Positions 1 through 64,000 of a DNA stretch of 64,000 bases are shown one piece after another (positions within the stretch are counted from its first letter, which is position 1; every line of letters begins with the position of its first letter). The notes under the pieces are model-generated. The model saw nothing but the letters and a program-made list of their open reading frames with translations, had not been told where the DNA came from and made no database searches. The translations under genes and the position numbers were made by a program. This DNA comes from Candidatus Spongiisociaceae bacterium. GTDB taxonomy: Bacteria; Actinomycetota; Acidimicrobiia; Spongiisociales; Spongiisociaceae. The DNA is taken from the NCBI GenBank assembly GCA_965262915.1, contig OZ253564.1, positions 4,352,001 to 4,416,000 on the forward strand, in the 5' to 3' direction.

Positions 1-1003
1 TCCAGGCACCCTGCTGGAGGCCGAAAGTCCAAGCGGCCGCAACACCCAGGGTGACACCGACAGGAACCCGCGTACGTCGATCCACCAGCCCGGCCACCAG
101 TGCGAACGGCGCCAGGGCCCGGAACCACACGGGGGTGAAACGTCCGGCAAATCGCCACTGCCTGGCCAGGAACTCCCCGAACGCGCCCCGCGTCGTATCG
201 ACTCTGAAGGCCACCCGGTTGCCCAGCTCGCTCGGATCGGTGGCGTTGAGAAGCCATGCGGCGGTGATCAGCACCCCGGCAACGGCCCCCAGCGCCACCC
301 AGCGGGTCACCGACACCGGGCCCTTCGCAGCGAAGAGCCAGAGGACGAGCAAAGCGATGGCCGCCATCGCGATCCAAGACTGCATGGCGGTCAGGCCGGC
401 CAGTACAGCTGCGCCCGCAAGGACCGGACCGGGCGGATGGTCCGCCTCGCGTAGGTAAGCGATGGCCGCTGCCGAGGCAACAATCAGGGAGAACCCCACG
501 CCGATCCGCCCGTACACGAAGTAGAACCCGGTCACGGTCATGGCTCCCACCGCCAGCAGGGTCGGGCCCCAATGGAGCCCCCTGACCCGGAGTAGTGCGG
601 TCATGAACAGCACCGTTGCCGACCCCATCAGGAACCCGACCGACCGCAGCCCGGCGGGTGTGTCACCGAGCAGACCGACGGACAGGATCGAGACAAACGT
701 CTGGAGCGGCGGATGGTGGGCGTAGGTCACCGCGGCCCGAGGCGGCGTCTCCCCTGGTGCAACGCCGTACTCGGCCCTTATGTACGGCTCGATCAGTGCG
801 CCGTAACCCGACTCCACCGCTCCCCGGTTCCAGAAATTGCGGGCCTGCAGACCCGACCGCGCCAGGATGCGTCCGTCGTCGCTGTCGCCCAACGGAAGAT
901 GGAGGTCCGGCAGCCAGACCGCCAGTACTACAAGAGCGATCAGCCCGGCGACGGTCCATCCCGACCAGAGGCGCGCCGCTATCCCGGTGCCTGATGGCCT
1001 CAT
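1..1003 (-). CDS. Polytopic membrane GT-C/ArnT-like glycosyltransferase, runs off window edge
   Basis: Translated by eye from ATG 1003: MRPSGTGIAARLWSG...DSDDGRILARSGLQARNF...YAHHPPL...LVDRRTR; paralogous to 2792-4228; absent from ORF track because no stop is in the window. Confidence 0.7.
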   Translation of the reverse strand, partial: MRPSGTGIAARLWSGWTVAGLIALVVLAVWLPDLHLPLGDSDDGRILARSGLQARNFWNRGAVESGYGALIEPYIRAEYGVAPGETPPRAAVTYAHHPPLQTFVSILSVGLLGDTPAGLRSVGFLMGSATVLFMTALLRVRGLHWGPTLLAVGAMTVTGFYFVYGRIGVGFSLIVASAAAIAYLREADHPPGPVLAGAAVLAGLTAMQSWIAMAAIALLVLWLFAAKGPVSVTRWVALGAVAGVLITAAWLLNATDPSELGNRVAFRVDTTRGAFGEFLARQWRFAGRFTPVWFRALAPFALVAGLVDRRTRVPVGVTLGVAAAWTFGLQQGAW

Positions 1004-1309
1004 GTGCCTTCCATTATATGTCTGGGATGGCGTGCAGTTCGGATCCATCGGAGCAAGACCGGAGTTGTCGTTCCCCTACGGGTGACGACCGACGCAGCCG
1101 GAACAGCACGCCGAGCTTGTCCGGACTGCGGCTTTTCGGATCCAGCCCCTCGGGCCTCTCGGCCTGCTACCGCGGTGCCGATGGCTAGGATCCTCGCTTC
1201 GGCTGCTGAAGAACGCCGAGCAATCCACCCTCAGCCCACAGGCCGAGCACCAGCTCTGAGGTCAACGGTTGACAGGGCACAGTAATCGTCATCGTTGTTC
1301 AGCATTCTC

Positions 1310-1438
1310 CTAGTATCCTGATGCGGGGATTCATTGGAGATAGTTGGTGAGGTTGTTGAAGATTTGGTGGGCGGTCTTGTGCCAGATGAACGTTTTTTTG
1401 GGTCTTGGTTCCAGTGGGTGACCCATCCAGGACACTAG
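1310..1438 (-). mobile_element. Internally deleted IS630-like mini-element
   Basis: Inverted ends CTAGTATCCTG...CAGGACACTAG; interior encodes an IS630-type C-terminus (FIWHKTAHQI). Confidence 0.65.
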
Positions 1439-2733
1439 AGTCCAAGTCGGGTCAGAAACCGGTCCGTGGCGAGTTGTAAACCCCGTACCGGACCGTCGAG
1501 CCTTCCAGGCGGTCGGACCAGATCCCATCCTTCCATCTCCTTGACATGCTTCCGCTCCATTGGCTCCAGATATGCCAGGACACGTTCGCGGATCATCATT
1601 CGCCATTCTGGGTCACAAAATTCGAATGTGCCCGTATGAACCCGCATCGGCCACTCGGACCTGATCGCGGGTAGAGGGGCCAATCTATCTACGACAAACA
1701 TCGGCAAGTTCTCAACCCTGTCCCGTGCGTAACAAAAGGTATGGCCATAATACAGCGGCTTCCGTTCGAGAAACTCGTGGATGTATTCACGATCGTACGG
1801 CTCCCAATCAGGAAGATAATCGGAATCAAGCACCGCGCGGATCACATCTCTACGAAAACACTTTGTACATCGAAGACATGCCTTACCGTCGTGTTCCATA
1901 CAATAGACCACATCTCCCGAGTGAACGAGGTCGAGTGAGAGTTGCATCGTCACGTACTCGCTCACTCCACAGACAGGTGAGAACACCGGTATTCCTACTT
2001 CATTGAAAGCAGTCTGCCAGAAGTTACCTGTGACTCCATGCCGCTTTCGTGCCCTGAAACGATTCCAGTATCTCGTCCCGTTATACAGGAGCGTATTGGC
2101 GAGCGTAGATCCCATTAGAATGATCCCGAAATCGTAGTCGGTAGCCAGCAGAAGCGACGTGGCAAACGCGCATGTCCATCCATGCCAGCCTCCCGGGTAG
2201 GAAACGTATCTCTGGTTGGTTGTTACAATCTTTCCCATGTCAGGACCCAAGCTACGCACGATCTCGTGGGTATGAGAGGGTACTAGCCTTCCTTGCCTGA
2301 GGTGTGCCTCATGGACGACATATGCGTCAGGAAACATCACGCGAATGGCACTGGAGTCGATTCCTCCACCAAAGGAAAGTGCCATCTTCGAACCCGAGTA
2401 CTTGTCGAGCTTGGGATCAACGTTGGCGAACCTGAACACACGGCCAAAATTCGGTCTTTTGAACGCTGCTTCGAGTCGGGGAGAAACAGGCACAGGGAAT
2501 ACAACCCGGTGACCGATGAAGGGATAGAAGATGATCAGGCAAAGGAGTCCGAGTAGATCGGGGTGAATCGATTGTACGGCACAGTCGAATGTGATTTCCT
2601 CACCGGAGTAGGTGATCTCTTGGCCATGGCCTTCCTGCCTCTCCCCCGTCTGCTTATCTCCGAGCTCGAAAATGGCGCGCAGGGTTGATGTTTGTCCCTG
2701 GGACTCGAACTCGAAAATCATCGTGGTCTCCAT
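1435..2733 (-). CDS. PP-loop (QueC/MurL-like, possibly DUF6395) protein
   Basis: SFGGGIDSS PP-loop variant, CLRCTKC motif; visibly lower GC; start uncertain. Confidence 0.6.
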   Translation of the reverse strand: METTMIFEFESQGQTSTLRAIFELGDKQTGERQEGHGQEITYSGEEITFDCAVQSIHPDLLGLLCLIIFYPFIGHRVVFPVPVSPRLEAAFKRPNFGRVFRFANVDPKLDKYSGSKMALSFGGGIDSSAIRVMFPDAYVVHEAHLRQGRLVPSHTHEIVRSLGPDMGKIVTTNQRYVSYPGGWHGWTCAFATSLLLATDYDFGIILMGSTLANTLLYNGTRYWNRFRARKRHGVTGNFWQTAFNEVGIPVFSPVCGVSEYVTMQLSLDLVHSGDVVYCMEHDGKACLRCTKCFRRDVIRAVLDSDYLPDWEPYDREYIHEFLERKPLYYGHTFCYARDRVENLPMFVVDRLAPLPAIRSEWPMRVHTGTFEFCDPEWRMMIRERVLAYLEPMERKHVKEMEGWDLVRPPGRLDGPVRGLQLATDRFLTRLGL

Positions 2734-2791
2734 TGCAGTGAGCCGTTCGAAGCTCTGGTGAGAGTTGTAAAGTACTATAGACCTTGTACTC

Positions 2792-4228
2792 TTACTTACT
2801 GCGTCGTAGAGCGGCGCCCGTAACGAGGCCATAACGGCCCCTGTGGGCCATCGTATCCGGATTCGTCGCCATCCACGACGGCAATCGGTCAAGGCGAACC
2901 AGAGCGAGTTCCGTGTCGCCTACGCCGTCTGCAGTACCGGCGGTCAATTCGGTCACTGGCAGGTCCCAGTAATAGCTTACCCAGCGCGGCACCGGATCCA
3001 CGCCCCCAACCACCCAAGCCATCGTCTGTCCAGACGCCGGGCCGGTTTCCCGTAGCAGCACGCCGGCGTCGGAAGGGCTCCGGAAGTAGGCATCGCGGTA
3101 CGGCGCCAGGCGGGCGAATCCGGCCACCGCGAGGAGCACCAACGCGAGCGCTGCCCCGATCAACACCGGCTTGCCGTCGAACCGACCTGCTGCCCGATCC
3201 AGAATCACGGCCAGACCCAAGAACACCGGAACCAGCAGCGGATAGGTCCAGTAATCGTGGACGTACGCTGCGGCGGGGGCCGCCAGCGTCCACATTCCGA
3301 GAGCGACCAGGATCGCGCCGGACGCCCCTCTGGTCCGCCGGTCCACCAGGGCCACGACCAGCGCCGGGACGATCATCCACCGGAACCACCATGGAAACAG
3401 GGTCCCGTAGAACCACTCGTAGTTATCGACGAGTCCGGCCCATCCCGACCACCGGAGCCGGGATCGGGTATGGCCGGCCAACTCGCCCGCGTCACCCACG
3501 GCCAGCGCCCAGAACAAGGCCAGGGCCACCATCGCGAGACCGACGGCCCCCACCGCCATGGCCCTCCTTCGGTTCGGGCCCTCGCGCATCCCCGACCCGG
3601 AAGCCAGAACGATCAGCGCGGCGCCCATCCACGACGACAGGGCCGTCAACCCTGCGGCGATCAACAGCACGCCGTGGCTCCCTCCCATCCTCCGGTGCCG
3701 GTACCAGAGGGCCAGGAACACCACCATGATCGACACGCCGAGCCCCAGACGGGCGTAGATCCAGAACATGGGAGTGGCCGCCACCAAGGCCATCACCACC
3801 ACGGAGACGCCCGCCCCCAAATCCAGTTCCCCAGCCAGCCAGAGCAGCCCGGCCACCGTTCCCAGCCCGGCGGCGTACCCGATCGCGTGCAACTGCCATT
3901 CGCCCTGCCCGAGCACCGAACCGACCGCGGCGTGCAGGATGTTCATCAGCGGGGGGTGATGGACGTAGGGGTCGGACGAGAAGGGCGCCATCGACGCCAG
4001 GTAATCCGACCCCGGCAGGCCGCCTTCGACGAAGTTGCGAACCACGAGACCGAACCGTCCGTTGATGCGTCCGTTATGGCTGGCGCCGAGCGGGAGGAAC
4101 AACAGCTCCCACCAACCGGCCCCCAGCACGGCGGCGATCACCGTCCCACCGGCCACCCTGACCGGAGTGTCCCGACGGAGCAGGTCGAGGACGGGGCCGC
4201 CATTCATCCGCCGGAGCCTATCCGTCAC
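2792..4228 (-). CDS. Polytopic membrane GT-C/ArnT-like glycosyltransferase
   Basis: Many TM segments, YVHHPPL motif, glycan-cluster context. Confidence 0.65.
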   Translation of the reverse strand: MTDRLRRMNGGPVLDLLRRDTPVRVAGGTVIAAVLGAGWWELLFLPLGASHNGRINGRFGLVVRNFVEGGLPGSDYLASMAPFSSDPYVHHPPLMNILHAAVGSVLGQGEWQLHAIGYAAGLGTVAGLLWLAGELDLGAGVSVVVMALVAATPMFWIYARLGLGVSIMVVFLALWYRHRRMGGSHGVLLIAAGLTALSSWMGAALIVLASGSGMREGPNRRRAMAVGAVGLAMVALALFWALAVGDAGELAGHTRSRLRWSGWAGLVDNYEWFYGTLFPWWFRWMIVPALVVALVDRRTRGASGAILVALGMWTLAAPAAAYVHDYWTYPLLVPVFLGLAVILDRAAGRFDGKPVLIGAALALVLLAVAGFARLAPYRDAYFRSPSDAGVLLRETGPASGQTMAWVVGGVDPVPRWVSYYWDLPVTELTAGTADGVGDTELALVRLDRLPSWMATNPDTMAHRGRYGLVTGAALRRSK

Positions 4229-4252
4229 CCCGCCACTGAGCGGTAGATCGGA

Positions 4253-4969
4253 TCAAGCCGGCTTCCGAGCGGCGGCGATGACTCCTCTCAACTGGTCGAT
4301 AGTCGGCCGGCCGGCAAGACCTTCCGGGGTTCGATATACGCGGCACGCCAACCCGACTCGGGCGGAGGGATCGAAGAACGGGTCGACTCCGTCGACCAGG
4401 ACCGTGGGCGAACCCCGGAACCCGTGTTCCAGCGCTGCTTCCGGGGTCTCGATCCGCTGGTACCGGACCCTGACGCCGAGCTGGTCGAGGTGACGCCCGG
4501 TGGTCTCCCAGTTGGGACAACCATCGAAGTACTGGAGGGTGACGTCGACGGCCGATTCCCTCGGCAGGCCCGGGCTGGGGGGGTCGACCAGATGGCAGAT
4601 GCAGTGGAGGGGCCAGTCGTCCTCCACCCCTTCGGCTTCGGTCCGGAGAACGACCAGATTCTCCCGCGCCCGGCGAAGCTCCTCGATCCGGCGGTCCATG
4701 GCGGATATCTCCCGGACGATGGCTTGCCTCAGTAGGTCACACGGCGCAACCCCGCTGCTACACATGGACACGATTTCGCGAATGTCCCCGAGCGAGAGCT
4801 CGAGAGAACGCAACTGCCGGACGAACCTCAGCAGGTCCACGTCTTCCTCTGTGTAATCCCGGTACCCCTCCGGGGTCCGGGTGGGACGGGGAACTATCCC
4901 CTGCGCCTCGTAGTAGCGGATCGCAGATGCTCTCAACCCCGCCGAACGGGCCGCCTCGCCGATCAACAC
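4253..4969 (-). CDS. MerR-family metal regulator fused to a thioredoxin-fold domain
   Basis: IGEAA..IRYYE..GYRDY HTH, Cys residues; C-terminal YFDGCPNW..FRGSPTVLVDG..ACRVY. Confidence 0.8.
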   Translation of the reverse strand: MLIGEAARSAGLRASAIRYYEAQGIVPRPTRTPEGYRDYTEEDVDLLRFVRQLRSLELSLGDIREIVSMCSSGVAPCDLLRQAIVREISAMDRRIEELRRARENLVVLRTEAEGVEDDWPLHCICHLVDPPSPGLPRESAVDVTLQYFDGCPNWETTGRHLDQLGVRVRYQRIETPEAALEHGFRGSPTVLVDGVDPFFDPSARVGLACRVYRTPEGLAGRPTIDQLRGVIAAARKPA

Positions 4970-5387
4970 CTATCGTCCCCCGCAGTCACAACAGCGTGAT
5001 CGGGTAGGCGTGCCTGCCTGCCCACCCCCGGGAGTTCGACCCCCGTGAGATCGCGAAAAACGCCGCCCGCGGACCGTTGCTCCGGGCCCTCCCCCACCAC
5101 CACCCTGCCAGGGTTCCGAGCGCGTTCCTCCCGCCCCCGGCGGGCCATCCGGCTCCGAGACTCAATGATCCCTCGGGCGGTCGAACGACGTCCGGTTCGA
5201 CACCGCCCCGGTGTTTGGTACCACCCATAGTGCAACACGACTGTGACAGGGTCAACCCCCTCGCACAGGAAACTATTCGCGATTCGGTCCACCTAACCCG
5301 AACGAATCTACACCTTCATCCCGGTCGAAGGTCAAGTCCGGGCGGCCGGGCTTGCTGCGCGGCGCTCGGGCGGTCAAACTCGCAGGC

Positions 5388-6317
5388 GTGACATCAGACG
5401 CAGCGGTAGACGTGAGCATCGTGCTGCCGGTCTTCAACGAGGCCGGACACCTCGGGAGAGAGGTCGAGCGGATCAGGGAAGCGATGGACGCGTCGCCTTA
5501 CGAGTACGAGATCCTGGTGGTCGACGACGGTTCGACCGACGGCGGCGTGGCCGAGTTGGAGGATATGGACGACATCCGCCTGGTCGCGTTCGAGCAGAAC
5601 CGCGGCTCCGGGGCTGCTCGCAGGGCCGGAACCTCGCTGGCCAGGGGCGATGTGGTGGTCTGGACGGACGCCGACATGACCTACCCGAACGACCTGATCC
5701 CGGCGTTGGTGGGTCTCCTGCCCGGATGGGACATGGTGGTGGGGGCCCGGAAGTCCGAAGGCGGCTCCCACAAGCTGTTCCGGGTTCCCATCAAGTGGGC
5801 GATCCGCATGCTGGCGTCGTTCCTGACGATGACCAGGATTCCTGACCTCAACTCGGGCTTTCGCGCCTTCCGCCGGGTGGTGGCCGGCCAGTACCTCCAC
5901 CTGCTGCCCTCCGGCTTCAGTTGCGTCACCACCCTGACGATGAGCTTTCTCTCCAACGGGTACTCGGTTCGCTACACACCGATCGAGTACGCGGCCCGGG
6001 CAGGCAGGTCCAAGTTCCACTGGTGGAAGGACACCGCCCTCTACATCAGGCAGGTGCTCCGCATGGTCCTGCTGTGGAACCCCTTGCGCTTCTTCGCGCC
6101 GGTCGGCGTGACCCTGGGCGTCTCCGGGTTGGGGAAGCTGCTCTACGACCTGGTCACCAAGGATCTGCGGGTGGCGACCAATACGGTGACGTTGCTCCTG
6201 TCCGCCGTAGCCGTCCTCCTCCTGGCCTTGGGGGCCGACCTCCTGGTCCTGCTCAACCGGCCTCGGGACATGGTGCTGCCCGCCACATCGGATCCCGAAG
6301 ACCGCCCGGGCCGCTGA
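5388..6317 (+). CDS. GT2 glycosyltransferase (DPM1-like)
   Basis: VLPVFNE, VVDDGSTD, DAD motif, NSGFRAF, two C-terminal TMs. Confidence 0.9.
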   Translation: MTSDAAVDVSIVLPVFNEAGHLGREVERIREAMDASPYEYEILVVDDGSTDGGVAELEDMDDIRLVAFEQNRGSGAARRAGTSLARGDVVVWTDADMTYPNDLIPALVGLLPGWDMVVGARKSEGGSHKLFRVPIKWAIRMLASFLTMTRIPDLNSGFRAFRRVVAGQYLHLLPSGFSCVTTLTMSFLSNGYSVRYTPIEYAARAGRSKFHWWKDTALYIRQVLRMVLLWNPLRFFAPVGVTLGVSGLGKLLYDLVTKDLRVATNTVTLLLSAVAVLLLALGADLLVLLNRPRDMVLPATSDPEDRPGR

Positions 6318-6434
6318 GCAGACCGTAGGGAGGCGCTGGAGGGTGAGGTTCGTACTGCGGTCAGGGGGGCGCCCGCCCGGAGCAGCCGGCCGCACATGTG
6401 GCTGCCGGGGCCACCGGGAAGGCTCGGGCTCCCA

Positions 6435-7508
6435 ATGACCCGCCGCATCGCCGTCGCCGGTTGGATCGGTTCGGACAATCTCGGCGACGAGCTCATCCTG
6501 AGGGCATTGGCCGGATCGCTGCGCGCCCGGGGGGCGGAGCCGGTTGCCATCACGATCGACCCGCACCGGACCACCCGCACCCACGGAATCGATGCCCTCG
6601 TCCACCGATCCCCCCTCGACACGCTGCGCTTGGCCCGGTCGCTGCGGGACATGCACGGGCTGGTGGTCACAGGTGGGTTGATACAGACCGAGACATCGGT
6701 GTGGAACGTACCGTTCCACGCCTTGAGGATGCGGGCCGGCGCCCGGTTGCCCGGTTGTGCAGTCGGTCTCGGGGTGGGGAGGGTGAGCGGGCCTGTCCCG
6801 GTCGCGGTGGCCCGTCGCGCCCTTCGGCGGTTGGAGATGGTCGTGGTACGTGACCACGACTCCGCCGATCGGCTGCTCGGCTGGGGACTTCGCAACGTCC
6901 GGGTGGGGAGCGATCCCGTCATCGGTGAACCCGTCGGACCCGTCGTTGCCGAGGACACGATGTGCGTGATCCTGCGACCCCCCAACCGCCGGGGAGTCGG
7001 TACGGCCGCCACCAAGGCCGGTCCTCCCTCCCCCGCCCGGTCCGTTGCCATCGCCGCCGCTCTCGACGCCGTGGCGCGAGCTACCGGATTGTCAACCCGC
7101 ATGGTGGCTTTCCAGGAGAGCCGGGACATGGCGATTCACCGATCGGTCGCGGAGCACCTGGGCTCGGAGGCCGAGTTGGCGGCGCCCGGGCTCGACGACG
7201 TGCTCGACGAAGTGGGCAAGAGCCGCCTGGTGATCACGATGCGCTACCACGGAGCCATCGCCGCCCTTCTCCACGGAAGGCCGGCGGTCCTGCTCGACTA
7301 CTCACCCAAGATGTCGTCCCTGGCTGCGGAAGGGGGACGGTGGGCCCCGCTGGTCACATCTCTCCAGCCCGAGCCCGACCGCCTGGTGCGAGCCGCCGAA
7401 GCCGCCATCGGGGTCGCCGCCCGGGCGAGCGAAGTGCGGGAGCTCCTCAGGGAGCGCCTGTCCGAGAACGACCGGGCACTGGACATCGTTATCGGCCGCG
7501 GTCCATGA
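6435..7508 (+). CDS. Polysaccharide pyruvyl transferase family protein
   Basis: GSDNLGDELI, VVVRD..S, MRYHG motifs. Confidence 0.85.
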   Translation: MTRRIAVAGWIGSDNLGDELILRALAGSLRARGAEPVAITIDPHRTTRTHGIDALVHRSPLDTLRLARSLRDMHGLVVTGGLIQTETSVWNVPFHALRMRAGARLPGCAVGLGVGRVSGPVPVAVARRALRRLEMVVVRDHDSADRLLGWGLRNVRVGSDPVIGEPVGPVVAEDTMCVILRPPNRRGVGTAATKAGPPSPARSVAIAAALDAVARATGLSTRMVAFQESRDMAIHRSVAEHLGSEAELAAPGLDDVLDEVGKSRLVITMRYHGAIAALLHGRPAVLLDYSPKMSSLAAEGGRWAPLVTSLQPEPDRLVRAAEAAIGVAARASEVRELLRERLSENDRALDIVIGRGP

Positions 7509-8482
7509 AGAGACTGAAACCCCTGCTAAGGGCGCTGCGGATCGCCTACTTGATAGGACTGGCAGTCCTGATCGCATGGGTGGTGCGCTCCGAGTGGTCG
7601 GAAGTGATGGGATTGGTGGAAGGCGCCCGGCCGGCGCCCATCGCCGTTTCGCTGCTGGCGAGCTTCGGCCTGATCTGGATAGGCGCCTGGTTCTGGGTGG
7701 TGAGCCTTCGGACCCAGGGTTACCGTGCATCTCCTCTCGGGGTGCTCAACGAAGCGGTCCTGGCCACCTCCCGATCCCTGCCGGCCCGCTACGTGCCGGG
7801 CTCGGTGTGGTTCGCGGTGGGGAGGGTAGGGCTGCTGCGTAACGCCGGGATACCTCTCGGGCCGCTCAGCGCCACCGCGATACTCGAGATGGCCACCAGC
7901 CTGACCGTGGTGCTCATTTGCGGCCTGGCGGTGCTCGGCCTCTCCGGAGGCATTCCCGTGAGTGCAACCTGGATGATCGCCCTGGCCCTGGCCCTGATCG
8001 CCGCCACCTCCCCTGCCGTGGGCGGGAGAGTGGTGGCCTGGCTGGCGGCGCGCCGGGGCATCGGGTTCTCCCTCAGCTGGCGCGGGTACCTGCAGTTGAT
8101 AGGCATCAACCTGGTTTTCTGGGGATGGTCGGCCTTCACATTCCTCCTGTACCTGCGCTCGTTCCCCGCCACCGACGGCTACAGCACGATCCTGGTGGTA
8201 GGAGGGTTCCTCTTGACCTGGGGTATCGGGTTCCTGGCGCCCTTCGCCCCCCAAGGAATCGGAGTGTTCGAGGTAACGATGGCCACCGTGCTGCAGGCGG
8301 AGGGGGTGGCCGGGACCGCGGTGGTACTGGGCGGCTACCGGCTCGTGCTAGTGGCCAGGGACCTCGTAGCGACCTCCGCGGCCGAGTTCATAGCCACTCG
8401 GAGAGCACTTCGAGGACCAGGACCGAAGGATCGACCTCGGGAACCCGGTACGGACGACGGAACCGATCCGGGTCCTCGATGA
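7505..8482 (+). CDS. Lysylphosphatidylglycerol-synthase-like membrane (flippase-like) protein
   Basis: ARYVPGSVW and PQGIGVFE motifs; ATGA overlap with upstream gene. Confidence 0.8.
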   Translation: MKRLKPLLRALRIAYLIGLAVLIAWVVRSEWSEVMGLVEGARPAPIAVSLLASFGLIWIGAWFWVVSLRTQGYRASPLGVLNEAVLATSRSLPARYVPGSVWFAVGRVGLLRNAGIPLGPLSATAILEMATSLTVVLICGLAVLGLSGGIPVSATWMIALALALIAATSPAVGGRVVAWLAARRGIGFSLSWRGYLQLIGINLVFWGWSAFTFLLYLRSFPATDGYSTILVVGGFLLTWGIGFLAPFAPQGIGVFEVTMATVLQAEGVAGTAVVLGGYRLVLVARDLVATSAAEFIATRRALRGPGPKDRPREPGTDDGTDPGPR

Positions 8483-9452
8483 ATCCTTGGACGACCGACG
8501 GGTCGTAGCGGCTCAACACCACGTTGGCGCCCACCCCGTCGGAGCGATCCGTGCGCTTGCGCCACAGCAGGGTGGGAACGCCCAGCATGGCGCACTCCTC
8601 CTGGATCGATCCGCCGTCGGTGACCACGAAGGGGGCAGCGGCCACCATGTTCAAGAACTCGGCATGGCCCACCAGATCCATCAACTCCACACCGGAGCGC
8701 TCCAGCCGCTGCATAGCCCGGTCACCGAGCGCTCCGATGGTCGGCTGGTGGAGGAGCCAACGTACCGGGCGGTCGGCGGCCAGCTGCTCCGCGAGGGCCG
8801 CCAGCCCTTCCCGCCTGGTCCGGCGGTGGAGGTTCTCCACCCGGTGCATGGTAATGATCACCGGTCCCGTACCCCCGCCAACCGGATCCGCCCTCCGCAA
8901 CGACTCGAGCACCGTGTTGCCGGGTAGCGGCACGATCCGGCCCGTGACGCGCATGGCCTCGAGGTTGCGCACTGCCTCGTCGTCAGGAGCGAACAGCAGA
9001 TCGGCCCGCCGCGCCACCAGATGGCGGATCAGTTCCTCGGGGAACGGGTGCAGCCAGCGGCCCGACCGCAGGCCCGCTTCGAGATGGGCCACAGCCAAGC
9101 CCGCCCGGCGAGCCATGATCGTGCTGAGCAGGGTCGAGGGCGTGTCCCCGTGGACGACGCACACTCCTCCCAGGCCGCCGAACACCCCCTCGCGGAGGCG
9201 GCGTTTCGACAGGAGACGGCCCGCCAGCCGGAATGTCCAACCGATGGCCTGGGGGATCGAGGTGACGTCGACCCCGTCGCCGAGTCGCACGTCGGGAGGC
9301 CGGATTCCCATCTCCTCCTGGAACGAAGCGGCGAGCACCGCGTGCTGGCCGGAGTCGATGAGCCGGTAGTCGACGCCGCGCGCGTCCATGAGCCGGAGCA
9401 GCGGCGCGGTCTTGATGTATTGCGCCTTGGTGCCGATGAACACCTGGATCAT
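8388..9452 (-). CDS. UDP-N-acetylglucosamine 2-epimerase family
   Basis: GTKAQYIK, SGQH, HGDT, HLEAGLRS, PEE, TDGGSIQEE. Confidence 0.9.
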   Translation of the reverse strand: MIQVFIGTKAQYIKTAPLLRLMDARGVDYRLIDSGQHAVLAASFQEEMGIRPPDVRLGDGVDVTSIPQAIGWTFRLAGRLLSKRRLREGVFGGLGGVCVVHGDTPSTLLSTIMARRAGLAVAHLEAGLRSGRWLHPFPEELIRHLVARRADLLFAPDDEAVRNLEAMRVTGRIVPLPGNTVLESLRRADPVGGGTGPVIITMHRVENLHRRTRREGLAALAEQLAADRPVRWLLHQPTIGALGDRAMQRLERSGVELMDLVGHAEFLNMVAAAPFVVTDGGSIQEECAMLGVPTLLWRKRTDRSDGVGANVVLSRYDPSVVQGFIEDPDRFRRPYRVPEVDPSVLVLEVLSEWL

Positions 9453-9485
9453 GCCCGGCTGCACGGCTTCTCGTTACGGCAACCC

Positions 9486-10229
9486 TCAGCCAGCCGTGGT
9501 AGGCAGGGCTAGTTTGTACGCCTCAACCACCGGACCAGCCGGACCCAAGCCCTGCACCTTGCCCCGATCGAGCCACAGCACCCGATCGCACATCTCGACT
9601 ACCATGGTGAGCGAGTGGCTGGCCACGATCACCGTCCCGCCCCTTGCCAGTAGATCCCGCATCGCCCCCAGGCTCTTCTCCCTGAAGCCGGCATCGCCCA
9701 CAGCCAAGACCTCATCGAGGAGGAGGATGTCTGGCAGCAGGTGCATCGAGATCGAGAAGGCCAGCCGGGAGACCATTCCGGACGAGAAGGACTTGAGGGG
9801 GCGGTCGATCGCCTCCCCGAGGCCCGCATAACCGACGATATCGTCGAACAGGCGGCCGATCTCCGCCCTTCTCAAGCCGTGCGCAAGGCCGCTCAGATAG
9901 ACATTGCGCCGCCCCGACAACTCGGTGTTGAAACCGGCACCCAGCTGCAGCAGGGTGGATGTCTCGCCGCGTATCTCCACGGTGCCCGAATCGGGCCGCA
10001 TGGTGCGGGCGATCACCCGTAGCAGGGTACTCTTGCCGGCCCCGTTGTCGCCCACCAGGCCCAGGGTCTCGCCTCGCTGAACCTCGAAGGAGACATCGTC
10101 GAGCGCCACCACGGTGGTGGCCTGTCGCAGCCTCCTCCCCGCGACGACCCTGCGCAGGGTCGGCGTCCGCTCAACGTAGGCCCGGTACCGGACCCCGACT
10201 CCATTCACCGAAACCGCCGCGGAACTCAC
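9486..10229 (-). CDS. Polysaccharide ABC exporter ATPase (Wzt/TagH-like)
   Basis: GDNGAGKST, FSSGM, LLLDEVLAVGD; GTGA overlap with permease. Confidence 0.9.
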   Translation of the reverse strand: MSSAAVSVNGVGVRYRAYVERTPTLRRVVAGRRLRQATTVVALDDVSFEVQRGETLGLVGDNGAGKSTLLRVIARTMRPDSGTVEIRGETSTLLQLGAGFNTELSGRRNVYLSGLAHGLRRAEIGRLFDDIVGYAGLGEAIDRPLKSFSSGMVSRLAFSISMHLLPDILLLDEVLAVGDAGFREKSLGAMRDLLARGGTVIVASHSLTMVVEMCDRVLWLDRGKVQGLGPAGPVVEAYKLALPTTAG

Positions 10230-11083
10230 AGGTGCCTGACCATGTTGCCCTCTTGGCGCACGAAGCTGACGACCCCGCCCAGCCCGATCACCATCGTCCA
10301 GACCAGGGCCGGGATGAACGCCGCGACATCGAGTTCCCGACCCATCAACGCCATGCGGTAGAACGACAGGATCCCGAACATGGGGTTGAGAGGGGCGATC
10401 TGCTCGATCCATTGCCCCTGACCCTCGACGAAGCTAAGAGGCCAGATGATCGGGGAGAGGTAGAGCCACAGCCTGTTCAGGTGCGGGATAAGGTTGTTGA
10501 TGTCCCTGAACGGGATGGCCAGCCGGGCGATCCACCCCGCCAGACCGAGGTTGAACAGGGTATGGAGGCCGATGGCAACCGGTAACCACACGATGCTGGC
10601 TCCGGGTCGGACCCCGTTGGCCGGCCAGACGATGACGTAATAGACGGGGATCGACAGAGCGAACCCGATACCGGTTTCGATGATCGCCGACATCGGCAGC
10701 ACCAATCGGGGAAAGCGGATGTTCACGAGGAGTCTCCGGTTGGCCAGGATGCTGTTGGCGCCCGATGTCATGGCGGTCGCCGTGTAGTTGAACACGAACA
10801 CCCCGGAGAGGAGCCAGGCTATGAAGTCGGCGTCGCCCCTTCGCCCTTCGAAGATGACCCCGAAAACCAGGAAGTAGACCGCCGCCATGATCAAAGGGTT
10901 CAACACCCACCAGAAGAACCCCAGCGAGGTGGACGCGTTACGGGCCTTCAGATTCCCCATCGCCAGGAACCAGCCGAACTCGCGCCACTGCCACAGATTG
11001 CGCAAGTAGGTACGCCATCCGGACAGGCTCGGGGCTTCGCTGGCGGTAATAGTGGGCACGACAGCCGATTCTACGGCCACCAT
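10226..11083 (-). CDS. Polysaccharide ABC exporter permease (Wzm/TagG-like)
   Basis: LGFFWWVLNPL, LNPM motifs; GGAGG RBS. Confidence 0.9.
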   Translation of the reverse strand: MVAVESAVVPTITASEAPSLSGWRTYLRNLWQWREFGWFLAMGNLKARNASTSLGFFWWVLNPLIMAAVYFLVFGVIFEGRRGDADFIAWLLSGVFVFNYTATAMTSGANSILANRRLLVNIRFPRLVLPMSAIIETGIGFALSIPVYYVIVWPANGVRPGASIVWLPVAIGLHTLFNLGLAGWIARLAIPFRDINNLIPHLNRLWLYLSPIIWPLSFVEGQGQWIEQIAPLNPMFGILSFYRMALMGRELDVAAFIPALVWTMVIGLGGVVSFVRQEGNMVRHL

Positions 11084-11181
11084 TCCTCCTTGGCGGCATT
11101 CAGCCGATCCGGTCACACCGGTGACTGTCCTGCGTACACCACCCACGTTCGGTTGTTCCCTCCGTGGTGTGCTGGCATACC

Positions 11182-11615
11182 ATGCGCCGTACCACCGTCA
11201 AACTCCCCGACCGCGTCGATGCCGTACTGAGGCACGAGGCGCACCGTCGCGGGATCACCATCTCGGAACTCACCCGCGAGGCCATCGAAGCCCACTTGGG
11301 GCTGCCCGACCGGCGACTCGGGGCAGCCAGCGCCGGCCGTAGCGGGAGGAGCGACATCTCGATGCGGAAGCAGAGGTCCGATTCCTCGGAGATCTGGCGA
11401 CGGGCGAACTCACGGTCGAACCCGTCGGAGCGAGTGACTGGCTCCGTATTGCCGAACTCGTGTACCGGTACCGGGACCTATCGCTCGGAACGGTGGATGC
11501 GTCTGTCGTCGCGACCGCCGAGCGTCTGGATGTGACCACGATCATGACGCTTGACCGGCGGCACTTCTCGATCGTCCGGCCCTCTCATACACCGAGGTTC
11601 GAGATCCTTCCGTAG
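11182..11615 (+). pseudogene. Deleted vapBC pair: RHH antitoxin joined out of frame to the 3' half of a PIN toxin
   Basis: MRRTTVKLPD..ISELTREAIEAHL, then in another frame LGTVDASVVATAERL..TLDRRHF..EILP*; PIN N-terminus missing. Confidence 0.75.
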
Positions 11616-11616
11616 G

Positions 11617-11712
11617 AAGGTGCTGCAAAACGGTGCTGAGCAACGGCCCGTCTTCCTCTGAACAGGCATTGTGTCATCGGTCGACGGGCCGTGAAGGGGT
11701 TTTGCACCACCC
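11617..11712. mobile_element. MITE, second copy at 24188-24281
   Basis: TIR GGTGCTGCAAAAC / GTTTTGCACCACC; similar reverse-complement copy next to gdhA. Confidence 0.7.
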
Positions 11713-11735
11713 ACCTAGCGAGGCTGAGTGGCCTG

Positions 11736-13709
11736 TCAGGCGCCCTCGAGCCAGGTGGCCAAGCGCTCGGCCACCGCCGGGCCCGTGAGGCCCAGTTCCT
11801 CGGCGATCCGCCCCGCGGGTGCGGACGCCCCGAAGCGGTCGATGCCGATCGTGAGGCCGCCGGATCCGGCGAACCTCGACCAGCCGTAGGTCGAGGCAGC
11901 CTCCAAGGTGGCGACCGCCATGCCCTCGCCCAGCACCTCCCGGCGGTATCCGTCCGGTTGCTCCAGGAACAACTCCACGCACGGCATGCTCACAACCCGG
12001 ATGGAGTGGGAATCCGCGAGGATTCCGGCCGCCTCCAAGGCAACCGAGACCTCCGAACCGGTGGCGACCACCACGGCATCGGTCCCATCCGCCAGTACGT
12101 ACCCGCCGCGGGCCACGCCGCCCTCCCGGCCGGACCGGTCCAGGACCGGCACGCTCTGGCGGGTCCCCAGGATGATCGCCGGGTGGCGCTGGTTGAGCAC
12201 CGTCTCCCACGTCTCGACCATCTCGCCCGCGTCGGCCGGGCGGAACACCGCCATGTTGGGCATGGCCCGCATCGAGGCCAGGTGCTCGATGGGCTGGTGA
12301 GTGGGACCGTCCTCTCCGAGAAACACCGACTCGTGGGTGAAGACCCAGATCGCGGGGATGTCCATGAGGGCCGAAAGCCGTATCGCCGGACGCATGTAGT
12401 CGCTGAACACGAAGAAGGTGGCGCCGTACGGCCGCAGACCACCGTGGAGAGCCATACCGTTGACCACCGTGCCCATCGCATGTTCCCGAACCCCGAAGTG
12501 CATGTTGCGGCCGCAACGATTGTCACGGGAGAAGCTCCCGCCCGCCGACAGGATGGTCTTGGTCGACTCGACCAGGTCGGCGGAGCCGCCGATCAACCCG
12601 GGAACCTTCTCGCCTATCTCGTCGAAGATCGCCCCCATGGCCCGCCGGGTGGCCAACCCGGCGCCCACCTCGAAACCCGGGCCTTCCAACTCGACCGGCG
12701 CCGGATCGAAGTAGGCAGACCAGCGGGCGGCCAGGTCGGGGCTCGCCCCGGTCGCGGCGTCGAGTCTCCGCTCCCAGGACGAACGGGCTTCGCGACCCCG
12801 ATCCATCCCGGAGGCGAAGAACTCCCGCACCCCGTCGGGGACATGGAAGTCCTGATCCGGCCATCCGACCCCCCTACGCCACCCGGCGATCTCGCTCGCC
12901 CCGAGGGGCGCTCCGTGGGCAGCGGAGGTGTCCTGCTTGCTGGGGGCGCCCTTACCGATGTGGGTACGAGCGATGATGAGCGATGGTCGCCCGGTCTCAC
13001 GGCAGGCGGCGCCGAGAGCAGTATCGATCGCCTCGGGATCGTGCCCGTCGACTTCCAGGGTGTGCCATCCCACTGCCCGGAAGCGAGCGGCCACTCCCTC
13101 GCTGAAGGTCAGGTCGGTGGGACCGTCGATGGAGATACGGTTGTCGTCGTAGACGTAGTTGAGCTTGCCGAGACCCAGATGGCCGGCCACCGAAGCGGTC
13201 TCGGCCGAGATTCCCTCCATCAGGTCGCCGTCGGAGACGAAGGCCCACGTGCGATGGTTCACCAAGTCGTCGCCGAACACCGAGTTGAGGTGGGCTTCGG
13301 CGATCGCCATTCCCACGGCGGCGCCGAATCCCTGCCCGAGGGGTCCGGTGGTCATCTCTATCCCCAGATGAGGCTCGTACTCGGGGTGCCCGGCCGTCGG
13401 CGACCCCCACTGGCGGAAGTTGACCAGGTCCTCCATCGAGACCGGGAACCCACACAGATGCAGGACCGAATAGAGCAGCATCGAACCGTGCCCGTTCGAC
13501 AGCACGAAGCGGTCCCGGTCCGGCCACCGTGGATGGTCGGGATCCACTACCAGGTGACGGGTCCACAGAACCGTGGCCAGGTCGGCCATGCCCATCGGCA
13601 TTCCCGGATGGCCCGAATTGGCCCGCTGGACTGCGTCCATCGCCAGAGCGCGGATCGTATGCGCAGCTGCCTGATGCCCCTCTCGGTTGATCGGCGTTGG
13701 GTTGGACAC
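11736..13709 (-). CDS. tkt: Transketolase
   Basis: [45 protein letters not shown]. Confidence 0.97.
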
Positions 13710-13712
13710 CGT

Positions 13713-14435
13713 CTACGCGCCCGCGGCCAGGGCCTGGAGCATGGAACCCATGACTTCAGGGGCTATGCCCCCACTGATCCGCCGCACGACCCTACCGGAC
13801 CCGTCCAAGAGGACGTAATAGGGGTACGCGTTCAGACCGAAGGCGTTGGAGATGCTGTCGGCGGCACTGTCCACCACCACCCGCGGGGTCCATCCCTCGC
13901 GTTCCAGCCAGACGTCGGGCGGGTAGTTGGGCCGGATCTCGTTGATCGCGGTCGCGACCGACACGAAATCCACCCCGGGAGGGATGCCGTTCTCGTTGAT
14001 CCATGCCTGCACCGCCGGCACCTCACTCTGGCAGTGCTGGCACCAGTGGGCCAGGAACACGATGATCTTGGGGATGCCGTCGTGCTGTATGGAAGCCGGC
14101 TGCCCCGAGAAGTCGAAGGACGACACCTCGGGCGCCGGCAGACCGGCTGCGGAGTCGCTGACCGTATTGTCGTAGCGAGGCAGGATGGGTCCGGTAACCG
14201 TCACGTCGGGGAGCAGCAGAGCCTCTCGTTCCGGTTCACGCTCCTCCTCGCCGGCCAGCGTGATCCCGAGTACCACCACCGCCACCAGCGCCACCAGACC
14301 TGCACCCGCCAGGAGGATCTTCTTGCCGAGCCCCGAAGGTCGGTCCTCGGATGTGGGAAGGGTGGGTCTGACGGGTGCAGGCTTGGCCGATGGCCGCACC
14401 TTGGGGTCCCCGCGCTTACCCTCGGTCCTTGCCAT
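13713..14435 (-). CDS. Membrane-anchored TlpA/thioredoxin-like oxidoreductase
   Basis: N-terminal TM, WCQHC, YP cis-Pro. Confidence 0.85.
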   Translation of the reverse strand: MARTEGKRGDPKVRPSAKPAPVRPTLPTSEDRPSGLGKKILLAGAGLVALVAVVVLGITLAGEEEREPEREALLLPDVTVTGPILPRYDNTVSDSAAGLPAPEVSSFDFSGQPASIQHDGIPKIIVFLAHWCQHCQSEVPAVQAWINENGIPPGVDFVSVATAINEIRPNYPPDVWLEREGWTPRVVVDSAADSISNAFGLNAYPYYVLLDGSGRVVRRISGGIAPEVMGSMLQALAAGA

Positions 14436-14444
14436 GGGCTACTC

Positions 14445-14987
14445 CTATGTTCGACCTGTGTACGACGGTTCCCCGAGCATCCGCAGACCCGCCAGCAGGG
14501 CGATCATCAGGAACCCGGTGAACGCCATGAAGGGTATCGACATGAAACCGAATTGCTCAACCCAGACGTAGGTGCAGGGCGCGGCCGCGTCGCAGAACTG
14601 CTCGGATCCGCCCACCCAACCCCGCTGCTCCGCGTAGTGGTAGGCGGCGACCAAGCCGCCCACCGACGAGAGCGCCAGAGCGATCTGCGCCACCCCGCGA
14701 AACGGCTTCCACGCAGCCACGATCAGCAGGACGGCGAGTGGATACATCAAGCCCCTCTGAACCCAGCACAGAAGGCACGGGACGAAACCCTCCACCTCGG
14801 ACAGGTAGAGCGACCCGAAGGTCGCGACCGCGGCAACCGTTGCTGCCACCGGCAAGGCATACGGACCCAGTTCCAGAGAGGCGGCAGCCCGGTAGCGGGA
14901 GCTGACGAGCGTGATCGCCAAGCCCACGGATGCCGCTAGAGCCAGCAGGCTCAGCAGTGAGAAGAGCAGGACCATGAGAGCGACCAC
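14445..14987 (-). CDS. Disulfide bond formation protein (DsbB/BdbC-like)
   Basis: SLYLSE..PCLLCWVQR..YPL, second Cys pair, SIPFMA. Confidence 0.9.
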   Translation of the reverse strand: MVALMVLLFSLLSLLALAASVGLAITLVSSRYRAAASLELGPYALPVAATVAAVATFGSLYLSEVEGFVPCLLCWVQRGLMYPLAVLLIVAAWKPFRGVAQIALALSSVGGLVAAYHYAEQRGWVGGSEQFCDAAAPCTYVWVEQFGFMSIPFMAFTGFLMIALLAGLRMLGEPSYTGRT

Positions 14988-15286
14988 CGATTGAGACGAT
15001 TCTGGACAGCGATCTTAGACCGCCGGCAGGAGAATCTCCGACCGCAGAGGGAGGACCGCTCCATTGCTTGTCGAGCCGCTCAGGCTCCGGGTGAATCTGG
15101 TAGCCGGTATTTGCGGGCCGCATTGCCGTTCGCGTGGGTAGTCAGAACTCCGGATACAGATCCTCGTGCGAGGTGTCGGCTGCCGTGTAGTCGGGTCCGT
15201 AGTTCCGAAAGTACGGAAGAGTTCTGGACTATATAACTGTTTGAAAAGGTTTCTGCTGGTTTATATCACACACCCGCAGTACAATA

Positions 15287-15300
15287 CGAACATATGTACG
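15287..15300. promoter_or_regulatory. LexA (SOS) box
   Basis: CGAAC-ATAT-GTACG, one mismatch to actinobacterial CGAAC-N4-GTTCG, upstream of the HNH gene. Confidence 0.65.
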
Positions 15301-15356
15301 AATACCTACTCGACTACCCGGACCACGACACGGTCCAGCCCAGCTTCCTGAACGGC

Positions 15357-16655
15357 ATGGAAACCAACCGGTCACACGACATGTTCATGAGCGGCTACCA
15401 GAAGCAGCGACAACGGGTGTACGACCGGGCCCATCACATGGTGGGGAGCGGGGGCTATTTGCATGCGGATGTGGAGGACGCCAAAGCAGAAGCCGGCCTC
15501 GTCCGAGCCGAGGCCCAGGTCAGCAGGGCCAGAGGCGACCAGCTCGGTTGGGTCAAGCACATGCTGCGGCGCGGGAGTACAGCAAGGTTGGGGTATCGCA
15601 ATCCGGTGGAACTGGTCGCTTCCCGTCTCGATATGGAGCGTTCCACGGCTCGTGCTCTGGTGTATCTGGCCGAACGGTTGGGAGACGACCAGATCGAGGG
15701 GATCCGAAACGGCGCTGTTGCCTACGTGCGGGCGCTGGAGGAGACCCGCCTGGCCGAAGCGGGCGCCTCGGCTGAAGTGATCGCCCGTAGCCGGGATATG
15801 GATCTCGAGTCGGTGAAACGGATCCTCCAAGCCCACCGCAAGATGAGCCGGGCCGACGAGCGACGGGTGTTCGAGGGCCAGTATGTGGCGTTCCAGCCTT
15901 CCCTGGACGGCAGCCACGTGCGGCTGAACGGACAACTCGGCGCTCTGGAGGCGGAGATATGCCGCCAGGGTCTCGACCGCAGAGGTGAGAAGCTGATACC
16001 GGCGGGTGAGGCCCGTCCCGATGCTGGACTGCGCAGGGCGTTGGCGCTCACCACCCTGTGCCAGGACGAACTCGACCGCAATCCCAAACCCGCTAACACA
16101 ACCGCGGAACGGATACGGTCGGCCCGCAACCGGCGCGAACCCCTCCTCATGGTCGTCGCCCACCAGCCCCTCGCCGAAGCATCGGGCTTCGAACAGGGCA
16201 CCGCCGTGCTCGCCGGAGCAAGGGTAGGACCCGATGTCGTGGACCTCATCGGATGCGTGGGCCGCACCGAGGCCATCACCGCACAAGGACCCGACATCGT
16301 CCACCACGGCGCCGCCACCGGCATCCGGCCGGCGCTGCGGCGGGCCGTGCTCGCCCGAGACGACGGTTGCACCATCGACGGATGCACCTCCACGTACCGT
16401 CTCGAGGTGCACCACATCGTGCCGAGATCCCAAGGCGGCGACCACTCACCTGAGAATCTCACCGCCCTGTGCTGGTGGCACCACCACGTCGCCGTACACC
16501 GCCGAGGCATGCGTATCGATCCCCAATCACCACCCCGGCGACGACGCCTGTTGCCACAGAGGCGCTCCTGCGGTTACCGGCCACCCGACCCAGACCCCCA
16601 CACCCTCGCCATATTCCGAGCCCTGCACGCACCCACCAACCGCGCTCCGCCCTGA
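15357..16655 (+). CDS. HNH endonuclease, DUF222/13E12-like
   Basis: RRAVLARDDGC..GC..EVHH..GG..ENL..LCWWHH..H; start uncertain (15294/15357/15381). Confidence 0.85.
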   Translation: METNRSHDMFMSGYQKQRQRVYDRAHHMVGSGGYLHADVEDAKAEAGLVRAEAQVSRARGDQLGWVKHMLRRGSTARLGYRNPVELVASRLDMERSTARALVYLAERLGDDQIEGIRNGAVAYVRALEETRLAEAGASAEVIARSRDMDLESVKRILQAHRKMSRADERRVFEGQYVAFQPSLDGSHVRLNGQLGALEAEICRQGLDRRGEKLIPAGEARPDAGLRRALALTTLCQDELDRNPKPANTTAERIRSARNRREPLLMVVAHQPLAEASGFEQGTAVLAGARVGPDVVDLIGCVGRTEAITAQGPDIVHHGAATGIRPALRRAVLARDDGCTIDGCTSTYRLEVHHIVPRSQGGDHSPENLTALCWWHHHVAVHRRGMRIDPQSPPRRRRLLPQRRSCGYRPPDPDPHTLAIFRALHAPTNRAPP

Positions 16656-17029
16656 TCCGGCACGCCACCGGCTGCCCTGCCCACATCAGTTGACCGACCG
16701 CGTACAACACCCGAACAGATCCCAGAGCAGGACCAACCACCGGGGCCATCCCCGGTGAGTGTCGAGAGCCGGGCCGATCCCTATGCCCCGTCTGGGAGGG
16801 GTGCGATCATCTGGCGGTCGACGATCTGACCTGCGGCCATGTGGATCCTTTCATCCCCTCCCCCGAATCATGTCCGGGTCGGTGGGTGATCCCTTTCGAT
16901 AGACCTCAGCAGTTGGGGTGGGTGTTGGGATGTCCGTCGAGGATGCTGTCGTTCTTGTTACCTCGGACGCGGCTACGGGTGGGCCGGTGGAGGAATACCG
17001 TATCTGGTTGGTTGACCGGGCTACCCCGT

Positions 17030-17175
17030 AGGAGCCAGTACCTGCCCATCCGCTACACCAACCGCATCACCCAGCCCGGTATCCGACCCTCGGTCGGATC
17101 CGTAGGCAATTCATATGCCAACGCGCCCGCCGAGTCGGTCATCGGCCTGCACAAGACTGAACTCATCCACCGAGA
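17030..17175 (+). pseudogene. IS3-family transposase remnant
   Basis: SQY..IRYT..GIRPSVGSVGNSYANAPAESVIGLHKTELI. Confidence 0.75.
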
Positions 17176-17301
17176 ACGTCTGCCGACCGAGCACCGTCCT
17201 GGGAGGCTGGTGCTTAATGGGGTTTCTTTGCGATGCAAATACCTCTGACCAGGGGGTGTGCCATCTCGAAATCGGAGATTGAGGCCTTTTCGACCAGTCT
17301 C

Positions 17302-17670
17302 CTAGGACGTTTGCGGTGCCTGGTGGGCTTGGAGTTCGGCCAGGCTCGCCCATTCGAGAGTGCGGGCATGGGTAGCCTCCAGCACCACGTCCGGAGCCAT
17401 GCCCGCTTCCTTCGCCTCGACCCAGCGGGCCGCGCACAGGCACCAGCGGTCGCCAGCTTTGAGACCCGGAAAGCGGAAGGCCGGCACCGGGGTGGAAAGA
17501 TCGTTGCCCACCGACCGGGAGAACTCGAGAAACTCGTCGGTGACCACCACGCATACGGTGTGCACACCGTAGTCGCGAGCGTCCGTGTTGCAGCACCCGT
17601 CCCGTGACCAGCCGGTCAGCGGATCCAGCGAACACGCCTTCAGTTCACTACCCAAAACGTTATGCGCCAT
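17302..17670 (-). CDS. DUF2237 family protein
   Basis: NVLG..CS.DPLTG..RDGCC, GNDLSTP, GDRWCLCAARW. Confidence 0.85.
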   Translation of the reverse strand: MAHNVLGSELKACSLDPLTGWSRDGCCNTDARDYGVHTVCVVVTDEFLEFSRSVGNDLSTPVPAFRFPGLKAGDRWCLCAARWVEAKEAGMAPDVVLEATHARTLEWASLAELQAHQAPQTS

Positions 17671-17845
17671 GGCTGCATTGAACCACATCCGGAGCAGTCT
17701 GTGGTCGTGAGCCGTGTCCAGTGGTTCGAGGGCCCGTAACCCGCGAGCCGTGAGCCACGCCCAGCATCGTGCTTATGCCAAGCTTCTATTACTGGATATA
17801 CCAATAACTATTGACCATCGGCTACTGGACACCAGCCACCGACGC

Positions 17846-18220
17846 TCAGAAGCTCTGGCCGAAGCTCGATATGCCGCGCAGACCGAGACCCATCATGAAC
17901 AGGAGAGCCAAGCCCCAGTAGAGGGCCGGGCGGCGCTGGAACTGCGCCCTGTATATGTAGATGAAGGTCAGGGTCAGCAGGATCACGATGCCGTAGAACA
18001 TGTGGATGCTGCCCGGCTCCAGATCCCGGGCGAAGAGCAGCAGGCCCAGTCCTACCTGAACCATCATCGAGAGGACCGACAGGGTCACCAGGGCCTTGAA
18101 CACCCGGTCGGGCCGGCGGCGGAAGAAGTGATACAGAAGCGCCGCCGCCCCCGAGGCACCACAAACGCCGATGGCCGTCCATCCCAGCCACATGTGGAGA
18201 GGCACCGCCAGATCAGTCAC
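17846..18220 (-). CDS. Small membrane protein
   Basis: Four hydrophobic segments, HMFYG motif. Confidence 0.7.
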   Translation of the reverse strand: MTDLAVPLHMWLGWTAIGVCGASGAAALLYHFFRRRPDRVFKALVTLSVLSMMVQVGLGLLLFARDLEPGSIHMFYGIVILLTLTFIYIYRAQFQRRPALYWGLALLFMMGLGLRGISSFGQSF

Positions 18221-18243
18221 ACGGGCGTCCCACTAACCGACCG

Positions 18244-18828
18244 TCATCGACGGGACCCGCGGCCCGCCATCTCCGATCGAGCCACCTCCGTCAGCACGTC
18301 GGTGAGACCGGCCACCGCGGACGGGTCCAGCCGCAGGTTGCGGCCGATCTCGATCTGCACGCCCCCTTCGGACGGGAGGTTGACGGGATTGAGAGGATGC
18401 TCGCCTCTGAGATGTCGCGGGATACGCTCCATGTCATCGATCACCCGGAAACCGGCGCTCCGCAACTTCCAGCCTACCCGCCCGGCCAAGGACCGGTTAC
18501 CTCCGCCCAACGCCACCTTGTCGTTGAGGCGCGCCAGGTTCATCCCGTGCAGCGAGAGCACCATGGTGGAGCGAGACAGGAAGGCGTCGAGGAGCCTCGA
18601 CTCGGTCCGGTCGTACCTGACCGATGTCAGGTGACCATCCGGTTCCCTCCACTCCGGTTGCACCACCGCGTACAGGCTGGCCCCGCTGGCGAGAGCGGCC
18701 GCCTCGCCGATCTCATAGGTGGACGGCTCTATGCCGCCGTGCAGGGCCATGAAACCGAAGGCGGCTTCGATGCCGGCCACTTCCCGGACAGCCGGGTGTC
18801 GGAGCAGTTCACGCAACGACCGGGGCAT
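18244..18828 (-). CDS. Poly-gamma-glutamate hydrolase-like (DUF867) protein
   Basis: HGGIEPST, HLTS, SLHG, NPVN..GVQIEI. Confidence 0.75.
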   Translation of the reverse strand: MPRSLRELLRHPAVREVAGIEAAFGFMALHGGIEPSTYEIGEAAALASGASLYAVVQPEWREPDGHLTSVRYDRTESRLLDAFLSRSTMVLSLHGMNLARLNDKVALGGGNRSLAGRVGWKLRSAGFRVIDDMERIPRHLRGEHPLNPVNLPSEGGVQIEIGRNLRLDPSAVAGLTDVLTEVARSEMAGRGSRR

Positions 18829-18832
18829 CCGC

Positions 18833-20446
18833 TCAACCCGGGAGCCTGTCCGAGTACCGGTCCCGCATGACCTTCTTGTCGAACTTCCCGGTGCTGGTCT
18901 TGGGAACCTCGTCCACGAACAGGTAGTCATCCGGCAGCCACCAACCGGGGACCTTACCGGACAGATGGTCCGACAACTCCTCCGCCGTAACCTGCTGACC
19001 CGGATGCGGCACCACCACCGCCAGGGGCCTCTCCTGCCACTTGGGGTGGGTCACACCCACGACTGCCGCCTCGGCCACCGCGGGATGTCCCATGATGATG
19101 TTCTCGATGTCGATCGAGGAGATCCACTCCCCGCCCGACTTGATCACGTCCTTGGATCGGTCGGTTATGCGGATGTAACCCTCCGGGGTGATCTTGCAGA
19201 CGTCCCCGGTTCGCAACCAGCCGTCCACCATCGTGTCGCTGCTTCGAGCATCCCGGATGTATTCGGCGGCGACCCATGGTCCCTGGATGAGCAACTCCCC
19301 GAATGCCTCGCCGTCCTGGGGTAGCTCGTTTCCGTCGTCGTCCACGATCCTGACCCGCAGACCGGGGATCGGCAACCCGGCTGTCTCGAGGAAGTCGAGC
19401 CGGCGTTCCCAGTTCCATGACTCCATATCGGGTCGGAGGTCGGCGATCGCCGCTACCGGGTTGGTCTCGGTCATACCCCAGCCCTGGACCAGGTTGATAC
19501 GCCTGTGCCGCCAGAACCAGTCGATCAACCCTCGCGGCACCGCCGAGCCGCCACACAGGAGTGACCGGATCGACGAGGTGTCACGGTCCGGGTTTGCCTC
19601 CAGGTAGTGCTGGACCCCGAGCCATACGGTCGGGACCCCGGCCGAGAAGGTAACCCGTTCACCCTCGATGAGGCCGACCAGCGCCGCCGGGGACAGGTCG
19701 TGGCCGGGATAGGTGATTCCTGCGCCTGCGGCGGTGGCCATGAACGGATAACCCCAGGCGGCTGCATGGAACATCGGCACCACCGGCATGAAGTTATCCG
19801 ACGCGGCCAGAGGCTTGAAAGCCATGACGGAGATCGTGTGCATGTAGGTCGAGCGCTGCGTATAGGCGACACCCTTGGGATTTCCGGTGGTACCGGAGGT
19901 GTAGCAGTACATGTGGGGCGACCGCTCGTCCAAATCGAGCCACCGGTCCGCGGGCTCGGCATCAGCGATCAGGTCCTCGTAACCGATGGCGCCGGGCAGG
20001 GTTGTGGATGAGGGATCGCCGTCCAACAGGATCCAGTTGGTCACCTTGGGAAGATGAGCGGCTAGCGGCTCGACCATCTCGACCAGGCTTTCCTCCACGA
20101 AGACCGCCCGATCCCCCGCGTGGTCGACTATGTAGCGGATCTGCTCGGGGAACAGCCGAACGTTGACGGTGTGGCAGATCCGTCCGCTGTTCGCGGTGGC
20201 CCAGTAGATCTCGTGGTGACGATGGCTGTTCCAGGCCAGTGTCCCTACCGGCTCCCCGGCCTCGATTCCCAGCCGTTCCAAGGACGTGACCAGCTTCCGT
20301 ACCCGTAGGTCGGTCTGGCCGTAGGTGGTTCGGTGGAGTGACCCGTCGGGGGTGGCCGACACTATCTCGCGGTGAGGGTAGATCCGGACCGCCCGCTCGT
20401 AGAGCGTCGACAACAGCAGCGGGTAATCCTGCATGTGCGGCGGCAT
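18833..20446 (-). CDS. Fatty-acid--CoA ligase (AMP-binding)
   Basis: YTSGTTGNPKG, QGWGMTET, WLRTGD, KSGGEWISS. Confidence 0.92.
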   Translation of the reverse strand: MPPHMQDYPLLLSTLYERAVRIYPHREIVSATPDGSLHRTTYGQTDLRVRKLVTSLERLGIEAGEPVGTLAWNSHRHHEIYWATANSGRICHTVNVRLFPEQIRYIVDHAGDRAVFVEESLVEMVEPLAAHLPKVTNWILLDGDPSSTTLPGAIGYEDLIADAEPADRWLDLDERSPHMYCYTSGTTGNPKGVAYTQRSTYMHTISVMAFKPLAASDNFMPVVPMFHAAAWGYPFMATAAGAGITYPGHDLSPAALVGLIEGERVTFSAGVPTVWLGVQHYLEANPDRDTSSIRSLLCGGSAVPRGLIDWFWRHRRINLVQGWGMTETNPVAAIADLRPDMESWNWERRLDFLETAGLPIPGLRVRIVDDDGNELPQDGEAFGELLIQGPWVAAEYIRDARSSDTMVDGWLRTGDVCKITPEGYIRITDRSKDVIKSGGEWISSIDIENIIMGHPAVAEAAVVGVTHPKWQERPLAVVVPHPGQQVTAEELSDHLSGKVPGWWLPDDYLFVDEVPKTSTGKFDKKVMRDRYSDRLPG

Positions 20447-20548
20447 GAGCTTCTCCCAAGATCTATCGGGCAGGCTAGCGAGCCACTCCCGCGAACTCGC
20501 GGAGAGCGCCGGCTGTGCCCGGCCGGATGGGCGGGTTAGTCTTGGACG

Positions 20549-22147
20549 ATGCCCGCCGTATATCGGACCGAGTTAACGCCCCTTTCCTTCCTCGAACGCT
20601 CCTCGCTCGTCTACGCCGACAAGACGGCCATCGTGGACGGTGACCGCCGGATCACCTACCGGGAGATGGCCCTGGAGACCACCCGTATGGCCAACTCCCT
20701 GGCCGATTCGGGCATCGGACCGGGTGACCGGGTGGCCTTCCTGTGCTCCAACATCCCCGAGATGCTGCTGGCCCACTTCGGGGTGCCGCTCATCGGGGCG
20801 GTTCTGGTGGCGGTCAACACACGCCTCTCCCCCCACGAGATTCGCTACATCCTCGATCACTCCGGAGCGAAGATGCTGTTCGGGGAGACGGAGTTGCTCG
20901 CACCCCTCGCCGGGGTGATGGGGGATCTCCCCAACGTCGCCGAAGTGGTTTCGATCGAACGCTCCGGCACCCAGGCCGGATACCGGACCACCCCGTACCA
21001 CCGGTTCCTCACCAGGGGATCGGATCAGCCGCTCCCGTGGACCGTGGACGACGAGGAACGCACCATCTCGATCAACTACACGTCCGGCACCACCGGCCGT
21101 CCGAAGGGCGTCATGTACACGCATCGCGGTGCTTACCTCAACGCTTTGGGGGAGATCATCCACTCGCGCCACTCCCCTCGTTCCGTATACCTATGGACCC
21201 TTCCAATGTTCCACTGCAACGGTTGGTGTACGACGTGGGGCGTCACCGGAATCGGTGGGACCCACATATGCCTTCCGCGCTTGGATCCGGCCGAGATCTG
21301 GTCGCTGATCGACTCTCAGGGCGTCACGCACTTCAACGCGGCGCCCACCATCCTGATCGGTCTGGTCAACGCGCCCCAGGCTCACCCCTTCCCGCGGCCG
21401 GTGACCATCACCACCGGCGGGGCGCCGCCCAGCCCCACCCTCGTCGAGGCAATGGAGGGACTGGGGGCGGAGATCGTCCACTTGTACGGCCTGACGGAGA
21501 CCTACGGGCCCCACACCGTCTGCGAACTCCAGGCGGGTGTCGAGTCGATGCCCGTGGCAGAACGAGCCGGGTTTCTGGCCCGCCAGGGCGTGTCGTACCT
21601 CATTGCCGACCCCGTGCGGGTGGTCGACAACCAGATGCGGGATGTCCCGCGAGACGCCACCGCCATGGGGGAAGTGGTGATGAGGGGCAACAACGTGATG
21701 AAGGGGTACTTCGATAGCCCGGAGGCCACGGCCGAGGCCTTCCGAGGTGGCTTCTTCCACTCCGGAGATATCGCGGTTTGGCATCCCGACCAGTACATAG
21801 ACCTGCGGGATCGCTCGAAGGACATCATCATCTCCGGAGGCGAGAACATCTCGACCATCGAGGTCGAGAAGGTCATCTCCAACCACCCGGCGGTGTTGGA
21901 GTGCGCCGTGGTGGGCGTGCCCCACGAACGATGGGGAGAACGCCCGAAGGCTTTCGTGGTACTCAAGTCCGGCCACACCGCCCGGCCCCGGGAGATCATC
22001 GACCACGTAAGGGACCGCCTGGCCCACTTCAAAGCGCCCGATACGGTGGCGTTGGTCGATACCCTGCCGAAGACCTCCACCGGAAAGATCCAGAAGTTCG
22101 TTCTCCGGAACTCGGAGTGGGAAAGCAGCGCACGCCGGATCAACTAG
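20549..22147 (+). CDS. Acyl-CoA synthetase (AMP-binding)
   Basis: YTSGTTGRPKG, YGLTET, FHSGD, ISGGENIS. Confidence 0.92.
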   Translation: MPAVYRTELTPLSFLERSSLVYADKTAIVDGDRRITYREMALETTRMANSLADSGIGPGDRVAFLCSNIPEMLLAHFGVPLIGAVLVAVNTRLSPHEIRYILDHSGAKMLFGETELLAPLAGVMGDLPNVAEVVSIERSGTQAGYRTTPYHRFLTRGSDQPLPWTVDDEERTISINYTSGTTGRPKGVMYTHRGAYLNALGEIIHSRHSPRSVYLWTLPMFHCNGWCTTWGVTGIGGTHICLPRLDPAEIWSLIDSQGVTHFNAAPTILIGLVNAPQAHPFPRPVTITTGGAPPSPTLVEAMEGLGAEIVHLYGLTETYGPHTVCELQAGVESMPVAERAGFLARQGVSYLIADPVRVVDNQMRDVPRDATAMGEVVMRGNNVMKGYFDSPEATAEAFRGGFFHSGDIAVWHPDQYIDLRDRSKDIIISGGENISTIEVEKVISNHPAVLECAVVGVPHERWGERPKAFVVLKSGHTARPREIIDHVRDRLAHFKAPDTVALVDTLPKTSTGKIQKFVLRNSEWESSARRIN

Positions 22148-22758
22148 AAGGGTGCTGAGAGACCCGGAGACAGACCGTGCTCCGCGGCCATCGGGATATG
22201 GGCGGCGAACACTCCGGGGAGTGCACCAGCAGGGCCGGAACGACAAACCCCGAGTGAGCCTGACGGCCCTCTCGGGGTTGCCGTTGCTCTCCCTTGCCTT
22301 CGCCCGAAGGCGGCGGTTCGTTCGAGCCGTTTCGGAAGCCGGCCCGAAGGTCGCCTTCCCCACTACCCTTCCACGGCCGCATCGCTGCCACCGCTTCCGG
22401 GTCGCGGTCCCGGCTCGGACCGAGGTCCTGACCGGTGTTGCGTTTCCCCTATGGTCGCATCGCTGCTCCCGTCGGAGTCCCGCCCACCTTCCCTTCTGCA
22501 TCGGCGCCGGTACCGAGGTACCACCACCGGCTGCTCCAGTCCGGTCTCTGCCCGGGTTGCCCCGTTCAGCACTTACAAAGCTAAGTTGTCCGCAGAGGGA
22601 AGGCAAGGCAGAGAGATCGGAATCTTTCGCGCCTCAAGCATTCTTTTCGCGGCCGTCCCGGCAACGACTCCCGGCCTTCAGGACAAGACCCGGCATTGGT
22701 CGGCCACCCGGAGCACCTCATGTCACTTTCCGGCCGCCGGTCCCGTATAGTTACGTGC

Positions 22759-23673
22759 ATGTCATTAGTGATCACGCGTGAACGGCCCCCCCAGCCGACC
22801 GGACCGGAGGAGGTGGCGGGTCGATCCCCCGACGCCGTCGCTCCGGCTTCCGTCCAACCGAGCACGGCGACCCTCTCCCCCAGCCGGGCGTCCAACTTCA
22901 AACAATGTCCCCTGCTCTTCCGGTACCGGTCGATCGATCGTCTCCCCGAACCGCCCTCCGTGTACCAGGCCCGGGGCACCACCGCCCACCTGGCCCTCGA
23001 GTGCCTCTTCGATCTTCCCGCCGAACAAAGGACCGCCCAACGCCTCTTCGATCTGTTCCGCGAGGCGTGGACCGGTTTGCGCGCCGATCCCGAATACTCG
23101 GGACTGTTCGAGACCCTCGACGATGAGCGAGCCTGGGGGATCGAGAGCCTGGGAGTTCTGGCCAACTACCTGACCCTCGAGAACCCGGTAGCGGTCACTC
23201 CCCTCGGCAAAGAACTCGACATGACGGAGAAGGTGGGAGAGATCGTCATAAGGGGCATCCTGGACCGTCTCGACGAGCGCCCCGACGGTCAGCTGATGAT
23301 CGTCGACTACAAGACGGGACGCGCCCCGCCGGAGCGTTACGCCCTCCCGGCCTTCTTCGCCCTCAAGATCTACGCATTGCTGGTGCGCCGCAGGTTCGGG
23401 CGCACGCCTGCCGAACTGCGACTCATGTACCTGGGCAACTCCACCGTCTACTCGATCGGCGTGGACGACCGGGTTCTGGACGGGATGGAGCGCCAACTGG
23501 CCGCCTTGGCCGAGGCGATCGAACGAGCCATAGAGCGCGATCACTTCCCGCCCAGGCCCTCAGTGCTGTGCAAGTGGTGCTCGTTCCAGCAGATCTGCCC
23601 CGCTTTCAGCGATATGCGGGACGATGAGCCTTCCCGCCGCCCACCTCCCGTACCTGTGGCTCTGGCTGGCTGA
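22759..23673 (+). CDS. RecB-family PD-(D/E)XK exonuclease
   Basis: LSPS..QCP, GILDRLD, IVDYKTG, CKWCSF..C. Confidence 0.88.
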   Translation: MSLVITRERPPQPTGPEEVAGRSPDAVAPASVQPSTATLSPSRASNFKQCPLLFRYRSIDRLPEPPSVYQARGTTAHLALECLFDLPAEQRTAQRLFDLFREAWTGLRADPEYSGLFETLDDERAWGIESLGVLANYLTLENPVAVTPLGKELDMTEKVGEIVIRGILDRLDERPDGQLMIVDYKTGRAPPERYALPAFFALKIYALLVRRRFGRTPAELRLMYLGNSTVYSIGVDDRVLDGMERQLAALAEAIERAIERDHFPPRPSVLCKWCSFQQICPAFSDMRDDEPSRRPPPVPVALAG

Positions 23674-23684
23674 ACCCCGCCTAG

Positions 23685-23787
23685 CGGGGTACTGAGAAAT
23701 CCCTCCCCCCGTTGGCCCGACGGTCATGACGGACTGCCATGCCGGCGGACGATGGGCCGGCCAGCCGCCAGTTTTCTCGGCACCTTC
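23685..23787. mobile_element. MITE flanked by CTAG
   Basis: CTAG-CGGGGTACTGAGAAA...TTTTCTCGGCACCTTC-CTAG. Confidence 0.6.
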
Positions 23788-24182
23788 CTAGTGTCCTGAG
23801 TCTTTGGTTCGCGGTGTTCAGGAACCGGCGTCGTCCCACGATCGGCATGCCCACCGATTTACAGCACCCCCGCAGGGACCGGCCGCGCCGCCACAAGGGG
23901 ATTGACATGTCACAGTCCCGTTGTATAATGGTAAATAGCCGTAAACACCACCGGTCCGTTTTGCGGTACCGACCGGACCGGGGCAGGGATCATGTTGTCG
24001 GAGCCGACCCCTCGCAGGGGATGGCGGGACGCGTTCGGGAACCGAGGAGGTGGCGGTTGGGGGTGGGCCCGTCGGAGGGATCCGGTCCGGCGTTTTTCGC
24101 GTTCTCGGTCCCCCAAGGCCTGCCGGGTGCCATCGCCGGCACGTCCCGAGTATCCATAACTGATCCCGGAATCAGGACATTA
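23788..24182. mobile_element. Non-autonomous IS derivative
   Basis: Imperfect TIR TAGTGTCCTGAGTC / GAATCAGGACATTA. Confidence 0.5.
23902..23929 (+). promoter_or_regulatory. Consensus sigma-70-type promoter
   Basis: TTGACA-N16-TATAAT. Confidence 0.6.
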
Positions 24183-24187
24183 TGACC

Positions 24188-24281
24188 GTGGTCAAAACCC
24201 CTTCACGGCACGTCGACCGATGACATGATGCCTGTTCAGAGGAAGACGGGCCGTTGCCCCCCACCATCTTGCAGCACCCTC
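24188..24281. mobile_element. MITE, copy of 11617-11712
   Basis: Reverse-complement similarity; abuts gdhA TAG stop. Confidence 0.7.
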
Positions 24282-25550
24282 CTACGGGTACACCCCCCGC
24301 ACGAGTTTGGCAGCCGCAACCCGCTCAATGCCCTTCATGAGCGCCGCGGTCCGCATGTCCACCTTCTTCCTGATGCTCACGACGAGCACGTCCTCGAAGG
24401 CCCGGATCATGATCTCCCTCAGCCGGCTGACGATCTCGTTCTCCGACCAGAAGTAGTTCTGGAGGTCCTGTACCCACTCGAAATAGGAGACGGTCACCCC
24501 ACCGGCGTTGCAGAGGATGTCCGGAACGATGAGCACCCCCTTGTCCCGCAGCACCCGGTCCGCCTCCAGCGTGGTCGGGTTGTTGGCGCCTTCCAGGATC
24601 AGCTTGGTATCGACCTCCTCGACGTTGCGGGCCGTGATCACACTCCCGACCGCCGCCGGTATCAGCACCTCGCATTCCAGGGCGAACAACTCGTCCGGCC
24701 GGATGGGATCGGCCCCGGGAAAGCCTTGCACGCCGCCTGTCCTGTCGACGTGGCGGGTCAGCCTGCCCACTTCGAGCCCGTTACCGTTGTGGATCGCACC
24801 GCTGAGGTCAGCCACCCCGGTCACCCGGCAACCGAGTTCGGCCGCGGCGATCGCCGCGTAGCGGCCCACGTTGCCGAAACCCTGGATGACCACCCGGGCA
24901 CCATCGACCCGGACCCCGCACCGGGCGGCTGCGGAGGGCAGGAGGCTGATGACCCCGCGCCCGGTCGCTTCCCGGCGGGCTACCGAGCCACCCAGCTCGG
25001 GCGGCTTTCCGGTGACCACCGCCGGGACCGCGTAACCCTGGTTCTGGCTGTAGGTGTCCATGATCCAGGCCATGACCTGCTCATCGGTCCCCAGGTCGGG
25101 CGCCGGGATGTCTTTCTGGGGACCGATCATGTTTATCACCTCGGCGGTGTAACGCCGCGTGACCCTTTGGAGCTCCGCCCTCGAGAGGGCACGGGGGTTT
25201 ATCCGCACGCCCCCCTTGGCGCCTCCGAAGGGAAGCCCCACAAGAGCGCACTTCCAGGTCATGAGCATGGCCAGGGCCGCGACCTCACCCAGGTTGACAT
25301 CTTCCGCGTACCTGATCCCGCCCTTGGTCGGCCCCATGGTGAGCACGTGCTGCACGCGGTATCCGAAGGCGGTACGAACCTTCGAGTACTCGTCGGTGCG
25401 GTAGGGGAACGTGACCACCAGAGCACGCTGCGGCTTGGTGAGCCTCTCGCGCACGTTGTCGTCGAGGTTGATCATCTCGGCCACGTTCTCGAACTGGGCC
25501 ACCGCCTCCCGGTACATGGGCGAGTCCCACTCCATCTCGTTAGTTACCAT
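24282..25550 (-). CDS. gdhA: Glu/Leu/Phe/Val dehydrogenase (glutamate dehydrogenase)
   Basis: GPTKGGIRY, FGGAKGG, DIPAPD, QGFGNVG, NAGGVTVSYFEW. Confidence 0.93.
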   Translation of the reverse strand: MVTNEMEWDSPMYREAVAQFENVAEMINLDDNVRERLTKPQRALVVTFPYRTDEYSKVRTAFGYRVQHVLTMGPTKGGIRYAEDVNLGEVAALAMLMTWKCALVGLPFGGAKGGVRINPRALSRAELQRVTRRYTAEVINMIGPQKDIPAPDLGTDEQVMAWIMDTYSQNQGYAVPAVVTGKPPELGGSVARREATGRGVISLLPSAAARCGVRVDGARVVIQGFGNVGRYAAIAAAELGCRVTGVADLSGAIHNGNGLEVGRLTRHVDRTGGVQGFPGADPIRPDELFALECEVLIPAAVGSVITARNVEEVDTKLILEGANNPTTLEADRVLRDKGVLIVPDILCNAGGVTVSYFEWVQDLQNYFWSENEIVSRLREIMIRAFEDVLVVSIRKKVDMRTAALMKGIERVAAAKLVRGVYP

Positions 25551-25605
25551 TGTTTCCCCAGGTCAGAGGCTGTTTGACTTTTTTTGGTTACTACTTCTGT
25601 AACCG

Positions 25606-25983
25606 CTAGATGTCCGAGACGTTCTGGAACGGTACGACCAATCCCGAGACGGCAACCGCTCCGGACACGTCCATACCGCCGGCCACAATTTTCTGGAAGG
25701 ACGTGACCCGGCCCTGTAAGTCATGAGCGTACAACCCATCGAACAGAAACGATATCTCGGTGTCTAGCTTGGTCGATAGTTCCTCGACCACGAGATCGGC
25801 CACAGGTTGGACGGCGGTTGTGAGGAACCGCCGAAACGCGCCCCGCTGGCCAACTCCGTCCGCGTCCGTAACCAACGACACGCGAACGCCGCAAGCGGAT
25901 AGAACAGCCTCGAACACGTCCGACCGCAACGTCGGCACCACGGCGGGAGGGTTCACGCGGGTACCCAATCGCGAACCGACCAC
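25606..25983 (-). pseudogene. Phage portal-like C-terminal fragment
   Basis: RRFL..VQPVA..EELS.KLD..DLQGR resembles portal C-termini; no N-terminus. Confidence 0.45.
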
Positions 25984-26288
25984 CCTTCACACCATCACAG
26001 CCGCCTAGACACCGGGCAGAGCAAAAGAACACCTGCTACCGACACATCGCACCATATCCCTCACAGCGGTCGGCGGGTCAACGGGTCCCCGTCGGATCAC
26101 GGCACCCACACCGGGCCAGCTGCTCCAAGCGTGGGACCTGAGACACGTAAACTCGGCCAGGATCGGGGAAGGCGAGCTCACAGCGGCGGGTCTGAGGCGT
26201 CAGTGCCTGATGGAAGGCGTCGGACGTGGGGAACAGCGACAGGTTGACCTACGAGCAGCGGGCAGCCGCCATGTCGGTCCTCGACCTC

Positions 26289-26374
26289 GCAATACCGCAC
26301 AACAGTGGGATCGGAGCAGCCACGGCAAGAGCACCGACGTACTCAGGGGTCCGCCGCCGAAGTAGAGATATTGG
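26289..26374 (+). repeat. ~85-bp direct repeat, copy at 27547-27632
   Basis: GCAATACCGCACAACAGTGGGATCGGA...TAGAGATATTGG at both positions. Confidence 0.9.
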
Positions 26375-26387
26375 CGGAGTATCTCTG
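26363..26387. other. Putative tyrosine-recombinase site, family 2
   Basis: TAGAGATATT-GGCGG-AGTATCTCTG; identical at 31577, left arm also at 27621. Confidence 0.55.
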
Positions 26388-26815
26388 GCAACTCGAAGGT
26401 GACACCCCGGATACGAACTGCGGGTTTCAGCGCTGCCTATTACTGTCGGGGGTCCGGTGGTGGTTGCTCTGTTGAGTAGAAGCGGATCGTCATCCTGAGC
26501 GGTCTCTGCGATGGCGAGCCGTTCGATCACCGGTAGGCGACGAAGGCAGGCCGGAGCCATTGGGGGTTGATCATCGGGTTGACCAATTTGGACCTTTCCC
26601 TTGCGCGTCGAGCGAGGCCCCGTCTACTACGGGATCTCGGCTGACACCCTGCTCAGAGGATCACGGGGTCTACGCCACAGCGGATGCCTCACAGTGCAAC
26701 GGCAGCGGATCATCGCGCCGCTTGAACGCGAGGGTATTTCCTTGGAGAACTGTTGCACCCTCAACCCGCCGTTCGGTCCCCGGGGACGGGTCAGTACCGC
26801 CGCCAGTGTGTCCCG

Positions 26816-27352
26816 ATGACCGTCCATGCCTTTATCGACGAATCGCGACGAGGCCGCTTCTATCTGGTTTGTGTGGTTTTGGTCGACCCCGGTGACCTGC
26901 CCGCTGTCCGGGTGGGACTGCGTGCCATGCTGATGCCAGGCCAACGGCGTCTGCACTTCGTCAACGAGAGCGCCCGCCGCCGTCGGGGGCTGCTCGCGGC
27001 GATGTCCAAACTTCCCGTCCGCGCCCGGGTGTACACCTCAACCAAAAAAGAGCCCCTCGCTCGCCGGCAGGCTCTGGCGGCGATACTGAGCGACTCGGGG
27101 AACGTCGACATAACCCGGATCGTCATCGAACGGCGAGAAGCCGGCCAAGACACCCAAGAGCGCCGCCAGATCGCGGCGGCCATCCGCGCCGGTAACGCAC
27201 CAGCCGCTCTGTCCTACCAACACCTATCAGGCTTCGAGGAGCCCCTGCTATGGGTAGCTGACGCCGTAGCATGGTCATGCGGAGCCCAGGGCAGGTGGCG
27301 GTCCCGAGTCAGCGACATCCTCGACTACGTCCGCGACGTTGACCAGCGCTGA
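26816..27352 (+). CDS. DUF3800-like protein
   Basis: AFIDES, RLHF..E, EPLLWVADAVAW. Confidence 0.8.
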   Translation: MTVHAFIDESRRGRFYLVCVVLVDPGDLPAVRVGLRAMLMPGQRRLHFVNESARRRRGLLAAMSKLPVRARVYTSTKKEPLARRQALAAILSDSGNVDITRIVIERREAGQDTQERRQIAAAIRAGNAPAALSYQHLSGFEEPLLWVADAVAWSCGAQGRWRSRVSDILDYVRDVDQR

Positions 27353-27357
27353 CCCCC

Positions 27358-27432
27358 AGACGCGCGAAAGTTCGGTCACTCACCGTCCGGGGAGGTACCG
27401 AACTCCGCTTCCGCAGGCTACCGCCCACAGCC
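27358..27432 (+). ncRNA. DUF3800-associated RNA motif (putative)
   Basis: Directly 3' of the DUF3800 gene; GCGCGAAA-GTTCGGT..CCGTCCGG..ACCGAAC..CTTCC layout with complementary stem. Confidence 0.6.
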
Positions 27433-27692
27433 CCACCAGTATACCATTGACGCGCCTTCCCCACCCTTTAGGGGGAACACCCGGCCCACAAACCGGCTTC
27501 TAGCCATTTGGCTTATGTTGGTTAACGATCCGAAGGCTGGGTTCGGGCAATACCGCACAACAGTGGGATCGGACCAGTCACGGCAAGAGCACCGACGGAC
27601 TCAGGGGCCCGCCACCTAAGTAGAGATATTGGACCGGTATTTTGAGACAATCGGCCGCTGGCTACGATGTGTCCGGATCAAAGGGGGCAGAT

Positions 27693-29684
27693 GTGCGGAT
27701 CTCGGCCATTCTCAATCACATCGAGTACGGGCAGTTGGCTTTGCCGGAGTTCCAGCGCGGCTATGTATGGGGACGTGAGAACGTTCGTAGGTTCTTCGAT
27801 TCGCTCTATCGCCGCTATCCGGTTGGCGGTTTTTTGGTATGGGCGACTCAGCCCGACCCGCAGACGGTACGCGGCGATTCAGCTAAGTCGGGTGTTCCGG
27901 TCACGTTGCTGTTGGATGGCCAGCAGCGGGCTACGTCCCTGTATGGGGTGATGAGGGGCAAACCGCCGGAGTTCTTCCAGGGCAACGCGAAGGCGTTCAC
28001 CGGCTTGTACTTTGATGTTCGTAGCGAGACCTTTGAGTTCTATGGTCCTGTAAAGATGCGCGACGACCCGCTCTGGGTTTCCGTCACCGAGCTCTTCCAG
28101 TCGGATCTGTCGGCTGTCGCTAAGCGTATGAGGGGCTACGTAGAGGATTCCGATGTCATGTTCGAGTACCAGGATCGCCTTATGAGGCTTAGTGGCATCG
28201 GCAAGAAGGATCTGCAATTTGAGGAGATCACCGGCGAGGGTCGGACCGTCGACGAGGTGGTGGAGATCTTCAACAGGGTCAACTCCGCTGGGACCAAGCT
28301 TTCAACCGCGGACCTCGCCCTTGCTCGCTTGTGCGCCGACTCGCCCCAGGCGCGCAACGAGTTGCGTCGTCTGGTGGGTATCTGGGGGCAGGCAGGGTTC
28401 GCTCTAAGGCAGGAGTTGCTGCTGCGGTGCGCTACCACGGTAGCGACCAATCAGGCTTCGTTCAGCGCACTTCGCGGTGTGTCGGTCTCGGAGTTCGCGG
28501 TGGCGCTCAAGAAAACGGAGCAAAGCATCGATTTTCTTCTGACTCTGCTCGGTGGCCACCTCGGCATTGATCACACACGTGTCCTAGCGGGCCCCTATGC
28601 CTTCGCCACGTTGGCTCGGCTCGTTTCTGACAGAGGCGGCTCCATCAGAGATGTCCATACCCAGCAACTCATCCTTTTCTGGTATTTACACAGTTTCATG
28701 TGGGGCCGCTATAGCGGCTCGACCGAGACACGTATCCAACGAGACCTCGAAGCGTTGGAGAGAAATGGGATAGAAGGCCTGATTGCTGAGATGACTCAGT
28801 GGCGCGGCAGTCTGGAGGTTCGGCCCGACGATTTTGCGAGTTCCACTATCGGTGCCCGCTTCTACCCTCTGCTCTACATCTTGACCAGGGTCAACGGAGG
28901 CCGAGATCTCCTCAACGGTATACGTCTATCACATGCCATGTTAGGAAACCAAAGCAAACTCCAAAAACACCATATCTTCCCCAAAGCTCGGCTCTACGCT
29001 GCTGACTACGGCGTCTCACAGGTCAACGCCCTGGCCAACTTCTGTTTCCTGACAGCGCAGTCGAACCAGTCGATAGGCGCTGCCGACCCGGCCGTGTACC
29101 TCGCGGACGCCGAGGCGCGCAACCCGGGAGTTCTCAAGTCCCAGTGGATACCCGACGACGAGACGCTGTGGACGGTCGACCGCTACCCGGAGTTCCTCGC
29201 CGAACGCCGCTCCCTGCTGGCAGCGGCAGCTAACGAACTGCTCGACGCACTACGAACCGGTCGCCAAGGCCAACCCCCCAACATCGCTACGTCCGCTGAG
29301 AGTCCCCGGCCGGGGCCTGCTCCCGACCAGACGCAGACCCTCGACGAAGACGACCAAGACATCGTCGCTGTTCTCTCACTAGCGGACGAACTCGGCATCG
29401 CAGCACCGGAACCGCACTGTGAGATCTGCAACGACGAAACCGGCGAAGTGATCACCGTCGCAGATATAGCCTGGCCACAAGGCATCCAGCCAGGCCGCGC
29501 CGCACAACCTGTGGCGTTGCTGCTCGGAGCGGACCCCGGAACCAAGGCCTCCCTAGGCGAACTGGGCTACCGCTTCTTCACGTCCAGACAGAAGCTCGTC
29601 TGGCACCTCGAAGAACTACTCGGTGTTGACATAGACGGCGACGAAGCCATCGGGGAAGTAGAGACAGAGACGAACAACGCCTGA
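27693..29684 (+). CDS. GmrSD-family (DUF262) restriction endonuclease
   Basis: LPEFQRGYVW, LLDGQQR, FNRVNSAG, HHIFP..NALANF. Confidence 0.88.
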   Translation: MRISAILNHIEYGQLALPEFQRGYVWGRENVRRFFDSLYRRYPVGGFLVWATQPDPQTVRGDSAKSGVPVTLLLDGQQRATSLYGVMRGKPPEFFQGNAKAFTGLYFDVRSETFEFYGPVKMRDDPLWVSVTELFQSDLSAVAKRMRGYVEDSDVMFEYQDRLMRLSGIGKKDLQFEEITGEGRTVDEVVEIFNRVNSAGTKLSTADLALARLCADSPQARNELRRLVGIWGQAGFALRQELLLRCATTVATNQASFSALRGVSVSEFAVALKKTEQSIDFLLTLLGGHLGIDHTRVLAGPYAFATLARLVSDRGGSIRDVHTQQLILFWYLHSFMWGRYSGSTETRIQRDLEALERNGIEGLIAEMTQWRGSLEVRPDDFASSTIGARFYPLLYILTRVNGGRDLLNGIRLSHAMLGNQSKLQKHHIFPKARLYAADYGVSQVNALANFCFLTAQSNQSIGAADPAVYLADAEARNPGVLKSQWIPDDETLWTVDRYPEFLAERRSLLAAAANELLDALRTGRQGQPPNIATSAESPRPGPAPDQTQTLDEDDQDIVAVLSLADELGIAAPEPHCEICNDETGEVITVADIAWPQGIQPGRAAQPVALLLGADPGTKASLGELGYRFFTSRQKLVWHLEELLGVDIDGDEAIGEVETETNNA

Positions 29685-29833
29685 CTACGTTGCCGTACCC
29701 CCGGATGGCTATCAGCCTCCCACCAATACATAAATCTTGGGCTGCGTTTGGCCTGGTGGGGTGACCGTAGCAAATGGACGTTGTTGACACTTGGTTTGAG
29801 GGCCCACTTGGGCCGCCGTGCCGATACGAACGG

Positions 29834-29911
29834 CCGCCGTTCGGTCCCCGGGGACGGATCAGTACAGCCACCAGTACGTCGTAATGACCGTCCACGCCTT
29901 CGTCGACGAAC
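29834..29911 (+). pseudogene. Truncated duplicate of the DUF3800 leader and first codons
   Basis: CCGCCGTTCGGTCCCCGGGGACGG...ATGACCGTCCACGCCTTCGTCGACGAA matches 26766-26842. Confidence 0.75.
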
Positions 29912-30023
29912 CGCAGCAGCTCCGGGGCACGTGGCACGGGTGGCTGCTAGGCCGAGTTCGATGATGGGGGAGCTCGGTGGGTAATGGTGTGGCTGGGGTG
30001 GTTGGTGTCGCGCTGTTGGTTGG

Positions 30024-30575
30024 TCACCCGGTCTGGCGGCGGGCCTGGTCAGTGAACGAAGCCACCCCCGCCCTGCCGAGGGCTTCGAGCAGACCGTTCA
30101 GCGTTTTGGGAGCTTGCCGGTTGGCGGTTGCTTGGCTGTTGAGTTCGGTGATCACGATGGAGGGAGCCAGATCGAGTAGGTCTAGGAGGAAGTCAGCTGG
30201 GTGGATAACGTCGATGTTGTAGGGGTTGACGCTGGGGGCAGGGAAATCCGCCACGTTGAAGGTTACGATGGCGGCGGCGTCGGAACGGACCGCCGCGGCG
30301 AGGACGTGGCGGTCTTTGGGGTCGCAGGTCATCGAGTGCATGGCAGTGTGGTAGCCGGTGACCTCAGCTTGGGGGAAGGCGCCTTGCATCTCGGCGTGGA
30401 GATAGTCGACGGTGTCGCTGCGGATCCCTACCTCCACGAGGTTCCGGTGGAGTTCGGTGAGGATGTCAGCGGACCACAACGCCTGGTATAGACCGCGTTC
30501 GGCGAGTCGCAGAAGCGTGTCGCGTAGGTGGGCCGGGTACAGCACGCACGTGTCGAGGACGACCGCGCACGGCAC
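30024..30575 (-). CDS. PIN-domain toxin
   Basis: VVLDTCVL, DPKDRHVLAAA, IVTFN..DFP. Confidence 0.88.
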   Translation of the reverse strand: MPCAVVLDTCVLYPAHLRDTLLRLAERGLYQALWSADILTELHRNLVEVGIRSDTVDYLHAEMQGAFPQAEVTGYHTAMHSMTCDPKDRHVLAAAVRSDAAAIVTFNVADFPAPSVNPYNIDVIHPADFLLDLLDLAPSIVITELNSQATANRQAPKTLNGLLEALGRAGVASFTDQARRQTG

Positions 30576-30584
30576 CGGCGTTGC

Positions 30585-31049
30585 TCAGCGAGTTCGTTTG
30601 GGTGTTGCGGTCCGTTCGTACATTCCGCCTTCGTCGGCGATCTCGACCATCCGATCGAGGGAGTCCCGACGCTGGGTTGAGCGGTGCTGGCGGTAGGCGA
30701 GCACATCGGCGAGGCGAACACGACGGTGATGGCCCGGCCGCTCAAACGCTATCTCGCCTGACTCGAGAAGCTTCACGACCGTCGGTCGGCTGATACCCAA
30801 CAGGTCGGCTGCTTCCTGGGTTGTGAGACGCTGATGCACGGGAACAATCGTGACCGCCTGGCCGTGGGCCATTGCTTCGACAACATCGCGTAGCACAGCG
30901 AAGACCTCAGGGGGCAACACCATGTGCTCGCCGTTGGAGCCCGACACCGTCGCTGTCGGCTCAGCGCCTATCGGACCGAGCAGAGCGACCAGCTTGTCGA
31001 GCGACTCCTCGGGGGGCAGAACGGTACGTTCAAGCGTCAACGCAGCCAT
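30585..31049 (-). CDS. Excisionase-type HTH antitoxin
   Basis: LTTQEAADLLGISRPTVVKLL..GHHRRV; immediately upstream of PIN gene. Confidence 0.88.
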   Translation of the reverse strand: MAALTLERTVLPPEESLDKLVALLGPIGAEPTATVSGSNGEHMVLPPEVFAVLRDVVEAMAHGQAVTIVPVHQRLTTQEAADLLGISRPTVVKLLESGEIAFERPGHHRRVRLADVLAYRQHRSTQRRDSLDRMVEIADEGGMYERTATPKRTR

Positions 31050-31576
31050 GGTGTGCTCCTCCTCAAACACTCACGATACCCCAAATCGAAAACATCGCAA
31101 GGGTCTCGACACTTGGGTATGTGTCCTGGCGTCGCTTCGGGAACAGCCACCTACACAGCTTGCCGCCTAGGGCTGAGGCCCTGTTCAGTAGTTGCACGGC
31201 GACGCTTGTGTTGTGACATCCGACCGTCAACAATCCGAATGCCCGTTCTGTCCGCTTCGCATTCCGTATTTCAACATACAGCCGGTCCGCCGGCGTTAGG
31301 GACGACCTCGACCCGGAGCAGCCCCTCGAGGAACTCGGTATGACCGATACCACCTCGGCGGGCTTGGCCAAGGAGGGCGGGCAGCGCTTCGGCTGCTGCT
31401 ACCAGATTGAGGTAGACGAGATGCCCCTCAGCTGTTGGTAGACAAAGGCTCTACTCATCGACCCTCACGACGGTCCGCAACCAACTCACTCGGAATCTCC
31501 ACATCGGCAATCCACGCAGCCGACAGGCTAACCACGGTCGGCCTCGTCGGACTGCCGCTCGCACCTTGGGGCGTAC

Positions 31577-31684
31577 TAGAGATATTGGCGGAGTATCTCT
31601 GGTAACTCGAAGGTGAAACCCCCGATACCCAGGCGGTTCGGGTAGCCGCGAACCCTGTGAACCCTGTCGGATATCTCTGGTAAC
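31577..31684. other. Family-2 recombination site with accessory direct repeat
   Basis: Core 31577-31601 plus TATCTCTGGTAAC repeat ending at 31684, just upstream of an integrase-like remnant. Confidence 0.55.
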
Positions 31685-31694
31685 GGCCGATACG

Positions 31695-31900
31695 GTGCCC
31701 AACGTCCTGGCCCTCCCACACCGTGTCCCCACCCTCGGCCGAGCCGTCGAGCAGTTCCTAGCCGCCAAACCGCTGTCGGCCAACGGGCGACGCAGCTATG
31801 CCCACACCCTCGGGGGACGGTGGTCGGGAACCTCGGCGCCGAACGCTGTATGGGAGTCCCACCAGGCGACCTCCGCACAGGCAGCCAGCTCGCCAGACGG
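31695..31900 (+). pseudogene. Tyrosine recombinase N-terminal remnant
   Basis: TLGRAVEQFLAAKPLSANGRRSY resembles the integrase SAM-like domain; frame then degenerates. Confidence 0.5.
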
Positions 31901-32014
31901 GCGGAACCGTCACAGGACCGCACTAGACTCAACAGAAATGTCATTCCTCACCGACAATCGAGTTGGCACTTGCCATCGACCGGGACGCCAGCATCGCAGA
32001 TTAGGATTTCACGG

Positions 32015-32860
32015 GTGTCGTTGCTGAACCCTCGACACCTCAACTCCGTGGCACATGTAACGGTGCAGTCTCCTGACCAGCCAGCGGTCGCCAGCAGAGG
32101 TACCGCTTTCTGCTTCTTGGATGTCATAGACAACACCGATTCAGGATACATCTATGTTGTGACGTGTGCTCATCTCTTTGAGAACATGTCTCCCACCGCT
32201 CAAACTGCCGTCCGCTTCAACACACCCGCTGGACTGCGGAACATGATCGCCGTTCGGCAGGACTGGCGGGAACACCCCATGGCTGACATAGCAGTCCTGC
32301 AACTGAACGCAACCTTCTTGGAGGAACAAGGTGTTGAGATTTGGCCATGGCGAAAGGAGCACATGGTCACTCGAGAGAACGCCGAGGCGAAAGGCGCTTA
32401 CGAGGGCGAAGAAGTGTTCATCCTCGGGTATCCGATTGGATGGCGACCCGCGACGCTTGACTATCCCGTCGTCCGTGGCGGGATGATCGGGCAGATCCGG
32501 AGCTGGATAAACGGACACCATAGCTCCATACTGGTGTCCGGTACTGTCTTCGGGGGCAACAGTGGTAGTCCGGTACTGCTGCGCCCTCAGCCCGGACGTA
32601 TAGAAGGCACACCCGTCCTGCGCGAAGTACCTTTGTTGGGGATGGTCTCCAGCTACAAGCTCGTTCCCTCGCCAGACCATCCGAGAGGGGGAGAAAACTC
32701 TGGTATAGCTGATATCGTCCCTATGGACACGATTTACTCGCTAATCGAAGCGCATACACGGTCTGACGCGGCTCCTCAATGGACTGTGAGACAAACCAGC
32801 TACGCTGTAACGGCGAATGCAGCAGGTCTCAACTGTGACATAACGGTTCCTACGAGGTAG
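32015..32860 (+). CDS. Trypsin-like serine protease
   Basis: VTCAH, DIAVL, GYP, GNSGSP triad; no evident signal peptide; start uncertain. Confidence 0.85.
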   Translation: MSLLNPRHLNSVAHVTVQSPDQPAVASRGTAFCFLDVIDNTDSGYIYVVTCAHLFENMSPTAQTAVRFNTPAGLRNMIAVRQDWREHPMADIAVLQLNATFLEEQGVEIWPWRKEHMVTRENAEAKGAYEGEEVFILGYPIGWRPATLDYPVVRGGMIGQIRSWINGHHSSILVSGTVFGGNSGSPVLLRPQPGRIEGTPVLREVPLLGMVSSYKLVPSPDHPRGGENSGIADIVPMDTIYSLIEAHTRSDAAPQWTVRQTSYAVTANAAGLNCDITVPTR

Positions 32861-32875
32861 ATGGCTTTGCCAGTG

Positions 32876-33325
32876 TCAACGCCGTCTGTTCGCCATTCCT
32901 CTGAGTGCGCTTAAGAGCCGGGCGATTGGCGAAGACCGTTTAGCGAAGCCCACGTGTGCTCCGCGCGACTTTCCCTCATAGCTGCGCTCTACTAATTCCC
33001 TGTATTCTTTTCGATTGCGTTCGACTTGTGCTTTCGTCCAACGGTCCGCCCAGATCACTTGATTTTCTATAATGAGGTAGTGGGACTGGCAAGGATAACT
33101 CCAGTTTCCAATGGACGGGTCCAATGTAATGGCCACGCCATCAAATGTAAGTTTCCAATCTATAGGGCTTAGCGGCGTTACGATCTCATATCCACATCCA
33201 CATGCACAATTGTGAATTACAGTGGCGTAAGGCATAGAGATATAGAGTATCCCGTCTTCCATGATATCAGGAATATGCGACACGAACTCTAGTGTTATCT
33301 GCCTGATTCTGCTATGACGTCGCAT
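32876..33325 (-). CDS. DUF6527 protein
   Basis: HNCACGCG..TPL..W..TLDPSIGNW..CQSHY. Confidence 0.8.
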   Translation of the reverse strand: MRRHSRIRQITLEFVSHIPDIMEDGILYISMPYATVIHNCACGCGYEIVTPLSPIDWKLTFDGVAITLDPSIGNWSYPCQSHYLIIENQVIWADRWTKAQVERNRKEYRELVERSYEGKSRGAHVGFAKRSSPIARLLSALRGMANRRR

Positions 33326-34499
33326 TGATAATGCAGTTACCATCGATTGAATAGATGCTATGAAATTCATGTTCCAGATCGCTATAGAAGCCTAAGTACT
33401 TCTTCCACCTGATGATTGCCAAGGCTGCTGTAAGCATGTTCATATCTGCGATCTGGATCGGAGTGTGGTAGTCATCGTCGTTGTCTATCGCGGATGTAGA
33501 CAGATGACCACGGCTGTGGTGGATGACCGATGGCGTTCCGCATGTGATTCTTGCCATGCCCTCTAGGGTGTCGTTAACCTCTCCTATGCCGAGCCCTACG
33601 TCGATGAACGGAAGCTCGTGTTGGATTAAGAGTGCTAGCAATACGTTTCGTGATGGGCCACCGTCAATCGCTACGAATACGAAGTCCATATCGGCAATGT
33701 GGACAAAGTTGTCTTTGTATACGTAATAGGGATGAGGAATAATACGTTTGTGTATGTTCTGGTACAGAGCAGCGAAGTGTGATGCCTTATTTGGTGAGCG
33801 TTGTAAAGTAGTGATGCTGACCGCGCCTGGTGATCTGAAGGCGTTGTGCTGCCTAAGAACGTCACCATCCCAAAGGTGTATTTCCCTGACGGGTGTTTTG
33901 GCAAGCTGATCTACTATGTAGGAGCCAGTTCCGCCGACGCCTATTACCGCTATTCGGTGACCTCTTAGTTTATCGGTATGTGTCCGAATGTTGGATCGGC
34001 TAGACGCTGTATCCAGATAGGCGAAGGGTGTGTCTTCGCCTCCGAGGCCGATCACAGGGAAGGTTCGAGCGGAGCAGCGTGGATCAAGCAGACTAGCATA
34101 GCTGCTCAATATACTGATATATACAGTGAGCTTCTCATAATAGTCGGTGTATAGAGTGATACCTGTGAGAGAGACGGGTTTATGAGAGAAGATGTAGTCG
34201 ATAGCGATGGTAGGCGTTAGTTGTTGCTGGTGTCGTTGGTTGATAATGTGTCCGAGGATCGTTCCCGTATTGTCACAAGGTGCTGACCCGTGGAACATGA
34301 CAGTGTGATCACTGGGTTGAGCGGTGATGTCCCCACCCAGAGTGAGTGTGGAGACGAGTGTGCCTCGCTGGATTGTTCTGGATGCATCGACGTACGGAAC
34401 GTCCGACACCAAGAGGTAACCGTCGCGTACTGAAACGTTATACCCCTCATTGCGGAGTCGGGTGAGATCGGGACTAAGACTTATCAGTTGCTTTGACAT
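33312..34499 (-). CDS. E2-like/E1 (ThiF) fusion
   Basis: N-terminal VPYV..GTLV..DHT..FSHKP; GVGGTGS, DGD..HNAFRSPG. Confidence 0.85.
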   Translation of the reverse strand: MSKQLISLSPDLTRLRNEGYNVSVRDGYLLVSDVPYVDASRTIQRGTLVSTLTLGGDITAQPSDHTVMFHGSAPCDNTGTILGHIINQRHQQQLTPTIAIDYIFSHKPVSLTGITLYTDYYEKLTVYISILSSYASLLDPRCSARTFPVIGLGGEDTPFAYLDTASSRSNIRTHTDKLRGHRIAVIGVGGTGSYIVDQLAKTPVREIHLWDGDVLRQHNAFRSPGAVSITTLQRSPNKASHFAALYQNIHKRIIPHPYYVYKDNFVHIADMDFVFVAIDGGPSRNVLLALLIQHELPFIDVGLGIGEVNDTLEGMARITCGTPSVIHHSRGHLSTSAIDNDDDYHTPIQIADMNMLTAALAIIRWKKYLGFYSDLEHEFHSIYSIDGNCIINATS

Positions 34500-34746
34500 T
34501 GAAAATCATGTCGTCGATGATCTTCACGCTCTGGCCCTTCGTCAAGAAACCTTGTGTACCCCGTGGTCCGTTGCGATAAGCGACCGTAATCTCGATGTGA
34601 TCACCTGTTGGGGGGTTCTCAAATGCGAGATGTATGACTTCACTGTACGTGATACGTTCGTTTTCTACCGTCTTCTGTCGAGAGTTGACGATGATCGTGT
34701 ACTTCTTGTGGTCGTCGGGCGTCCCGATAGTGGATGCGTCATCCAT
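34474..34746 (-). CDS. Multiubiquitin-domain (Ubl) protein
   Basis: TIIVN..ITYSEV..LAF..GQSVKI..MIFNV.ATDKS. Confidence 0.8.
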   Translation of the reverse strand: MDDASTIGTPDDHKKYTIIVNSRQKTVENERITYSEVIHLAFENPPTGDHIEITVAYRNGPRGTQGFLTKGQSVKIIDDMIFNVKATDKS

Positions 34747-36254
34747 TGTCAACCTCACTAGATGGGGGGAAGGCCACCGGCGTAATGCGGGCGGAGTGAC
34801 GACAGTATACCGGCTCTTCGGAAATGAGTGGGGAGTAGGGGATCTGCGGGGGGAGTGGTAATCCACTAGAAGTGAGGAGGGGTCCTCCATAATCGGGTGT
34901 TGGTAATGACATCCGAGGCAGGAGGACCCCTGTGGAAGCTGATCCCTGCGCGCATGTGCGAGTTGTTGGTAGGCCTAGGTGAGGTTGATCTGGTAGGGAT
35001 CAACGACCCGGGCGAGGGTGCACCGCTTGGGGTGGTGATCGGGTCCCGCAAGCCCCGCCCGTCCTGTGAGGCCTGTGGTGGCCCGGTGTGGTCCAAGGGT
35101 GAGCGGAGCGTGGTGTTGGTGGATTTACCGGCGTTCGGTCGGCCTGTGCGGCTGCGGTGGCGGAAACGTCGGTGGACGTGTCCGAACACCGACTGTGAGA
35201 TCAGATCGTTCATCGAGCAAGACCCCACGATTAGTCCCCAACGGGCGTTGTTGACATCCCGAGCGGCCCGGTGGGTGACCGTCCAGGTGGGTGGGCGGGG
35301 CCGTTCGGTCGACGAGGTCGCCGCAGAACTTGGTTGTGATTGGCATACGGTGAACAACGAGGTCGTCCGCTGGGGCGAAGCACTCCTGGGGGCCGACACC
35401 GATCGGATAGGCGAGGTCGGAGCTGTGGGCATCGACAAGAAGCGTTGTTCTGGCGGAAAGGCCGGTGGCGAACCAAGGTTTGGTGCACTTCTGTCGTCGA
35501 CGTGGGAGGCCACCACCCGGTTCGACATAGTCGGTGGTAGAACAGCAGAAAGCGCCGCAGCCTGGTTCCGGTCACAACCCACCGAATGGTGTGAGGCTAT
35601 CCGCTGGGCGGTGCTGGACATGTCCGGTCCTTACCGGAAGGCGTATAACCGGGTGCTCCCGAACGCTGTGCAGGTAGCGGACCCCTTCCACGTCATCCGC
35701 TTGGCCAACCAGCGTCTCGACGACCTACGACGCCGCACCCAGAACGAAACCCTCGGGCATCGAGGCCGCAAGGACGACCCGCTGTATCGGATACGCCGCC
35801 TCCTAACCGCCGCTTCCGAGAGGATCAGCGACCGGGGTCAAACCCGGCTGCGTGGTCTCCTCGATGCCGGTGACCCCTACGGGGAGGTACGCACCGCCTG
35901 GCACGCCAAGGAAACCGTGAGAGGCATCTACAAGATCGACAGTCCCGCCCTCGCTCTCCGATACACCCTCCAGCTCGCAGACGACCTCCAGGACGAATCC
36001 TGCCCACCCGAGATCAACAAGCTGGGACGTACCATCGCCCGCTGGACCCCCCAGATCACCAACTGGCACATCTCGAAGGTAACCAACAGATGCCACCGAA
36101 GCCCTCAACAACCTCATCAAACGCATCAAACGAGCAGCGTTCGGGTTACCCAACTTCGCGAACTACCGAATCCGCGCCCTTCTCTACGCGGGGAAACCCA
36201 ACTGGGACCTACTCCCATCGGTCACTCCCCACTGAAATCCACTCATACTTAGAA

Positions 36255-36430
36255 GGTTCCTGGGCTGGGACGGGTCTGACCCAACTGAAATCTGGCTTTG
36301 TGCCTTTTCATCGATCTGTCGGCCTGTTCCCAGCTTGGGGGTGTAACCCCCTGACCCGGGGCGGATGTGACCTTATAGGAGCTTTGATCTTCCACCACCG
36401 TGAGTGGTCTGTCCACCGCCTTCCGGGTCC
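36255..36430 (+). ncRNA. Putative IS110 bridge RNA
   Basis: Contains ACTGAAATC, TTCATCGAT, ATAGGAGC and TGAGTGG matching the target and donor junctions in the expected order; ends approximate. Confidence 0.75.
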
Positions 36431-36473
36431 GAGGATTAGGAAGTGATTCTATCCAGCAGAGGAGGAAGGTGTC

Positions 36474-37703
36474 ATGGGAGAAGATGGTCGGGTTGTGTTC
36501 GGTGGGGTTGATACCCATCGTGATACCCATGTGGCGGCGGTGGTTGATGGCGCCGGTCGGGTCCTGGGAACGGCACCGTTCGGAGCTGATCGAGTCGGCT
36601 ATGAGCAACTGGAAGACTGGTTGCGGTTACAGGGTCGCGTTAGCCGGGTAGGAGTGGAGGGCACCGGCAGCTACGGCGCCGGCCTCGCCCGCTATCTGAT
36701 GGCGGCGGGCATCGAGGTGGTAGAAGTGAACCGGCCGAACCGGCAGCTACGCCGCCAGCGGGGCGGCAAGACCGACAGTGTCGACGCCGAGGCGGCAGCT
36801 CGGGCAGCGGCCTCGGGGCAAGCTACCGCAGTTCCCAAATCTGGTGACGGACCGGTTGAGTGCATACGGATGCTGTTGGTGGCCCGCCGCTCGGCTACCA
36901 AGGCCCGCACCCAGGCCGCTAACCAGATACATTCTGTGACCGTTACTGCACCTGAGCCGCTAAAACGCCAGCTCAGAGGTCTCAAGCTCAAGGCTCGGGT
37001 TCGGGTCTGTGCCCGCTGGCGTCCCGGCCAAGCACAGACCACTGCGGCGTACGCGAAGATGGCTCTACGCTACCTGGCCCGCCGATACCAATCCCTCGAC
37101 GCAGAGATCCGCGAACTCGACGTCGAGATCCGTCGCCTCTGCGCCGAGGCTAACCCGGCTCCCTTAGCCGCCACCGGTGTGGGCCCTGACAGCGCTGCTG
37201 CGCTGCTAGTCGCTGCCGGCGACAACCCCGGACGGATGAAATCGGAACGGTCCTTCGCTGCGCTATGCGGCGCCAGCCCCGTCCAGGCATCATCGGGACA
37301 GACCATCCGGCATCGTCTCAACCGGGGCGGCAACCGCCAAGCCAACAACGCACTCTGGCGGATCGCTACCACCCGGATACGCCACGACGCAGCCACCAAC
37401 CAATACGTGGCACGGCGCCAGGGGGAAGGAAAGAACCGAAAAGAGATCATCCGCTGCCTCAAGCGGCACATCGCCCGAGAGGTCTACCGACTGCTGACCA
37501 ACCCGCCACCAACCCCGAACTGCGCCCGGCTCCGCCGCCGACGTCAACACGCCAACATCACCGTCACCCAGGCCGCCCAACAGCTCGGAACCCACCCCAG
37601 CCGCATCTCCGCACTCGAACGCGGCCGAGACCACAACCACCAACTCGCCAGCCGATACCAGACCTGGCTCCTAACCCACCAACCGGCCCCATCACCGACT
37701 TGA
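36474..37703 (+). CDS. IS110 transposase with C-terminal XRE-like HTH
   Basis: GGVDTH, VEGTGSYG, KTDSVDA, SSG, GGNRQAN; tail RLRRRR..VTQAAQQLG..ISALERG. Confidence 0.92.
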   Translation: MGEDGRVVFGGVDTHRDTHVAAVVDGAGRVLGTAPFGADRVGYEQLEDWLRLQGRVSRVGVEGTGSYGAGLARYLMAAGIEVVEVNRPNRQLRRQRGGKTDSVDAEAAARAAASGQATAVPKSGDGPVECIRMLLVARRSATKARTQAANQIHSVTVTAPEPLKRQLRGLKLKARVRVCARWRPGQAQTTAAYAKMALRYLARRYQSLDAEIRELDVEIRRLCAEANPAPLAATGVGPDSAAALLVAAGDNPGRMKSERSFAALCGASPVQASSGQTIRHRLNRGGNRQANNALWRIATTRIRHDAATNQYVARRQGEGKNRKEIIRCLKRHIAREVYRLLTNPPPTPNCARLRRRRQHANITVTQAAQQLGTHPSRISALERGRDHNHQLASRYQTWLLTHQPAPSPT

Positions 37704-37899
37704 CAACCATAGGAGCATCGAAGAGCCAGTATACCGGCGCCTCTGCGGTTCTTACGCCGTCTGGTAGCGGTTCGAGGGTGTCCCGGCTGAAACCTTGTGG
37801 CTCGAAGCTGGTGGATCAGGGGCGGCGTAGCAGCGCGCATCCGCAGAGCCAGGTTGTGTGGGGGACTCTTTGATCGGTTGATGTCGCTGAGCGGAGGCC

Positions 37900-38106
37900 A
37901 CGGTGAATGCCTGCCGACGTGCCGCTCAACAATGTGAGCTCTTCAAGAATGTTCTGCCGAGTGGCCTCATCGTCGATGAGCAACGCCACGTCACCGCCAA
38001 GGGTGTCCTCGAATAGCGCAGATAGAGCCTGAGGGTCGTTGGTTGCGCAGGTGAATCGGTTCACTGGTGCCGTAGTGGTCGATGCCGATGAGAGTCCGCG
38101 CGTCAT
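37900..38106 (-). pseudogene. Caspase-like (peptidase C14) N-terminal remnant
   Basis: CATND..ALSALFEDTLGG..LLIDDEATRQNI; degenerate. Confidence 0.5.
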
Positions 38107-38115
38107 GGCTAGCTC

Positions 38116-38331
38116 CTAGAGCTTCGTTCGGCCTGGGGCGTCGTCGAGATTGGCTCGATGGGTCGAAACTGAGACGTTGGTTAGCTCAAGCTCAGGGGCT
38201 CTACCGGAGAGGGCCTCGGTGAGGGCTTGAATTTCGGCTAGGGCGGATTGGAGGTGGTCGGCTATCTGGGCGGCTAGGACGGCTGGGGGTGGGAGGTTGT
38301 CGACGTCTTCTAGGCTTTCGTCGCGGATCCA
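38116..38331 (-). pseudogene. Type I R-M hsdM C-terminal remnant
   Basis: WIRDESLEDVDNLPPPAVLAAQIADHLQSAL; cut by a Tn3 end. Confidence 0.7.
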
Positions 38332-38851
38332 GGGGTTAACGGAATATGTGGACGAAATGTAACGGTTTCGAGTCGTCCTACAGCATGGGGGTCTCCTTCG
38401 CGGTGATCGGGTGGGAGCGTCTCGTCGGATGCGGACTACGCCGGAGGTGCTGTGGCGTAGGGAGTAGAGGGGGTCAGAGTCTTGGTGGAGGGAACGACCG
38501 CCGGCGGTTGTGATGGCGATCCGGAGGCTTTGAAGGCTCAGTGCTCCGAATAGTTCCAACGCGTACCCAAACGAGGTCGCAACGTCGGTCGAGCAAGAGA
38601 TAGCAGAAACCAAAGACGCGGTCTCCCGCCGGCGAACCAAGGACAACGCCGCCGCCGACACACCGGCGGCTAAGACATCCAAGGCGAAACTGTCGCCCTG
38701 CTCACCGACGCCATCATCGCCTGGAGCATCACCTACATCGGACCCGCAACCCAACACCTCACAGCCGCAGAGACCCCCATCCACCAGCCAACTCCGACCC
38801 CTACGAACACCCTGAAACCGTTACATTTCGTCCAAATATTCCAGAGACCCC
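38332..38851. mobile_element. Tn3-family mini-transposon
   Basis: ~38-bp TIRs GGGGT..GGAATAT.TGGACGAAATGTAACGGTTTC; flanks ATCCA/ATCGA; decayed TnpA fragment ANQGQRRRRH..LLTDAIIAW. Confidence 0.8.
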
Positions 38852-39115
38852 ATCGACGAAGCGATCACCCTCCTGCTCTGGCTGGTCGCCGCGATGTCGG
38901 GCTGTGCCCTGCTCGGTGTCGTAGCCAAGACAGACCCGCCTCCGGGCGTCGCCGGGGCCGTTGTCGGCGGCCTGGTGCCGTTGTCCCTCGTCGCCCCGTC
39001 CGTACCGCTGCTAGTCGGCCTTGTCCTCCGGAAGGGCTGGCAGCTGCTCTCAGCGGCAGCCTCGCCGGGCGAGGACAACGACGCTCACGATGAACCGGGC
39101 GAACTCGCGGCGGGC

Positions 39116-39229
39116 TGCAGGTAATAGGCGATTACCTGCACCTGGAGGACCCGGCGCATACCGAACAGTCCTGCAAAATCGGGGTTCGGCGGAGGCCGGA
39201 TCGTGCACGAACCGTGCGGATTACCTGCA
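39116..39229. other. Putative tyrosine-recombinase site, family 3
   Basis: TGCAGGTAAT-AGGCG-ATTACCTGCA perfect arms; ATTACCTGCA repeated at 39220. Confidence 0.5.
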
Positions 39230-39560
39230 GTTGACCGCCGAGGCGGCTCTTACGGCCCGGCGCCCGCGACGCCGATCCCCACGTCGAGGAGCACCCACAT
39301 CTGGTAGACGACCACGACCAGCAGCGCCGGCCCCGCTCACGACGAACACACCACCGACGGTCCCGGTGGGCTACCGACGCCTAGGCGGTGCGTACCGCGC
39401 AAAGGTCGCCAGGGCGAACAGCAGGACGAAGCCCCACAGCCTCGCGGCGGATGGACCTGGGGTGGTGAACAGGTCGGCAACGTCGTGGATCACCTGAAGC
39501 ACAGCTCGACCCTACCAGCAGCACCCTCGCCGGACTCGGCCCCTGCACGGCGGGTAGGGT

Positions 39561-40010
39561 GTGGCGGGTTGTCACATCCTTCGGCTACCTCAAGGTGTAA
39601 CATCCGCAGGCCAAAAGGAGGATACGCTGGCCGACACCACGACTGTCTACTTGCCGGGCCGCTGGCCCGTCACTGTTGACCTCGACGAGTGGGAGTGCCT
39701 GGGCGAGAGCGAAGAAGACGACGACTGCCGCTCCCCCGACCCCGGCAAGCGGAACCAGGCCCTCTGCAGTGGCGAAGGCACCGAGTACGCCATCAAGATG
39801 TACCGGAAGGACGGGCGTTACCTCGTGACCGGGATCCGCACCGGGCGGGACGACGGACACGAAACTGGGCGGCTAGTAGAGGCACACGACGACGCCGTAG
39901 AGGCGATCTGGCTCGTGTCTTACGAGCTGTGTGACGCGGCCCATAACGCGCTGCGGCGCAGGCTCGGCGCCAGGATTATCTTCGGCCTGACGCCGGTCCC
40001 CCTCGACTGA
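39561..40010 (+). CDS. Hypothetical protein
   Basis: Open frame with GC-rich third positions; AGGAGG near 39616 suggests a later start. Confidence 0.55.
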   Translation: MAGCHILRLPQGVTSAGQKEDTLADTTTVYLPGRWPVTVDLDEWECLGESEEDDDCRSPDPGKRNQALCSGEGTEYAIKMYRKDGRYLVTGIRTGRDDGHETGRLVEAHDDAVEAIWLVSYELCDAAHNALRRRLGARIIFGLTPVPLD

Positions 40011-40152
40011 ACGCCCGCCCCCGCGTCACTGGCCCAGCGACCGCTCGCCCGCAGCCGTGGCCGCGCCAGGTCACCGCAGCCCCTCGGGCACTCCAGGGGC
40101 GTGTGAGGCGGCAGGCGTCGCCCCTCCGTCGGGTAGAAGCCGCCGGTGTCTG

Positions 40153-40542
40153 TCACGCTGTCAGCGCCGTGACCCTCATCGCTGCCAGGCCGGCCGCCAC
40201 CAACTGTGCTGTCACCACTAGCGTCGCGACCGCCTCGGTGTGGCTGTCCCGGTCACCGGCGATGCTCGCCCCCAGCCACAGCAGTCCGCTACCGGCAGCG
40301 ACAGCCCACGCGACCAGCGCCGCCGAAAGCCAGTCCAGAGCTTCCCCGTCCAGCCAGGGCAGCACGAGGACACCGAAGAAACCGACCAGGAGCAGCAGCG
40401 GCGGGGCCTTGACCAGCACCCCACCCAGCTGGCGCATAGCCGCCTCGCACCAGCGGCGGTACGGAGCCAGCCGGTAGAGGATCACCGACGCCAAGACGGG
40501 TACCACCAGCCCGTATACGTTCTGGAGGGCGGCCCCGCTCAC
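40153..40542 (-). CDS. Hypothetical membrane protein
   Basis: Hydrophobic segments; downstream of the integrase. Confidence 0.55.
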   Translation of the reverse strand: MSGAALQNVYGLVVPVLASVILYRLAPYRRWCEAAMRQLGGVLVKAPPLLLLVGFFGVLVLPWLDGEALDWLSAALVAWAVAAGSGLLWLGASIAGDRDSHTEAVATLVVTAQLVAAGLAAMRVTALTA

Positions 40543-40627
40543 GGGCTCAGCCCGTCTCTTTCCCCGGCCCCGGGGACCCGGTGACCCCCGCCGACGGGAC
40601 CCCATCCGCTAGGCGGCCGGGGCACGG

Positions 40628-40807
40628 CTAACTGTCGGCCCTTCCCCCCTCCGGTTCATCCGGCGGGTCGCCAGCACCCGTGCGCACGACGGTCACCGCA
40701 AGCGACGCGCCGCGAGCCGCCGCCGCGTCGATCATGGCCGCCGCCAGGTCCAAGGCTTCCTCTCCGGGTACCCCCGCCCCGGAAACCAGGCGTACTTCAG
40801 TGACCAT
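40628..40807 (-). CDS. Small hypothetical protein
   Basis: ATG 16 bp after the integrase stop, preceded by GGAG. Confidence 0.45.
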   Translation of the reverse strand: MVTEVRLVSGAGVPGEEALDLAAAMIDAAAARGASLAVTVVRTGAGDPPDEPEGGRADS

Positions 40808-40823
40808 GCCGACACACTTCTCC

Positions 40824-41813
40824 CTACAGACGGTCGAGGACGGCCGTGACCGCACGGGCTTTGTCGGCGGCGGTGGGCAGGCTGTAGAGCTGGGTGGTTT
40901 CTACCCGGCTGTGCCCGGCCAGGTCAGCGACGAGGAACGCGTCGGTGCCCGCCCGGACCAGGCTGGTGATGAACGTGTGGCGCAGTGTGTGGGCGGTGAG
41001 CCCCTTGATGCGGGCCGCCCGCCCTGCCCGGGCTATGACTTCGCGGATCGCCCTAGCACTGAGCTGGTTCCCCAGCCGTGAGACCCACAGGGCATCGCCG
41101 CGGGCGTCGGCCCGTATCCTCAACCCAGCCCGTCGGGCCTGCCAGTCCTGCAGTGCCCGGCGGCACTCGGCGGCGATAGGCACCGTCCGGGAGCGGTTGC
41201 CTTTGCCGGATCGGACGGTGAGCACCCCCTTGCGGGCGGTGATCGCCAGGTCACCGGTCCGGAGGGCGGCCAGTTCACCGCGGCGCAGCCCCGTGTAGAG
41301 GAATGTCAGGATGATGGCCCGGTCCCGCGTGGCCATCCCCGCCGCGGCCCGGCGCAACGCCCGCACCTCGGCCTCAGCGAGGGCCTGTGGAGCCTGTTTG
41401 GGTAGCCGCTCGGGCGGCGCAGCGACCTGCAGGCCTCGGGACAGGTAGAAGTTCGACACCGCCGACAGCGCCTGGTTCACCGTGCGGGCCGCCAGGCGGC
41501 GTTCGACGAGCATCCACCGCTTGTACTCCCTCACCGCCCACTCCGCACTCCGCCGCTCGGCCTCCCGGCGGTCCTGCTCCGCCTCAGCCCGAGGCCCCCA
41601 AGCGACACTGACCACCCCCGTCGTGTGGTCAGGTATGAGCGACTCGTAGTCGTCGGGGGTCACCAGCCAGCCGAGGTAGGAGCGAGTCAGTGACAGGTAG
41701 GAGGCCTTGGTCCTCTCAGCGAGCGGCTGTCGCTCCAGCCACGTCCCGTAGCGCGTGTACGCCGACACAGCCGCGGGGGCGTCCAGGTCGCGGAGCGGTG
41801 TCGGCCGGGTCAT
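40824..41813 (-). CDS. XerC/D-type tyrosine recombinase
   Basis: TGLRRGEL, GKG, HTLRHTF, LAGH..TTQLY; no IntI-specific insertion evident. Confidence 0.93.
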   Translation of the reverse strand: MTRPTPLRDLDAPAAVSAYTRYGTWLERQPLAERTKASYLSLTRSYLGWLVTPDDYESLIPDHTTGVVSVAWGPRAEAEQDRREAERRSAEWAVREYKRWMLVERRLAARTVNQALSAVSNFYLSRGLQVAAPPERLPKQAPQALAEAEVRALRRAAAGMATRDRAIILTFLYTGLRRGELAALRTGDLAITARKGVLTVRSGKGNRSRTVPIAAECRRALQDWQARRAGLRIRADARGDALWVSRLGNQLSARAIREVIARAGRAARIKGLTAHTLRHTFITSLVRAGTDAFLVADLAGHSRVETTQLYSLPTAADKARAVTAVLDRL

Positions 41814-41866
41814 TGGGGCTCCGTTCGGTGGGGGCAGCAACTCGGAGGGGTGGGGTCGGGTCCCCT

Positions 41867-41963
41867 ATTGGTGGCCGTTCGTTTCGGCCCTTCACCCCGG
41901 TTCTCGAGCCGATTGTAGGCCGTTCGACCCCCCACGTTCGGCATTCAATGGGCATTGTCGGAC
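41867..41963 (+). other. Integrase-proximal composite site (two direct repeats plus core), family 1
   Basis: ATTGGTGGCCGTTCG 41867, ATTGTAGGCCGTTCG 41912, core GGCATTCAA-TGGGCA-TTGTCGGAC 41940-41963. Confidence 0.65.
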
Positions 41964-42149
41964 GGTCCTGCCCCGTGTCGGTTGGGGCTCTACCTCGCCA
42001 GCGTCGCTGTCATTGCCCGTGCCCCATCAGCGACATTCACCCGCACGGCTCTCCCATCTTGGCCGAGCCCACCTATCAGTCCGATGTTGGGGGTGGAGGA
42101 CAGAGTGGCTATCTTGGGGGTGGTGGGTTTGTTCCGAGAGTGGTGTTGA

Positions 42150-42848
42150 GTGGCTCCGTGTGTTGGAGCCGTTCCGGAGTTGGGTGAGTTAGCGACACGG
42201 GCGCATAGGCGTTATAGCACGGTGCAGGAGGCGGCCACGGCTGCGATACGCGACGCGATCCTGTCGGGGGTGTTCGGTCCTGGGGACCGGCTGCGTCAAG
42301 AGCACTTGGCTCGGGAGTTGATGGTGTCCCGTGTTCCGGTGGCGACTGCTCTGCGGGCTCTTGAGACGGAAGGCCTGGTGGTGTCTGTTCCTCATCGGGG
42401 GGCGACGGTGCGTATCGTCGAACCCGCGGAGGTGGACGAGATATACCGGTTGCGGGTCGTGTTGGAGTCGTTCGCTCTGCGGTCAGCGGTCGGACGGATC
42501 ACTGCTGATGAGGTTGAGGAACTCGCGGCGCTGGCGCAGTTGATCGACGGGGTGGGAGACGGTGAGGGGGCTCGTGTCCTCAACGACCAGTTGTACGACC
42601 GTCTCTATACGATAGGTAACTGCCCGCTGACCGCTGACATCGTTACGCGGTTGCGCGCCAACGTGGGGCGATACTGGCGGGGGCTGAGGGTGGTCCCGCA
42701 TGACCATTCCCCGCACCGTGTTCTTGTCGACGCGATCCGGTCGGGGGACTCTGCTCGGGGCGAGGAGTGGATCGCTTCCCACCTGGCGAAGGTCTCGTCC
42801 GAGTTGCAGCAACGTATCGTGGCCTACCGTTCGGGTACCGGGGCGTAA
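42150..42848 (+). CDS. GntR/FCD transcriptional regulator
   Basis: IRDAILSG..PGDRLRQE.LA..VSRVPV..LETEGLV..PHRGA. Confidence 0.92.
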   Translation: MAPCVGAVPELGELATRAHRRYSTVQEAATAAIRDAILSGVFGPGDRLRQEHLARELMVSRVPVATALRALETEGLVVSVPHRGATVRIVEPAEVDEIYRLRVVLESFALRSAVGRITADEVEELAALAQLIDGVGDGEGARVLNDQLYDRLYTIGNCPLTADIVTRLRANVGRYWRGLRVVPHDHSPHRVLVDAIRSGDSARGEEWIASHLAKVSSELQQRIVAYRSGTGA

Positions 42849-42908
42849 ACACCCGCCCCGTTGGGGCTGTGCCCCCTTCTGCTGGGGTGTGGGTGGTGTA
42901 TACCGTCC

Positions 42909-42972
42909 TATCTAGCGAACCCCCGTTTTGTACACGATGTGCAAAGTGTCTGTTCTGTATTTTGGATGCAAT
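42909..42972 (+). promoter_or_regulatory. Putative GntR operator/promoter, homologue at 46011-46071
   Basis: CCCGTTTTG..ATGTGCAAAGTG.CTGTT.TGTAT.TTGGATGCAAT shared; TTGTATACAA-like boxes. Confidence 0.6.
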
Positions 42973-43127
42973 GGGTCTCCGTAAAGGTTTCCCGCCCTGT
43001 TGCCTTCAGGGCCTGTCCTCCGGGTCTTATCCTGAACGTTAATGGCAGTGATAGCCCACTTTGGGTTTAGGAGGTAGGTACACATCGTAGGAAGGGGACC
43101 AGGACGGAACTTCGACGATCTACCGAA

Positions 43128-43263
43128 TACGCGCCCTCCTCTGCGTCTGGATACCCAACTGGGAATCTACTCGCATCGGTCAGTCCCCCCTAAATTACGC
43201 GCCCTCCTCTGCGTCTGGATACCCAACTGGGAATCTACTCGCATCGGTCAGTCCCCCCTAAAT
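43128..43263 (+). repeat. 68-bp tandem duplication
   Basis: TACGCGCCCTCC...CCCCTAAAT twice. Confidence 0.9.
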
Positions 43264-43316
43264 ACCGATGAGCCTATTATACCGAAACGTGTTGGCTGCT
43301 CGGAAGGGAACAAGTT

Positions 43317-43949
43317 ATGAAACGAAGTTTGAGACTGCTGACGCTGGTAGTTCCGATAGTGCTATCGGTGTTGCCCGCAGCAGCCGCCGAGACGTCGGAG
43401 GCTGACTCTGACGTGTTCGCCGTGGAGCATGACATCACGGCGATCATCGAGGCTTGGAACTCGGACGGGCTGATCCTCGTGTGGGTTTCCCACGCTGATG
43501 TTGAGGTTACGGCACCGGACGGTACGACGGCGACCGCCCTGTGGACAGGCGAACTGTCGGACGGGGACAGGCTAGCGGCTGAGAGTCTGATGGACGGTTA
43601 CTTCACCTGCACCCGAAGGGTCTGGCGTCCCCGCAAGGACGCCGACTCGTGGATACACTCGAAAATCCGTCAAGTGTGTTACGGCAACCTTGCCGAGTCC
43701 CATTGGGCCGGCGTGCGGTTGCAGCGGGACGACCCCGGCGGCTGGTGGACCAGGGCCGAAGCTGAGAGTGGTTGGACTCCGGCAGACGCAGGCTGGTGGA
43801 TACACCAGCCGGTAGAGCAGCAATGCGCCTTCAATACACCTAAGCTGGACTGGCGGGCGCAGGGATACGGTGAGGTAAGGATGTCCACCGGGGATTTCTT
43901 CGAGCTTCACGATCTGAACTCTCCGGTCAGACAGAACGTCTGTACCTAA
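43317..43949 (+). CDS. Secreted protein with 4-Cys C-terminal domain
   Basis: Sec signal MKRSLRLL..AAA; hairpin downstream (~43976-44003). Confidence 0.8.
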   Translation: MKRSLRLLTLVVPIVLSVLPAAAAETSEADSDVFAVEHDITAIIEAWNSDGLILVWVSHADVEVTAPDGTTATALWTGELSDGDRLAAESLMDGYFTCTRRVWRPRKDADSWIHSKIRQVCYGNLAESHWAGVRLQRDDPGGWWTRAEAESGWTPADAGWWIHQPVEQQCAFNTPKLDWRAQGYGEVRMSTGDFFELHDLNSPVRQNVCT

Positions 43950-44028
43950 GCTGCCCCGCACAGAGGCAACAGGCAGAAGGAACCCCCGGTGTGGGGGTTC
44001 CTTCCGTTTCTGGGGAAGGAGAAACAGA

Positions 44029-44457
44029 ATGAAACGTCAGATTTGGGTAACGGTGGCTGTAGCGTTGGTCACGTTTGTGGTAGGAATGGCGGTGGGGAGC
44101 CTGTTCGCCGTTCGTGGCTGGTCTCCTGCGGCGAGGGAGAGCGAAGCGTTGCTGTGGGCAGTCGATGAGGGATTCTTGGCATACCGGGACGGTGAAGCAA
44201 CGATGAACGAGCTAGCCACCGCCCTGTACCGTTACCATCGCCGTTTCGTCGAGCCGCTACATGAGGCCCAGGTTGATTTGATGGAGAGGGGTCGTCATAT
44301 CTGCGGGATGGAACCGCTGTTCGACCAGAGACCGTTCGATACGGAAACGGTGGGGTATGGGCAGGACGACCATTGGCATGAGATACTTGGTGTGGGGGCT
44401 GAGGTCGCCGGACGGGTGGGAGTTACCTGCGATCACAGAATTACCCAACCGGGTTGA
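44029..44457 (+). CDS. Exported/membrane-anchored protein with SLH-like segment
   Basis: N-terminal hydrophobic helix; ALLWAVDEG..ATMNELATALYRY. Confidence 0.7.
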   Translation: MKRQIWVTVAVALVTFVVGMAVGSLFAVRGWSPAARESEALLWAVDEGFLAYRDGEATMNELATALYRYHRRFVEPLHEAQVDLMERGRHICGMEPLFDQRPFDTETVGYGQDDHWHEILGVGAEVAGRVGVTCDHRITQPG

Positions 44458-44670
44458 TCACATTTCCGCGCAGCCTCAACAATTCCAACGGAAAGCGATC
44501 GCAGCGCCGCCCACCACCAGAATGTCGAATCGCCGGAAGGATGAGCGCGTCGGCTCCCTGAACCGGGGTAGCTTGTACGGCGGCTGCCCGGTGTCCTGTC
44601 GATAGCGGTTGGCTGTCGGCTGTGTCACGCCCCCGAGGGTAGCCCTCGTCAGCCGCAAAAGGGGGTCCCC

Positions 44671-44694
44671 TGCGGATAATGGGCATTGGAGGAA
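44671..44694 (+). other. Family-1 recombination site
   Basis: TGCGGATAA-TGGGCA-TTGGAGGAA. Confidence 0.65.
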
Positions 44695-44752
44695 GCGCCG
44701 GTTTTGGGATCTGTCAGGCGGCTACCCAGGGGGGTCGGGTAGGATAAGGGGT

Positions 44753-45787
44753 ATGACTCTCGTTGCCCGGAGTGCGGGTCCGCCGACTGTATCGGACGCT
44801 GCCGTCGCGGCGGAAGCACTTATATCGGCCGGGGCGGAGGAGGTTCTGCTGTTCGGCTCGGTGGCGCGTGGTGACGCCGACGAATCCAGCGACATCGACC
44901 TGGTCGCTTTGTTCGCTGATATCGACTACGGGGCTCGGCGAGAGGTTGCCTGGCGCCTCGAGGTAGCCGCGCGAGAAGTGGCCGGGAGGTGGCCGGTACA
45001 GGTGGTGGTAACCGATCTGCCTGAGTGGCGTAACCGGGTGGCGAACGTGTCTGCCTCGTTTGAGAGTGCGATTAGCTCTGACGCGGTGCTAGTTGCTGAG
45101 GCGGAGTCGAGCGCTCGCCGGCCGGTGCGGTGGAACAAGGAGATGGTGCTGCCCATGAGCAACCCTGACGAAGCACTCAAGCAGTTCTCCGACCGGGTCC
45201 TGTCCCAACTGGCTGGGTTAACAGAGGGGGCAACCGTGTCGTGGGTAGAGGAGGATCTGTCCGCGCCGAGCGGAATGCAGGAAACGGCGCGGCTTCGGCG
45301 GTTGGTACGGGTCTGTACCCACTCGGCTATGGCGGTCGAGGTGGCTCGGAAGTCGCTAGCGGTACTACACGCTACTCCGACACCCCCGGCGAAGGTGCTC
45401 CGCGCGGCAGCACACAGTATCTCAGCGTGCCTGCAACTGCTTCCGCCACCAGTACGCAGCGCGGTGGAGCCACTCGTCACCGGCAGGGGGTTGAGCACGG
45501 ACGATCTGTCACAGTGGCGGATACTCGGCACCTACCCCGAGGATACGGCCTCCGTCCAGGCGCTGGCCGATCAGAAGGTGGACGACTATGTGGTCACCGC
45601 TCTCGACGTATGCGGGTTCGTGGTAAACGACCTCCGAACGGTCTTGGGGGAGACACCGGAAGTGCAGTCAGCGGAATACGAGTGGTACCGGACAGCGGAG
45701 TACCTCGGTGGGATTGACATACGCGTTGGCCGGCCGAAGGTTGGACCCTCGGCGCCCGGCCTCGACCTCCCCGGACTCGACCTCTAG
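44753..45787 (+). CDS. Nucleotidyltransferase (MNT) fused to a HEPN-like domain
   Basis: LFGSVARG..SDIDL; helical half with AVEVARKS..HSI..YP. Confidence 0.78.
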   Translation: MTLVARSAGPPTVSDAAVAAEALISAGAEEVLLFGSVARGDADESSDIDLVALFADIDYGARREVAWRLEVAAREVAGRWPVQVVVTDLPEWRNRVANVSASFESAISSDAVLVAEAESSARRPVRWNKEMVLPMSNPDEALKQFSDRVLSQLAGLTEGATVSWVEEDLSAPSGMQETARLRRLVRVCTHSAMAVEVARKSLAVLHATPTPPAKVLRAAAHSISACLQLLPPPVRSAVEPLVTGRGLSTDDLSQWRILGTYPEDTASVQALADQKVDDYVVTALDVCGFVVNDLRTVLGETPEVQSAEYEWYRTAEYLGGIDIRVGRPKVGPSAPGLDLPGLDL

Positions 45788-45797
45788 ACCGTCTACC

Positions 45798-45821
45798 TGC
45801 CTCTAATGGGCATTGGTGGAC
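45798..45821 (+). other. Family-1 recombination site
   Basis: TGCCTCTAA-TGGGCA-TTGGTGGAC. Confidence 0.65.
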
Positions 45822-45958
45822 AGTCCCGACGGGGTGCTCGTGTGGGGCGTCGAGGCGCACATCCGCAGGAAGGTTGCCTTACCAGCACCCCAGGTACCGT
45901 CGACCAGCACCGCCGGCGGGGCCACTCTCCGTGCTGAGCGATACTGCTGCTGCCGCCG
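45805..45958 (+). repeat. ~155-bp direct repeat, copy at 48849-49002
   Basis: Near-identical sequence beginning at the site core in both copies. Confidence 0.9.
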
Positions 45959-46165
45959 ATACCATCCAGATGCTTACCCCGTACCGGAGAGCGTTGGCGC
46001 ATGGCGTTCTATCTAAACGGCCCGTTTTGGATGCAATGTGCAAAGTGACTGTTTTGTATATTGGATGCAATAGCCCCTAGTCGAGGGTTTTTGGTGTATA
46101 TCCGTCGGTGTCCGTGCATTCGGGTCTAGCTTTCTACTTACTCAGAGGACTAGGAGGTATCTCTC

Positions 46166-46882
46166 ATGAAGAAACTACTCATGGCCCTGGCGGTGATTGC
46201 CTTGGTGGTTCCGGTGGCCGCTAGCGGTCTGCCGAACGATCCGGCTCCGACGCCTCCGACGGCTACCGAGGGCATGGTCATACAGGCCGATTACGTGGGA
46301 CCATTGTTCGATGGTGAGGTGCCTACGATCGAGGAAGGCGACTCATTCCAGACGGTTGTTGGTAACAGTGGCACTGGCAGTTATGAGGTTGTGTGGGAGG
46401 TCAACGGCGAAGACGGCCTACCGGCACTGCTTAGCACGCAGGAGCTAGACCAGATTCGGCTCCGGGTAGGCGGGCTGCTTGGCGGTACGGGAGGCGCCTA
46501 CGCCTATGACGACGACCCCGACTACTCGTGCGGTATCTTCATCCCTAGGCCAACCGTTACTGAAGACGAAGCGGAGGCGACTGTTGAGGGGACGTGCTGG
46601 CTTGCTGACGACGAGGACGTGCGCCTGGAGCATCGGGTTTGGGGAGGGCTACTCAGGCCAGTCATCTGGCCGCATTACGTCCCGGTCAGCTCCAACTACT
46701 CGTACCCTTGGAGTCAGGAAGATGACGACGCCGAGGTAACTGCCGACAGGTCGTGCTCCACTGACGACTCGACTAGGTGGAAGACACGGGGCCGGTCGGA
46801 AGTGAGGTTCATCCCCGGCTCGGGCACTAACGAGCACCCCTGGGTCAGGTCAGGTTATACCAGGGGACCGTGCGACGTATAA
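46166..46882 (+). CDS. Secreted protein with 4-Cys C-terminal domain
   Basis: AGGAGG RBS, signal MKKLLMALAV..AAS; hairpin at ~46907-46937. Confidence 0.82.
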   Translation: MKKLLMALAVIALVVPVAASGLPNDPAPTPPTATEGMVIQADYVGPLFDGEVPTIEEGDSFQTVVGNSGTGSYEVVWEVNGEDGLPALLSTQELDQIRLRVGGLLGGTGGAYAYDDDPDYSCGIFIPRPTVTEDEAEATVEGTCWLADDEDVRLEHRVWGGLLRPVIWPHYVPVSSNYSYPWSQEDDDAEVTADRSCSTDDSTRWKTRGRSEVRFIPGSGTNEHPWVRSGYTRGPCDV

Positions 46883-47219
46883 GGCCGCAACCTACCAATC
46901 CGAGACGAGGCGAGGGGCCAACCGGCCCTTCGCCTCTTGGCTACGAGCCGTCCTAGGCACCCCGGCTACCCCCCGTCCGCACGGAGAGACGACCCTAGCG
47001 ACCCTCTACGGGCCGCAACCCCGCTAGTTCACTCCGTCCTCACCCCCCTCCGCCCGTTAGCGACGATCCTGGTCGTCTCCCGGTACGACCCCGACTATCC
47101 CCGGCTGGGGGTTCTTGCGGGTGCTGACCCCCGTAACGTGAAGCACCCCAGGGCTAGGCGTTGGCGGGGGTGACAGTTCGTCATCGGAGAGGCTGTGTGG
47201 TTGTGGCTATGGTGCTGAT

Positions 47220-47983
47220 GTGATTTGGTCGGTGGGAGGTTTGGGTGAACTCGCGATCCGAGCGCATAGCCGTTCCGGCACGGTGGAGCAGGCGGTCACG
47301 GCTACGTTACGCGATGCGATCGTGTTGGGGGTGTTCCAACCTGGTGACAGGTTGCGTCAGGAGTATCTGGCTGGGGAGTTGATGGTTTCTCGGGTTCCGG
47401 TGGTGGCGGCTCTGCATACTCTTGAAGCGGAGGGCTTGGTGGTGTCTGCTCCGTATCGGGGCGCGACGGTGCGGATCGTCGAACCCGCAGAGATCGAGGA
47501 GATCTACCAGTTGCGGATCATGTTGGAGTCCTTCGCGGTGCGGGCCGTGATCAAGCGGATTACGGACGATGAGATCGACGAGCTCGCGGCACTGGCACAG
47601 CAGATCGACGACTCGGTGGACGGTGACCGGGCTCGGGTCCTCACCGAGCAGTTGTACCGGCGCATCTACGCCAGCAGATCGACGACTCGGTGGACGGTGA
47701 CCGGGCTCGGGTCCTCACCGAGCAGTTGTACCGGCGCATCTACGCCATAGCTGACCGCCCGTTGACCGCTGAGTTCGTTGCGAGGCTCCGCGCCAACGTG
47801 GGCCGATACTGGCTTGGTCTCAGGGTGGTGCCGCATCATCACTCAACGCACAGAGCGATCGTTGACGCGATTCGGGCGCGGGACGCTACACACGCCGAGG
47901 AATGGATCTCCGCCCACTTGACGAAGGTTTCGACCGAGCTGCAACAGCGCATCGTGAGCAGCCGTTCGGGGACCTTGGCGTAG
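47220..47983 (+). pseudogene. GntR/FCD regulator frameshifted by a 74-bp tandem duplication
   Basis: Paralogue of 42150-42848; 47598-47671 repeated at 47672-47745. Confidence 0.88.
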
Positions 47984-48312
47984 GTGCTACCACGCGGGTG
48001 TGGCGCCGTCCGGGTGCTCGTTTCGTAGCGGTCGCCCGGCTGGTAGCTGCTGTACGGTCCCGCTCCCGCGTCCGCCTGGTACTAATCATCTAGCCCGCAG
48101 GACCTCGGTTAGGCGGTACGGGCTGCGATCACGACCGGCCGGGTATCCAACGGACCCCTCGAAGGGATCAACAACCTCCTCCAAGTCCTACGACGCGAGA
48201 TGGATCGAATAACCACCCGATCGGGTTGGTTGGATGATTGACCGGTGGCGAGAGTAACACTACGGCGGGCCGGAATCGTTTCTACCGTTCGGGGGGCTTC
48301 TATGATTGCTCG

Positions 48313-48474
48313 ATGGGCCGTGTTGGATGGGCGGTATTCACCGTCGGACTGCTGATGATCCTGCTATCGGTATACGTAGGGGTAGATGTCAACGGTGTTG
48401 TGGGTGGGATTTTGGCGGGTGTGGGTGGGTTAGCTGTGATACTGGCGGGTTGGGTTGACCGGGGTCACCACTAG
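48313..48474 (+). CDS. Small two-TM protein
   Basis: MGRVGWAVFTVGLL..GGLAVILAGW. Confidence 0.5.
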   Translation: MGRVGWAVFTVGLLMILLSVYVGVDVNGVVGGILAGVGGLAVILAGWVDRGHH

Positions 48475-48841
48475 GTAGCCGGGGGGAGGGCGGTCGCCCC
48501 GTCAACAACCCATACCGCGCTGCAGGGATAGCTAGGGCCTGTCGTCCACAACCCGTGCAATACGTCGTCGGACGTTTGCTGCACCCCGAACGGCGGAGAC
48601 GGAGACGGAGGGCGTGTTCTCCTGGCTGGGCAACGAGGCCCGGCTGGTGGACGTGTCCGAGTTCCTCACCGATGACATGCCGACCTGGGACCGGACCAAG
48701 TGGGTAGCGACCGCGGGCCGAACTTGCACCCGGTCGGATGTCGGGTGAGCGGCTGTGGTGGGTTGCTGATCGGGAGTTCGGCGGACCGCTACCGACCCGG
48801 CGCGGCGGCCCGGGTCGGAACAGAAACCGCCGAGACGGACT

Positions 48842-48865
48842 GACCTCCAATGGGCATTGGTGGAC
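48842..48865 (+). other. Family-1 recombination site
   Basis: GACCTCCAA-TGGGCA-TTGGTGGAC. Confidence 0.65.
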
Positions 48866-49068
48866 GGTCCCGACGGGGTGCTCGTGTGGGGCGGCCAGGC
48901 GCACATCCGCAGGAACGTTGCCTCACCAGCACCCCAGGTACCGTCGACCAACACCGCCGGCGGGGCCACTCTCCGTGCTGAGCGATACCGCTGCTGCCGC
49001 CGTTGCACTGCTGCCCGGCCCATGTCCGTCCAGGTTCGAGCCAGGCTAGCCCCGGCTCCGAGGGACAC

Positions 49069-49092
49069 TGCCACTCAACGGCATTGGCGGAT
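49069..49092 (+). other. Degenerate family-1 site
   Basis: TGCCACTCA-ACGGCA-TTGGCGGAT, 20 bp before the MTase start. Confidence 0.4.
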
Positions 49093-49112
49093 GCGCGACT
49101 AGGGTACGTAAC

Positions 49113-49713
49113 ATGGTGGTGGCCTCCGAATCCAGCGGCCCGGCTGCCGTTGATCTTTTCTGCGGTGCAGGGGGCCTTTCCTACGGGATGCAGAGGGCGG
49201 GCGTGAACATCGTAGCTGGGATTGATGTCGACCCGGCCTGCCGTTATCCATTCGAAACAAGCGTCTCGTCCCCCTTCCATGAGCGGGACATCAGTAGTTT
49301 ATCGGCGGATTTCGTAGCGTCGCTGTTCCCGAAGACCGGCTCCCGAGTCCTCGCCGGTTGCGCTCCGTGTCAACCATTCTCGACCTATACCAACGGCCGG
49401 GACACCGGAAACGGGCGATGGCTCCTGCTCGACAAGTTCGGCGAGCTCGCCGCTGAGCTAAAGCCGGAGGTTGTCACGATGGAGAATGTCCCGCGTTTGA
49501 CCGTTCGTCCGGTGTTCGAGAGGTTCCTGTCCGTTCTCCGGGAGGCGGGCTACCACTGTACGCACCGCATCGTCCGGTGCGCGGCGTATGGAGTCCCTCA
49601 GACAAGGTCGCGTCTGGTGCTGCTGGCGTCGCGGCTGGGGAGCATTGAACTGGTAGCACCCACTCATCCGGATGGCAGAGTGGTGACGGTTAGGGACACT
49701 ATTGGGCATTTAG
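49113..49713 (+). pseudogene. C5 cytosine DNA methyltransferase, 5' half
   Basis: DLFCGAGG, PCQPFS, ENV, PQTRSR; cut by IS1380 at ..TIGHL. Confidence 0.92.
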
Positions 49714-51529
49714 CCTGAATCCACCGGTAGATATTCTGTGGTTGGGGGTGGATAGACGCGGAAAGTGCCTCTGATCTGGGACAATAGCCATACGAAACAT
49801 GGTGATTGGCTCGGAGTCTGGAGGCACTTCCTGTGAGTGGAGTATTGCAGAATATCGACCGGTATGAGGCGGTTTTCGATGATGAGGGGCTGGTGGCCGA
49901 CGCTGGGTTGTTGGCGGCCGGGACGTTGATGGGTCGTTTGGGTTTGGAAGGTTTGGTGGATCGGACGGTGCGGTTGGGCGGCCGGGTGGGTGGCGCGCAT
50001 CCGGGTCGTAAGGTATGCACGTTGGTAGCTGCGATGCTGGTGGGCGCCTCCCATATTGACCATGTGGATCGGCTCCGGGCCGGTTCCACCGACCGGGTGC
50101 TGCCCCATGCGGTGATGGCCCCGTCCACTGTGGGAACCTTCCTGCGTTCGTTCACCTGGGGTCATGTACGCCAGTTGGAGAAGGTGGTGACCGTAGCGCT
50201 GGGCCGTGCGTGGGGGGCGGGCGCCGGTCCCGGCAAGGGAGCGGTGACCCTCGATGTGGACTCGACGATCTGTGAGGTGTCTGCCAAGACCGAACAAGGG
50301 GCCGCCTATGGCTACACCAAAGAGTTGGGTTATCACCCGCTGTTGGCGTTCCGAGCCGATACGGGGGAAGTGGTCGGCGCCCGTCTGCGGGAAGGAGCAT
50401 CGCAGAGGGGTGTGGTCCATTTCGTTGGGGAGACAGTGCGGCGTGTGCGACGGGCCGGGGCCAGGGGCCCGGTGAGCGTGCGGGCCGATTCGGGGTTCTG
50501 GTCCTATGGCCTCTTGGCCGCCCTCGACCGCCTCGGGGTGGGCTGGTCGATCACCTGCCCGCTGAATGCCAAGATTAGGACACTGATCAGCAATATCGAC
50601 GAAGACGCGTGGACCCCCATTGCCTATCCCGAAGGCGGGCTGGCACAAGTGGGGGAAACAGTCCTGGAGATGACCAACCCCAAGAAACGGTCGCAGAAAC
50701 GCCGGGTTCGCCTCGTGGTGCGCCGCACCCGCCTGCTCGGTTCCCAAGCCGAGCTGTGGCCCGACTGGCGATACCACGCGTTCGTCACCAACCTGGACCT
50801 GCCCGCGGCAGAAGCCGACCGGCGCCACCAACCCCGGGCCGGACAAGACGACACCGGCCACCAACCCCGCCGCGGAGAACAAGACACCGAACCGGCCGAA
50901 CTGCCGGTGGTAGAGATCGGTGACAACCCTGGGGAAGCGCACAGCCCGCTGCCCGCGGTCGAAATCGACCGGTACCACCGCCGCCACGCCACATGCGAAC
51001 TCGCCATCCGCGACCTCAAAGACTCCGGGGGTCTCGCCCACCTACCCTCCGGCGTCTTCGCAGCTAACGCCGCCTGGCTGATCTGCGCCGCCCTAGCCCA
51101 TAACCTCTACCGGCAGATAGCCCTCCTCGGGGGTACGCAGCCGCCCGGGCGGCTGGTCTGTGGACGTACCATCCGTACCCGACTGTTCGGACTCCCTGGA
51201 CGCCTCGTCAACCACGGCGGACGCCGCCTCCTGCGTCTACCCGCCCGATGGCCCTGGGCCGGCGCCTACCTAACCACCCTCACTAACCTCCGGGCGCTGC
51301 CCCAACTCAGCTGACCCGGCCCGACGGACCCGCCGCAACCATAACCAACCACCCAAACCCCGACCACACACGCCCGAAACCATCCCAACCAGCCTCCAAC
51401 ACTACCTAACCCACCAAACCACACCCACCACACCCCCGAAACCCCCCGAATCCAACCAGCCCCAACCCCTCAACCCCCCACCAACCGCACCCCGGACCAC
51501 CCCCCGGGGAGGCCGTCGGTGGATTCAGG
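49714..51529 (+). mobile_element. IS1380-family element, copy A (transposase 49806-51314)
   Basis: TIR CCTGAATCCACCG; LDVDST, GYHPL, VRADSGF, ELAIRDLK, FAANAAW. Confidence 0.92.
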
Positions 51530-51781
51530 CTAAACAACCGACCACGCCAGATCCTCGGCTGGCAAACACCCCACCAAGCATTAACAGCCGTAACCAAACA
51601 AACATCTTGAACACTCCGATGCCCACGGCGTTGGTCATTGAGACGACCCACGACCACAAGGAGCCTCCACGGAGATATCGCGACGAAACACTCCTCTAAA
51701 CCTCACACGGCCGAAACAACGGGGACTGACACGCCGCTTCACTACCTCAACTCTAAGCTACAAGACAGCCATCCGTTGCGT

Positions 51782-52861
51782 TCACCGATTGAGACCACCG
51801 ACAAAACACAACGGTTTGGGTGCGTATCTGTGTATGAACTCGGCCATGGGTGTGGTCTCAGCGACCGAAGCTCCCTGTGTCGGGTTTTGGTCCCGCGACC
51901 GGTGTGCCTGGTGATAATGCGACTCGATCCACCGCCGCCAGTCGTTGATCTGTGCCACCCCTGTCCGGGTGTGCTGGTCAAAGTGATCCTTTGTTTTCAG
52001 CACCACGCAAGAGTCGGGTGTTTCGAGTTCTACCAGTACCCAACGTATCCCGTTCGAGTCGATATCCGCGAGCAGGAAGTCAGCGACATACTTATCGCCG
52101 AAGTGGACCTTCGGGCGGCAGTACCGTGACGGTCCTCGCAGCAGTGAGGCAAATAGTTGGGGACGTTCCTCCAATAGTTCCTGGATCGGTTTCTCACAAG
52201 TCGCTTCGTCAATGACTCGTCTTAGCTCTTCAATGTCCGCGTCGGTCACGTCGTCGGTTACCGCGTAGGGCTCCAACGCGGCCAGCTTCTCCTTGGAGAT
52301 CGTCTTTGTGCGTGCGCGTTTCGCGGCCCGGTTCTTGGCGATCTGACGCGCTTGGGTGCTGTCCTCTGAGTTGTCGCCGTGCCCGGCGATCATTGTCAGT
52401 TGGTCGGGCCAAGCGCCGGCACCTCGGCCGCCGGTGAAATACACCCGTCCGTCATCTCCGATCGACGAGACCTCATCGAACCGCCTGGCAGACGGGTTTC
52501 GTGACACCACGTCACCCTTCGCCAACCGGAGCTGCTCCAACGACTGCAGGCGTTGTCTCAAGTACAAACACCGGATCCATGCTTCGGCTTCCTCATAGCT
52601 GTCAACCGCGGCTGGTATCGCGACAGACATCGTCGCGGCCAGCTCCGCCATGAACTCCTGCTGCGCATCGGTGCTCTTGCGCGGAGCGACCCCGAAATGG
52701 CTGTCCACAGCCGAACGCACCCGGGCTGCAGCCACCAGTTGTGGCAGGCTCTCGGGCAACTCCACACCTACAGACGACGCGAACGCCCGAGAGTCTTCGT
52801 CACAGCGGGCAATCGTGCGGCGAATAGCCGCTACAGCACCTTCCCAGCTTGTACGCGCCAA
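51782..52861 (-). CDS. Shedu (DUF4263) nuclease with N-terminal extension, probably 3'-truncated
   Basis: EKPIQELLE..P, ADFL, LVELETP, GVAQINDW; tail after ..SRDQN looks non-homologous. Confidence 0.75.
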   Translation of the reverse strand: MARTSWEGAVAAIRRTIARCDEDSRAFASSVGVELPESLPQLVAAARVRSAVDSHFGVAPRKSTDAQQEFMAELAATMSVAIPAAVDSYEEAEAWIRCLYLRQRLQSLEQLRLAKGDVVSRNPSARRFDEVSSIGDDGRVYFTGGRGAGAWPDQLTMIAGHGDNSEDSTQARQIAKNRAAKRARTKTISKEKLAALEPYAVTDDVTDADIEELRRVIDEATCEKPIQELLEERPQLFASLLRGPSRYCRPKVHFGDKYVADFLLADIDSNGIRWVLVELETPDSCVVLKTKDHFDQHTRTGVAQINDWRRWIESHYHQAHRSRDQNPTQGASVAETTPMAEFIHRYAPKPLCFVGGLNR

Positions 52862-53099
52862 CCGTTCTCCTCCCGACTCGGCGACGGTAGCCGTCTGTGA
52901 CCGGACCGTCTACAGGTTGACAGGATGACCGCCCTTCGAATAGTGGCTTCGGTGCCAAGCACATCGTCGTAGCCCACCTATGATGCTGATCGCCCATCTG
53001 CCCTGGACCAGAGAACCGCCGCCCGGATCGCCCATCGTCGGTAGGACATTAAGGATCTTCCGTAGTCTGGGTTCTCAGCAACCGCCTGGTCTAGGGTTC

Positions 53100-55035
53100 C
53101 TACCCGATGCCGGCCGCTGGACTAAGTGCTTCAACGTCTCGGTCCGAGATTCGCTGGATCAGTCGGTAGACCCTTCCTGCTTTAACTGCGCCATCCACAT
53201 AGTCTTGGTAGGCCTGCAAGGCGTTCTCGATCAGTTCGTCGTACATCACCACTCTCGCGCTGGACGCGCCAAGCACTTCTCGAGAACGCCGCTCACTCGT
53301 AGAAGTATCGCCCCAATCGCTTAGTGGTCTGCCGACGACGCAGACTATCTCTACGGGTTCGTTGCTCCGGCCGGCTGCGGCGAGTATTTTCTCAGCGGCA
53401 GTGTAATATTTTGATACTTGCTCGTTCAGAGCATTGGTAGTGATGCGTCTCTGCGCCCGTTTGAGTTCAATGATGACGTGCTTGTTCCCGGTGGTGCTGT
53501 ACTTGACATCCACCCTTGCCCGCTTCTGTTCTGCGGTCAGCGCATCGCACACCTCGTCGAGAGCGGTTTGCATGCTTCTTTCCATGTGCTCGGTGCGGGT
53601 TGCTCTCTCCCAGGAAGGGTCTAGCAGCCAGAGATGCTTGTACAGGTGCTCCTGCATCGCCCGCTCCTTGGCGTTCTGCTGCAGGACGTCTAGGTTATGC
53701 GTCCGAGGTCGTCCAGTTGGACGAACACCTGCTGATCTGGTCCAGTCTGTGGAGCAGGTTCCTGAGCTTGAGGCTCTCGAAAGCGAGGACACCACTCACG
53801 ACGAGTTGTCTCTTGTTGGGCTCGCCCTCAATCGGCAATTCGTTGATGCGACCGAATAGCCGCCGGGCGGCCACCTTCTGGTCAGGGTCCAGTTCTGTGA
53901 ACCACTCTTGGATCCCCGGGTAAGCAACGGCCTGCTTCGTTCCCTGTGACCTGCGCAGTTCGGTCCATCGACTCTGGACGTACTTCAGCTCATACCGTAG
54001 CTTGGTCTTGAGGGCTTGGTAGCGGGGGTCCTCTTCGATGAGCTTCTGGCGGCTTGTGGTGGCTATGTCCTCTTCGTCATCCATGTCAAGGAAGTCGGCG
54101 TGGATCTCGCCGAGTATGTACTTGGTGTAGAGGCCGCCCTCGCCGAACTCTTCCAGAATGTCCTCTTGGGCCAGCTTGCCCCGGACGAGGACCACTAGCT
54201 TGTTGATACTTTCGGATGTCTCCGTATCCTTGAGTTGCCCCGCCTTGGAGGCCGTTCCGATCCACCCGTCGATAACCCACTCGGGGTGCCCCTCTATCTC
54301 ACCGGAGCGGGTGTCATGGTTCTCGAGGTTGCTGGCCGTGCTAGCAACGCTTTGGCCTAGGTCACCGAGGGTCCAGATGTACTGGACTTTGTCCTGGTAT
54401 TCGCGGTCGGTTGCCGTTATCGGGTGGCCGTCCAGTGTGATCTCGAACCGGTGTTCTGGTCCGATGATGCTGAATCGCCGGGCGAGGCGCCTTCTCAACG
54501 GCTTGCCTGTCCACTGGAGTTGGCGCTTCATGTCCGTAAGGGTGATGCGGGTGCCTTGGTCGAGGTCGACCTCATGCGCAACCGGGTCAGGCTCGTATTG
54601 TCCTTCGGCGCCGTTTCGGAGTTTCGTCTTGATGTCTTCCGCGTTCATGACGAAGCCGTGCTTCTGGCCACGGGCAACGCTCTCGACTTGGACGGTACGG
54701 GTGATCGAGAACAGGGACAGCTTCCCGATTCCCTTGCGTCCCATGACCGCTCGACCGAACCGCGGGGTCAGGGGTTCGGTGTTGCGCCGCTCGTATCCGA
54801 CGTGCAAGTACTTCTGGTTGGCGTCTTCAACCGTCATGCCGTGCCCGTCGTCCTCAATCACCACCCGGCCCTCAGTCGCATTGATGGATATCCGAACATG
54901 CTCAGCGTCGGCATCCCACGAGTTAGCAACCACCTCCGAAAGTACTGCAGCCACGTTCGAGTACAGCCCGAGGCCCAGGTGCCGGAGCACGTTCAAGCTC
55001 ACAGTCATCTGATACTTCGGACGGCCGGTACTCAC
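53100..55035 (-). pseudogene. GHKL-ATPase/nuclease restriction enzyme (HgiDII-like), frameshifted
   Basis: EVVANSWDA, DDGHGM, GRKGIGK; C-terminal HLWLLDPSWE, RVD..IIELK in another frame; break near 53690-53730. Confidence 0.82.
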
Positions 55036-55491
55036 TCCGTCTCCTCCAGGTGAGCTACGATCGAGCTACCGATCGCCTCGCCTAGTTGGACCGGGACAGC
55101 ATTACCGATGAGGCGAGCCATAGGCTTTATCTTCACAGCGGTACCTTCAGGAACGAACGAGTAGTCGGCCGGGAAGGTCTGGAGTAGGGCACCCTCTCGC
55201 AGGGAGATAGCACGATCCTGTTCGGGATGGCCGAACCGTCCGTTCCCAAAGCCAGGGAACTGTGTGGTGATGGTAGGGGCCGGACGGTCCCACTCCATTC
55301 GCCCATAAACCCCCGGATAGGTACGCCCGCTGGGTCTGGTATGGCAGGCGGCCCGTAGAGACTTGTCCCAGTCCCGCCACGTTCCGCCAGCCTTGGCCTC
55401 GCGGATGCGCCTGAGGTTCTTGCTGGAGAGCCCCCTCGCCTTGTGTAGAGGATCAGACTTGCCGACGCCACCAGCCGGGATCGACTCTAAA
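55032..55491 (-). pseudogene. C5 cytosine DNA methyltransferase, 3' half (inverted)
   Basis: LESIPAG..YGRM.WD..PTITT..HPEQDRAISLRE..LQTFP..IGNAVP. Confidence 0.92.
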
Positions 55492-57307
55492 CCTGAATCC
55501 ACCGACGGCCTCCCCGGGGGGTGGTCCGGGGTGCGGTTGGTGGGGGGTTGAGGGGTTGGGGCTGGTTGGATTCGGGGGGTTTCGGGGGTGTGGTGGGTGT
55601 GGTTTGGTGGGTTAGGTGGTGTTGGAGGCTGGTTGGGATGGTTTCGGGCGTGTGTGGCTGGGGTTTGGGTGGTTGGTTATGGTTGTGAGGGGTCCGTCGG
55701 GCCGGGTTAGCTGAGTTGGGGCAGCGCCCGGAGGTTAGTGAGGGTGGTTAGGTAGGCGCTGGCCTAGGGCCATCGGGCGGGTAGACGCAGCAGGCGGCGT
55801 CCGCCATGGTTCACGACCCGTCCAGGGAGCCCGAACAGTCGGGTACGGATAGTTCGTCCACAGACCAGCCGCCCAGCCCGATGCGTACCCCCGAGGAGGG
55901 CTATCTGCCGGTAGAGGTTATGAGCTAGGGCGGCGCAGATCAGCCAGGCGGCGTTAGCTGCGAAGACGCCGGAGGGTAGGTGGGCGAGACCCCCGGAGTC
56001 TTTGAGGTCGCGGATGGCGAGTTCGCATGTGGCGTGGCGGCGGTGGTACCGGTCGGCTTCGACCGCGGGCAGCGGGCTGTGCGCCTCCCCAGGGTTGTCA
56101 CCGGTCTCTACCGCCGACAGTTCGGCCACTTCGGTGTCTTGTTCGCCTCGGCGGGGTTGGTGGCCGGTGTCGTCTTGTCCGGCCCCGGGTTGGTGGTGCC
56201 GGTCGGCTTCGACCGCGGCTAGGTCCAGGTTGGTGACCAAGGTGTGGTACCGCCAGTCGGGCCATAGCTGGGCTTGGGAACCGAGCAGGCGGGTGCGGCG
56301 CACCACGAGACGGACCCGGCGCCGCTGCGACCGTTTCTTGGGGTTGGTCATCTCCAGGACGGTTTCCCCCACTTGTGCTTCGCCGCCCCGGGGATAGTCG
56401 ATGGGGGTCCACGCGTCTTTGTCGATATTGCTGATCAGTGTCCTGACCTTGTCGTTCACCTGGGTGGTGATCGACCATCCCACCCCGAGGTGGTCGAGGG
56501 CGGCCAAGAGGGCATAGGACCAGAACCCAGAATCGGCCCGCACGCTCACCGGGCCCCTGGCCCCGGCCCGTCGCACACGCCGGATCGTCTCCCCAACGAA
56601 ATGGACCACACCCCGCTGCGATGCTCCTGCACGCAGACGGGCACCGACCACCTCCCCCGTATCGGCTCGGAACGCCAACAGAGGGTGATAACCCAACTCC
56701 TTGGTGTAGCCGTAAGCGGCCCCTTGTTTGGTCTTGCCCGACACCGCACAGATCGTCGAGTCCAAATCAACGGTCACCGCTCCCTTACCGGGACCGGCGC
56801 CCGCCCGCCACGCACGACCCAGCGTCAAGGTCACCACCTTCTCCAACTGGCGTACATGACCCCAGGTGAACGAACGCAGGAAGGTTCCCACCGTGGAAGG
56901 GGCCATCACCGCATGGGGCAACACCCGATCAGTGGAACCCGCCCGGAGCCGACCCACATGATCAATATGAGAGGCGCCCACCAGCATCGCAGCTACCAAC
57001 GTGCACACCTTACGACCCGGATGCGCGCCACCCACCCGGCCGCCCAACCGCACCGTCCGATCCACCAAACCTTCCAAACCCAAACGGTCCATCAACGTCC
57101 CGGCCGCCAACAACCCAGCGTCGGCCACCAGCCCCTCATCATCGAAAACCGCCTCATACCGGTCGATATTCTGCAATACTCCACTCACAGGAAGTGCCTC
57201 CAGACTCCGAGCCAATCACCATGTTTCGTATGGCTATTGTCCCAGATCAGAGGCACTTTCCGCGTCTATCCACCCCCAACCACAGGATATCTACCGGTGG
57301 ATTCAGG
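55492..57307 (-). mobile_element. IS1380-family element, copy B (premature stop at 55764)
   Basis: Same TIRs as copy A, inverted orientation, diverged paralogue. Confidence 0.92.
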
Positions 57308-57344
57308 CTTAGCGGGTGACTGGGACGTGGTTGTTCGTGTTTGT

Positions 57345-57860
57345 TTATGTCCACCCGACGGTGAGTTTGCGTAGTAGGGCAGTGAGGGCTGCTTGTTCGT
57401 CTTTGTTAAGTACGTCGAGTCGTTGTAGGCGGTTGCGGGTGCGTGTCTGCACCATGCGCTCGGCGCTGGCGATGCCGTCAGGGGTGATGGCAAGGTTGGT
57501 TGACCGGCGGTCGGTAGGGTGGGGCACTCGTCTTGCGTACCCGCGTTGTTCGAGGCGGTCTATTCGGCTGACCATCGTTGCAGTGGTCATGCCTAGGTGT
57601 TTGGACACGTCGGTTGCGGTCACTGACTCGCCGTGGTGTCGGGCTGTGCGCAGGTACGCGAGTACTTGGTAGTCGCCTTGGTTGGCTAGTCCCTCGGTGG
57701 CGGCTATTTGGTCCATTGCCTCTCCTAGGAGGCTGGCGAGTTGCTCGATTCGGGCTGCTGGTTCGATCTCCCATACGGAGTTGTCTGACAGCGCCCGTTC
57801 CCATCTGCGGATCTTGCGTGTGATGATGTCTTCGGTGTGCTGTGTGGTTTCGCTGCGCAT
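57345..57860 (-). CDS. MarR-family regulator
   Basis: IDRLEQRGYARR.PHPTDRRS..TPDG. Confidence 0.85.
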   Translation of the reverse strand: MRSETTQHTEDIITRKIRRWERALSDNSVWEIEPAARIEQLASLLGEAMDQIAATEGLANQGDYQVLAYLRTARHHGESVTATDVSKHLGMTTATMVSRIDRLEQRGYARRVPHPTDRRSTNLAITPDGIASAERMVQTRTRNRLQRLDVLNKDEQAALTALLRKLTVGWT

Positions 57861-57889
57861 TCTCCCTTGCTCCGGTTCGTATCGGGAAC

Positions 57890-57933
57890 GCGGCTGGTTT
57901 CACGGCGATGTTTCCGGCCGTGAAACCAGTGCC
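57890..57933. terminator. Hairpin downstream of 57966-58631
   Basis: CTGGTTTCACGGC..GCCGTGAAACCAG inverted repeat. Confidence 0.55.
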
Positions 57934-57965
57934 GCCCCGGTGTGGACGGGTGTGTTTGGTTGGCT

Positions 57966-58631
57966 TTACGAGGAGGCTGGCTGTGCGTTCTGTAGTTGTG
58001 TCCGCATTCCGTCAAGGTCGGTGGGGACGGTTCCGGTGGTGAACCGCTCCGGCATCCGCGACTCCACGGTCCCGCTGTCGGAGACATCGAACACGCCGTT
58101 GTCGAGGCCCAGCGTTATGTAATAGGTTTGGTCGAGTGCGCTGCTGGTGCCGGGGAACTGCAGTCGGGGTGATGCTTCCTCCAGGCTGCGGCCTTTGAGG
58201 AACAGCAGCACTTTCTGGCCTGATCCGAGTGGGGTGAGACCGTCAGCTATGACCACCTGCTCGGTGTCGATGCGCCAGATGAGGACCGTGTCGCTGTGCT
58301 GGCCCTTGAGCGTCTCGGACACAGCAACCTCGTAGAACACAATGGGTATTGGGGTTATCCCGGCTCGTTCGTAGTCGGTCCTTTCGTTCGGGTCGGCAGT
58401 GCGATAGTCCTTCGCTCGTGCCGCCACTCCGGAAACGGTACCGACTACTACCAGGTCGGATGAGGTTGCCAGTTCGTCCAGCGACTGGTACACGAGGGAG
58501 CTGAACGCCATGTGCCGAACACCGGTGTCGTCGTCGCGCAGCAGTGTTACTGCCGCCGCTGCGGCCACCATGGCTGCGAGGGCCACGACGATGAGCATCC
58601 TTGCTCGGTAGAGCTGTCTGCTTGCTGTCAT
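57966..58631 (-). CDS. Membrane-anchored exported protein
   Basis: N-terminal TM; YQSLDELATSSDLVVVGTV..GQKVLLFL. Confidence 0.75.
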   Translation of the reverse strand: MTASRQLYRARMLIVVALAAMVAAAAAVTLLRDDDTGVRHMAFSSLVYQSLDELATSSDLVVVGTVSGVAARAKDYRTADPNERTDYERAGITPIPIVFYEVAVSETLKGQHSDTVLIWRIDTEQVVIADGLTPLGSGQKVLLFLKGRSLEEASPRLQFPGTSSALDQTYYITLGLDNGVFDVSDSGTVESRMPERFTTGTVPTDLDGMRTQLQNAQPASS

Positions 58632-58697
58632 CTTTATCGTCCTCCCTTTCGTGGTTGGGTGGGCACGTCGGCTCGTGTTGTCCTACTCACTCGTGCA

Positions 58698-59315
58698 TCA
58701 GGGGTAAACGTCCCTCACGCCCGCCCGGTCGTCAGCCGCCGGGAATGACGTGCAAGCGTTCAGGGCTTCGGGGACGTTCATGACCCGGCACGCCCAGGAG
58801 CGCTCGTCAAGCCCGTAGGCATGCCCGAGTTCATGTACGGCAATGACGACCCGTTGGGCGTCTGTGAGCGACCCGGTGTTGCTGGCATCGAAATCGATCG
58901 TGACCTCGTTGCCGCTGTACTCCCCACTGCTGCAGGCCCAGGACGCTAAGGCGTAGTTGTCGCTGCTGTAGGACCCGTCAATGACGTTGATCTCGGGATC
59001 CGGCGACGCTGACCGCTCGCTGAAGTGCCCGGGTACGTCATACGCCGAATCCCAGTCCGCCTGTCCGTCGCCGAACGCGTCCTCGTGGTCGTCGCTCACG
59101 GAGAAGAAGCGGTAGGAAATGGGGCTGATCGAATCCGGGTCGTACTTGCATCCGTGCAGCTCGTAGGCGGCAGCCGCCTTCGGTAACACCACCATCAAGG
59201 CGAGGGCAGCAAACAGGGCGGCAACCGCGGCCACCTCGATCCTCCAGTACGGCGACCCCGACACGACTCGGCAGGCAGGCGCGCCGGTCTCTTTGTGGCG
59301 GTTGAGATACCTCAT
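58698..59315 (-). CDS. Secreted metzincin-like zinc metalloprotease
   Basis: Signal ..AAAY; HELGHAYGLD, Met-turn VM, DDRAGV..Y. Confidence 0.8.
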   Translation of the reverse strand: MRYLNRHKETGAPACRVVSGSPYWRIEVAAVAALFAALALMVVLPKAAAAYELHGCKYDPDSISPISYRFFSVSDDHEDAFGDGQADWDSAYDVPGHFSERSASPDPEINVIDGSYSSDNYALASWACSSGEYSGNEVTIDFDASNTGSLTDAQRVVIAVHELGHAYGLDERSWACRVMNVPEALNACTSFPAADDRAGVRDVYP

Positions 59316-59420
59316 CTGCTCCCTCTCCTTCCCAGCCCCGCTGAGGGACTGTCTAGAAGCCTTCCCACACCGGAGGCCCGATATAGTACGGAGTCAGATT
59401 ACTCGAAGCTGAACTATCGT

Positions 59421-60853
59421 GGCTCATCGGATTTCAGTGGGGAGTGACCGATGGGAGTAGGTCCCAGTTGGGTTTCCCCGCGTAGAGAAGGGCGCGGATT
59501 CGGTAGTTCGCGAAGTTGCGGAACCCGAACGCTGCTCGTTTGATCCGTTTGATGAGGTTGTTGAGGGCTTCGGTGGGTCCGTTGGTTACCTTCGAGATGT
59601 GCCAGTTGGTGATCTGGGGGGTCCAGCGGGCGATGGTACGACCCAGCTTGTTGATCTCGGGTGGGCAGGATTCGTGTTGGAGGTCGTCTGCGAGCTGGAG
59701 GGTGTATCGGAGAGCAAGGACCGGACTCTCGATCCCGTAGATGCCTCGTACCGTCTCTTTCGCGTGCCAGGCTGTGCGCACTTCCCCGTAGGGGTCACCA
59801 GCATCGAGGAGACCACGCAGCCGTATTTGACCCCGGTCGCTGATCCTCTCATGCGCAGCGGTTAGGAGCCGCCGTATCCGATACAGCGGGTCATCCTTGC
59901 GGCCTCGATGCCCGAGGGTTTCGTTTTGGACTCTTCGTCGTACCTCGTCGAGACGCTGGTTGGCGAGGCGGATGACGTGGAACGGGTCCGCTACCTGCAG
60001 CGCGTGCGGCAGCACCCTGTCATACGCCTTCCGATACGAACCGGACATGTCCAACACCGCCCAGCGGATAGCCTCACACCATTCGGTGGGTTGTGACCGG
60101 AACCAGGCTGCGGCGCTTTCTGCTGTTCTACCAGGGACTATGTCGATCAGCTGGTGGCCGCCAACGTCGACGACAGAGGTGCACCAGACTTTGGTACGCC
60201 AACGGCCCCGACGCCAGAACAACGTCTCGTCCACTCCCACAGCTTCGACGGTCCCGACCCGATCGGTGTCTGCTTCCAGCAGCGCTTCGCCCCAGCGGCC
60301 AACCTCTTTGTTCACCGTATGCCAATCACAACCAAGTTCTGCGGCGACCTCGTCGACCGAACGGCCCCGCCCACCCACCTGGATGGTCACCCACCGGGCC
60401 GCTCGGGATGTCAACAACGCCCGTTGGGGACCAATCTTGGGGTCTTGTTCGATGAACGATCTGAGCGCACAGTCGGGGTTCGGACATGTCCAGCGCCGTT
60501 TCCGCCACCGCAGCCGCACAGGCCGGCCGAACGCCGGTAAATCCACCAACACAACCGTCCGATAGCCCTTCGACCACACCGACCCGCCACAGGACTCACA
60601 CAACGGCCGGGGCTTGCGGGACCGGATCACCACCTCCAACGGTGCCTCCTCGCCCGGGTCGTTGATCCCTACCAGATCAACCTCACCTAGGCCTACCAAC
60701 TTCTCGCACATGCGCGTAGGATCAGCTTCCACAGGGGTCCTCCTGCCTCGGATGTCATTACCAACACCCGATTATGGAGGACCCCTCCTCACTTCTGGTG
60801 GATTCCAACTCCCCCTGGCAGATCCCCTACTCCCCACTCATTTCCGAAGAGCC
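59421..60853 (-). mobile_element. ISL3-family element, intact (transposase 59434-60732)
   Basis: Ends GGCTC(A/T)TCGGA; 8-bp duplication ACTATCGT (59413-59420, 60854-60861). Confidence 0.95.
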
Positions 60854-61099
60854 ACTATCGTGCAACTAGTAGTGTGCACGGCGAGCTGGCAGCATAACCC
60901 CATCCCGGCCTTGGGACCGTGCACGCTGCGAACCGCGCACTTGCCAGAGCAAGCACGTGGGGGGAGCAGAGCTACAAGGTATCCCCCGTGTACGTGAGGG
61001 CCCCGCCCATCTTTGGCGACCTGGTTCAGCCCTCATCGCGTCGGTAAGGACTGCTCGCCCTCTACCGGCGCATGCCGCACAACCCGAGGCCTCGCGTAC

Positions 61100-61123
61100 G
61101 TCCGACAATGGGGATTGGCGGCC
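61100..61123 (+). other. Family-1 recombination site (distal)
   Basis: GTCCGACAA-TGGGGA-TTGGCGGCC; left arm is the exact reverse complement of the 41955 right arm. Confidence 0.55.
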
Positions 61124-61142
61124 GGTATGGCGAAACGCCAGT

Positions 61143-61595
61143 CTACGCCCCGTCTACGACGGCACCGCCGGCGGTGTGTCTGTCAGCACAGCCCACAGTC
61201 ATCGCCCCGGGCATGTGACGAAACGGGTCCGGCAGTAGCAGCCACACCACAGCGATGAGGAACAGCGGGCCGAGAGCGACCACCTCCCACGACAGCCCGC
61301 GGAGGAGCACCACCCCTATCGCACCTGGCACGGCGAACGCCGCTGCAGCGCCGCGGGCCAGGGTCCGAAAGTAGGCCTGGATCCCGCTCAGCAGTAGATT
61401 GGCAGACCCGAAAGCCACAACCAAGCGCCACAGCGGCGCAGGGTCCTCGCCGGCTTGGCCCACATAGACCAAGAGGTAGCCCATCCCTGCCTGGAAGGTT
61501 TCCCAGAACGCCAACGTACACAGCGCCCCGAGAACGGTGTACGTCAGCAGTTGCCCGGGCAGGTAGACGGCATCGAAGAAGGCCCTCCACCACAA
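61143..61595 (-). CDS. Hypothetical membrane protein
   Basis: Four hydrophobic segments. Confidence 0.55.
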   Translation of the reverse strand: MWWRAFFDAVYLPGQLLTYTVLGALCTLAFWETFQAGMGYLLVYVGQAGEDPAPLWRLVVAFGSANLLLSGIQAYFRTLARGAAAAFAVPGAIGVVLLRGLSWEVVALGPLFLIAVVWLLLPDPFRHMPGAMTVGCADRHTAGGAVVDGA

Positions 61596-61627
61596 GGGAG
61601 ACGTGGGACGAGGGAGGCTAAAGGGGT

Positions 61628-62137
61628 TCAGCTGGATACAGCCTGTTGCCCTGGAGACTGCTCGGCCGTACCGCCGACGGGCGGGAACATCTCCACGGTT
61701 TCCCCTACGAGATCGTCGCGGACCTGACCCACCGCTATGGCGAACACGCCTTGCCCTCGGCGGAGCACGTTCATCAGGTGGCGCTGCGTCTCGGCAGGGT
61801 GGGAGCCCAGCCAGATGTCGATGCCATCGGACAGCAGCGTGGACTCGTGGAGGGAGCTGCCGTCGGGCATCTCGGCCCTGAGCCAGTCAACCGCCTTGCG
61901 GATCTTGGCGAGGCTGACCCCGGTGGCGCGCAGCCGCTTGACGACACGCAACCGCACGAGGTCCAAGAACGAGTACAAGCGCAGGCTGCCTGAGCCGTCG
62001 GCGGCCTGTAGGGAAGGCACTATCAGCCCCGTCCTGGCCCAATAGTCAAGCTGGCGGTAGGAGATCCCGACGATCTTGCAGACTTGCGGTGCCCGGTACC
62101 CGTCAGTGGGGATGTTCGTCGAACTCAAAAGAACCAC
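61628..62137 (-). CDS. MerR-family regulator (Rv1830-like)
   Basis: GYRAPQVC..GISYRQLDYWARTGL..GSGSLRLYSF.D; GQGVFAIA. Confidence 0.85.
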   Translation of the reverse strand: MVLLSSTNIPTDGYRAPQVCKIVGISYRQLDYWARTGLIVPSLQAADGSGSLRLYSFLDLVRLRVVKRLRATGVSLAKIRKAVDWLRAEMPDGSSLHESTLLSDGIDIWLGSHPAETQRHLMNVLRRGQGVFAIAVGQVRDDLVGETVEMFPPVGGTAEQSPGQQAVSS

Positions 62138-62339
62138 TCCTTATAGCGTGACCGCCCCACTAAGAAGGGTCACGGGTTGGCAAGGACGGCCTACACGGCC
62201 GTAATTCCACCTGCGTCACGGACCATAACATGGGCTTATCTACACCGGTCTGCCAAGGCGTCCGACGGCGGCCGCAAGCTTCGGCAGCCCTGGGCGGAGC
62301 AGCTCGGACAGATGGTGTCAGCAGCCACCCTGGTCAGTA

Positions 62340-63270
62340 CCCTCGGGTCAGGGCTGACCGCCATACCTCATGCTGGACTCCAACGACGCGGGGCAGAGGA
62401 CCGTCGAGTTCCAAGAAGATAAACCAGGTGCTCCAGTCGGCGGCGTTTGGTTCCGGGTCGTCCCCTCAGCTGTACATGGCCACATGGGCGAAGTTCGCGA
62501 AGGCCGTCGACACTTCACTACGCCCGCCGATGCCGCCACCGACGACGACGAACTCGGTCTCCACGTTGTGGTAGTGGGCCAGGAAAGGAACGGCTATCAG
62601 CTCGGCAGCCGAGGGCCGGGCACCGTTACCGGCTCGATGGAGTCTCGCCCCGAAGTCCCAGGTCGCGATTGGCGTCTTGTCGTCGAACATGGTGGGTAGC
62701 TGGTCGGGCTTCCACCAGTGGTGTTGACGATCATCGAAACTACCCAGACCTGATCATCGAAAATCCCCGCCATGAGACCGCATCGGCCAGATCGCCGGCG
62801 CGTAACAGCGCCTCCACGAACCGGTCCAGGGCCGTCTCCCAGTCCCACACAGCTGTCACTTCCTCGTCGGCCCAGGTCTCTGTGATGTAGCGTCCGTGGA
62901 CCCACCCTGTGATCTCCCCCGCAGTGACTTCGTACCACGGGCGGCCGTCCACGGAGGACACCCGCCCGGTCGGGAACACCTTGATTTGGGTGCGGTGCAG
63001 GGTGCCCAGGATTGGGCCGGCCACTCCCGGCCACTCCCGAACGTTCAGGGCACCTCAATCAGAGGGTCTATCAGTACGACACCCCAGCTCCGGGGTTCCG
63101 GAGCGGCGGCACACTGTCGGGTCGGGGGTTGGTTCGGTGGTGGCTCCTGGTCTGGTGGAGTTGGGTGGGGTGAACGCGGGTGGCTCGACGGGCTGCTCCT
63201 CCGGCCGGGGGGCTCTCGGGTCAGCGCAGGCGATGCTCAGAAGCACACACCAGAACCACGAGACATCGAC
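62340..63270 (-). pseudogene. SH3-domain lipoprotein, degraded
   Basis: LLSIAC lipobox, Pro-rich linker, LNVREWPG..WYEV..GWV SH3, spread over several frames with stops. Confidence 0.55.
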
Positions 63271-63659
63271 GGCGGTGGACAGAGACGGCTTCCACGAGCG
63301 CCAGTTTGCCACACCCCGGTCTCTGACCGTGCAATCCACAACGGTCGGGCTGTCTAGGTCATGCCAGCAGGCTCCCGGCCCTTACATCGGCTTCGAGGCG
63401 TTTGGGTTAGGTTGGTTAACGATCTCGAGGGCGGTGTCGGCTTGTGTCGGTCCGTTTCCGGCGGAAACGTTGCCTGGGTTCTGGCCGGTGTTAGATTCCC
63501 TTTAGTAGTGAATTCCGTCGTCTAGGGAGGTTCGGGGTGCCATACCAGTCGTTGCACGCCGGAGCGAGGGGCGGCGTGTGGGATCGGCGTCTGCCTGAGC
63601 TGCCGATGAAGCCCGCCGAGCCGGGCGAGCCCGATCTGGAGTGGGTCCCACAGCCTCCT

Positions 63660-64000
63660 ATGACCGCGGCGGTGCTGCCCCCGATGATGGTGGTTCCCGA
63701 CCCGCGCGGCCCGTACCGGTATCCTTTGTTGCAGTTCATATTCGACTGGAACCGTTACCCCGACCGCGCCGGGCGGATAGCCGAGGCTCCTTGCTATGAC
63801 GGTGACGATCCGGTCCTGTTGCCTGCGATCGCGGTGGTGGTACACGCTTTGGCTGAACGTGACGGCGTACCGGTACCGGAGTGGGTGTTCGACCATCGCG
63901 CTCCCGATGTGATAGTCCTGTTCTTACGAAACCCTGACAGTGACTACGGCCTTTGGCTTCGCCGCCGCTCTGTGCCACAGTCGGCCTACCACCGGGTACA
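63660..64000 (+). CDS. Hypothetical protein, runs off window edge
   Basis: MTAAVLPP..LLQFIFDW..AVVVHALAERDGVPVPEWV; open to the end. Confidence 0.55.
   Translation, partial: MTAAVLPPMMVVPDPRGPYRYPLLQFIFDWNRYPDRAGRIAEAPCYDGDDPVLLPAIAVVVHALAERDGVPVPEWVFDHRAPDVIVLFLRNPDSDYGLWLRRRSVPQSAYHRV

What the first reader, a model, noticed from the sequence alone, without database searches (positions are those of the whole stretch)
36231..37727. IS110 with a bridge RNA apparently programmed against the ISL3 terminal repeat
The IS110 splits the ISL3 right TIR: ACTGAA-ATC-CACTCA ... ATAGGAGC-ATC-GAAGAGCC. Its left end holds, in order, ACTGAAATC (36284, equals left target), TTCATCGAT (36307, reverse complement ATCGATGAA versus target ATCGAAGAG; the other ISL3 copy has GATGAG), ATAGGAGC (36375, left donor) and TGAGTGG (36401, reverse complement CCACTCA, right donor). 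That is the LTG-RTG-LDG-RDG order known from IS621 bridge RNA. Circularisation would join TTGACA (37700) to CATACT with an 18-bp spacer. Inference: an ISL3-parasitising IS110, analogous to IS4321/IS5075 in Tn21 TIRs. The reconstituted target is one C shorter than the intact copy's TIR.
Basis: partly seen in the sequence, partly recalled or inferred. Interest (0 to 1): 0.75.

Follow-up and report, generated by a model that had tools for sequence, protein, structure and literature searches.

The report
IS110 element aimed at ISL3 ends
This is a small RNA-guided jumping gene (IS110 family) whose guide RNA is written to match the right end of a different jumping gene (ISL3), and it has hit about half of the ISL3 copies in this genome: a clear natural example of a mechanism described in 2024, not a new mechanism.

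Summary
A 1,479-bp IS110-family element (36241-37719) lies inside the right terminal inverted repeat (IRR) of an ISL3 element (34812-37727). All four guide-like strings are at the stated coordinates.

They sit in the two internal loops of a conserved two-stem-loop RNA in the left end. That is the bridge-RNA layout published for IS621.

- In the whole genome, 16 of 32 ISL3 right ends carry this element at the same phosphodiester bond.
- Of 24 complete family copies, 23 have flanks matching their own guides at 12-14 of 14 positions.
- Six sister subfamilies have different flanks and correspondingly different guides. No shuffle in 20,000 reached the observed match, for either target guide.
- The pattern extends to homologues of 51-58% protein identity in other Acidimicrobiia genomes.

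Two corrections:
- No C is missing. The crossover follows the second C of ATCC, and removing 1,479 bp restores the intact repeat. Donor and target share only one base there.
- The promoter rebuilt on circularisation has a 17-bp spacer, not 18.

IS110-family elements that target another element's inverted repeats are in print (IS1383 in IS1384; IS4321/IS5075 in Tn21). Verdict: new member of a known kind. No circle junction or RNA ends were seen.

The parts
34804..34811 (.). Left copy of the 8-bp target-site duplication (AGTATACC) made by the ISL3 element
   Evidence: the same 8 bp recur at 37728-37735.
34812..36240 (+). ISL3 element, body and inner part of its right inverted repeat. The left inverted repeat starts at 34812. 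In intact copies the transposase stop is the TGA at 36233-36235, inside the IS110 target. This copy is decayed.
   Evidence: Pfam ISL3 domains. The left repeat was read. Intact copies encode a 445-aa ORF ending ...SVTPH*. The window copy is 90% identical to the intact copy, with indels.
36231..36240 (+). Left target (ACTGAAATCC). The crossover is after C36240.
   Evidence: identical in the 14 complete copies that sit in ISL3.
36241..37719 (+). IS110-family element, 1,479 bp, with no terminal inverted repeats and no target duplication. The noncoding left end is 233 nt and the right end 16 nt.
   Evidence: Removing this interval restores the intact ISL3 repeat seen 15 times.
36244..36249 (+). 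-10-like hexamer (CATACT; CATAAT or CATAGT in other copies) of the promoter that would form across the joined ends
   Evidence: present in 24 of 24 complete copies, 17 bp from the -35.
36256..36430 (+). Predicted bridge RNA. The 5' and 3' ends are inferred, not mapped.
   Evidence: Fold of 36255-36430: -78.7 kcal/mol, z = -3.40, 0 of 200 shuffles as good. Covariation. RNA-library contigs cover 36232-36419 (weak).
36266..36280 (+). Target-binding loop, 5' strand of the closing stem. It pairs with 36318-36331.
   Evidence: helix 1 has 14 pairs, 9 with changes on both sides, and 93.4% of cells paired.
36284..36292 (+). Left target guide (ACTGAAATC). U36293 could wobble-pair with the core position.
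   Evidence: Identical to the 9 nt that precede the last C of the left flank.
36294..36304 (+). Small hairpin inside the target loop (GGC...GCC)
   Evidence: helix 2, 96% paired.
36307..36315 (+). Right target guide. 36308-36312 is the complement of GATGA. G36313 lies opposite the core C. A36314 and T36315 are complementary to the donor's own ..AT (handshake-like).
   Evidence: The reverse complement matches the right flank at 4-5 of 5 in all A-type copies that sit in ISL3.
36318..36331 (+). Target-binding loop, 3' strand of the closing stem
36361..36371 (+). Donor-binding loop, 5' strand of the inner closing stem. It pairs with 36411-36419.
   Evidence: helix 3 has 9 pairs, 4 with changes on both sides, and 80.9% paired.
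36375..36382 (+). Left donor guide (ATAGGAGC), identical to 37709-37716 at the right end
36400..36407 (+). Right donor guide (GTGAGTGG). Its complement covers ACTCA of the left end plus CC, the last two bases of the target's left half.
   Evidence: It covaries with the left-end type (ACTCA against AGTGA) and with target positions 8-9.
36411..36419 (+). Donor-binding loop, 3' strand of the inner closing stem
36474..37703 (+). Recombinase gene (409 aa): a DEDD RuvC-like domain, a Tnp domain and a C-terminal helix-turn-helix tail at residues 351-386
   Evidence: Pfam. Alignment to IS621 chain 8wt6_A, E = 2.8e-11, with D13, E62, D101, D104 and S274-G275 aligned to the IS621 catalytic motifs.
37700..37705 (+). 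-35 hexamer TTGACA. It overlaps the recombinase stop codon at 37701-37703.
   Evidence: TTGACA in 20 of 24 complete copies, TTGCAA or TTGCAC in 4. Also seen in right ends from other genomes.
37709..37719 (+). Left donor plus core (ATAGGAGCATC), the right end of the element
   Evidence: invariant in all 24 copies and in most homologues from other genomes.
37720..37727 (+). Right target, which is the outermost 8 bp of the ISL3 right inverted repeat (GAAGAGCC here; GATGAGCC in most copies)
37728..37735 (.). Right copy of the ISL3 target-site duplication (AGTATACC)

Best explanation
An IS110-group insertion sequence (36241-37719) has integrated by RNA-guided, conservative site-specific recombination into the right terminal inverted repeat of an ISL3 element.

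Shown by sequence comparison:
- The left end encodes an RNA of about 175 nt with two stem-loops, each closing an internal loop.
- The first loop carries a 9-nt string identical to the target's left half and a 5-6-nt string complementary to its right half.
- The second loop carries a string identical to the element's right end and one complementary to its left end.
- These strings change in step with the flanks across subfamilies and genomes.

Inferred from IS621:
- After excision as a circle, TTGACA from the right end and CATACT from the left end come to lie 17 bp apart. Together they drive the RNA and the recombinase gene.
- The DEDD/Ser recombinase bound to the RNA pairs the circle junction with the ISL3 repeat and exchanges strands immediately 3' of a C.

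Local particulars:
- The donor (..CATC|ACTCA) and the target (..ATCC|GATGA) share only that one C at the crossover.
- The guide bases opposite the preceding position are complementary to the non-cognate partner, i.e. they behave like the published handshake positions.
- The left guide is used one base out of register compared with sister subfamilies B, E and F.

Consequences:
- The insertion lies 5 nt past the ISL3 transposase stop codon and runs in the same direction.
- It cuts off the outer 8 bp of the ISL3 repeat, so it probably immobilises that ISL3 copy.
- It also places the IS110 RNA and gene where ISL3 read-through could express them.
For: Family:
- Pfam DEDD_Tnp_IS110 and Transposase_20.
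- Alignment to IS621 (8wt6_A, E = 2.8e-11) with the catalytic D, E, D, D and S-G motifs conserved.
- Long left noncoding end (233 nt) and short right one (16 nt).

Site specificity:
- 14 of 15 full-length close copies sit at the identical bond.
- 16 of 32 ISL3 right ends are occupied, 15 are intact and 1 is a one-C variant.
- Two more copies lie at the same site in another Acidimicrobiia genome (L037 and L039).

Guide-to-flank covariation:
- The genome holds seven guide pairs. 23 of 24 complete copies match their own guides at 12-14 of 14 positions.
- Over 13 distinct guide pairs including other genomes, 0 of 20,000 permutations reached the observed match for either target guide.
- Distant homologues (51-58% aa identity) still show left-guide 9 of 9 matches (L046, L050, L052, L056; L048 by eye). 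L046, L047 and L048 show right-guide 5 of 5.
- The right donor guide switches with the left-end type, ACTCA against AGTGA.

Structure:
- Fold z = -3.40 for 36255-36430.
- On 25 sequences, 89.4% of cells are paired against 81.3% when shuffled (0 of 500). Fourteen pairs have changes on both sides. Slid controls give 37-49%.

Intact targets:
- Empty sites exist for subfamilies A (15 copies), G (9), B (4), E (3) and F (2). They fix the crossover points.

Independent insertions:
- Occupied ISL3 copies are interspersed with empty ones on the ISL3 tree. Parsimony needs 6 changes, and at least 3 are forced by strongly supported branches.
- One occupied copy is identical in its ISL3 body to 10 empty copies.

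Promoter halves are present in 24 of 24 copies.

Published model: LTG/RTG/LDG/RDG, the junction promoter and a 177-nt RNA (PMC11208160, passages). Top-strand cut 3' of the core and handshake guides (PMC11208158, passages).

Weak support: contigs from three RNA libraries of two studies cover 36232-36419, and two of them bridge the ISL3/IS110 junction.
Against: - No experiment backs this. No circle junction is present in the genome, and no joint was reported in the laid contigs.
- The RNA's ends, strand and abundance are unknown. Contigs from RNA libraries may derive from DNA.
- Rfam 15 gave no hit at E <= 1.
- The whole 234-nt left end folds no better than shuffles (z = -1.39).
- RNAalifold on its own recovered the target-loop stems but not the donor-loop stem. 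I wrote that stem in from single-sequence folds. Its two outermost pairs fail in 13-14 of 25 rows.
- This particular copy has one mismatch to the right guide (GAAGA against GATGA).
- The left donor guide matches the right end over 8 nt but not at positions 7 and 9 next to the crossover.
- The left target guide is one base out of register relative to subfamilies B, E and F.
- One A-type copy (genome 3665109-) sits at a site that its own guides do not explain (6 of 14).
- The exact left junction was found only in this genome among the 41 searched. Many of those are draft assemblies.
Confidence: 0.9

Rival explanations
1. Same element and mechanism, but the true target is the rare one-C form of the ISL3 repeat (ACTGAAATC|GATGAGCC). 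The element would then be 1,480 bp (36240-37719), beginning CACTCATA, with a TC or ATC core duplicated. The two-C repeats would be non-targets.
For: - Under this reading the left guide (9 of 9 ending at the cut) and the right guide (core C plus GATGA) are in the same register as subfamilies B, E and F.
- The complement of the right donor guide (CCACTCA) would match core C plus CACTCA.
- One-C repeats exist: one in this genome and one in G008.
Against: - It needs a separate one-base deletion before each of at least 3-6 independent insertions across the ISL3 tree. That includes an occupied copy whose ISL3 body is identical to ten two-C copies.
- Both ISL3 inverted repeats carry the two-C form.
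- Outside this genome, two-C sites outnumber one-C sites 14 to 1.
- Subfamily G shows the same extra C. It has 9 intact genomic targets carrying that C and none without it.
Confidence: 0.08
2. The IS110 copies were spread passively. An ISL3 that already carried the IS110 transposed as a composite, so the shared site reflects one old insertion and not targeting.
For: - All copies lie in ISL3 elements that have their own different genomic flanks.
- The label 'occupied' is somewhat clustered on the ISL3 tree: 6 changes against a shuffled mean of 8.2, as low in 32 of 500 shuffles.
Against: - The insertion separates the outer 8 bp of the ISL3 repeat from the rest by 1.5 kb.
- Occupied and empty ISL3 copies are interspersed, with at least 3 changes forced.
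- Two IS110 sublineages only about 80% identical occupy the same bond.
- Sister subfamilies sit at other sites that their own guides predict.
Confidence: 0.03
3. Target choice is made by the protein, for example by the C-terminal helix-turn-helix tail binding the ISL3 repeat, and the RNA-like matches are by-products.
For: The recombinase of this clade carries an extra HTH_31/HTH_3 domain. IS621 and the distant homologues lack it.
Against: - Subfamily F has the same tail and the other subfamilies are 72-81% identical in DNA. Yet they use different targets, each tracked base by base by the two RNA loops.
- Tail-less homologues show the same guide-to-flank matching.
Confidence: 0.02

Closest known systems
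IS621 and other IS110-group bridge-RNA elements (Durrant et al. 2024, PMC11208160; Hiraizumi et al. 2024, PMC11208158; passages read)
   Same: - DEDD plus Ser recombinase.
- Long left noncoding end encoding an RNA with a target-binding and a donor-binding internal loop.
- Guide order LTG, RTG, LDG, RDG, with a 9-nt left target guide.
- Promoter rebuilt across the joined ends.
- No inverted repeats and no target duplication.
   Different: - About 20-25% identity to IS621 over partial alignments.
- 409 aa with a C-terminal helix-turn-helix tail.
- The A-type RNA lacks the 5' stem-loop that subfamilies B-D have, and has a small hairpin between the two loops.
- Donor and target share one base at the crossover (TC against CC), not an identical dinucleotide.
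- The target is another insertion sequence's terminal repeat, not a REP sequence.
IS1383 integrating into the inverted repeats of IS1384 in Pseudomonas putida H (Muller et al. 2001; title only, seen in the reference list of PMC11208160)
   Same: An IS110-family element whose specific target is the inverted repeat of another insertion sequence.
   Different: - The host element IS1384 is listed as IS5 family (table in PMC5141477), not ISL3.
- It comes from a proteobacterial plasmid.
- I could not read the paper, so the position within the repeat and the copy numbers are unknown to me.
[quoted passage not shown] 2024, PMC11187229, passages read.
   Same: A DEDD-transposase element that parasitises the terminal repeat of another transposon in one orientation. 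Natural reprogramming among relatives has been reported.
   Different: Those are IS1111-group elements, with subterminal inverted repeats and the noncoding region downstream of the gene. Here the noncoding region is upstream, as in the IS110 group.
ISPpu9 / ISPpu10 in REP sequences of Pseudomonas putida (PMC12288879 and 10.64898/2026.03.19.712850; abstracts only)
   Same: IS110-family elements with many copies at one repeated genomic sequence.
   Different: Their targets are extragenic palindromes, not transposon ends.

Membership tests
IS110 family, IS110 group (bridge-RNA elements) | Recombinase with an N-terminal DEDD RuvC-like domain and a C-terminal Tnp domain carrying the catalytic Ser | tested here: met
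   Pfam PF01548 (5e-25) and PF02371 (7e-18). D13, E62, D101, D104 and S274-G275 align to the IS621 motifs.
IS110 family, IS110 group (bridge-RNA elements) | No terminal inverted repeats and no target-site duplication. Integration is conservative, at a short core shared by donor and target. | tested here: met
   Removing 1,479 bp restores the intact repeat, and only one C is ambiguous. The shared core is one base and not a dinucleotide, which is a departure of degree.
IS110 family, IS110 group (bridge-RNA elements) | Long noncoding left end, upstream of the gene, encoding a structured RNA with two internal loops | tested here: met
   The left end is 233 nt and the right end 16 nt. Folds are, and covariation on 25 sequences.
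IS110 family, IS110 group (bridge-RNA elements) | [quoted passage not shown] | tested here: met
   The left donor guide is invariant because the right end is invariant, so that guide shows conservation and not covariation.
IS110 family, IS110 group (bridge-RNA elements) | A sigma-70-like promoter is reconstituted across the joined right and left ends | tested here: met
   TTGACA, then 14 + 3 nt, then CATACT. Both halves are present in 24 of 24 copies. This is sequence only; activity was not tested.
IS110 family, IS110 group (bridge-RNA elements) | Circular intermediate with abutted ends | tested here: inconclusive
   The genome holds no abutted-ends sequence, and no such joint appears in contigs of 4 runs. 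Contigs drop rare forms, and no raw reads were on offer.
IS110 family, IS110 group (bridge-RNA elements) | The RNA is expressed and bound by the recombinase, and recombination depends on it | not testable with these tools
   The only data are contigs of RNA libraries covering 36232-36419. These show neither strand nor ends.
IS1111 group | Noncoding region and guide RNA downstream of the gene | tested here: not met
   Only 16 nt follow the stop codon, and the structured RNA lies upstream.
IS1111 group | Subterminal inverted repeats of 7-17 bp | not tested
   No inverted-repeat search between the two ends was run.
ISL3 family (the host element) | DDE_Tnp_ISL3 transposase with its zinc ribbon and HTH, terminal inverted repeats and an 8-bp target duplication | tested here: met
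   Pfam. Inverted repeats share GGCTCTTCGG....GTGGGGAGT. The 8-bp AGTATACC lies on both sides. The 8-bp figure for the family is recalled and comes from no call.

The most novel reading that the evidence does not exclude
The co-resident subfamilies form a guide-sharing community. All keep the same donor ends and near-identical donor loops, so a target loop from one subfamily can direct the insertion of a circle from another.

The A-type copy at genome 3665109(-) would be a natural record of this. It is A-type over its whole length (95-100% per 100-nt window to an A copy). Yet it sits at a site matching D-type guides at 12 of 14 positions and its own at 6 of 14.

Together with three other features, this would define a bridge-recombinase lineage with looser core rules than IS621:
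- a crossover with one shared base;
- a guide position 8 that pairs with the non-cognate partner;
- a left guide that works in two registers.

The lineage would make its living by disabling other insertion sequences.
Probability: 0.3. Interest if true: 0.6.

Novelty: new member of a known kind. Interest (0 to 1): 0.4.

Why it matters
This is a clean natural data set for a mechanism of current engineering interest.
- One complete genome holds seven retargeted guide pairs on one scaffold, together with occupied and empty target sites for five of them.
- The rules of guide length, register, core identity and handshake positions can therefore be read from nature in a lineage far from IS621.

Biologically, it shows an RNA-guided element living on another transposon.
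- Half of the ISL3 right ends in the genome are hit, always in the orientation that puts the IS110 downstream of the ISL3 transposase gene.
- Occupied ISL3 copies look older or dead, while a set of ten identical empty copies looks recently active.

It does not open a new kind of system.

Tried and rejected
- Rfam: no family matched 34500-38200 at E <= 1. I cannot tell whether Rfam 15 holds a bridge-RNA family, so this says little.
- Folding the whole left end 36240-36473: z = -1.39, not distinguishable from shuffles. The MFE also pairs parts of the guides with each other (GAAAU with UUUUC). I treat that as a by-product of both guides covering the core.
- RNAalifold on 25 sequences: it did not find the donor-loop stem, because the alignment of that part is poor. 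I had to name the stem myself.
- Read laying:
  - No contig of the three RNA libraries lies on 36454-37043.
  - No joint corresponds to joined ends or to an empty site. The three joints listed (36693>37217, 37109>37215, 37376>37448) have short sides (21-30 nt) and probably come from relatives.
  - Loose ends at 36240 continue as GATGAGCC or GAAGAGCC. They are simply intact ISL3 copies.
- Left junction in 40 relatives: not found in those searched. Many are drafts in which repeats are unassembled.
- Recombinant origin of copy 3665109: rejected. It is A-type in every 100-nt window.
- My recollection that IS1384 is an ISL3-family element was wrong. A table in PMC5141477 lists it as IS5 family.
- The word 'split' does not occur in PMC11208158. 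The split-RNA result is in 10.1101/2025.05.14.653916.
- Literature:
  - 'IS110' + 'ISL3' + 'inverted repeat' + 'target' gave 34 papers, of which 15 were listed. None concerns this by its title.
  - 'bridge RNA' + 'ISL3' gave 1 paper, unrelated.
  - I found no printed report of an IS110 element targeting an ISL3 repeat in these two searches.
  - ISfinder could not be consulted.
  - Supplements are closed. The supplementary data and tables of PMC11208160 that list natural targets may already hold such cases.
- Not run: protein homology searches of the big databases, structure prediction, complex prediction and covariance-model building. The question did not need them.


Full report
WHAT IS THERE

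The window is G000:C1:4352001-4416000 of a 5.06-Mb single-contig genome with 64% G+C. Between 34812 and 37727 lies an ISL3-family element.
- Its ORF 34897-36252 hits DDE_Tnp_ISL3, Zn_ribbon_ISL3 and HTH_Tnp_ISL3.
- It starts with GGCTCTTCGG and ends with the complement of the same ten bases.
- It is flanked by the 8-bp direct repeat AGTATACC at 34804-34811 and 37728-37735.

Inside its right inverted repeat sits a second element, 36241-37719. The ORF 36474-37703 (409 aa) hits DEDD_Tnp_IS110 and Transposase_20, and in addition HTH_31/HTH_3 at residues 351-386. Against solved structures the best match is the IS621 recombinase (8wt6_A, E = 2.8e-11). In that alignment the motifs holding the catalytic Asp, Glu, Asp, Asp and Ser-Gly of IS621 are conserved as D13, E62, D101, D104 and S274-G275.

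THE SITE IS SPECIFIC

The genome holds more than thirty related copies.
- Fourteen of the 15 full-length copies that are 80-100% identical to the window's are flanked by ...CCCCACTGAAATCC on the left and GA(A/T)GAGCC on the right, followed by unrelated DNA.
- A census of ISL3 right ends gives 32: 16 with the IS110 left junction, 15 intact, and 1 with one C fewer.
- The ISL3 left repeat differs from the right one at positions 11-16. That explains why only the right end is hit.
- On a tree of the ISL3 bodies, occupied and empty copies are interspersed. Parsimony needs six changes, and at least three are forced by strongly supported branches.
- A set of eleven identical ISL3 bodies holds ten empty copies and one occupied copy.

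So the shared site reflects repeated insertion, not the spread of one composite. Two further copies at the same bond occur in another Acidimicrobiia genome (L037 and L039). The exact left junction was not found in 40 relatives searched. Many of those are drafts.

THE 'MISSING C'

Intact right ends read ACTGAAATCCGAWGAGCC: 15 times here, 13 times in nine relatives and once in G001.
- The left junction agrees with this through ATCC.
- The right junction agrees backwards through CGAWGAGCC and no further.
- The crossover is therefore immediately after the second C. The element is 1,479 bp, and nothing is lost or gained.
- The circle junction would read ..GCATC|ACTCA and the target reads ..AATCC|GATGA.

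The alternative is that only one-C repeats are targets. It would need a separate deletion before each independent insertion, including in the copy identical to ten two-C copies. I give it about 0.08.

Subfamily G shows the same arrangement independently. Nine intact genomic targets carry the extra C and none lacks it. The one-C repeat occurs once here and once in G008. It may be a mutation or a scar of excision in the other register. I did not resolve this.

THE RNA

The stretch 36255-36430 folds into two long stem-loops, each closing a large internal loop, with a small hairpin between them. The energy is -78.7 kcal/mol, z = -3.40, and 0 of 200 shuffles fold as well.

I aligned 25 left ends: six A-type copies, seven copies of the six other subfamilies of this genome, and 12 from other genomes.
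- RNAalifold recovered the closing stem and the inner hairpin of the first loop.
- The closing stem of the second loop I took from single-sequence folds.
- Counted together, 89.4% of cells are paired against 81.3% in shuffles (0 of 500).
- 14 of 26 pairs show changes on both sides.
- Sliding the partner by 1-3 columns drops pairing to 37-49%.

The guides lie between these stems, not in them. The left target guide is at 36284-36292, and the right target guide is at 36308-36312 with the core-facing G at 36313. The left donor guide is at 36375-36382 and the right donor guide at 36400-36407. This is the layout and order described for IS621 (PMC11208160).

GUIDES TRACK FLANKS

The genome contains seven guide pairs on one scaffold. 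I call them A to G. In the list below, right-guide strings are written as their reverse complements.
- A: ACTGAAATC / GATGA.
- B: GGTGAAATC / CTTGG.
- C: ACTGAAATT / CCCAC.
- D: AAAGAACAC / AACGC.
- E: CGCGAAAAC / GTGGG.
- F: CCTCGTAAC / ATGAC.
- G: CCGGGAAAC / CGGGG.

Each subfamily's flanks carry those strings.
- 23 of 24 complete copies match their own pair at 12-14 of 14 positions.
- Over 13 distinct pairs, including loci from other genomes, the cognate left-guide match averages 8.23 of 9 against 4.15 for non-cognate pairs.
- The cognate right-guide match averages 4.38 of 5 against 1.56.
- No permutation in 20,000 reached either sum.
- Homologues of only 51-58% protein identity have a different left end (AGTGAT..). 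They still show 9 of 9 and 5 of 5 matches, and their right donor guide has switched to match that left end.

This natural reprogramming is the strongest evidence that the RNA chooses the site.

FINER POINTS (INFERENCE)

In IS621 the top strands are cut 3' of a two-base core. The RNA bases next to the core-binding positions pair with the non-cognate DNA after exchange; these are the handshake guides (PMC11208158).

Here the base before the crossover C differs between donor (T) and target.
- It is C in subfamilies A and G, A in D, E and F, and T in B and C.
- The right-target-guide side always reads the complement of the donor's ..ATC.
- The right-donor-guide side reads the complement of the target's last two bases in five of seven subfamilies: CC in A and G, and AC in D, E and F.
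- Position 8 therefore behaves as a handshake position and not as core.

In A, C and G the 9-nt left guide ends one base before the crossover C. The next RNA base is U, which could wobble-pair. In B, D, E and F the guide ends on the crossover C. For B, E and F the intact targets show this directly. Both registers are thus in use on the same scaffold.

PROMOTER AND EXPRESSION

TTGACA (37700-37705) overlaps the recombinase stop codon. Fourteen bases of the right end plus three of the left end separate it from CATACT (36244-36249), which makes 17 bp.
- Both halves are present in 24 of 24 complete copies: TTGACA in 20 and TTGCAA or TTGCAC in 4.
- They are also present in right ends from other genomes.
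- No plus-strand sigma-70-like site lies in the integrated left end. This fits the published weak expression of integrated IS621 (PMC13626964, abstract).

The insertion is 5 nt past the ISL3 transposase stop: intact copies end ...SVTPH* with the TGA at 36233-36235. It has the same direction, so read-through from ISL3 is possible.

Contigs from three metatranscriptome runs of two studies cover 36232-36419, and two of them bridge the junction. This shows presence in RNA libraries. It shows neither strand, nor ends, nor that the RNA is made.

COMPARISON WITH WHAT IS KNOWN

The element meets every sequence-level criterion of an IS110-group bridge-RNA element. It fails the IS1111-group criterion of a downstream noncoding region. 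Targeting the terminal repeats of another mobile element is in print for IS1383 in IS1384 and for IS4321/IS5075 in Tn21-family transposons (titles seen). IS1384 is listed as IS5 family. Two searches found no report of an ISL3 repeat as a target. ISfinder and the supplements could not be consulted.

I therefore file it as a new member of a known kind. The local peculiarities are:
- the helix-turn-helix tail;
- a single shared base at the crossover;
- the two guide registers;
- no 5' stem-loop in the A-type RNA.

VERDICT

- Observation: confirmed, with two small corrections.
- Interpretation: supported.
- Mechanism: confidence 0.9, resting on homology and covariation and on no experiment.
- Interest: 0.4. 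It is a good natural model system and a tidy case of one transposon parasitising another, but not surprising to a specialist after 2024.

Noticed in passing
genome G000:C1:3663632-3665109 (minus strand), outside the window; locus L008: An A-type copy sits outside ISL3. It is 95-100% identical per 100-nt window to another A copy. Its flanks match its own guides at 6 of 14 positions but the D-type guides at 12 of 14. Possible causes are cross-mobilisation by a co-resident subfamily's target loop, or an off-target 'half-match' event. Split target and donor loops work in trans for IS622 (10.1101/2025.05.14.653916).
   Followed up: partly
window 37521-37703 (recombinase residues about 350-409): The recombinase has a C-terminal HTH_31/HTH_3 tail. 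It is present in the window copy and in subfamily F. It is absent from IS621 and from homologues of 349-364 aa in other genomes. Its stop codon lies inside the -35 hexamer. Its function is unknown.
   Followed up: partly
genome G000, e.g. C1:179683, 617926, 2809587 (G targets); 543419, 690586 (B/E targets); 544683, 689325 (F targets): The other subfamilies also aim at the ends of repeated elements. G cuts 12 nt from the end of a repeat conserved for over 70 nt upstream, with 9 intact sites. E and B cut the same repeat 22 bp apart. F cuts at the stop codon of another transposase-like ORF (...ARGILVT*), close to an E site on the opposite strand. I did not identify those host elements.
   Followed up: partly
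genome G000:C1:306070-306086 (minus strand) and G008:C23:8508-8524: A one-C form of the ISL3 right repeat occurs once in each of two genomes, against 15 and 1 two-C sites in those same genomes. It could be a point deletion, or a scar of IS110 excision in the other guide register.
   Followed up: no
window 34812-36240: The window's ISL3 copy is decayed. It is 90% identical to the ten-fold identical empty copies and has several indels. Its transposase frame is shifted before the conserved C-terminus, so ORF 34897-36252 runs on into the IS110. In general the occupied ISL3 copies sit on longer branches than the empty ones.
   Followed up: partly
genome G000:C1:3640047-3641339, 4419139-4420432, 288894-290128; loci L043, L057, L058: A variant group keeps the donor-binding loop and the recombinase gene, but unrelated sequence replaces the target-binding loop region. 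The same variant occurs in other genomes.
   Followed up: no
genome G000:C1:4464053-4466853 and 274375-276596: Nested or tandem arrangements of IS110 copies: an A-type copy interrupted or followed by parts of further copies.
   Followed up: no
window 36241-36262 compared with loci L018, L020, L022: The A-type left end lacks an insertion of about 55 nt that in subfamilies B, C and D forms a 5' stem-loop ahead of the target loop. IS621 is described as having such a 5' stem-loop (PMC11208160).
   Followed up: no
window 36446-36475, minus strand: A promoter-like site on the opposite strand (ATGACA, 18 nt, TAGAAT; 10 of 12) overlaps the recombinase start. It was the only hit of the scan, against 0.3 expected.
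   Followed up: no

Follow-up and report, generated by a model that had tools for sequence, protein, structure and literature searches.

A putative cassette platform with 24-bp double-strand sites beside a Xer-like recombinase in a Candidatus Spongiisociaceae bacterium

In a 64,000-nt stretch of a Candidatus Spongiisociaceae genome (the window; genome G000), the gene of a Xer-like tyrosine recombinase adjoins a row of 24-bp sites that all point in one direction and bound short gene-bearing segments (Table 1). Sequence comparison with related genomes makes it probable that this row is a cassette platform operating by site-specific recombination of the Xer-like enzyme at simple double-strand sites, with cassettes presumably captured and shuffled. 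On our best reading, the platform is integron-like in layout and nearest in chemistry to the dif modules of Acinetobacter, and is a member of neither.

The site has a two-arm 9-6-9 layout with the consensus TGCCTCTAA-TGGGCA-TTGKNGGAN. We scanned the 5.06-Mb genome with a scoring matrix built from 20 sites and found eight matches above 18 bits, the next best scoring approximately 16 bits or lower. Seven of the eight lay within 77 kb, and five, all pointing one way, were in the window (41940, 44671, 45798, 48842 and 61100); the motif is not spread over the genome, whereas equal frequency genome-wide would have counted against the original prediction. The pattern AATGGGCATTG, allowing at most one mismatch, gave 6 matches in the window compared with 0.45 expected, a count reached in 0 of 100 shuffles. 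A match to this pattern at 58341, located within an ORF and missing among the island matches above 10 bits, was dropped as chance. The clustering of sites is non-random, far beyond chance. All six same-direction, intergenic palindromes that had been noted were recovered at their positions, including the weak S5 at 49069, which scored 10.5 bits and departs from the others at two spacer positions and at one position of the invariant AA. Because the genome contains 29 matches above 10 bits, S5 is not significant alone; its register with the other sites is the only reason for counting it. The left arm of S6, probably the distal site, exactly matches the right arm of S1 when read as the reverse complement. 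S4 together with its right-hand 137 nt shares 95% identity with S3 and the corresponding flank.

A second cluster in G000, inverted relative to the first, lies 47-57 kb distant, and a lone strong site lies 3.27 Mb away. Among 41 relatives, a 15-nt pattern matched seven times in G000, seven in G001, twice in G007 and once in G023, with zero matches in the other 37, and a reversed-pattern control gave none in the 41. A search of 401 genomes in the order added 11 with one match each, where the control gave two single matches; 398 of the 401 had none or a single match, near chance expectation. Chromosomal Xer/dif dimer resolution was rejected: there are eight sites, the clustered ones (4.39-4.47 Mb) are far from the cumulative GC-skew maximum (2.8 Mb), and the integrase is present in 2 of 41 relatives and scores below cutoffs. 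A shufflon or invertible-segment system was also rejected, since sites within a row are direct and intergenic.

Table 1. Positions in the window of the recombinase gene, the sites, the segments and the scrambled stretch
Feature	Position	Strand	Detail
Tyrosine recombinase, Xer-like	40824-41840	-	core-binding and catalytic domains only
Conserved left flank of S1	41880-41939	+	two GGCCGTT-type direct repeats, one at 41911-41923
S1, integrase-proximal (attI-like)	41940-41963	+	GGCATTCAA-TGGGCA-TTGTCGGAC
Segment 1	41964-44670	+	S1 to S2
Segment 1: GntR/FCD regulator	42150-42848		
Segment 1: operator-like repeat	42904-42972		
Segment 1: ISL3-end remnant	43116-43263		with 68-bp tandem copy
Segment 1: signal-peptide protein	43317-43949		
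Segment 1: membrane or secreted protein	44029-44457		
S2	44671-44694	+	TGCGGATAA-TGGGCA-TTGGAGGAA
Segment 2	44695-45797	+	single gene
Segment 2: MNT-type nucleotidyltransferase	44753-45787		PF01909 6e-07; NF047752 MntA 5e-08, below cutoff
S3	45798-45821	+	TGCCTCTAA-TGGGCA-TTGGTGGAC
Segment 3	45822-48841	+	S3 to S4
Segment 3: KAP-type P-loop gene, 5' fragment	45806-45958	-	
Segment 3: operator-like repeat	46005-46071		
Segment 3: signal-peptide protein	46166-46882		
Segment 3: second GntR/FCD gene	47220-47983		split by 74-bp tandem copy
Segment 3: ISL3 fragment	48142-48184		
Segment 3: small membrane ORF	48238-48474		
S4	48842-48865	+	GACCTCCAA-TGGGCA-TTGGTGGAC
Segment 4	48866-49068	+	only a second copy of the KAP-type gene fragment (48850-49023, minus strand)
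S5, decayed	49069-49092	+	TGCCACTCA-ACGGCA-TTGGCGGAT
C5-methylase, 5' half	49113-49711	+	
IS copy 1	49712-51529		
SduA-like (Shedu)	51782-52861	-	
ORF overlapping the nuclease	53100-53795		probable frameshift
BbrUII/HgiDII-family nuclease	53695-55035	-	matches only 439/659 model positions
Methylase, 3' half	55032-55502	-	
IS copy 2	55492-57309		inverted relative to copy 1
ORF, no family assigned	57345-57860	-	
ORF, no family assigned	57966-58631	-	
ORF, no family assigned	58698-59315	-	weak metallopeptidase match
Complete ISL3 element	59420-60856	-	
S6	61100-61123	+	GTCCGACAA-TGGGGA-TTGGCGGCC; 23 bits

The recombinase gene is intact and read divergently from S1, which lies approximately 100-130 bp upstream, as had been proposed. 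Its ORF encodes 338 aa; a gene call made elsewhere gives a protein of 329 aa, with the start at 41813. The product matched Phage_integrase (4e-33) and Phage_int_SAM_4 in Pfam, and R177, K204, H275, R278, H301 and Y310 were invariant across 15 homologues. The enzyme is of a generic Xer-like type and fell short of the NCBIfam cutoffs for all of XerC (130 versus 335), XerD (106 versus 330), XerA (133 versus 220), XerS (80 versus 267) and IntI. The assertion that the enzyme is not an IntI was borne out by both IntI models (TIGR02249, 88.1 bits with a cutoff of 265; NF011946, 49.9 bits with a cutoff of 435), and the solved IntI4 structure 2a3v aligned to residues 247-312 only. Genes downstream of the integrase had no family matches, and it belongs to no recognisable larger element. 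It is present in two of the 41 relatives, G000 included; the G001 copy reads frameshifted, and a search of G007 for a close homologue found none.

Homologues carry an upstream site as well, in line with expectation. Three close loci (G000, G001:C68 and L011) have the site directly 5' of the integrase gene and on the opposite strand, and five of seven distant loci (36-51% identity; L009, L014, L015, L017 and L019) have their own AA-N6-TT 9-6-9 palindrome there, with none in L016 and none in L020 under a narrower pattern scan, the sole scan applied to that locus. The MAG locus L011 (79% identical) keeps both arms of S1 around the spacer TCGGGA. The 60-nt left flank of S1 is conserved in an alignment of six loci from four genomes, three with and three without an integrase, and may possibly provide accessory binding arms or the integrase promoter/operator. 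Most homologue loci have one site and no second copy within 10-20 kb, and a paralogue in G000 has a site without a second copy anywhere in the genome. Because single-site loci predominate, the basic module of integrase and site may serve another purpose.

The segments measure 0.2-3 kb and hold 0-4 genes each. The original prediction described the genes from 42150 to 49713 as all on the plus strand, which is true of ORFs with family matches or high third-position GC (42150-49718). The gene of segment 2 starts 58 bp past S2 and stops 10 bp ahead of S3; this spacing and the nucleotidyltransferase domain agree with its earlier label MNT-HEPN, whereas the HEPN half had no match, the 250-aa C-terminal part being without family assignment. 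The two GntR genes are paralogous (75-81% identity). Across arrays, cargo consists mostly of toxin-antitoxin and defence genes (AbiE, MNT-type, Fic and DUF6036-like nucleotidyltransferases, and restriction-modification), together with GntR-regulated secreted proteins.

Arrays were found in three of the eight genomes of one genus (G000, G001 and G007), with five sites plus one weak in G000, seven in G001 and two in G007, each row in one direction. In G001, the seven sites adjoin a homologous integrase at intervals of 1.3-1.8 kb; five are on contig C75 (1013, 2780, 4407, 5739 and 7269), whose 141-nt overlap with the end of C68 is 100% identical; the row thus runs from the integrase through all seven sites. 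Cargo differed among these arrays, and homology broke at sites, as had been expected. For example, C75 5958-7297 and G007:C84 8221-6878 share a cassette with a pair of nucleotidyltransferase-like genes (85% identity over 1345 nt); homology ends within a few bases of the downstream site, and the neighbours differ. Contigs C135 and C68 have the right arm, spacer and flank in common (97.7% identity) and differ from the left arm outward, and C45 and C75 have the left side in common (96%) with different right sides. Two AbiE copies in G001 are inverted relative to each other although all sites point one way, and four consecutive segments there are antisense to the sites. Gene direction in G001 is thus not fixed relative to the sites, and simple insertion of one circular form fails to explain it. 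Cassettes with defence and secreted-protein cargo had been predicted; layout and cargo agreed, but the genes are not always co-oriented with the sites.

These comparisons bear on the possibility, which we consider improbable, that integrase and site belong to an integrated plasmid or island as its lox/dif-like module for resolution or autoregulation, with extra sites arising by duplication and unequal crossing-over and no cassette mobility. The exactly one site beside the gene at most homologues, the likeness of S3 and S4 that extends into the 137-nt flank, and the paralogous GntR genes are all consistent with such a module. However, duplication does not explain unrelated cargo between sites, and the module leaves unexplained junctions with just one half-site in common, the G001/G007 cassette with homology ending at a site, and the lone site 3.27 Mb away. 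It is still harder to believe that the palindromes are transcription-factor binding sites or terminators common to toxin-antitoxin and defence operons and unrelated to recombination, even though they are intergenic and near gene starts or stops. The genes they adjoin are unrelated and point either way, the palindromes accompany a single integrase family, members of which bear a similar site with a different spacer, and homology breakpoints fall inside them. Moreover, when 114-nt windows around 15 sites were folded, 13 showed no excess structure (z from -0.9 to +1.4); the other two, both in G001:C68, had z values of -2.6 and -4.0.

The part of the window from 49.1 to 61.1 kb is not divisible into cassettes because it is scrambled by insertion sequences: 49113-57309 is a dead type II restriction-modification system plus a Shedu gene, broken up by two inverted copies of one IS. 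In G003, G005 and G007 the methylase gene directly adjoins the nuclease gene. The region of the window is a 104-kb strain-specific zone rich in IS elements.

We compared four sequencing runs with window positions 38000-49711 and found no excision circle or site-to-site deletion joint; three of the runs were contigs, which drop rare variants, and the raw reads gave 1-3 fold coverage. In run X5, a 7.5-kb contig was 97% identical over 38852-41964, the match stopping at the last base of S1, and a more abundant X5 strain retains segments 2-3 in the same order. The predicted double-strand system stands as to layout, which the relatives strengthened; actual capture and shuffling we infer.

The lack of a recombination product in these runs would also suit tandem accretion, in which small integrative elements entered the same attachment site, most lost their integrases, and the rows are scars. 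The strain-specific, IS-rich zone, the frameshifted G001 integrase and the damaged segments (the gene fragment by S3 and S4, the split GntR gene and the dead restriction-modification system) point the same way. A similar layout is known from CIMEs beside streptococcal ICEs, composite SCC islands and tycheposon islands, where direct att repeats part recombinase-less cargo that is movable in trans, next to an integrase-bearing element. However, those islands depend on integrases or serine recombinases directed at a tRNA end or host gene, and as a rule the segments span many kb; here the segments have the size of cassettes and the platform targets its own site. None of the segments showed an integrase remnant, and every junction restores a complete two-arm site rather than just a short core. 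In both G000 and G001 the integrase heads the row from outside it, and the same small cassette occurs in two arrays with different neighbours. We regard accretion as unlikely and favour the cassette platform.

Integrons are the textbook recombinase-driven gene-cassette store, and their attC sites are long imperfect palindromes of 57-141 nt that act as folded single strands. Both G000 and G001 (C68 and C75) show a primary site by a divergent integrase followed by a same-direction cassette row; as in integrons, the recombinase gene is read away from the primary site, the short cassettes share one site family, and the cargo is rich in toxin-antitoxin and defence genes. However, the enzyme is below both IntI cutoffs, and in place of long folded sites there are two-arm cores of 24 bp whose 6-bp spacer is invariant; the folding results accord with the earlier remark that no attC is visible, and segment ends showed no local inverted repeat that recurs. 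Whereas integrons hold promoterless co-oriented cassettes behind Pc, genes here are co-oriented in G000 but not in G001. Some loci pair an integrase with a single site, and some site clusters lack an integrase; these parallel the In0 and CALIN classes defined for integrons in a large survey, which found no complete integron in any Actinobacteria genome (PMC4889954). Names carried by transketolase homologues suggest that the host lineage here is probably Acidimicrobiia.

The dif modules of Acinetobacter are a closer known analogue than the integrons named originally, since they too have double-strand dif-like two-arm sites with a 6-bp spacer that bound small modules. In these modules of Rep_3 plasmids, toxin-antitoxin modules are abundant and rearrangement occurs between identical-spacer sites (PMC13141974). 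The pdif sites are plasmid-borne, need to alternate in orientation to give C and D modules, and are attributed to host XerC/XerD. In contrast, the present sites keep one direction per row and are chromosomal (4.39 Mb on a 5.06-Mb contig), with 24 bp and 9-nt arms compared with 28 bp for pdif, and the adjoining recombinase is presumably dedicated and is rare among relatives.

Cre/loxP, XerS/difSL and TnpI/IRS of Tn4430 likewise have a two-arm site immediately upstream of the recombinase gene, and TnpI/IRS has extra direct-repeat motifs beside the core that resemble the conserved 60-nt flank. These systems resolve or cyclise DNA through a single site on each replicon, whereas the site here is multiplied into rows with variable cargo.

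Under the proposed mechanism, the enzyme would be a dedicated Xer-like recombinase, probably this integrase, whose gene lies next to a primary site composed of the 9-6-9 core and the conserved 60-nt direct-repeat flank; past this site lie short segments each bounded by a 24-bp double-strand site in the same direction. The enzyme would bind both arms, cut at the edges of the invariant TGGGCA spacer, and exchange strands between any two sites. Recombination of neighbouring direct sites would release a circle with one hybrid site, and the circle would insert by recombining with any site, most likely the integrase-proximal one; the system may still be active.

Whether this represents an independent invention of the integron principle, in which a Xer-like recombinase captures, stores and shuffles cassettes via a primary site with accessory repeats and plain double-strand 24-bp sites, we hold to be evenly balanced. 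If it does, single-site homologues elsewhere would be the empty platforms of a wider undescribed family. We found no published description of such a system in a search of open-access article texts. To our knowledge, no cassette system besides integrons is well documented except the dif modules of Acinetobacter, whose mechanism remains under debate. A third example, pairing a dedicated simple recombinase with a conserved primary site and short double-strand sites in a lineage that has so far yielded no integrons, would indicate that cassette platforms evolve repeatedly from Xer-like enzymes. It would offer a tractable test pairing of one enzyme and a 24-bp site, might give a compact recombinase/site pair for genome engineering, and would add a search rule for reservoirs of defence and toxin-antitoxin genes in uncultured bacteria.

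All six 9-6-9 sites proposed in the original prediction (S1 to S6, whose spacer is mostly TGGGCA) were confirmed at their coordinates. With at most one mismatch allowed, the 11-mer core occurred 6 times in the window compared with 0.45 expected, a count attained in none of 100 shuffles. We built a position matrix on 20 sites from three genomes and scanned the source genome (G000), a single contig of 5,055,038 bp of which the window is 4352001-4416000. Eight matches exceeded 18 bits and all others scored about 16 bits or less, showing that the motif is not spread genome-wide; two weak sites lie in register with the strong ones. Two further matches were rejected: that at 58341 (AATGGGTATTG) was ascribed to chance, being located within an ORF and missing from the island matches above 10 bits, and an exact 11-mer at genome position 637032 has no arms and scored under 13 bits, the limit for listing, with the first matrix.

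Across the 20 sites, the inner AA, five of the six spacer positions, the next T-G and the right-arm GG are invariant, and the one variable spacer position is C, once G. The outer arm positions vary, with an arm complementarity of 2 to 7 of 9; reverse-complementing the right arm of S1 gives exactly the left arm of S6. The second cluster of G000 is oriented toward the first and contains genes resembling the integrase flanks of the sister genome G001, and no integrase was found there.

Sites and other features of the source genome (window coordinates unless marked genome)
Feature	Position	Strand	Remark
Integrase ORF	40824-41840	-	catalytic and SAM-like core-binding domains
ORF downstream of integrase	40153-40605	-	150 aa, without family match
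Strong sites S1, S2, S3, S4, S6	41940, 44671, 45798, 48842, 61100	+	>18 bits
Weak site S5	49069	+	10.5 bits
Strong site, lone	genome 1124575	+	>18 bits
Strong sites, second cluster	genome 4460778, 4470480	-	>18 bits
Weak site, second cluster	genome 4471254	-	12.8 bits
Paralogue site (L009)	genome 1431675-1431698		TGCGTCTAA-CAAGTA-TTAGACGAA; just upstream of 51%-identical integrase paralogue
C5-cytosine methylase, first part	49113-49711	+	interrupted by insertion sequence
C5-cytosine methylase, 3' half	55032-55502	-	displaced by flip
Insertion sequence copies	49712-51529, 55492-57309		inverted, 94% identical
Fic-gene module	genome 1123164-1124527 (L004 8165-9528)		1364 bp, beside lone site
51-70-nt repeat	42904-42972, 46005-46071		TTGTAC/TGCAA-type half-sites
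ISL3-end remnants	43116-43263, 48142-48184		match complete copy 59420-60856, order inverted
38-nt inverted repeat	38332-38369, 38814-38851		87% complementary, encloses 444 bp

The catalytic residues of the 329-aa integrase, among them Tyr310, are invariant across 15 aligned homologues, and the protein reached the curated cutoff of no named family: XerA (133 vs 220), XerC (130 vs 335), XerD (106 vs 330), IntI (88 vs 265) and XerS (80 vs 267). The closest solved structures are archaeal XerA proteins, and the alignment with the IntI4 structure is restricted to residues 247-312; together with the 88 bits against a cutoff of 265, this upholds the claim that the enzyme is not IntI. Counting G000 itself, the integrase is present in 2 of 41 relatives (E <= 1e-30) and in 4 of 401 genomes of the phylum (E <= 1e-40). 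A search of 5.8 billion clusters, in which 8000 candidates were scored, gave 51 proteins at E <= 1e-30, and the closer protein homologues number about 17, with 54-81% identity. Scanning a genome collection gave one close locus, L011, in a MAG, and a metagenome scan gave one that is 99.99% identical to contig C68 of G001 and is the same sequence. The ORF downstream of the integrase has a homologue in L011, between the site and the integrase, which may be fused to the integrase (a 415-aa ORF); the G001 copy is 91% identical and lies on another contig (C65).

In G000, G001:C68 and L011, the opposite strand carries a site shortly upstream of the integrase. The L011 integrase is 79% identical, and its site equals S1 in the two arms and in the four bases that follow, with the spacer TCGGGA; the MAG holds one exact site only. 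Five of seven more distant loci (L009, L014, L015, L017 and L019) have an upstream 9-6-9 AA-N6-TT palindrome of their own, with spacers that differ among them; no upstream palindrome was found at L016, nor at L020 in a narrower pattern scan. This pattern, with the arms conserved and the spacers lineage-specific, is that of recombinase sites. Most integrase homologues have a single site, and the paralogue site at L009 has no second copy in G000, even when 6 mismatches are allowed. Six sites, here termed primary-type, have in common a left flank of ~60 nt with two GGCCGTT-type direct repeats; three adjoin an integrase (S1, C68_1460 and L011) and three do not (G001:C97, G001:C135 and G007:C84_8282).

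A 15-nt pattern was counted in 41 relatives, giving 7 matches in G000, 7 in G001, 2 in the sister genome G007, 1 in G023 and none in the other 37; the reversed control gave none in the 41. Extending the count to 401 genomes of the order added 11 with one match each, compared with two single control matches, and we treated these as near chance level. Contig C75 of G001 carries five sites in the same direction, spaced by 1767, 1627, 1332 and 1530 bp. The last 141 nt of C68 recur unchanged at the start of C75, so that G001 has one row from the integrase onward. This row starts with the integrase (frameshifted as assembled), and each of the successive sites is followed by cargo: an AbiEii pair, an MNT-type (nucleotidyltransferase-type) gene, AbiEi/AbiEii, a Fic_N protein, a truncated MNT-type gene, a pair of nucleotidyltransferase-like genes and a truncated AbiE, where the AbiEi label and the nucleotidyltransferase-like pair were read from translations without a family match. 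The row ends in an unassigned longer ORF (8565-9605), past which no more sites were found within the 14 kb examined. In G007:C84, two sites enclose a nucleotidyltransferase-like pair also present in G001. Cassette genes can be oriented against the sites, and two copies of AbiE lie in opposite orientations though every site has the same direction; site-specific inversion as the origin of the antisense cassettes in G001 was rejected because internal sites would flip as well.

Homology between copies breaks at or near the sites. The nucleotidyltransferase-like pairs of G001 and G007 are 85% identical over 1345 nt, and their alignment decays a few bases past the downstream site, with different neighbours. 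C135 and C68 agree (97.7%) from the spacer through the right arm into the right flank, with divergence setting in at the left arm; for C45 and C75 it is the left flank and left arm that agree (96%), and the right side that diverges. In the window, S3 and S4 are 95% identical over the site and 137 nt rightward, with unrelated left flanks, and this 137-nt stretch is the 5' part of a minus-strand KAP-type P-loop gene that breaks off at the site.

Sequencing runs from other samples were compared with window positions 38000-49711. Run X5 comes from a different study and sample. One of its contigs (7517 nt, depth 5) aligns with 38852-41964, showing 97 differences and 7 gaps, up to the final base of S1; the contig has 439 more letters that fall in none of the matching pieces listed. 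The commoner strain of X5 (depth 45-93) covers 43572-48039 at about 99.5% identity, with one contig spanning S2 and S3; at 43083-43473 and past 48948 its depth falls almost to zero. No site-to-site joint was reported for the four runs; three of these are contig sets blind to rare forms, and the raw-read run has a depth of 1-3 fold. A short joint (39333/41561) in X5 and X6, a further run, was treated as a spurious match, with flanks of only about 18 nt. A joint skipping 74 nt (47597/47672) occurs in every contig run and was not accepted as proof of wrong assembly, because exact tandem copies can collapse in such contigs. The second GntR/FCD gene is interrupted at 47598-47745 by an exact tandem duplication of 74 bp; the single-copy form shown by all three contig runs may reflect either a genuinely intact allele or collapse of the repeat in k-mer contigs.

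Core synteny with G002, G004, G005 and G006 stops near 25.8 kb of the window and restarts near genome position 4481833, so that the arrays lie within about 104 kb of strain-specific DNA, which is full of insertion sequences. Transketolase homologues with 63-66% identity bear names that read Acidimicrobiia (four of the 120 homologues listed). The insertion-sequence load of G000 is very high (about 40 ISL3 and about 13 DDE_Tnp_1_4 copies), and the genome differs from G005 and G006 by a large rearrangement, whose breakpoints lie near 4064298, 4377816 and 4481833. The stretch from 49.1 to 61.1 kb includes a Shedu-type gene. The 4-kb stretch between the inverted insertion sequences has flipped, which separated the methylase halves. 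The partner nuclease, of the BbrUII/HgiDII family, is probably frameshifted, since 439 of 659 model positions were matched and there is an overlapping downstream ORF. The methylase-nuclease homology begins 4 bp past S5, and the module is also present, in differing contexts, in G003, G005, G006 and G007; no site adjoins it there, and its candidacy as a cassette common to relatives is thus uninformative either way. In G001, G002, G005 and G006 the Fic-gene module (85-87% identity) begins and ends at exactly the same points, with different neighbours in each. Its reading as a site-borne cassette is uninformative, since it ends 46 bp short of the lone site and the four other genomes lack that site; it terminates in a 9-11-9 palindrome (AGCGACAGG...CCTGTCGCT) and may be mobile by some other route.

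Several small repeats were also observed. The 51-70-nt repeat, found after one GntR gene and before a secreted-protein gene, is probably a GntR operator, and loci in G005 and G006 match the 184 nt around its second copy (45985-46168) at 88-90% identity. The longer ISL3 remnant includes an exact 68-bp tandem copy. The unit bounded by the 38-nt repeats looks like a small non-autonomous mobile element, and part of the region (38332-38851) has a second copy elsewhere in G000.

We folded 15 sites with 45 nt on either side. For 13 of these, z lay between -0.9 and +1.4, and two sites of G001:C68 were more stable (z of -2.6 and -4.0); no recurrent local inverted repeat was found at segment ends. These results agree with the earlier statement that no attC is visible. 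GC skew, whose cumulative maximum is at 2.8 Mb, distant from the arrays, led us to reject both a chromosomal dif and a terminus-located IMEX array. As for a tRNA or tmRNA gene as integration target, there was none within the window. Other systems used for comparison are Cre/loxP, XerS/difSL, TnpI/IRS, CIMEs, SCC and tycheposons.

The literature search returned papers on integrons and dif modules, and none described a system of such a kind. The sources cover the classification of simple tyrosine recombinases (PMC8138268), the rules for dif modules (PMC13141974) and the definitions of In0 and CALIN (PMC4889954); the last reports a complete integron in no Actinobacteria genome. The layout is like that of integrons, but IntI and attC are lacking here; the site chemistry is like that of dif modules, but the sites do not alternate and are not on a plasmid. 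The platform therefore fails the defining tests of both. The simplest account is a cassette platform in which a dedicated Xer-like recombinase acts on double-strand two-arm sites, where the crossover would be placed in the invariant spacer.
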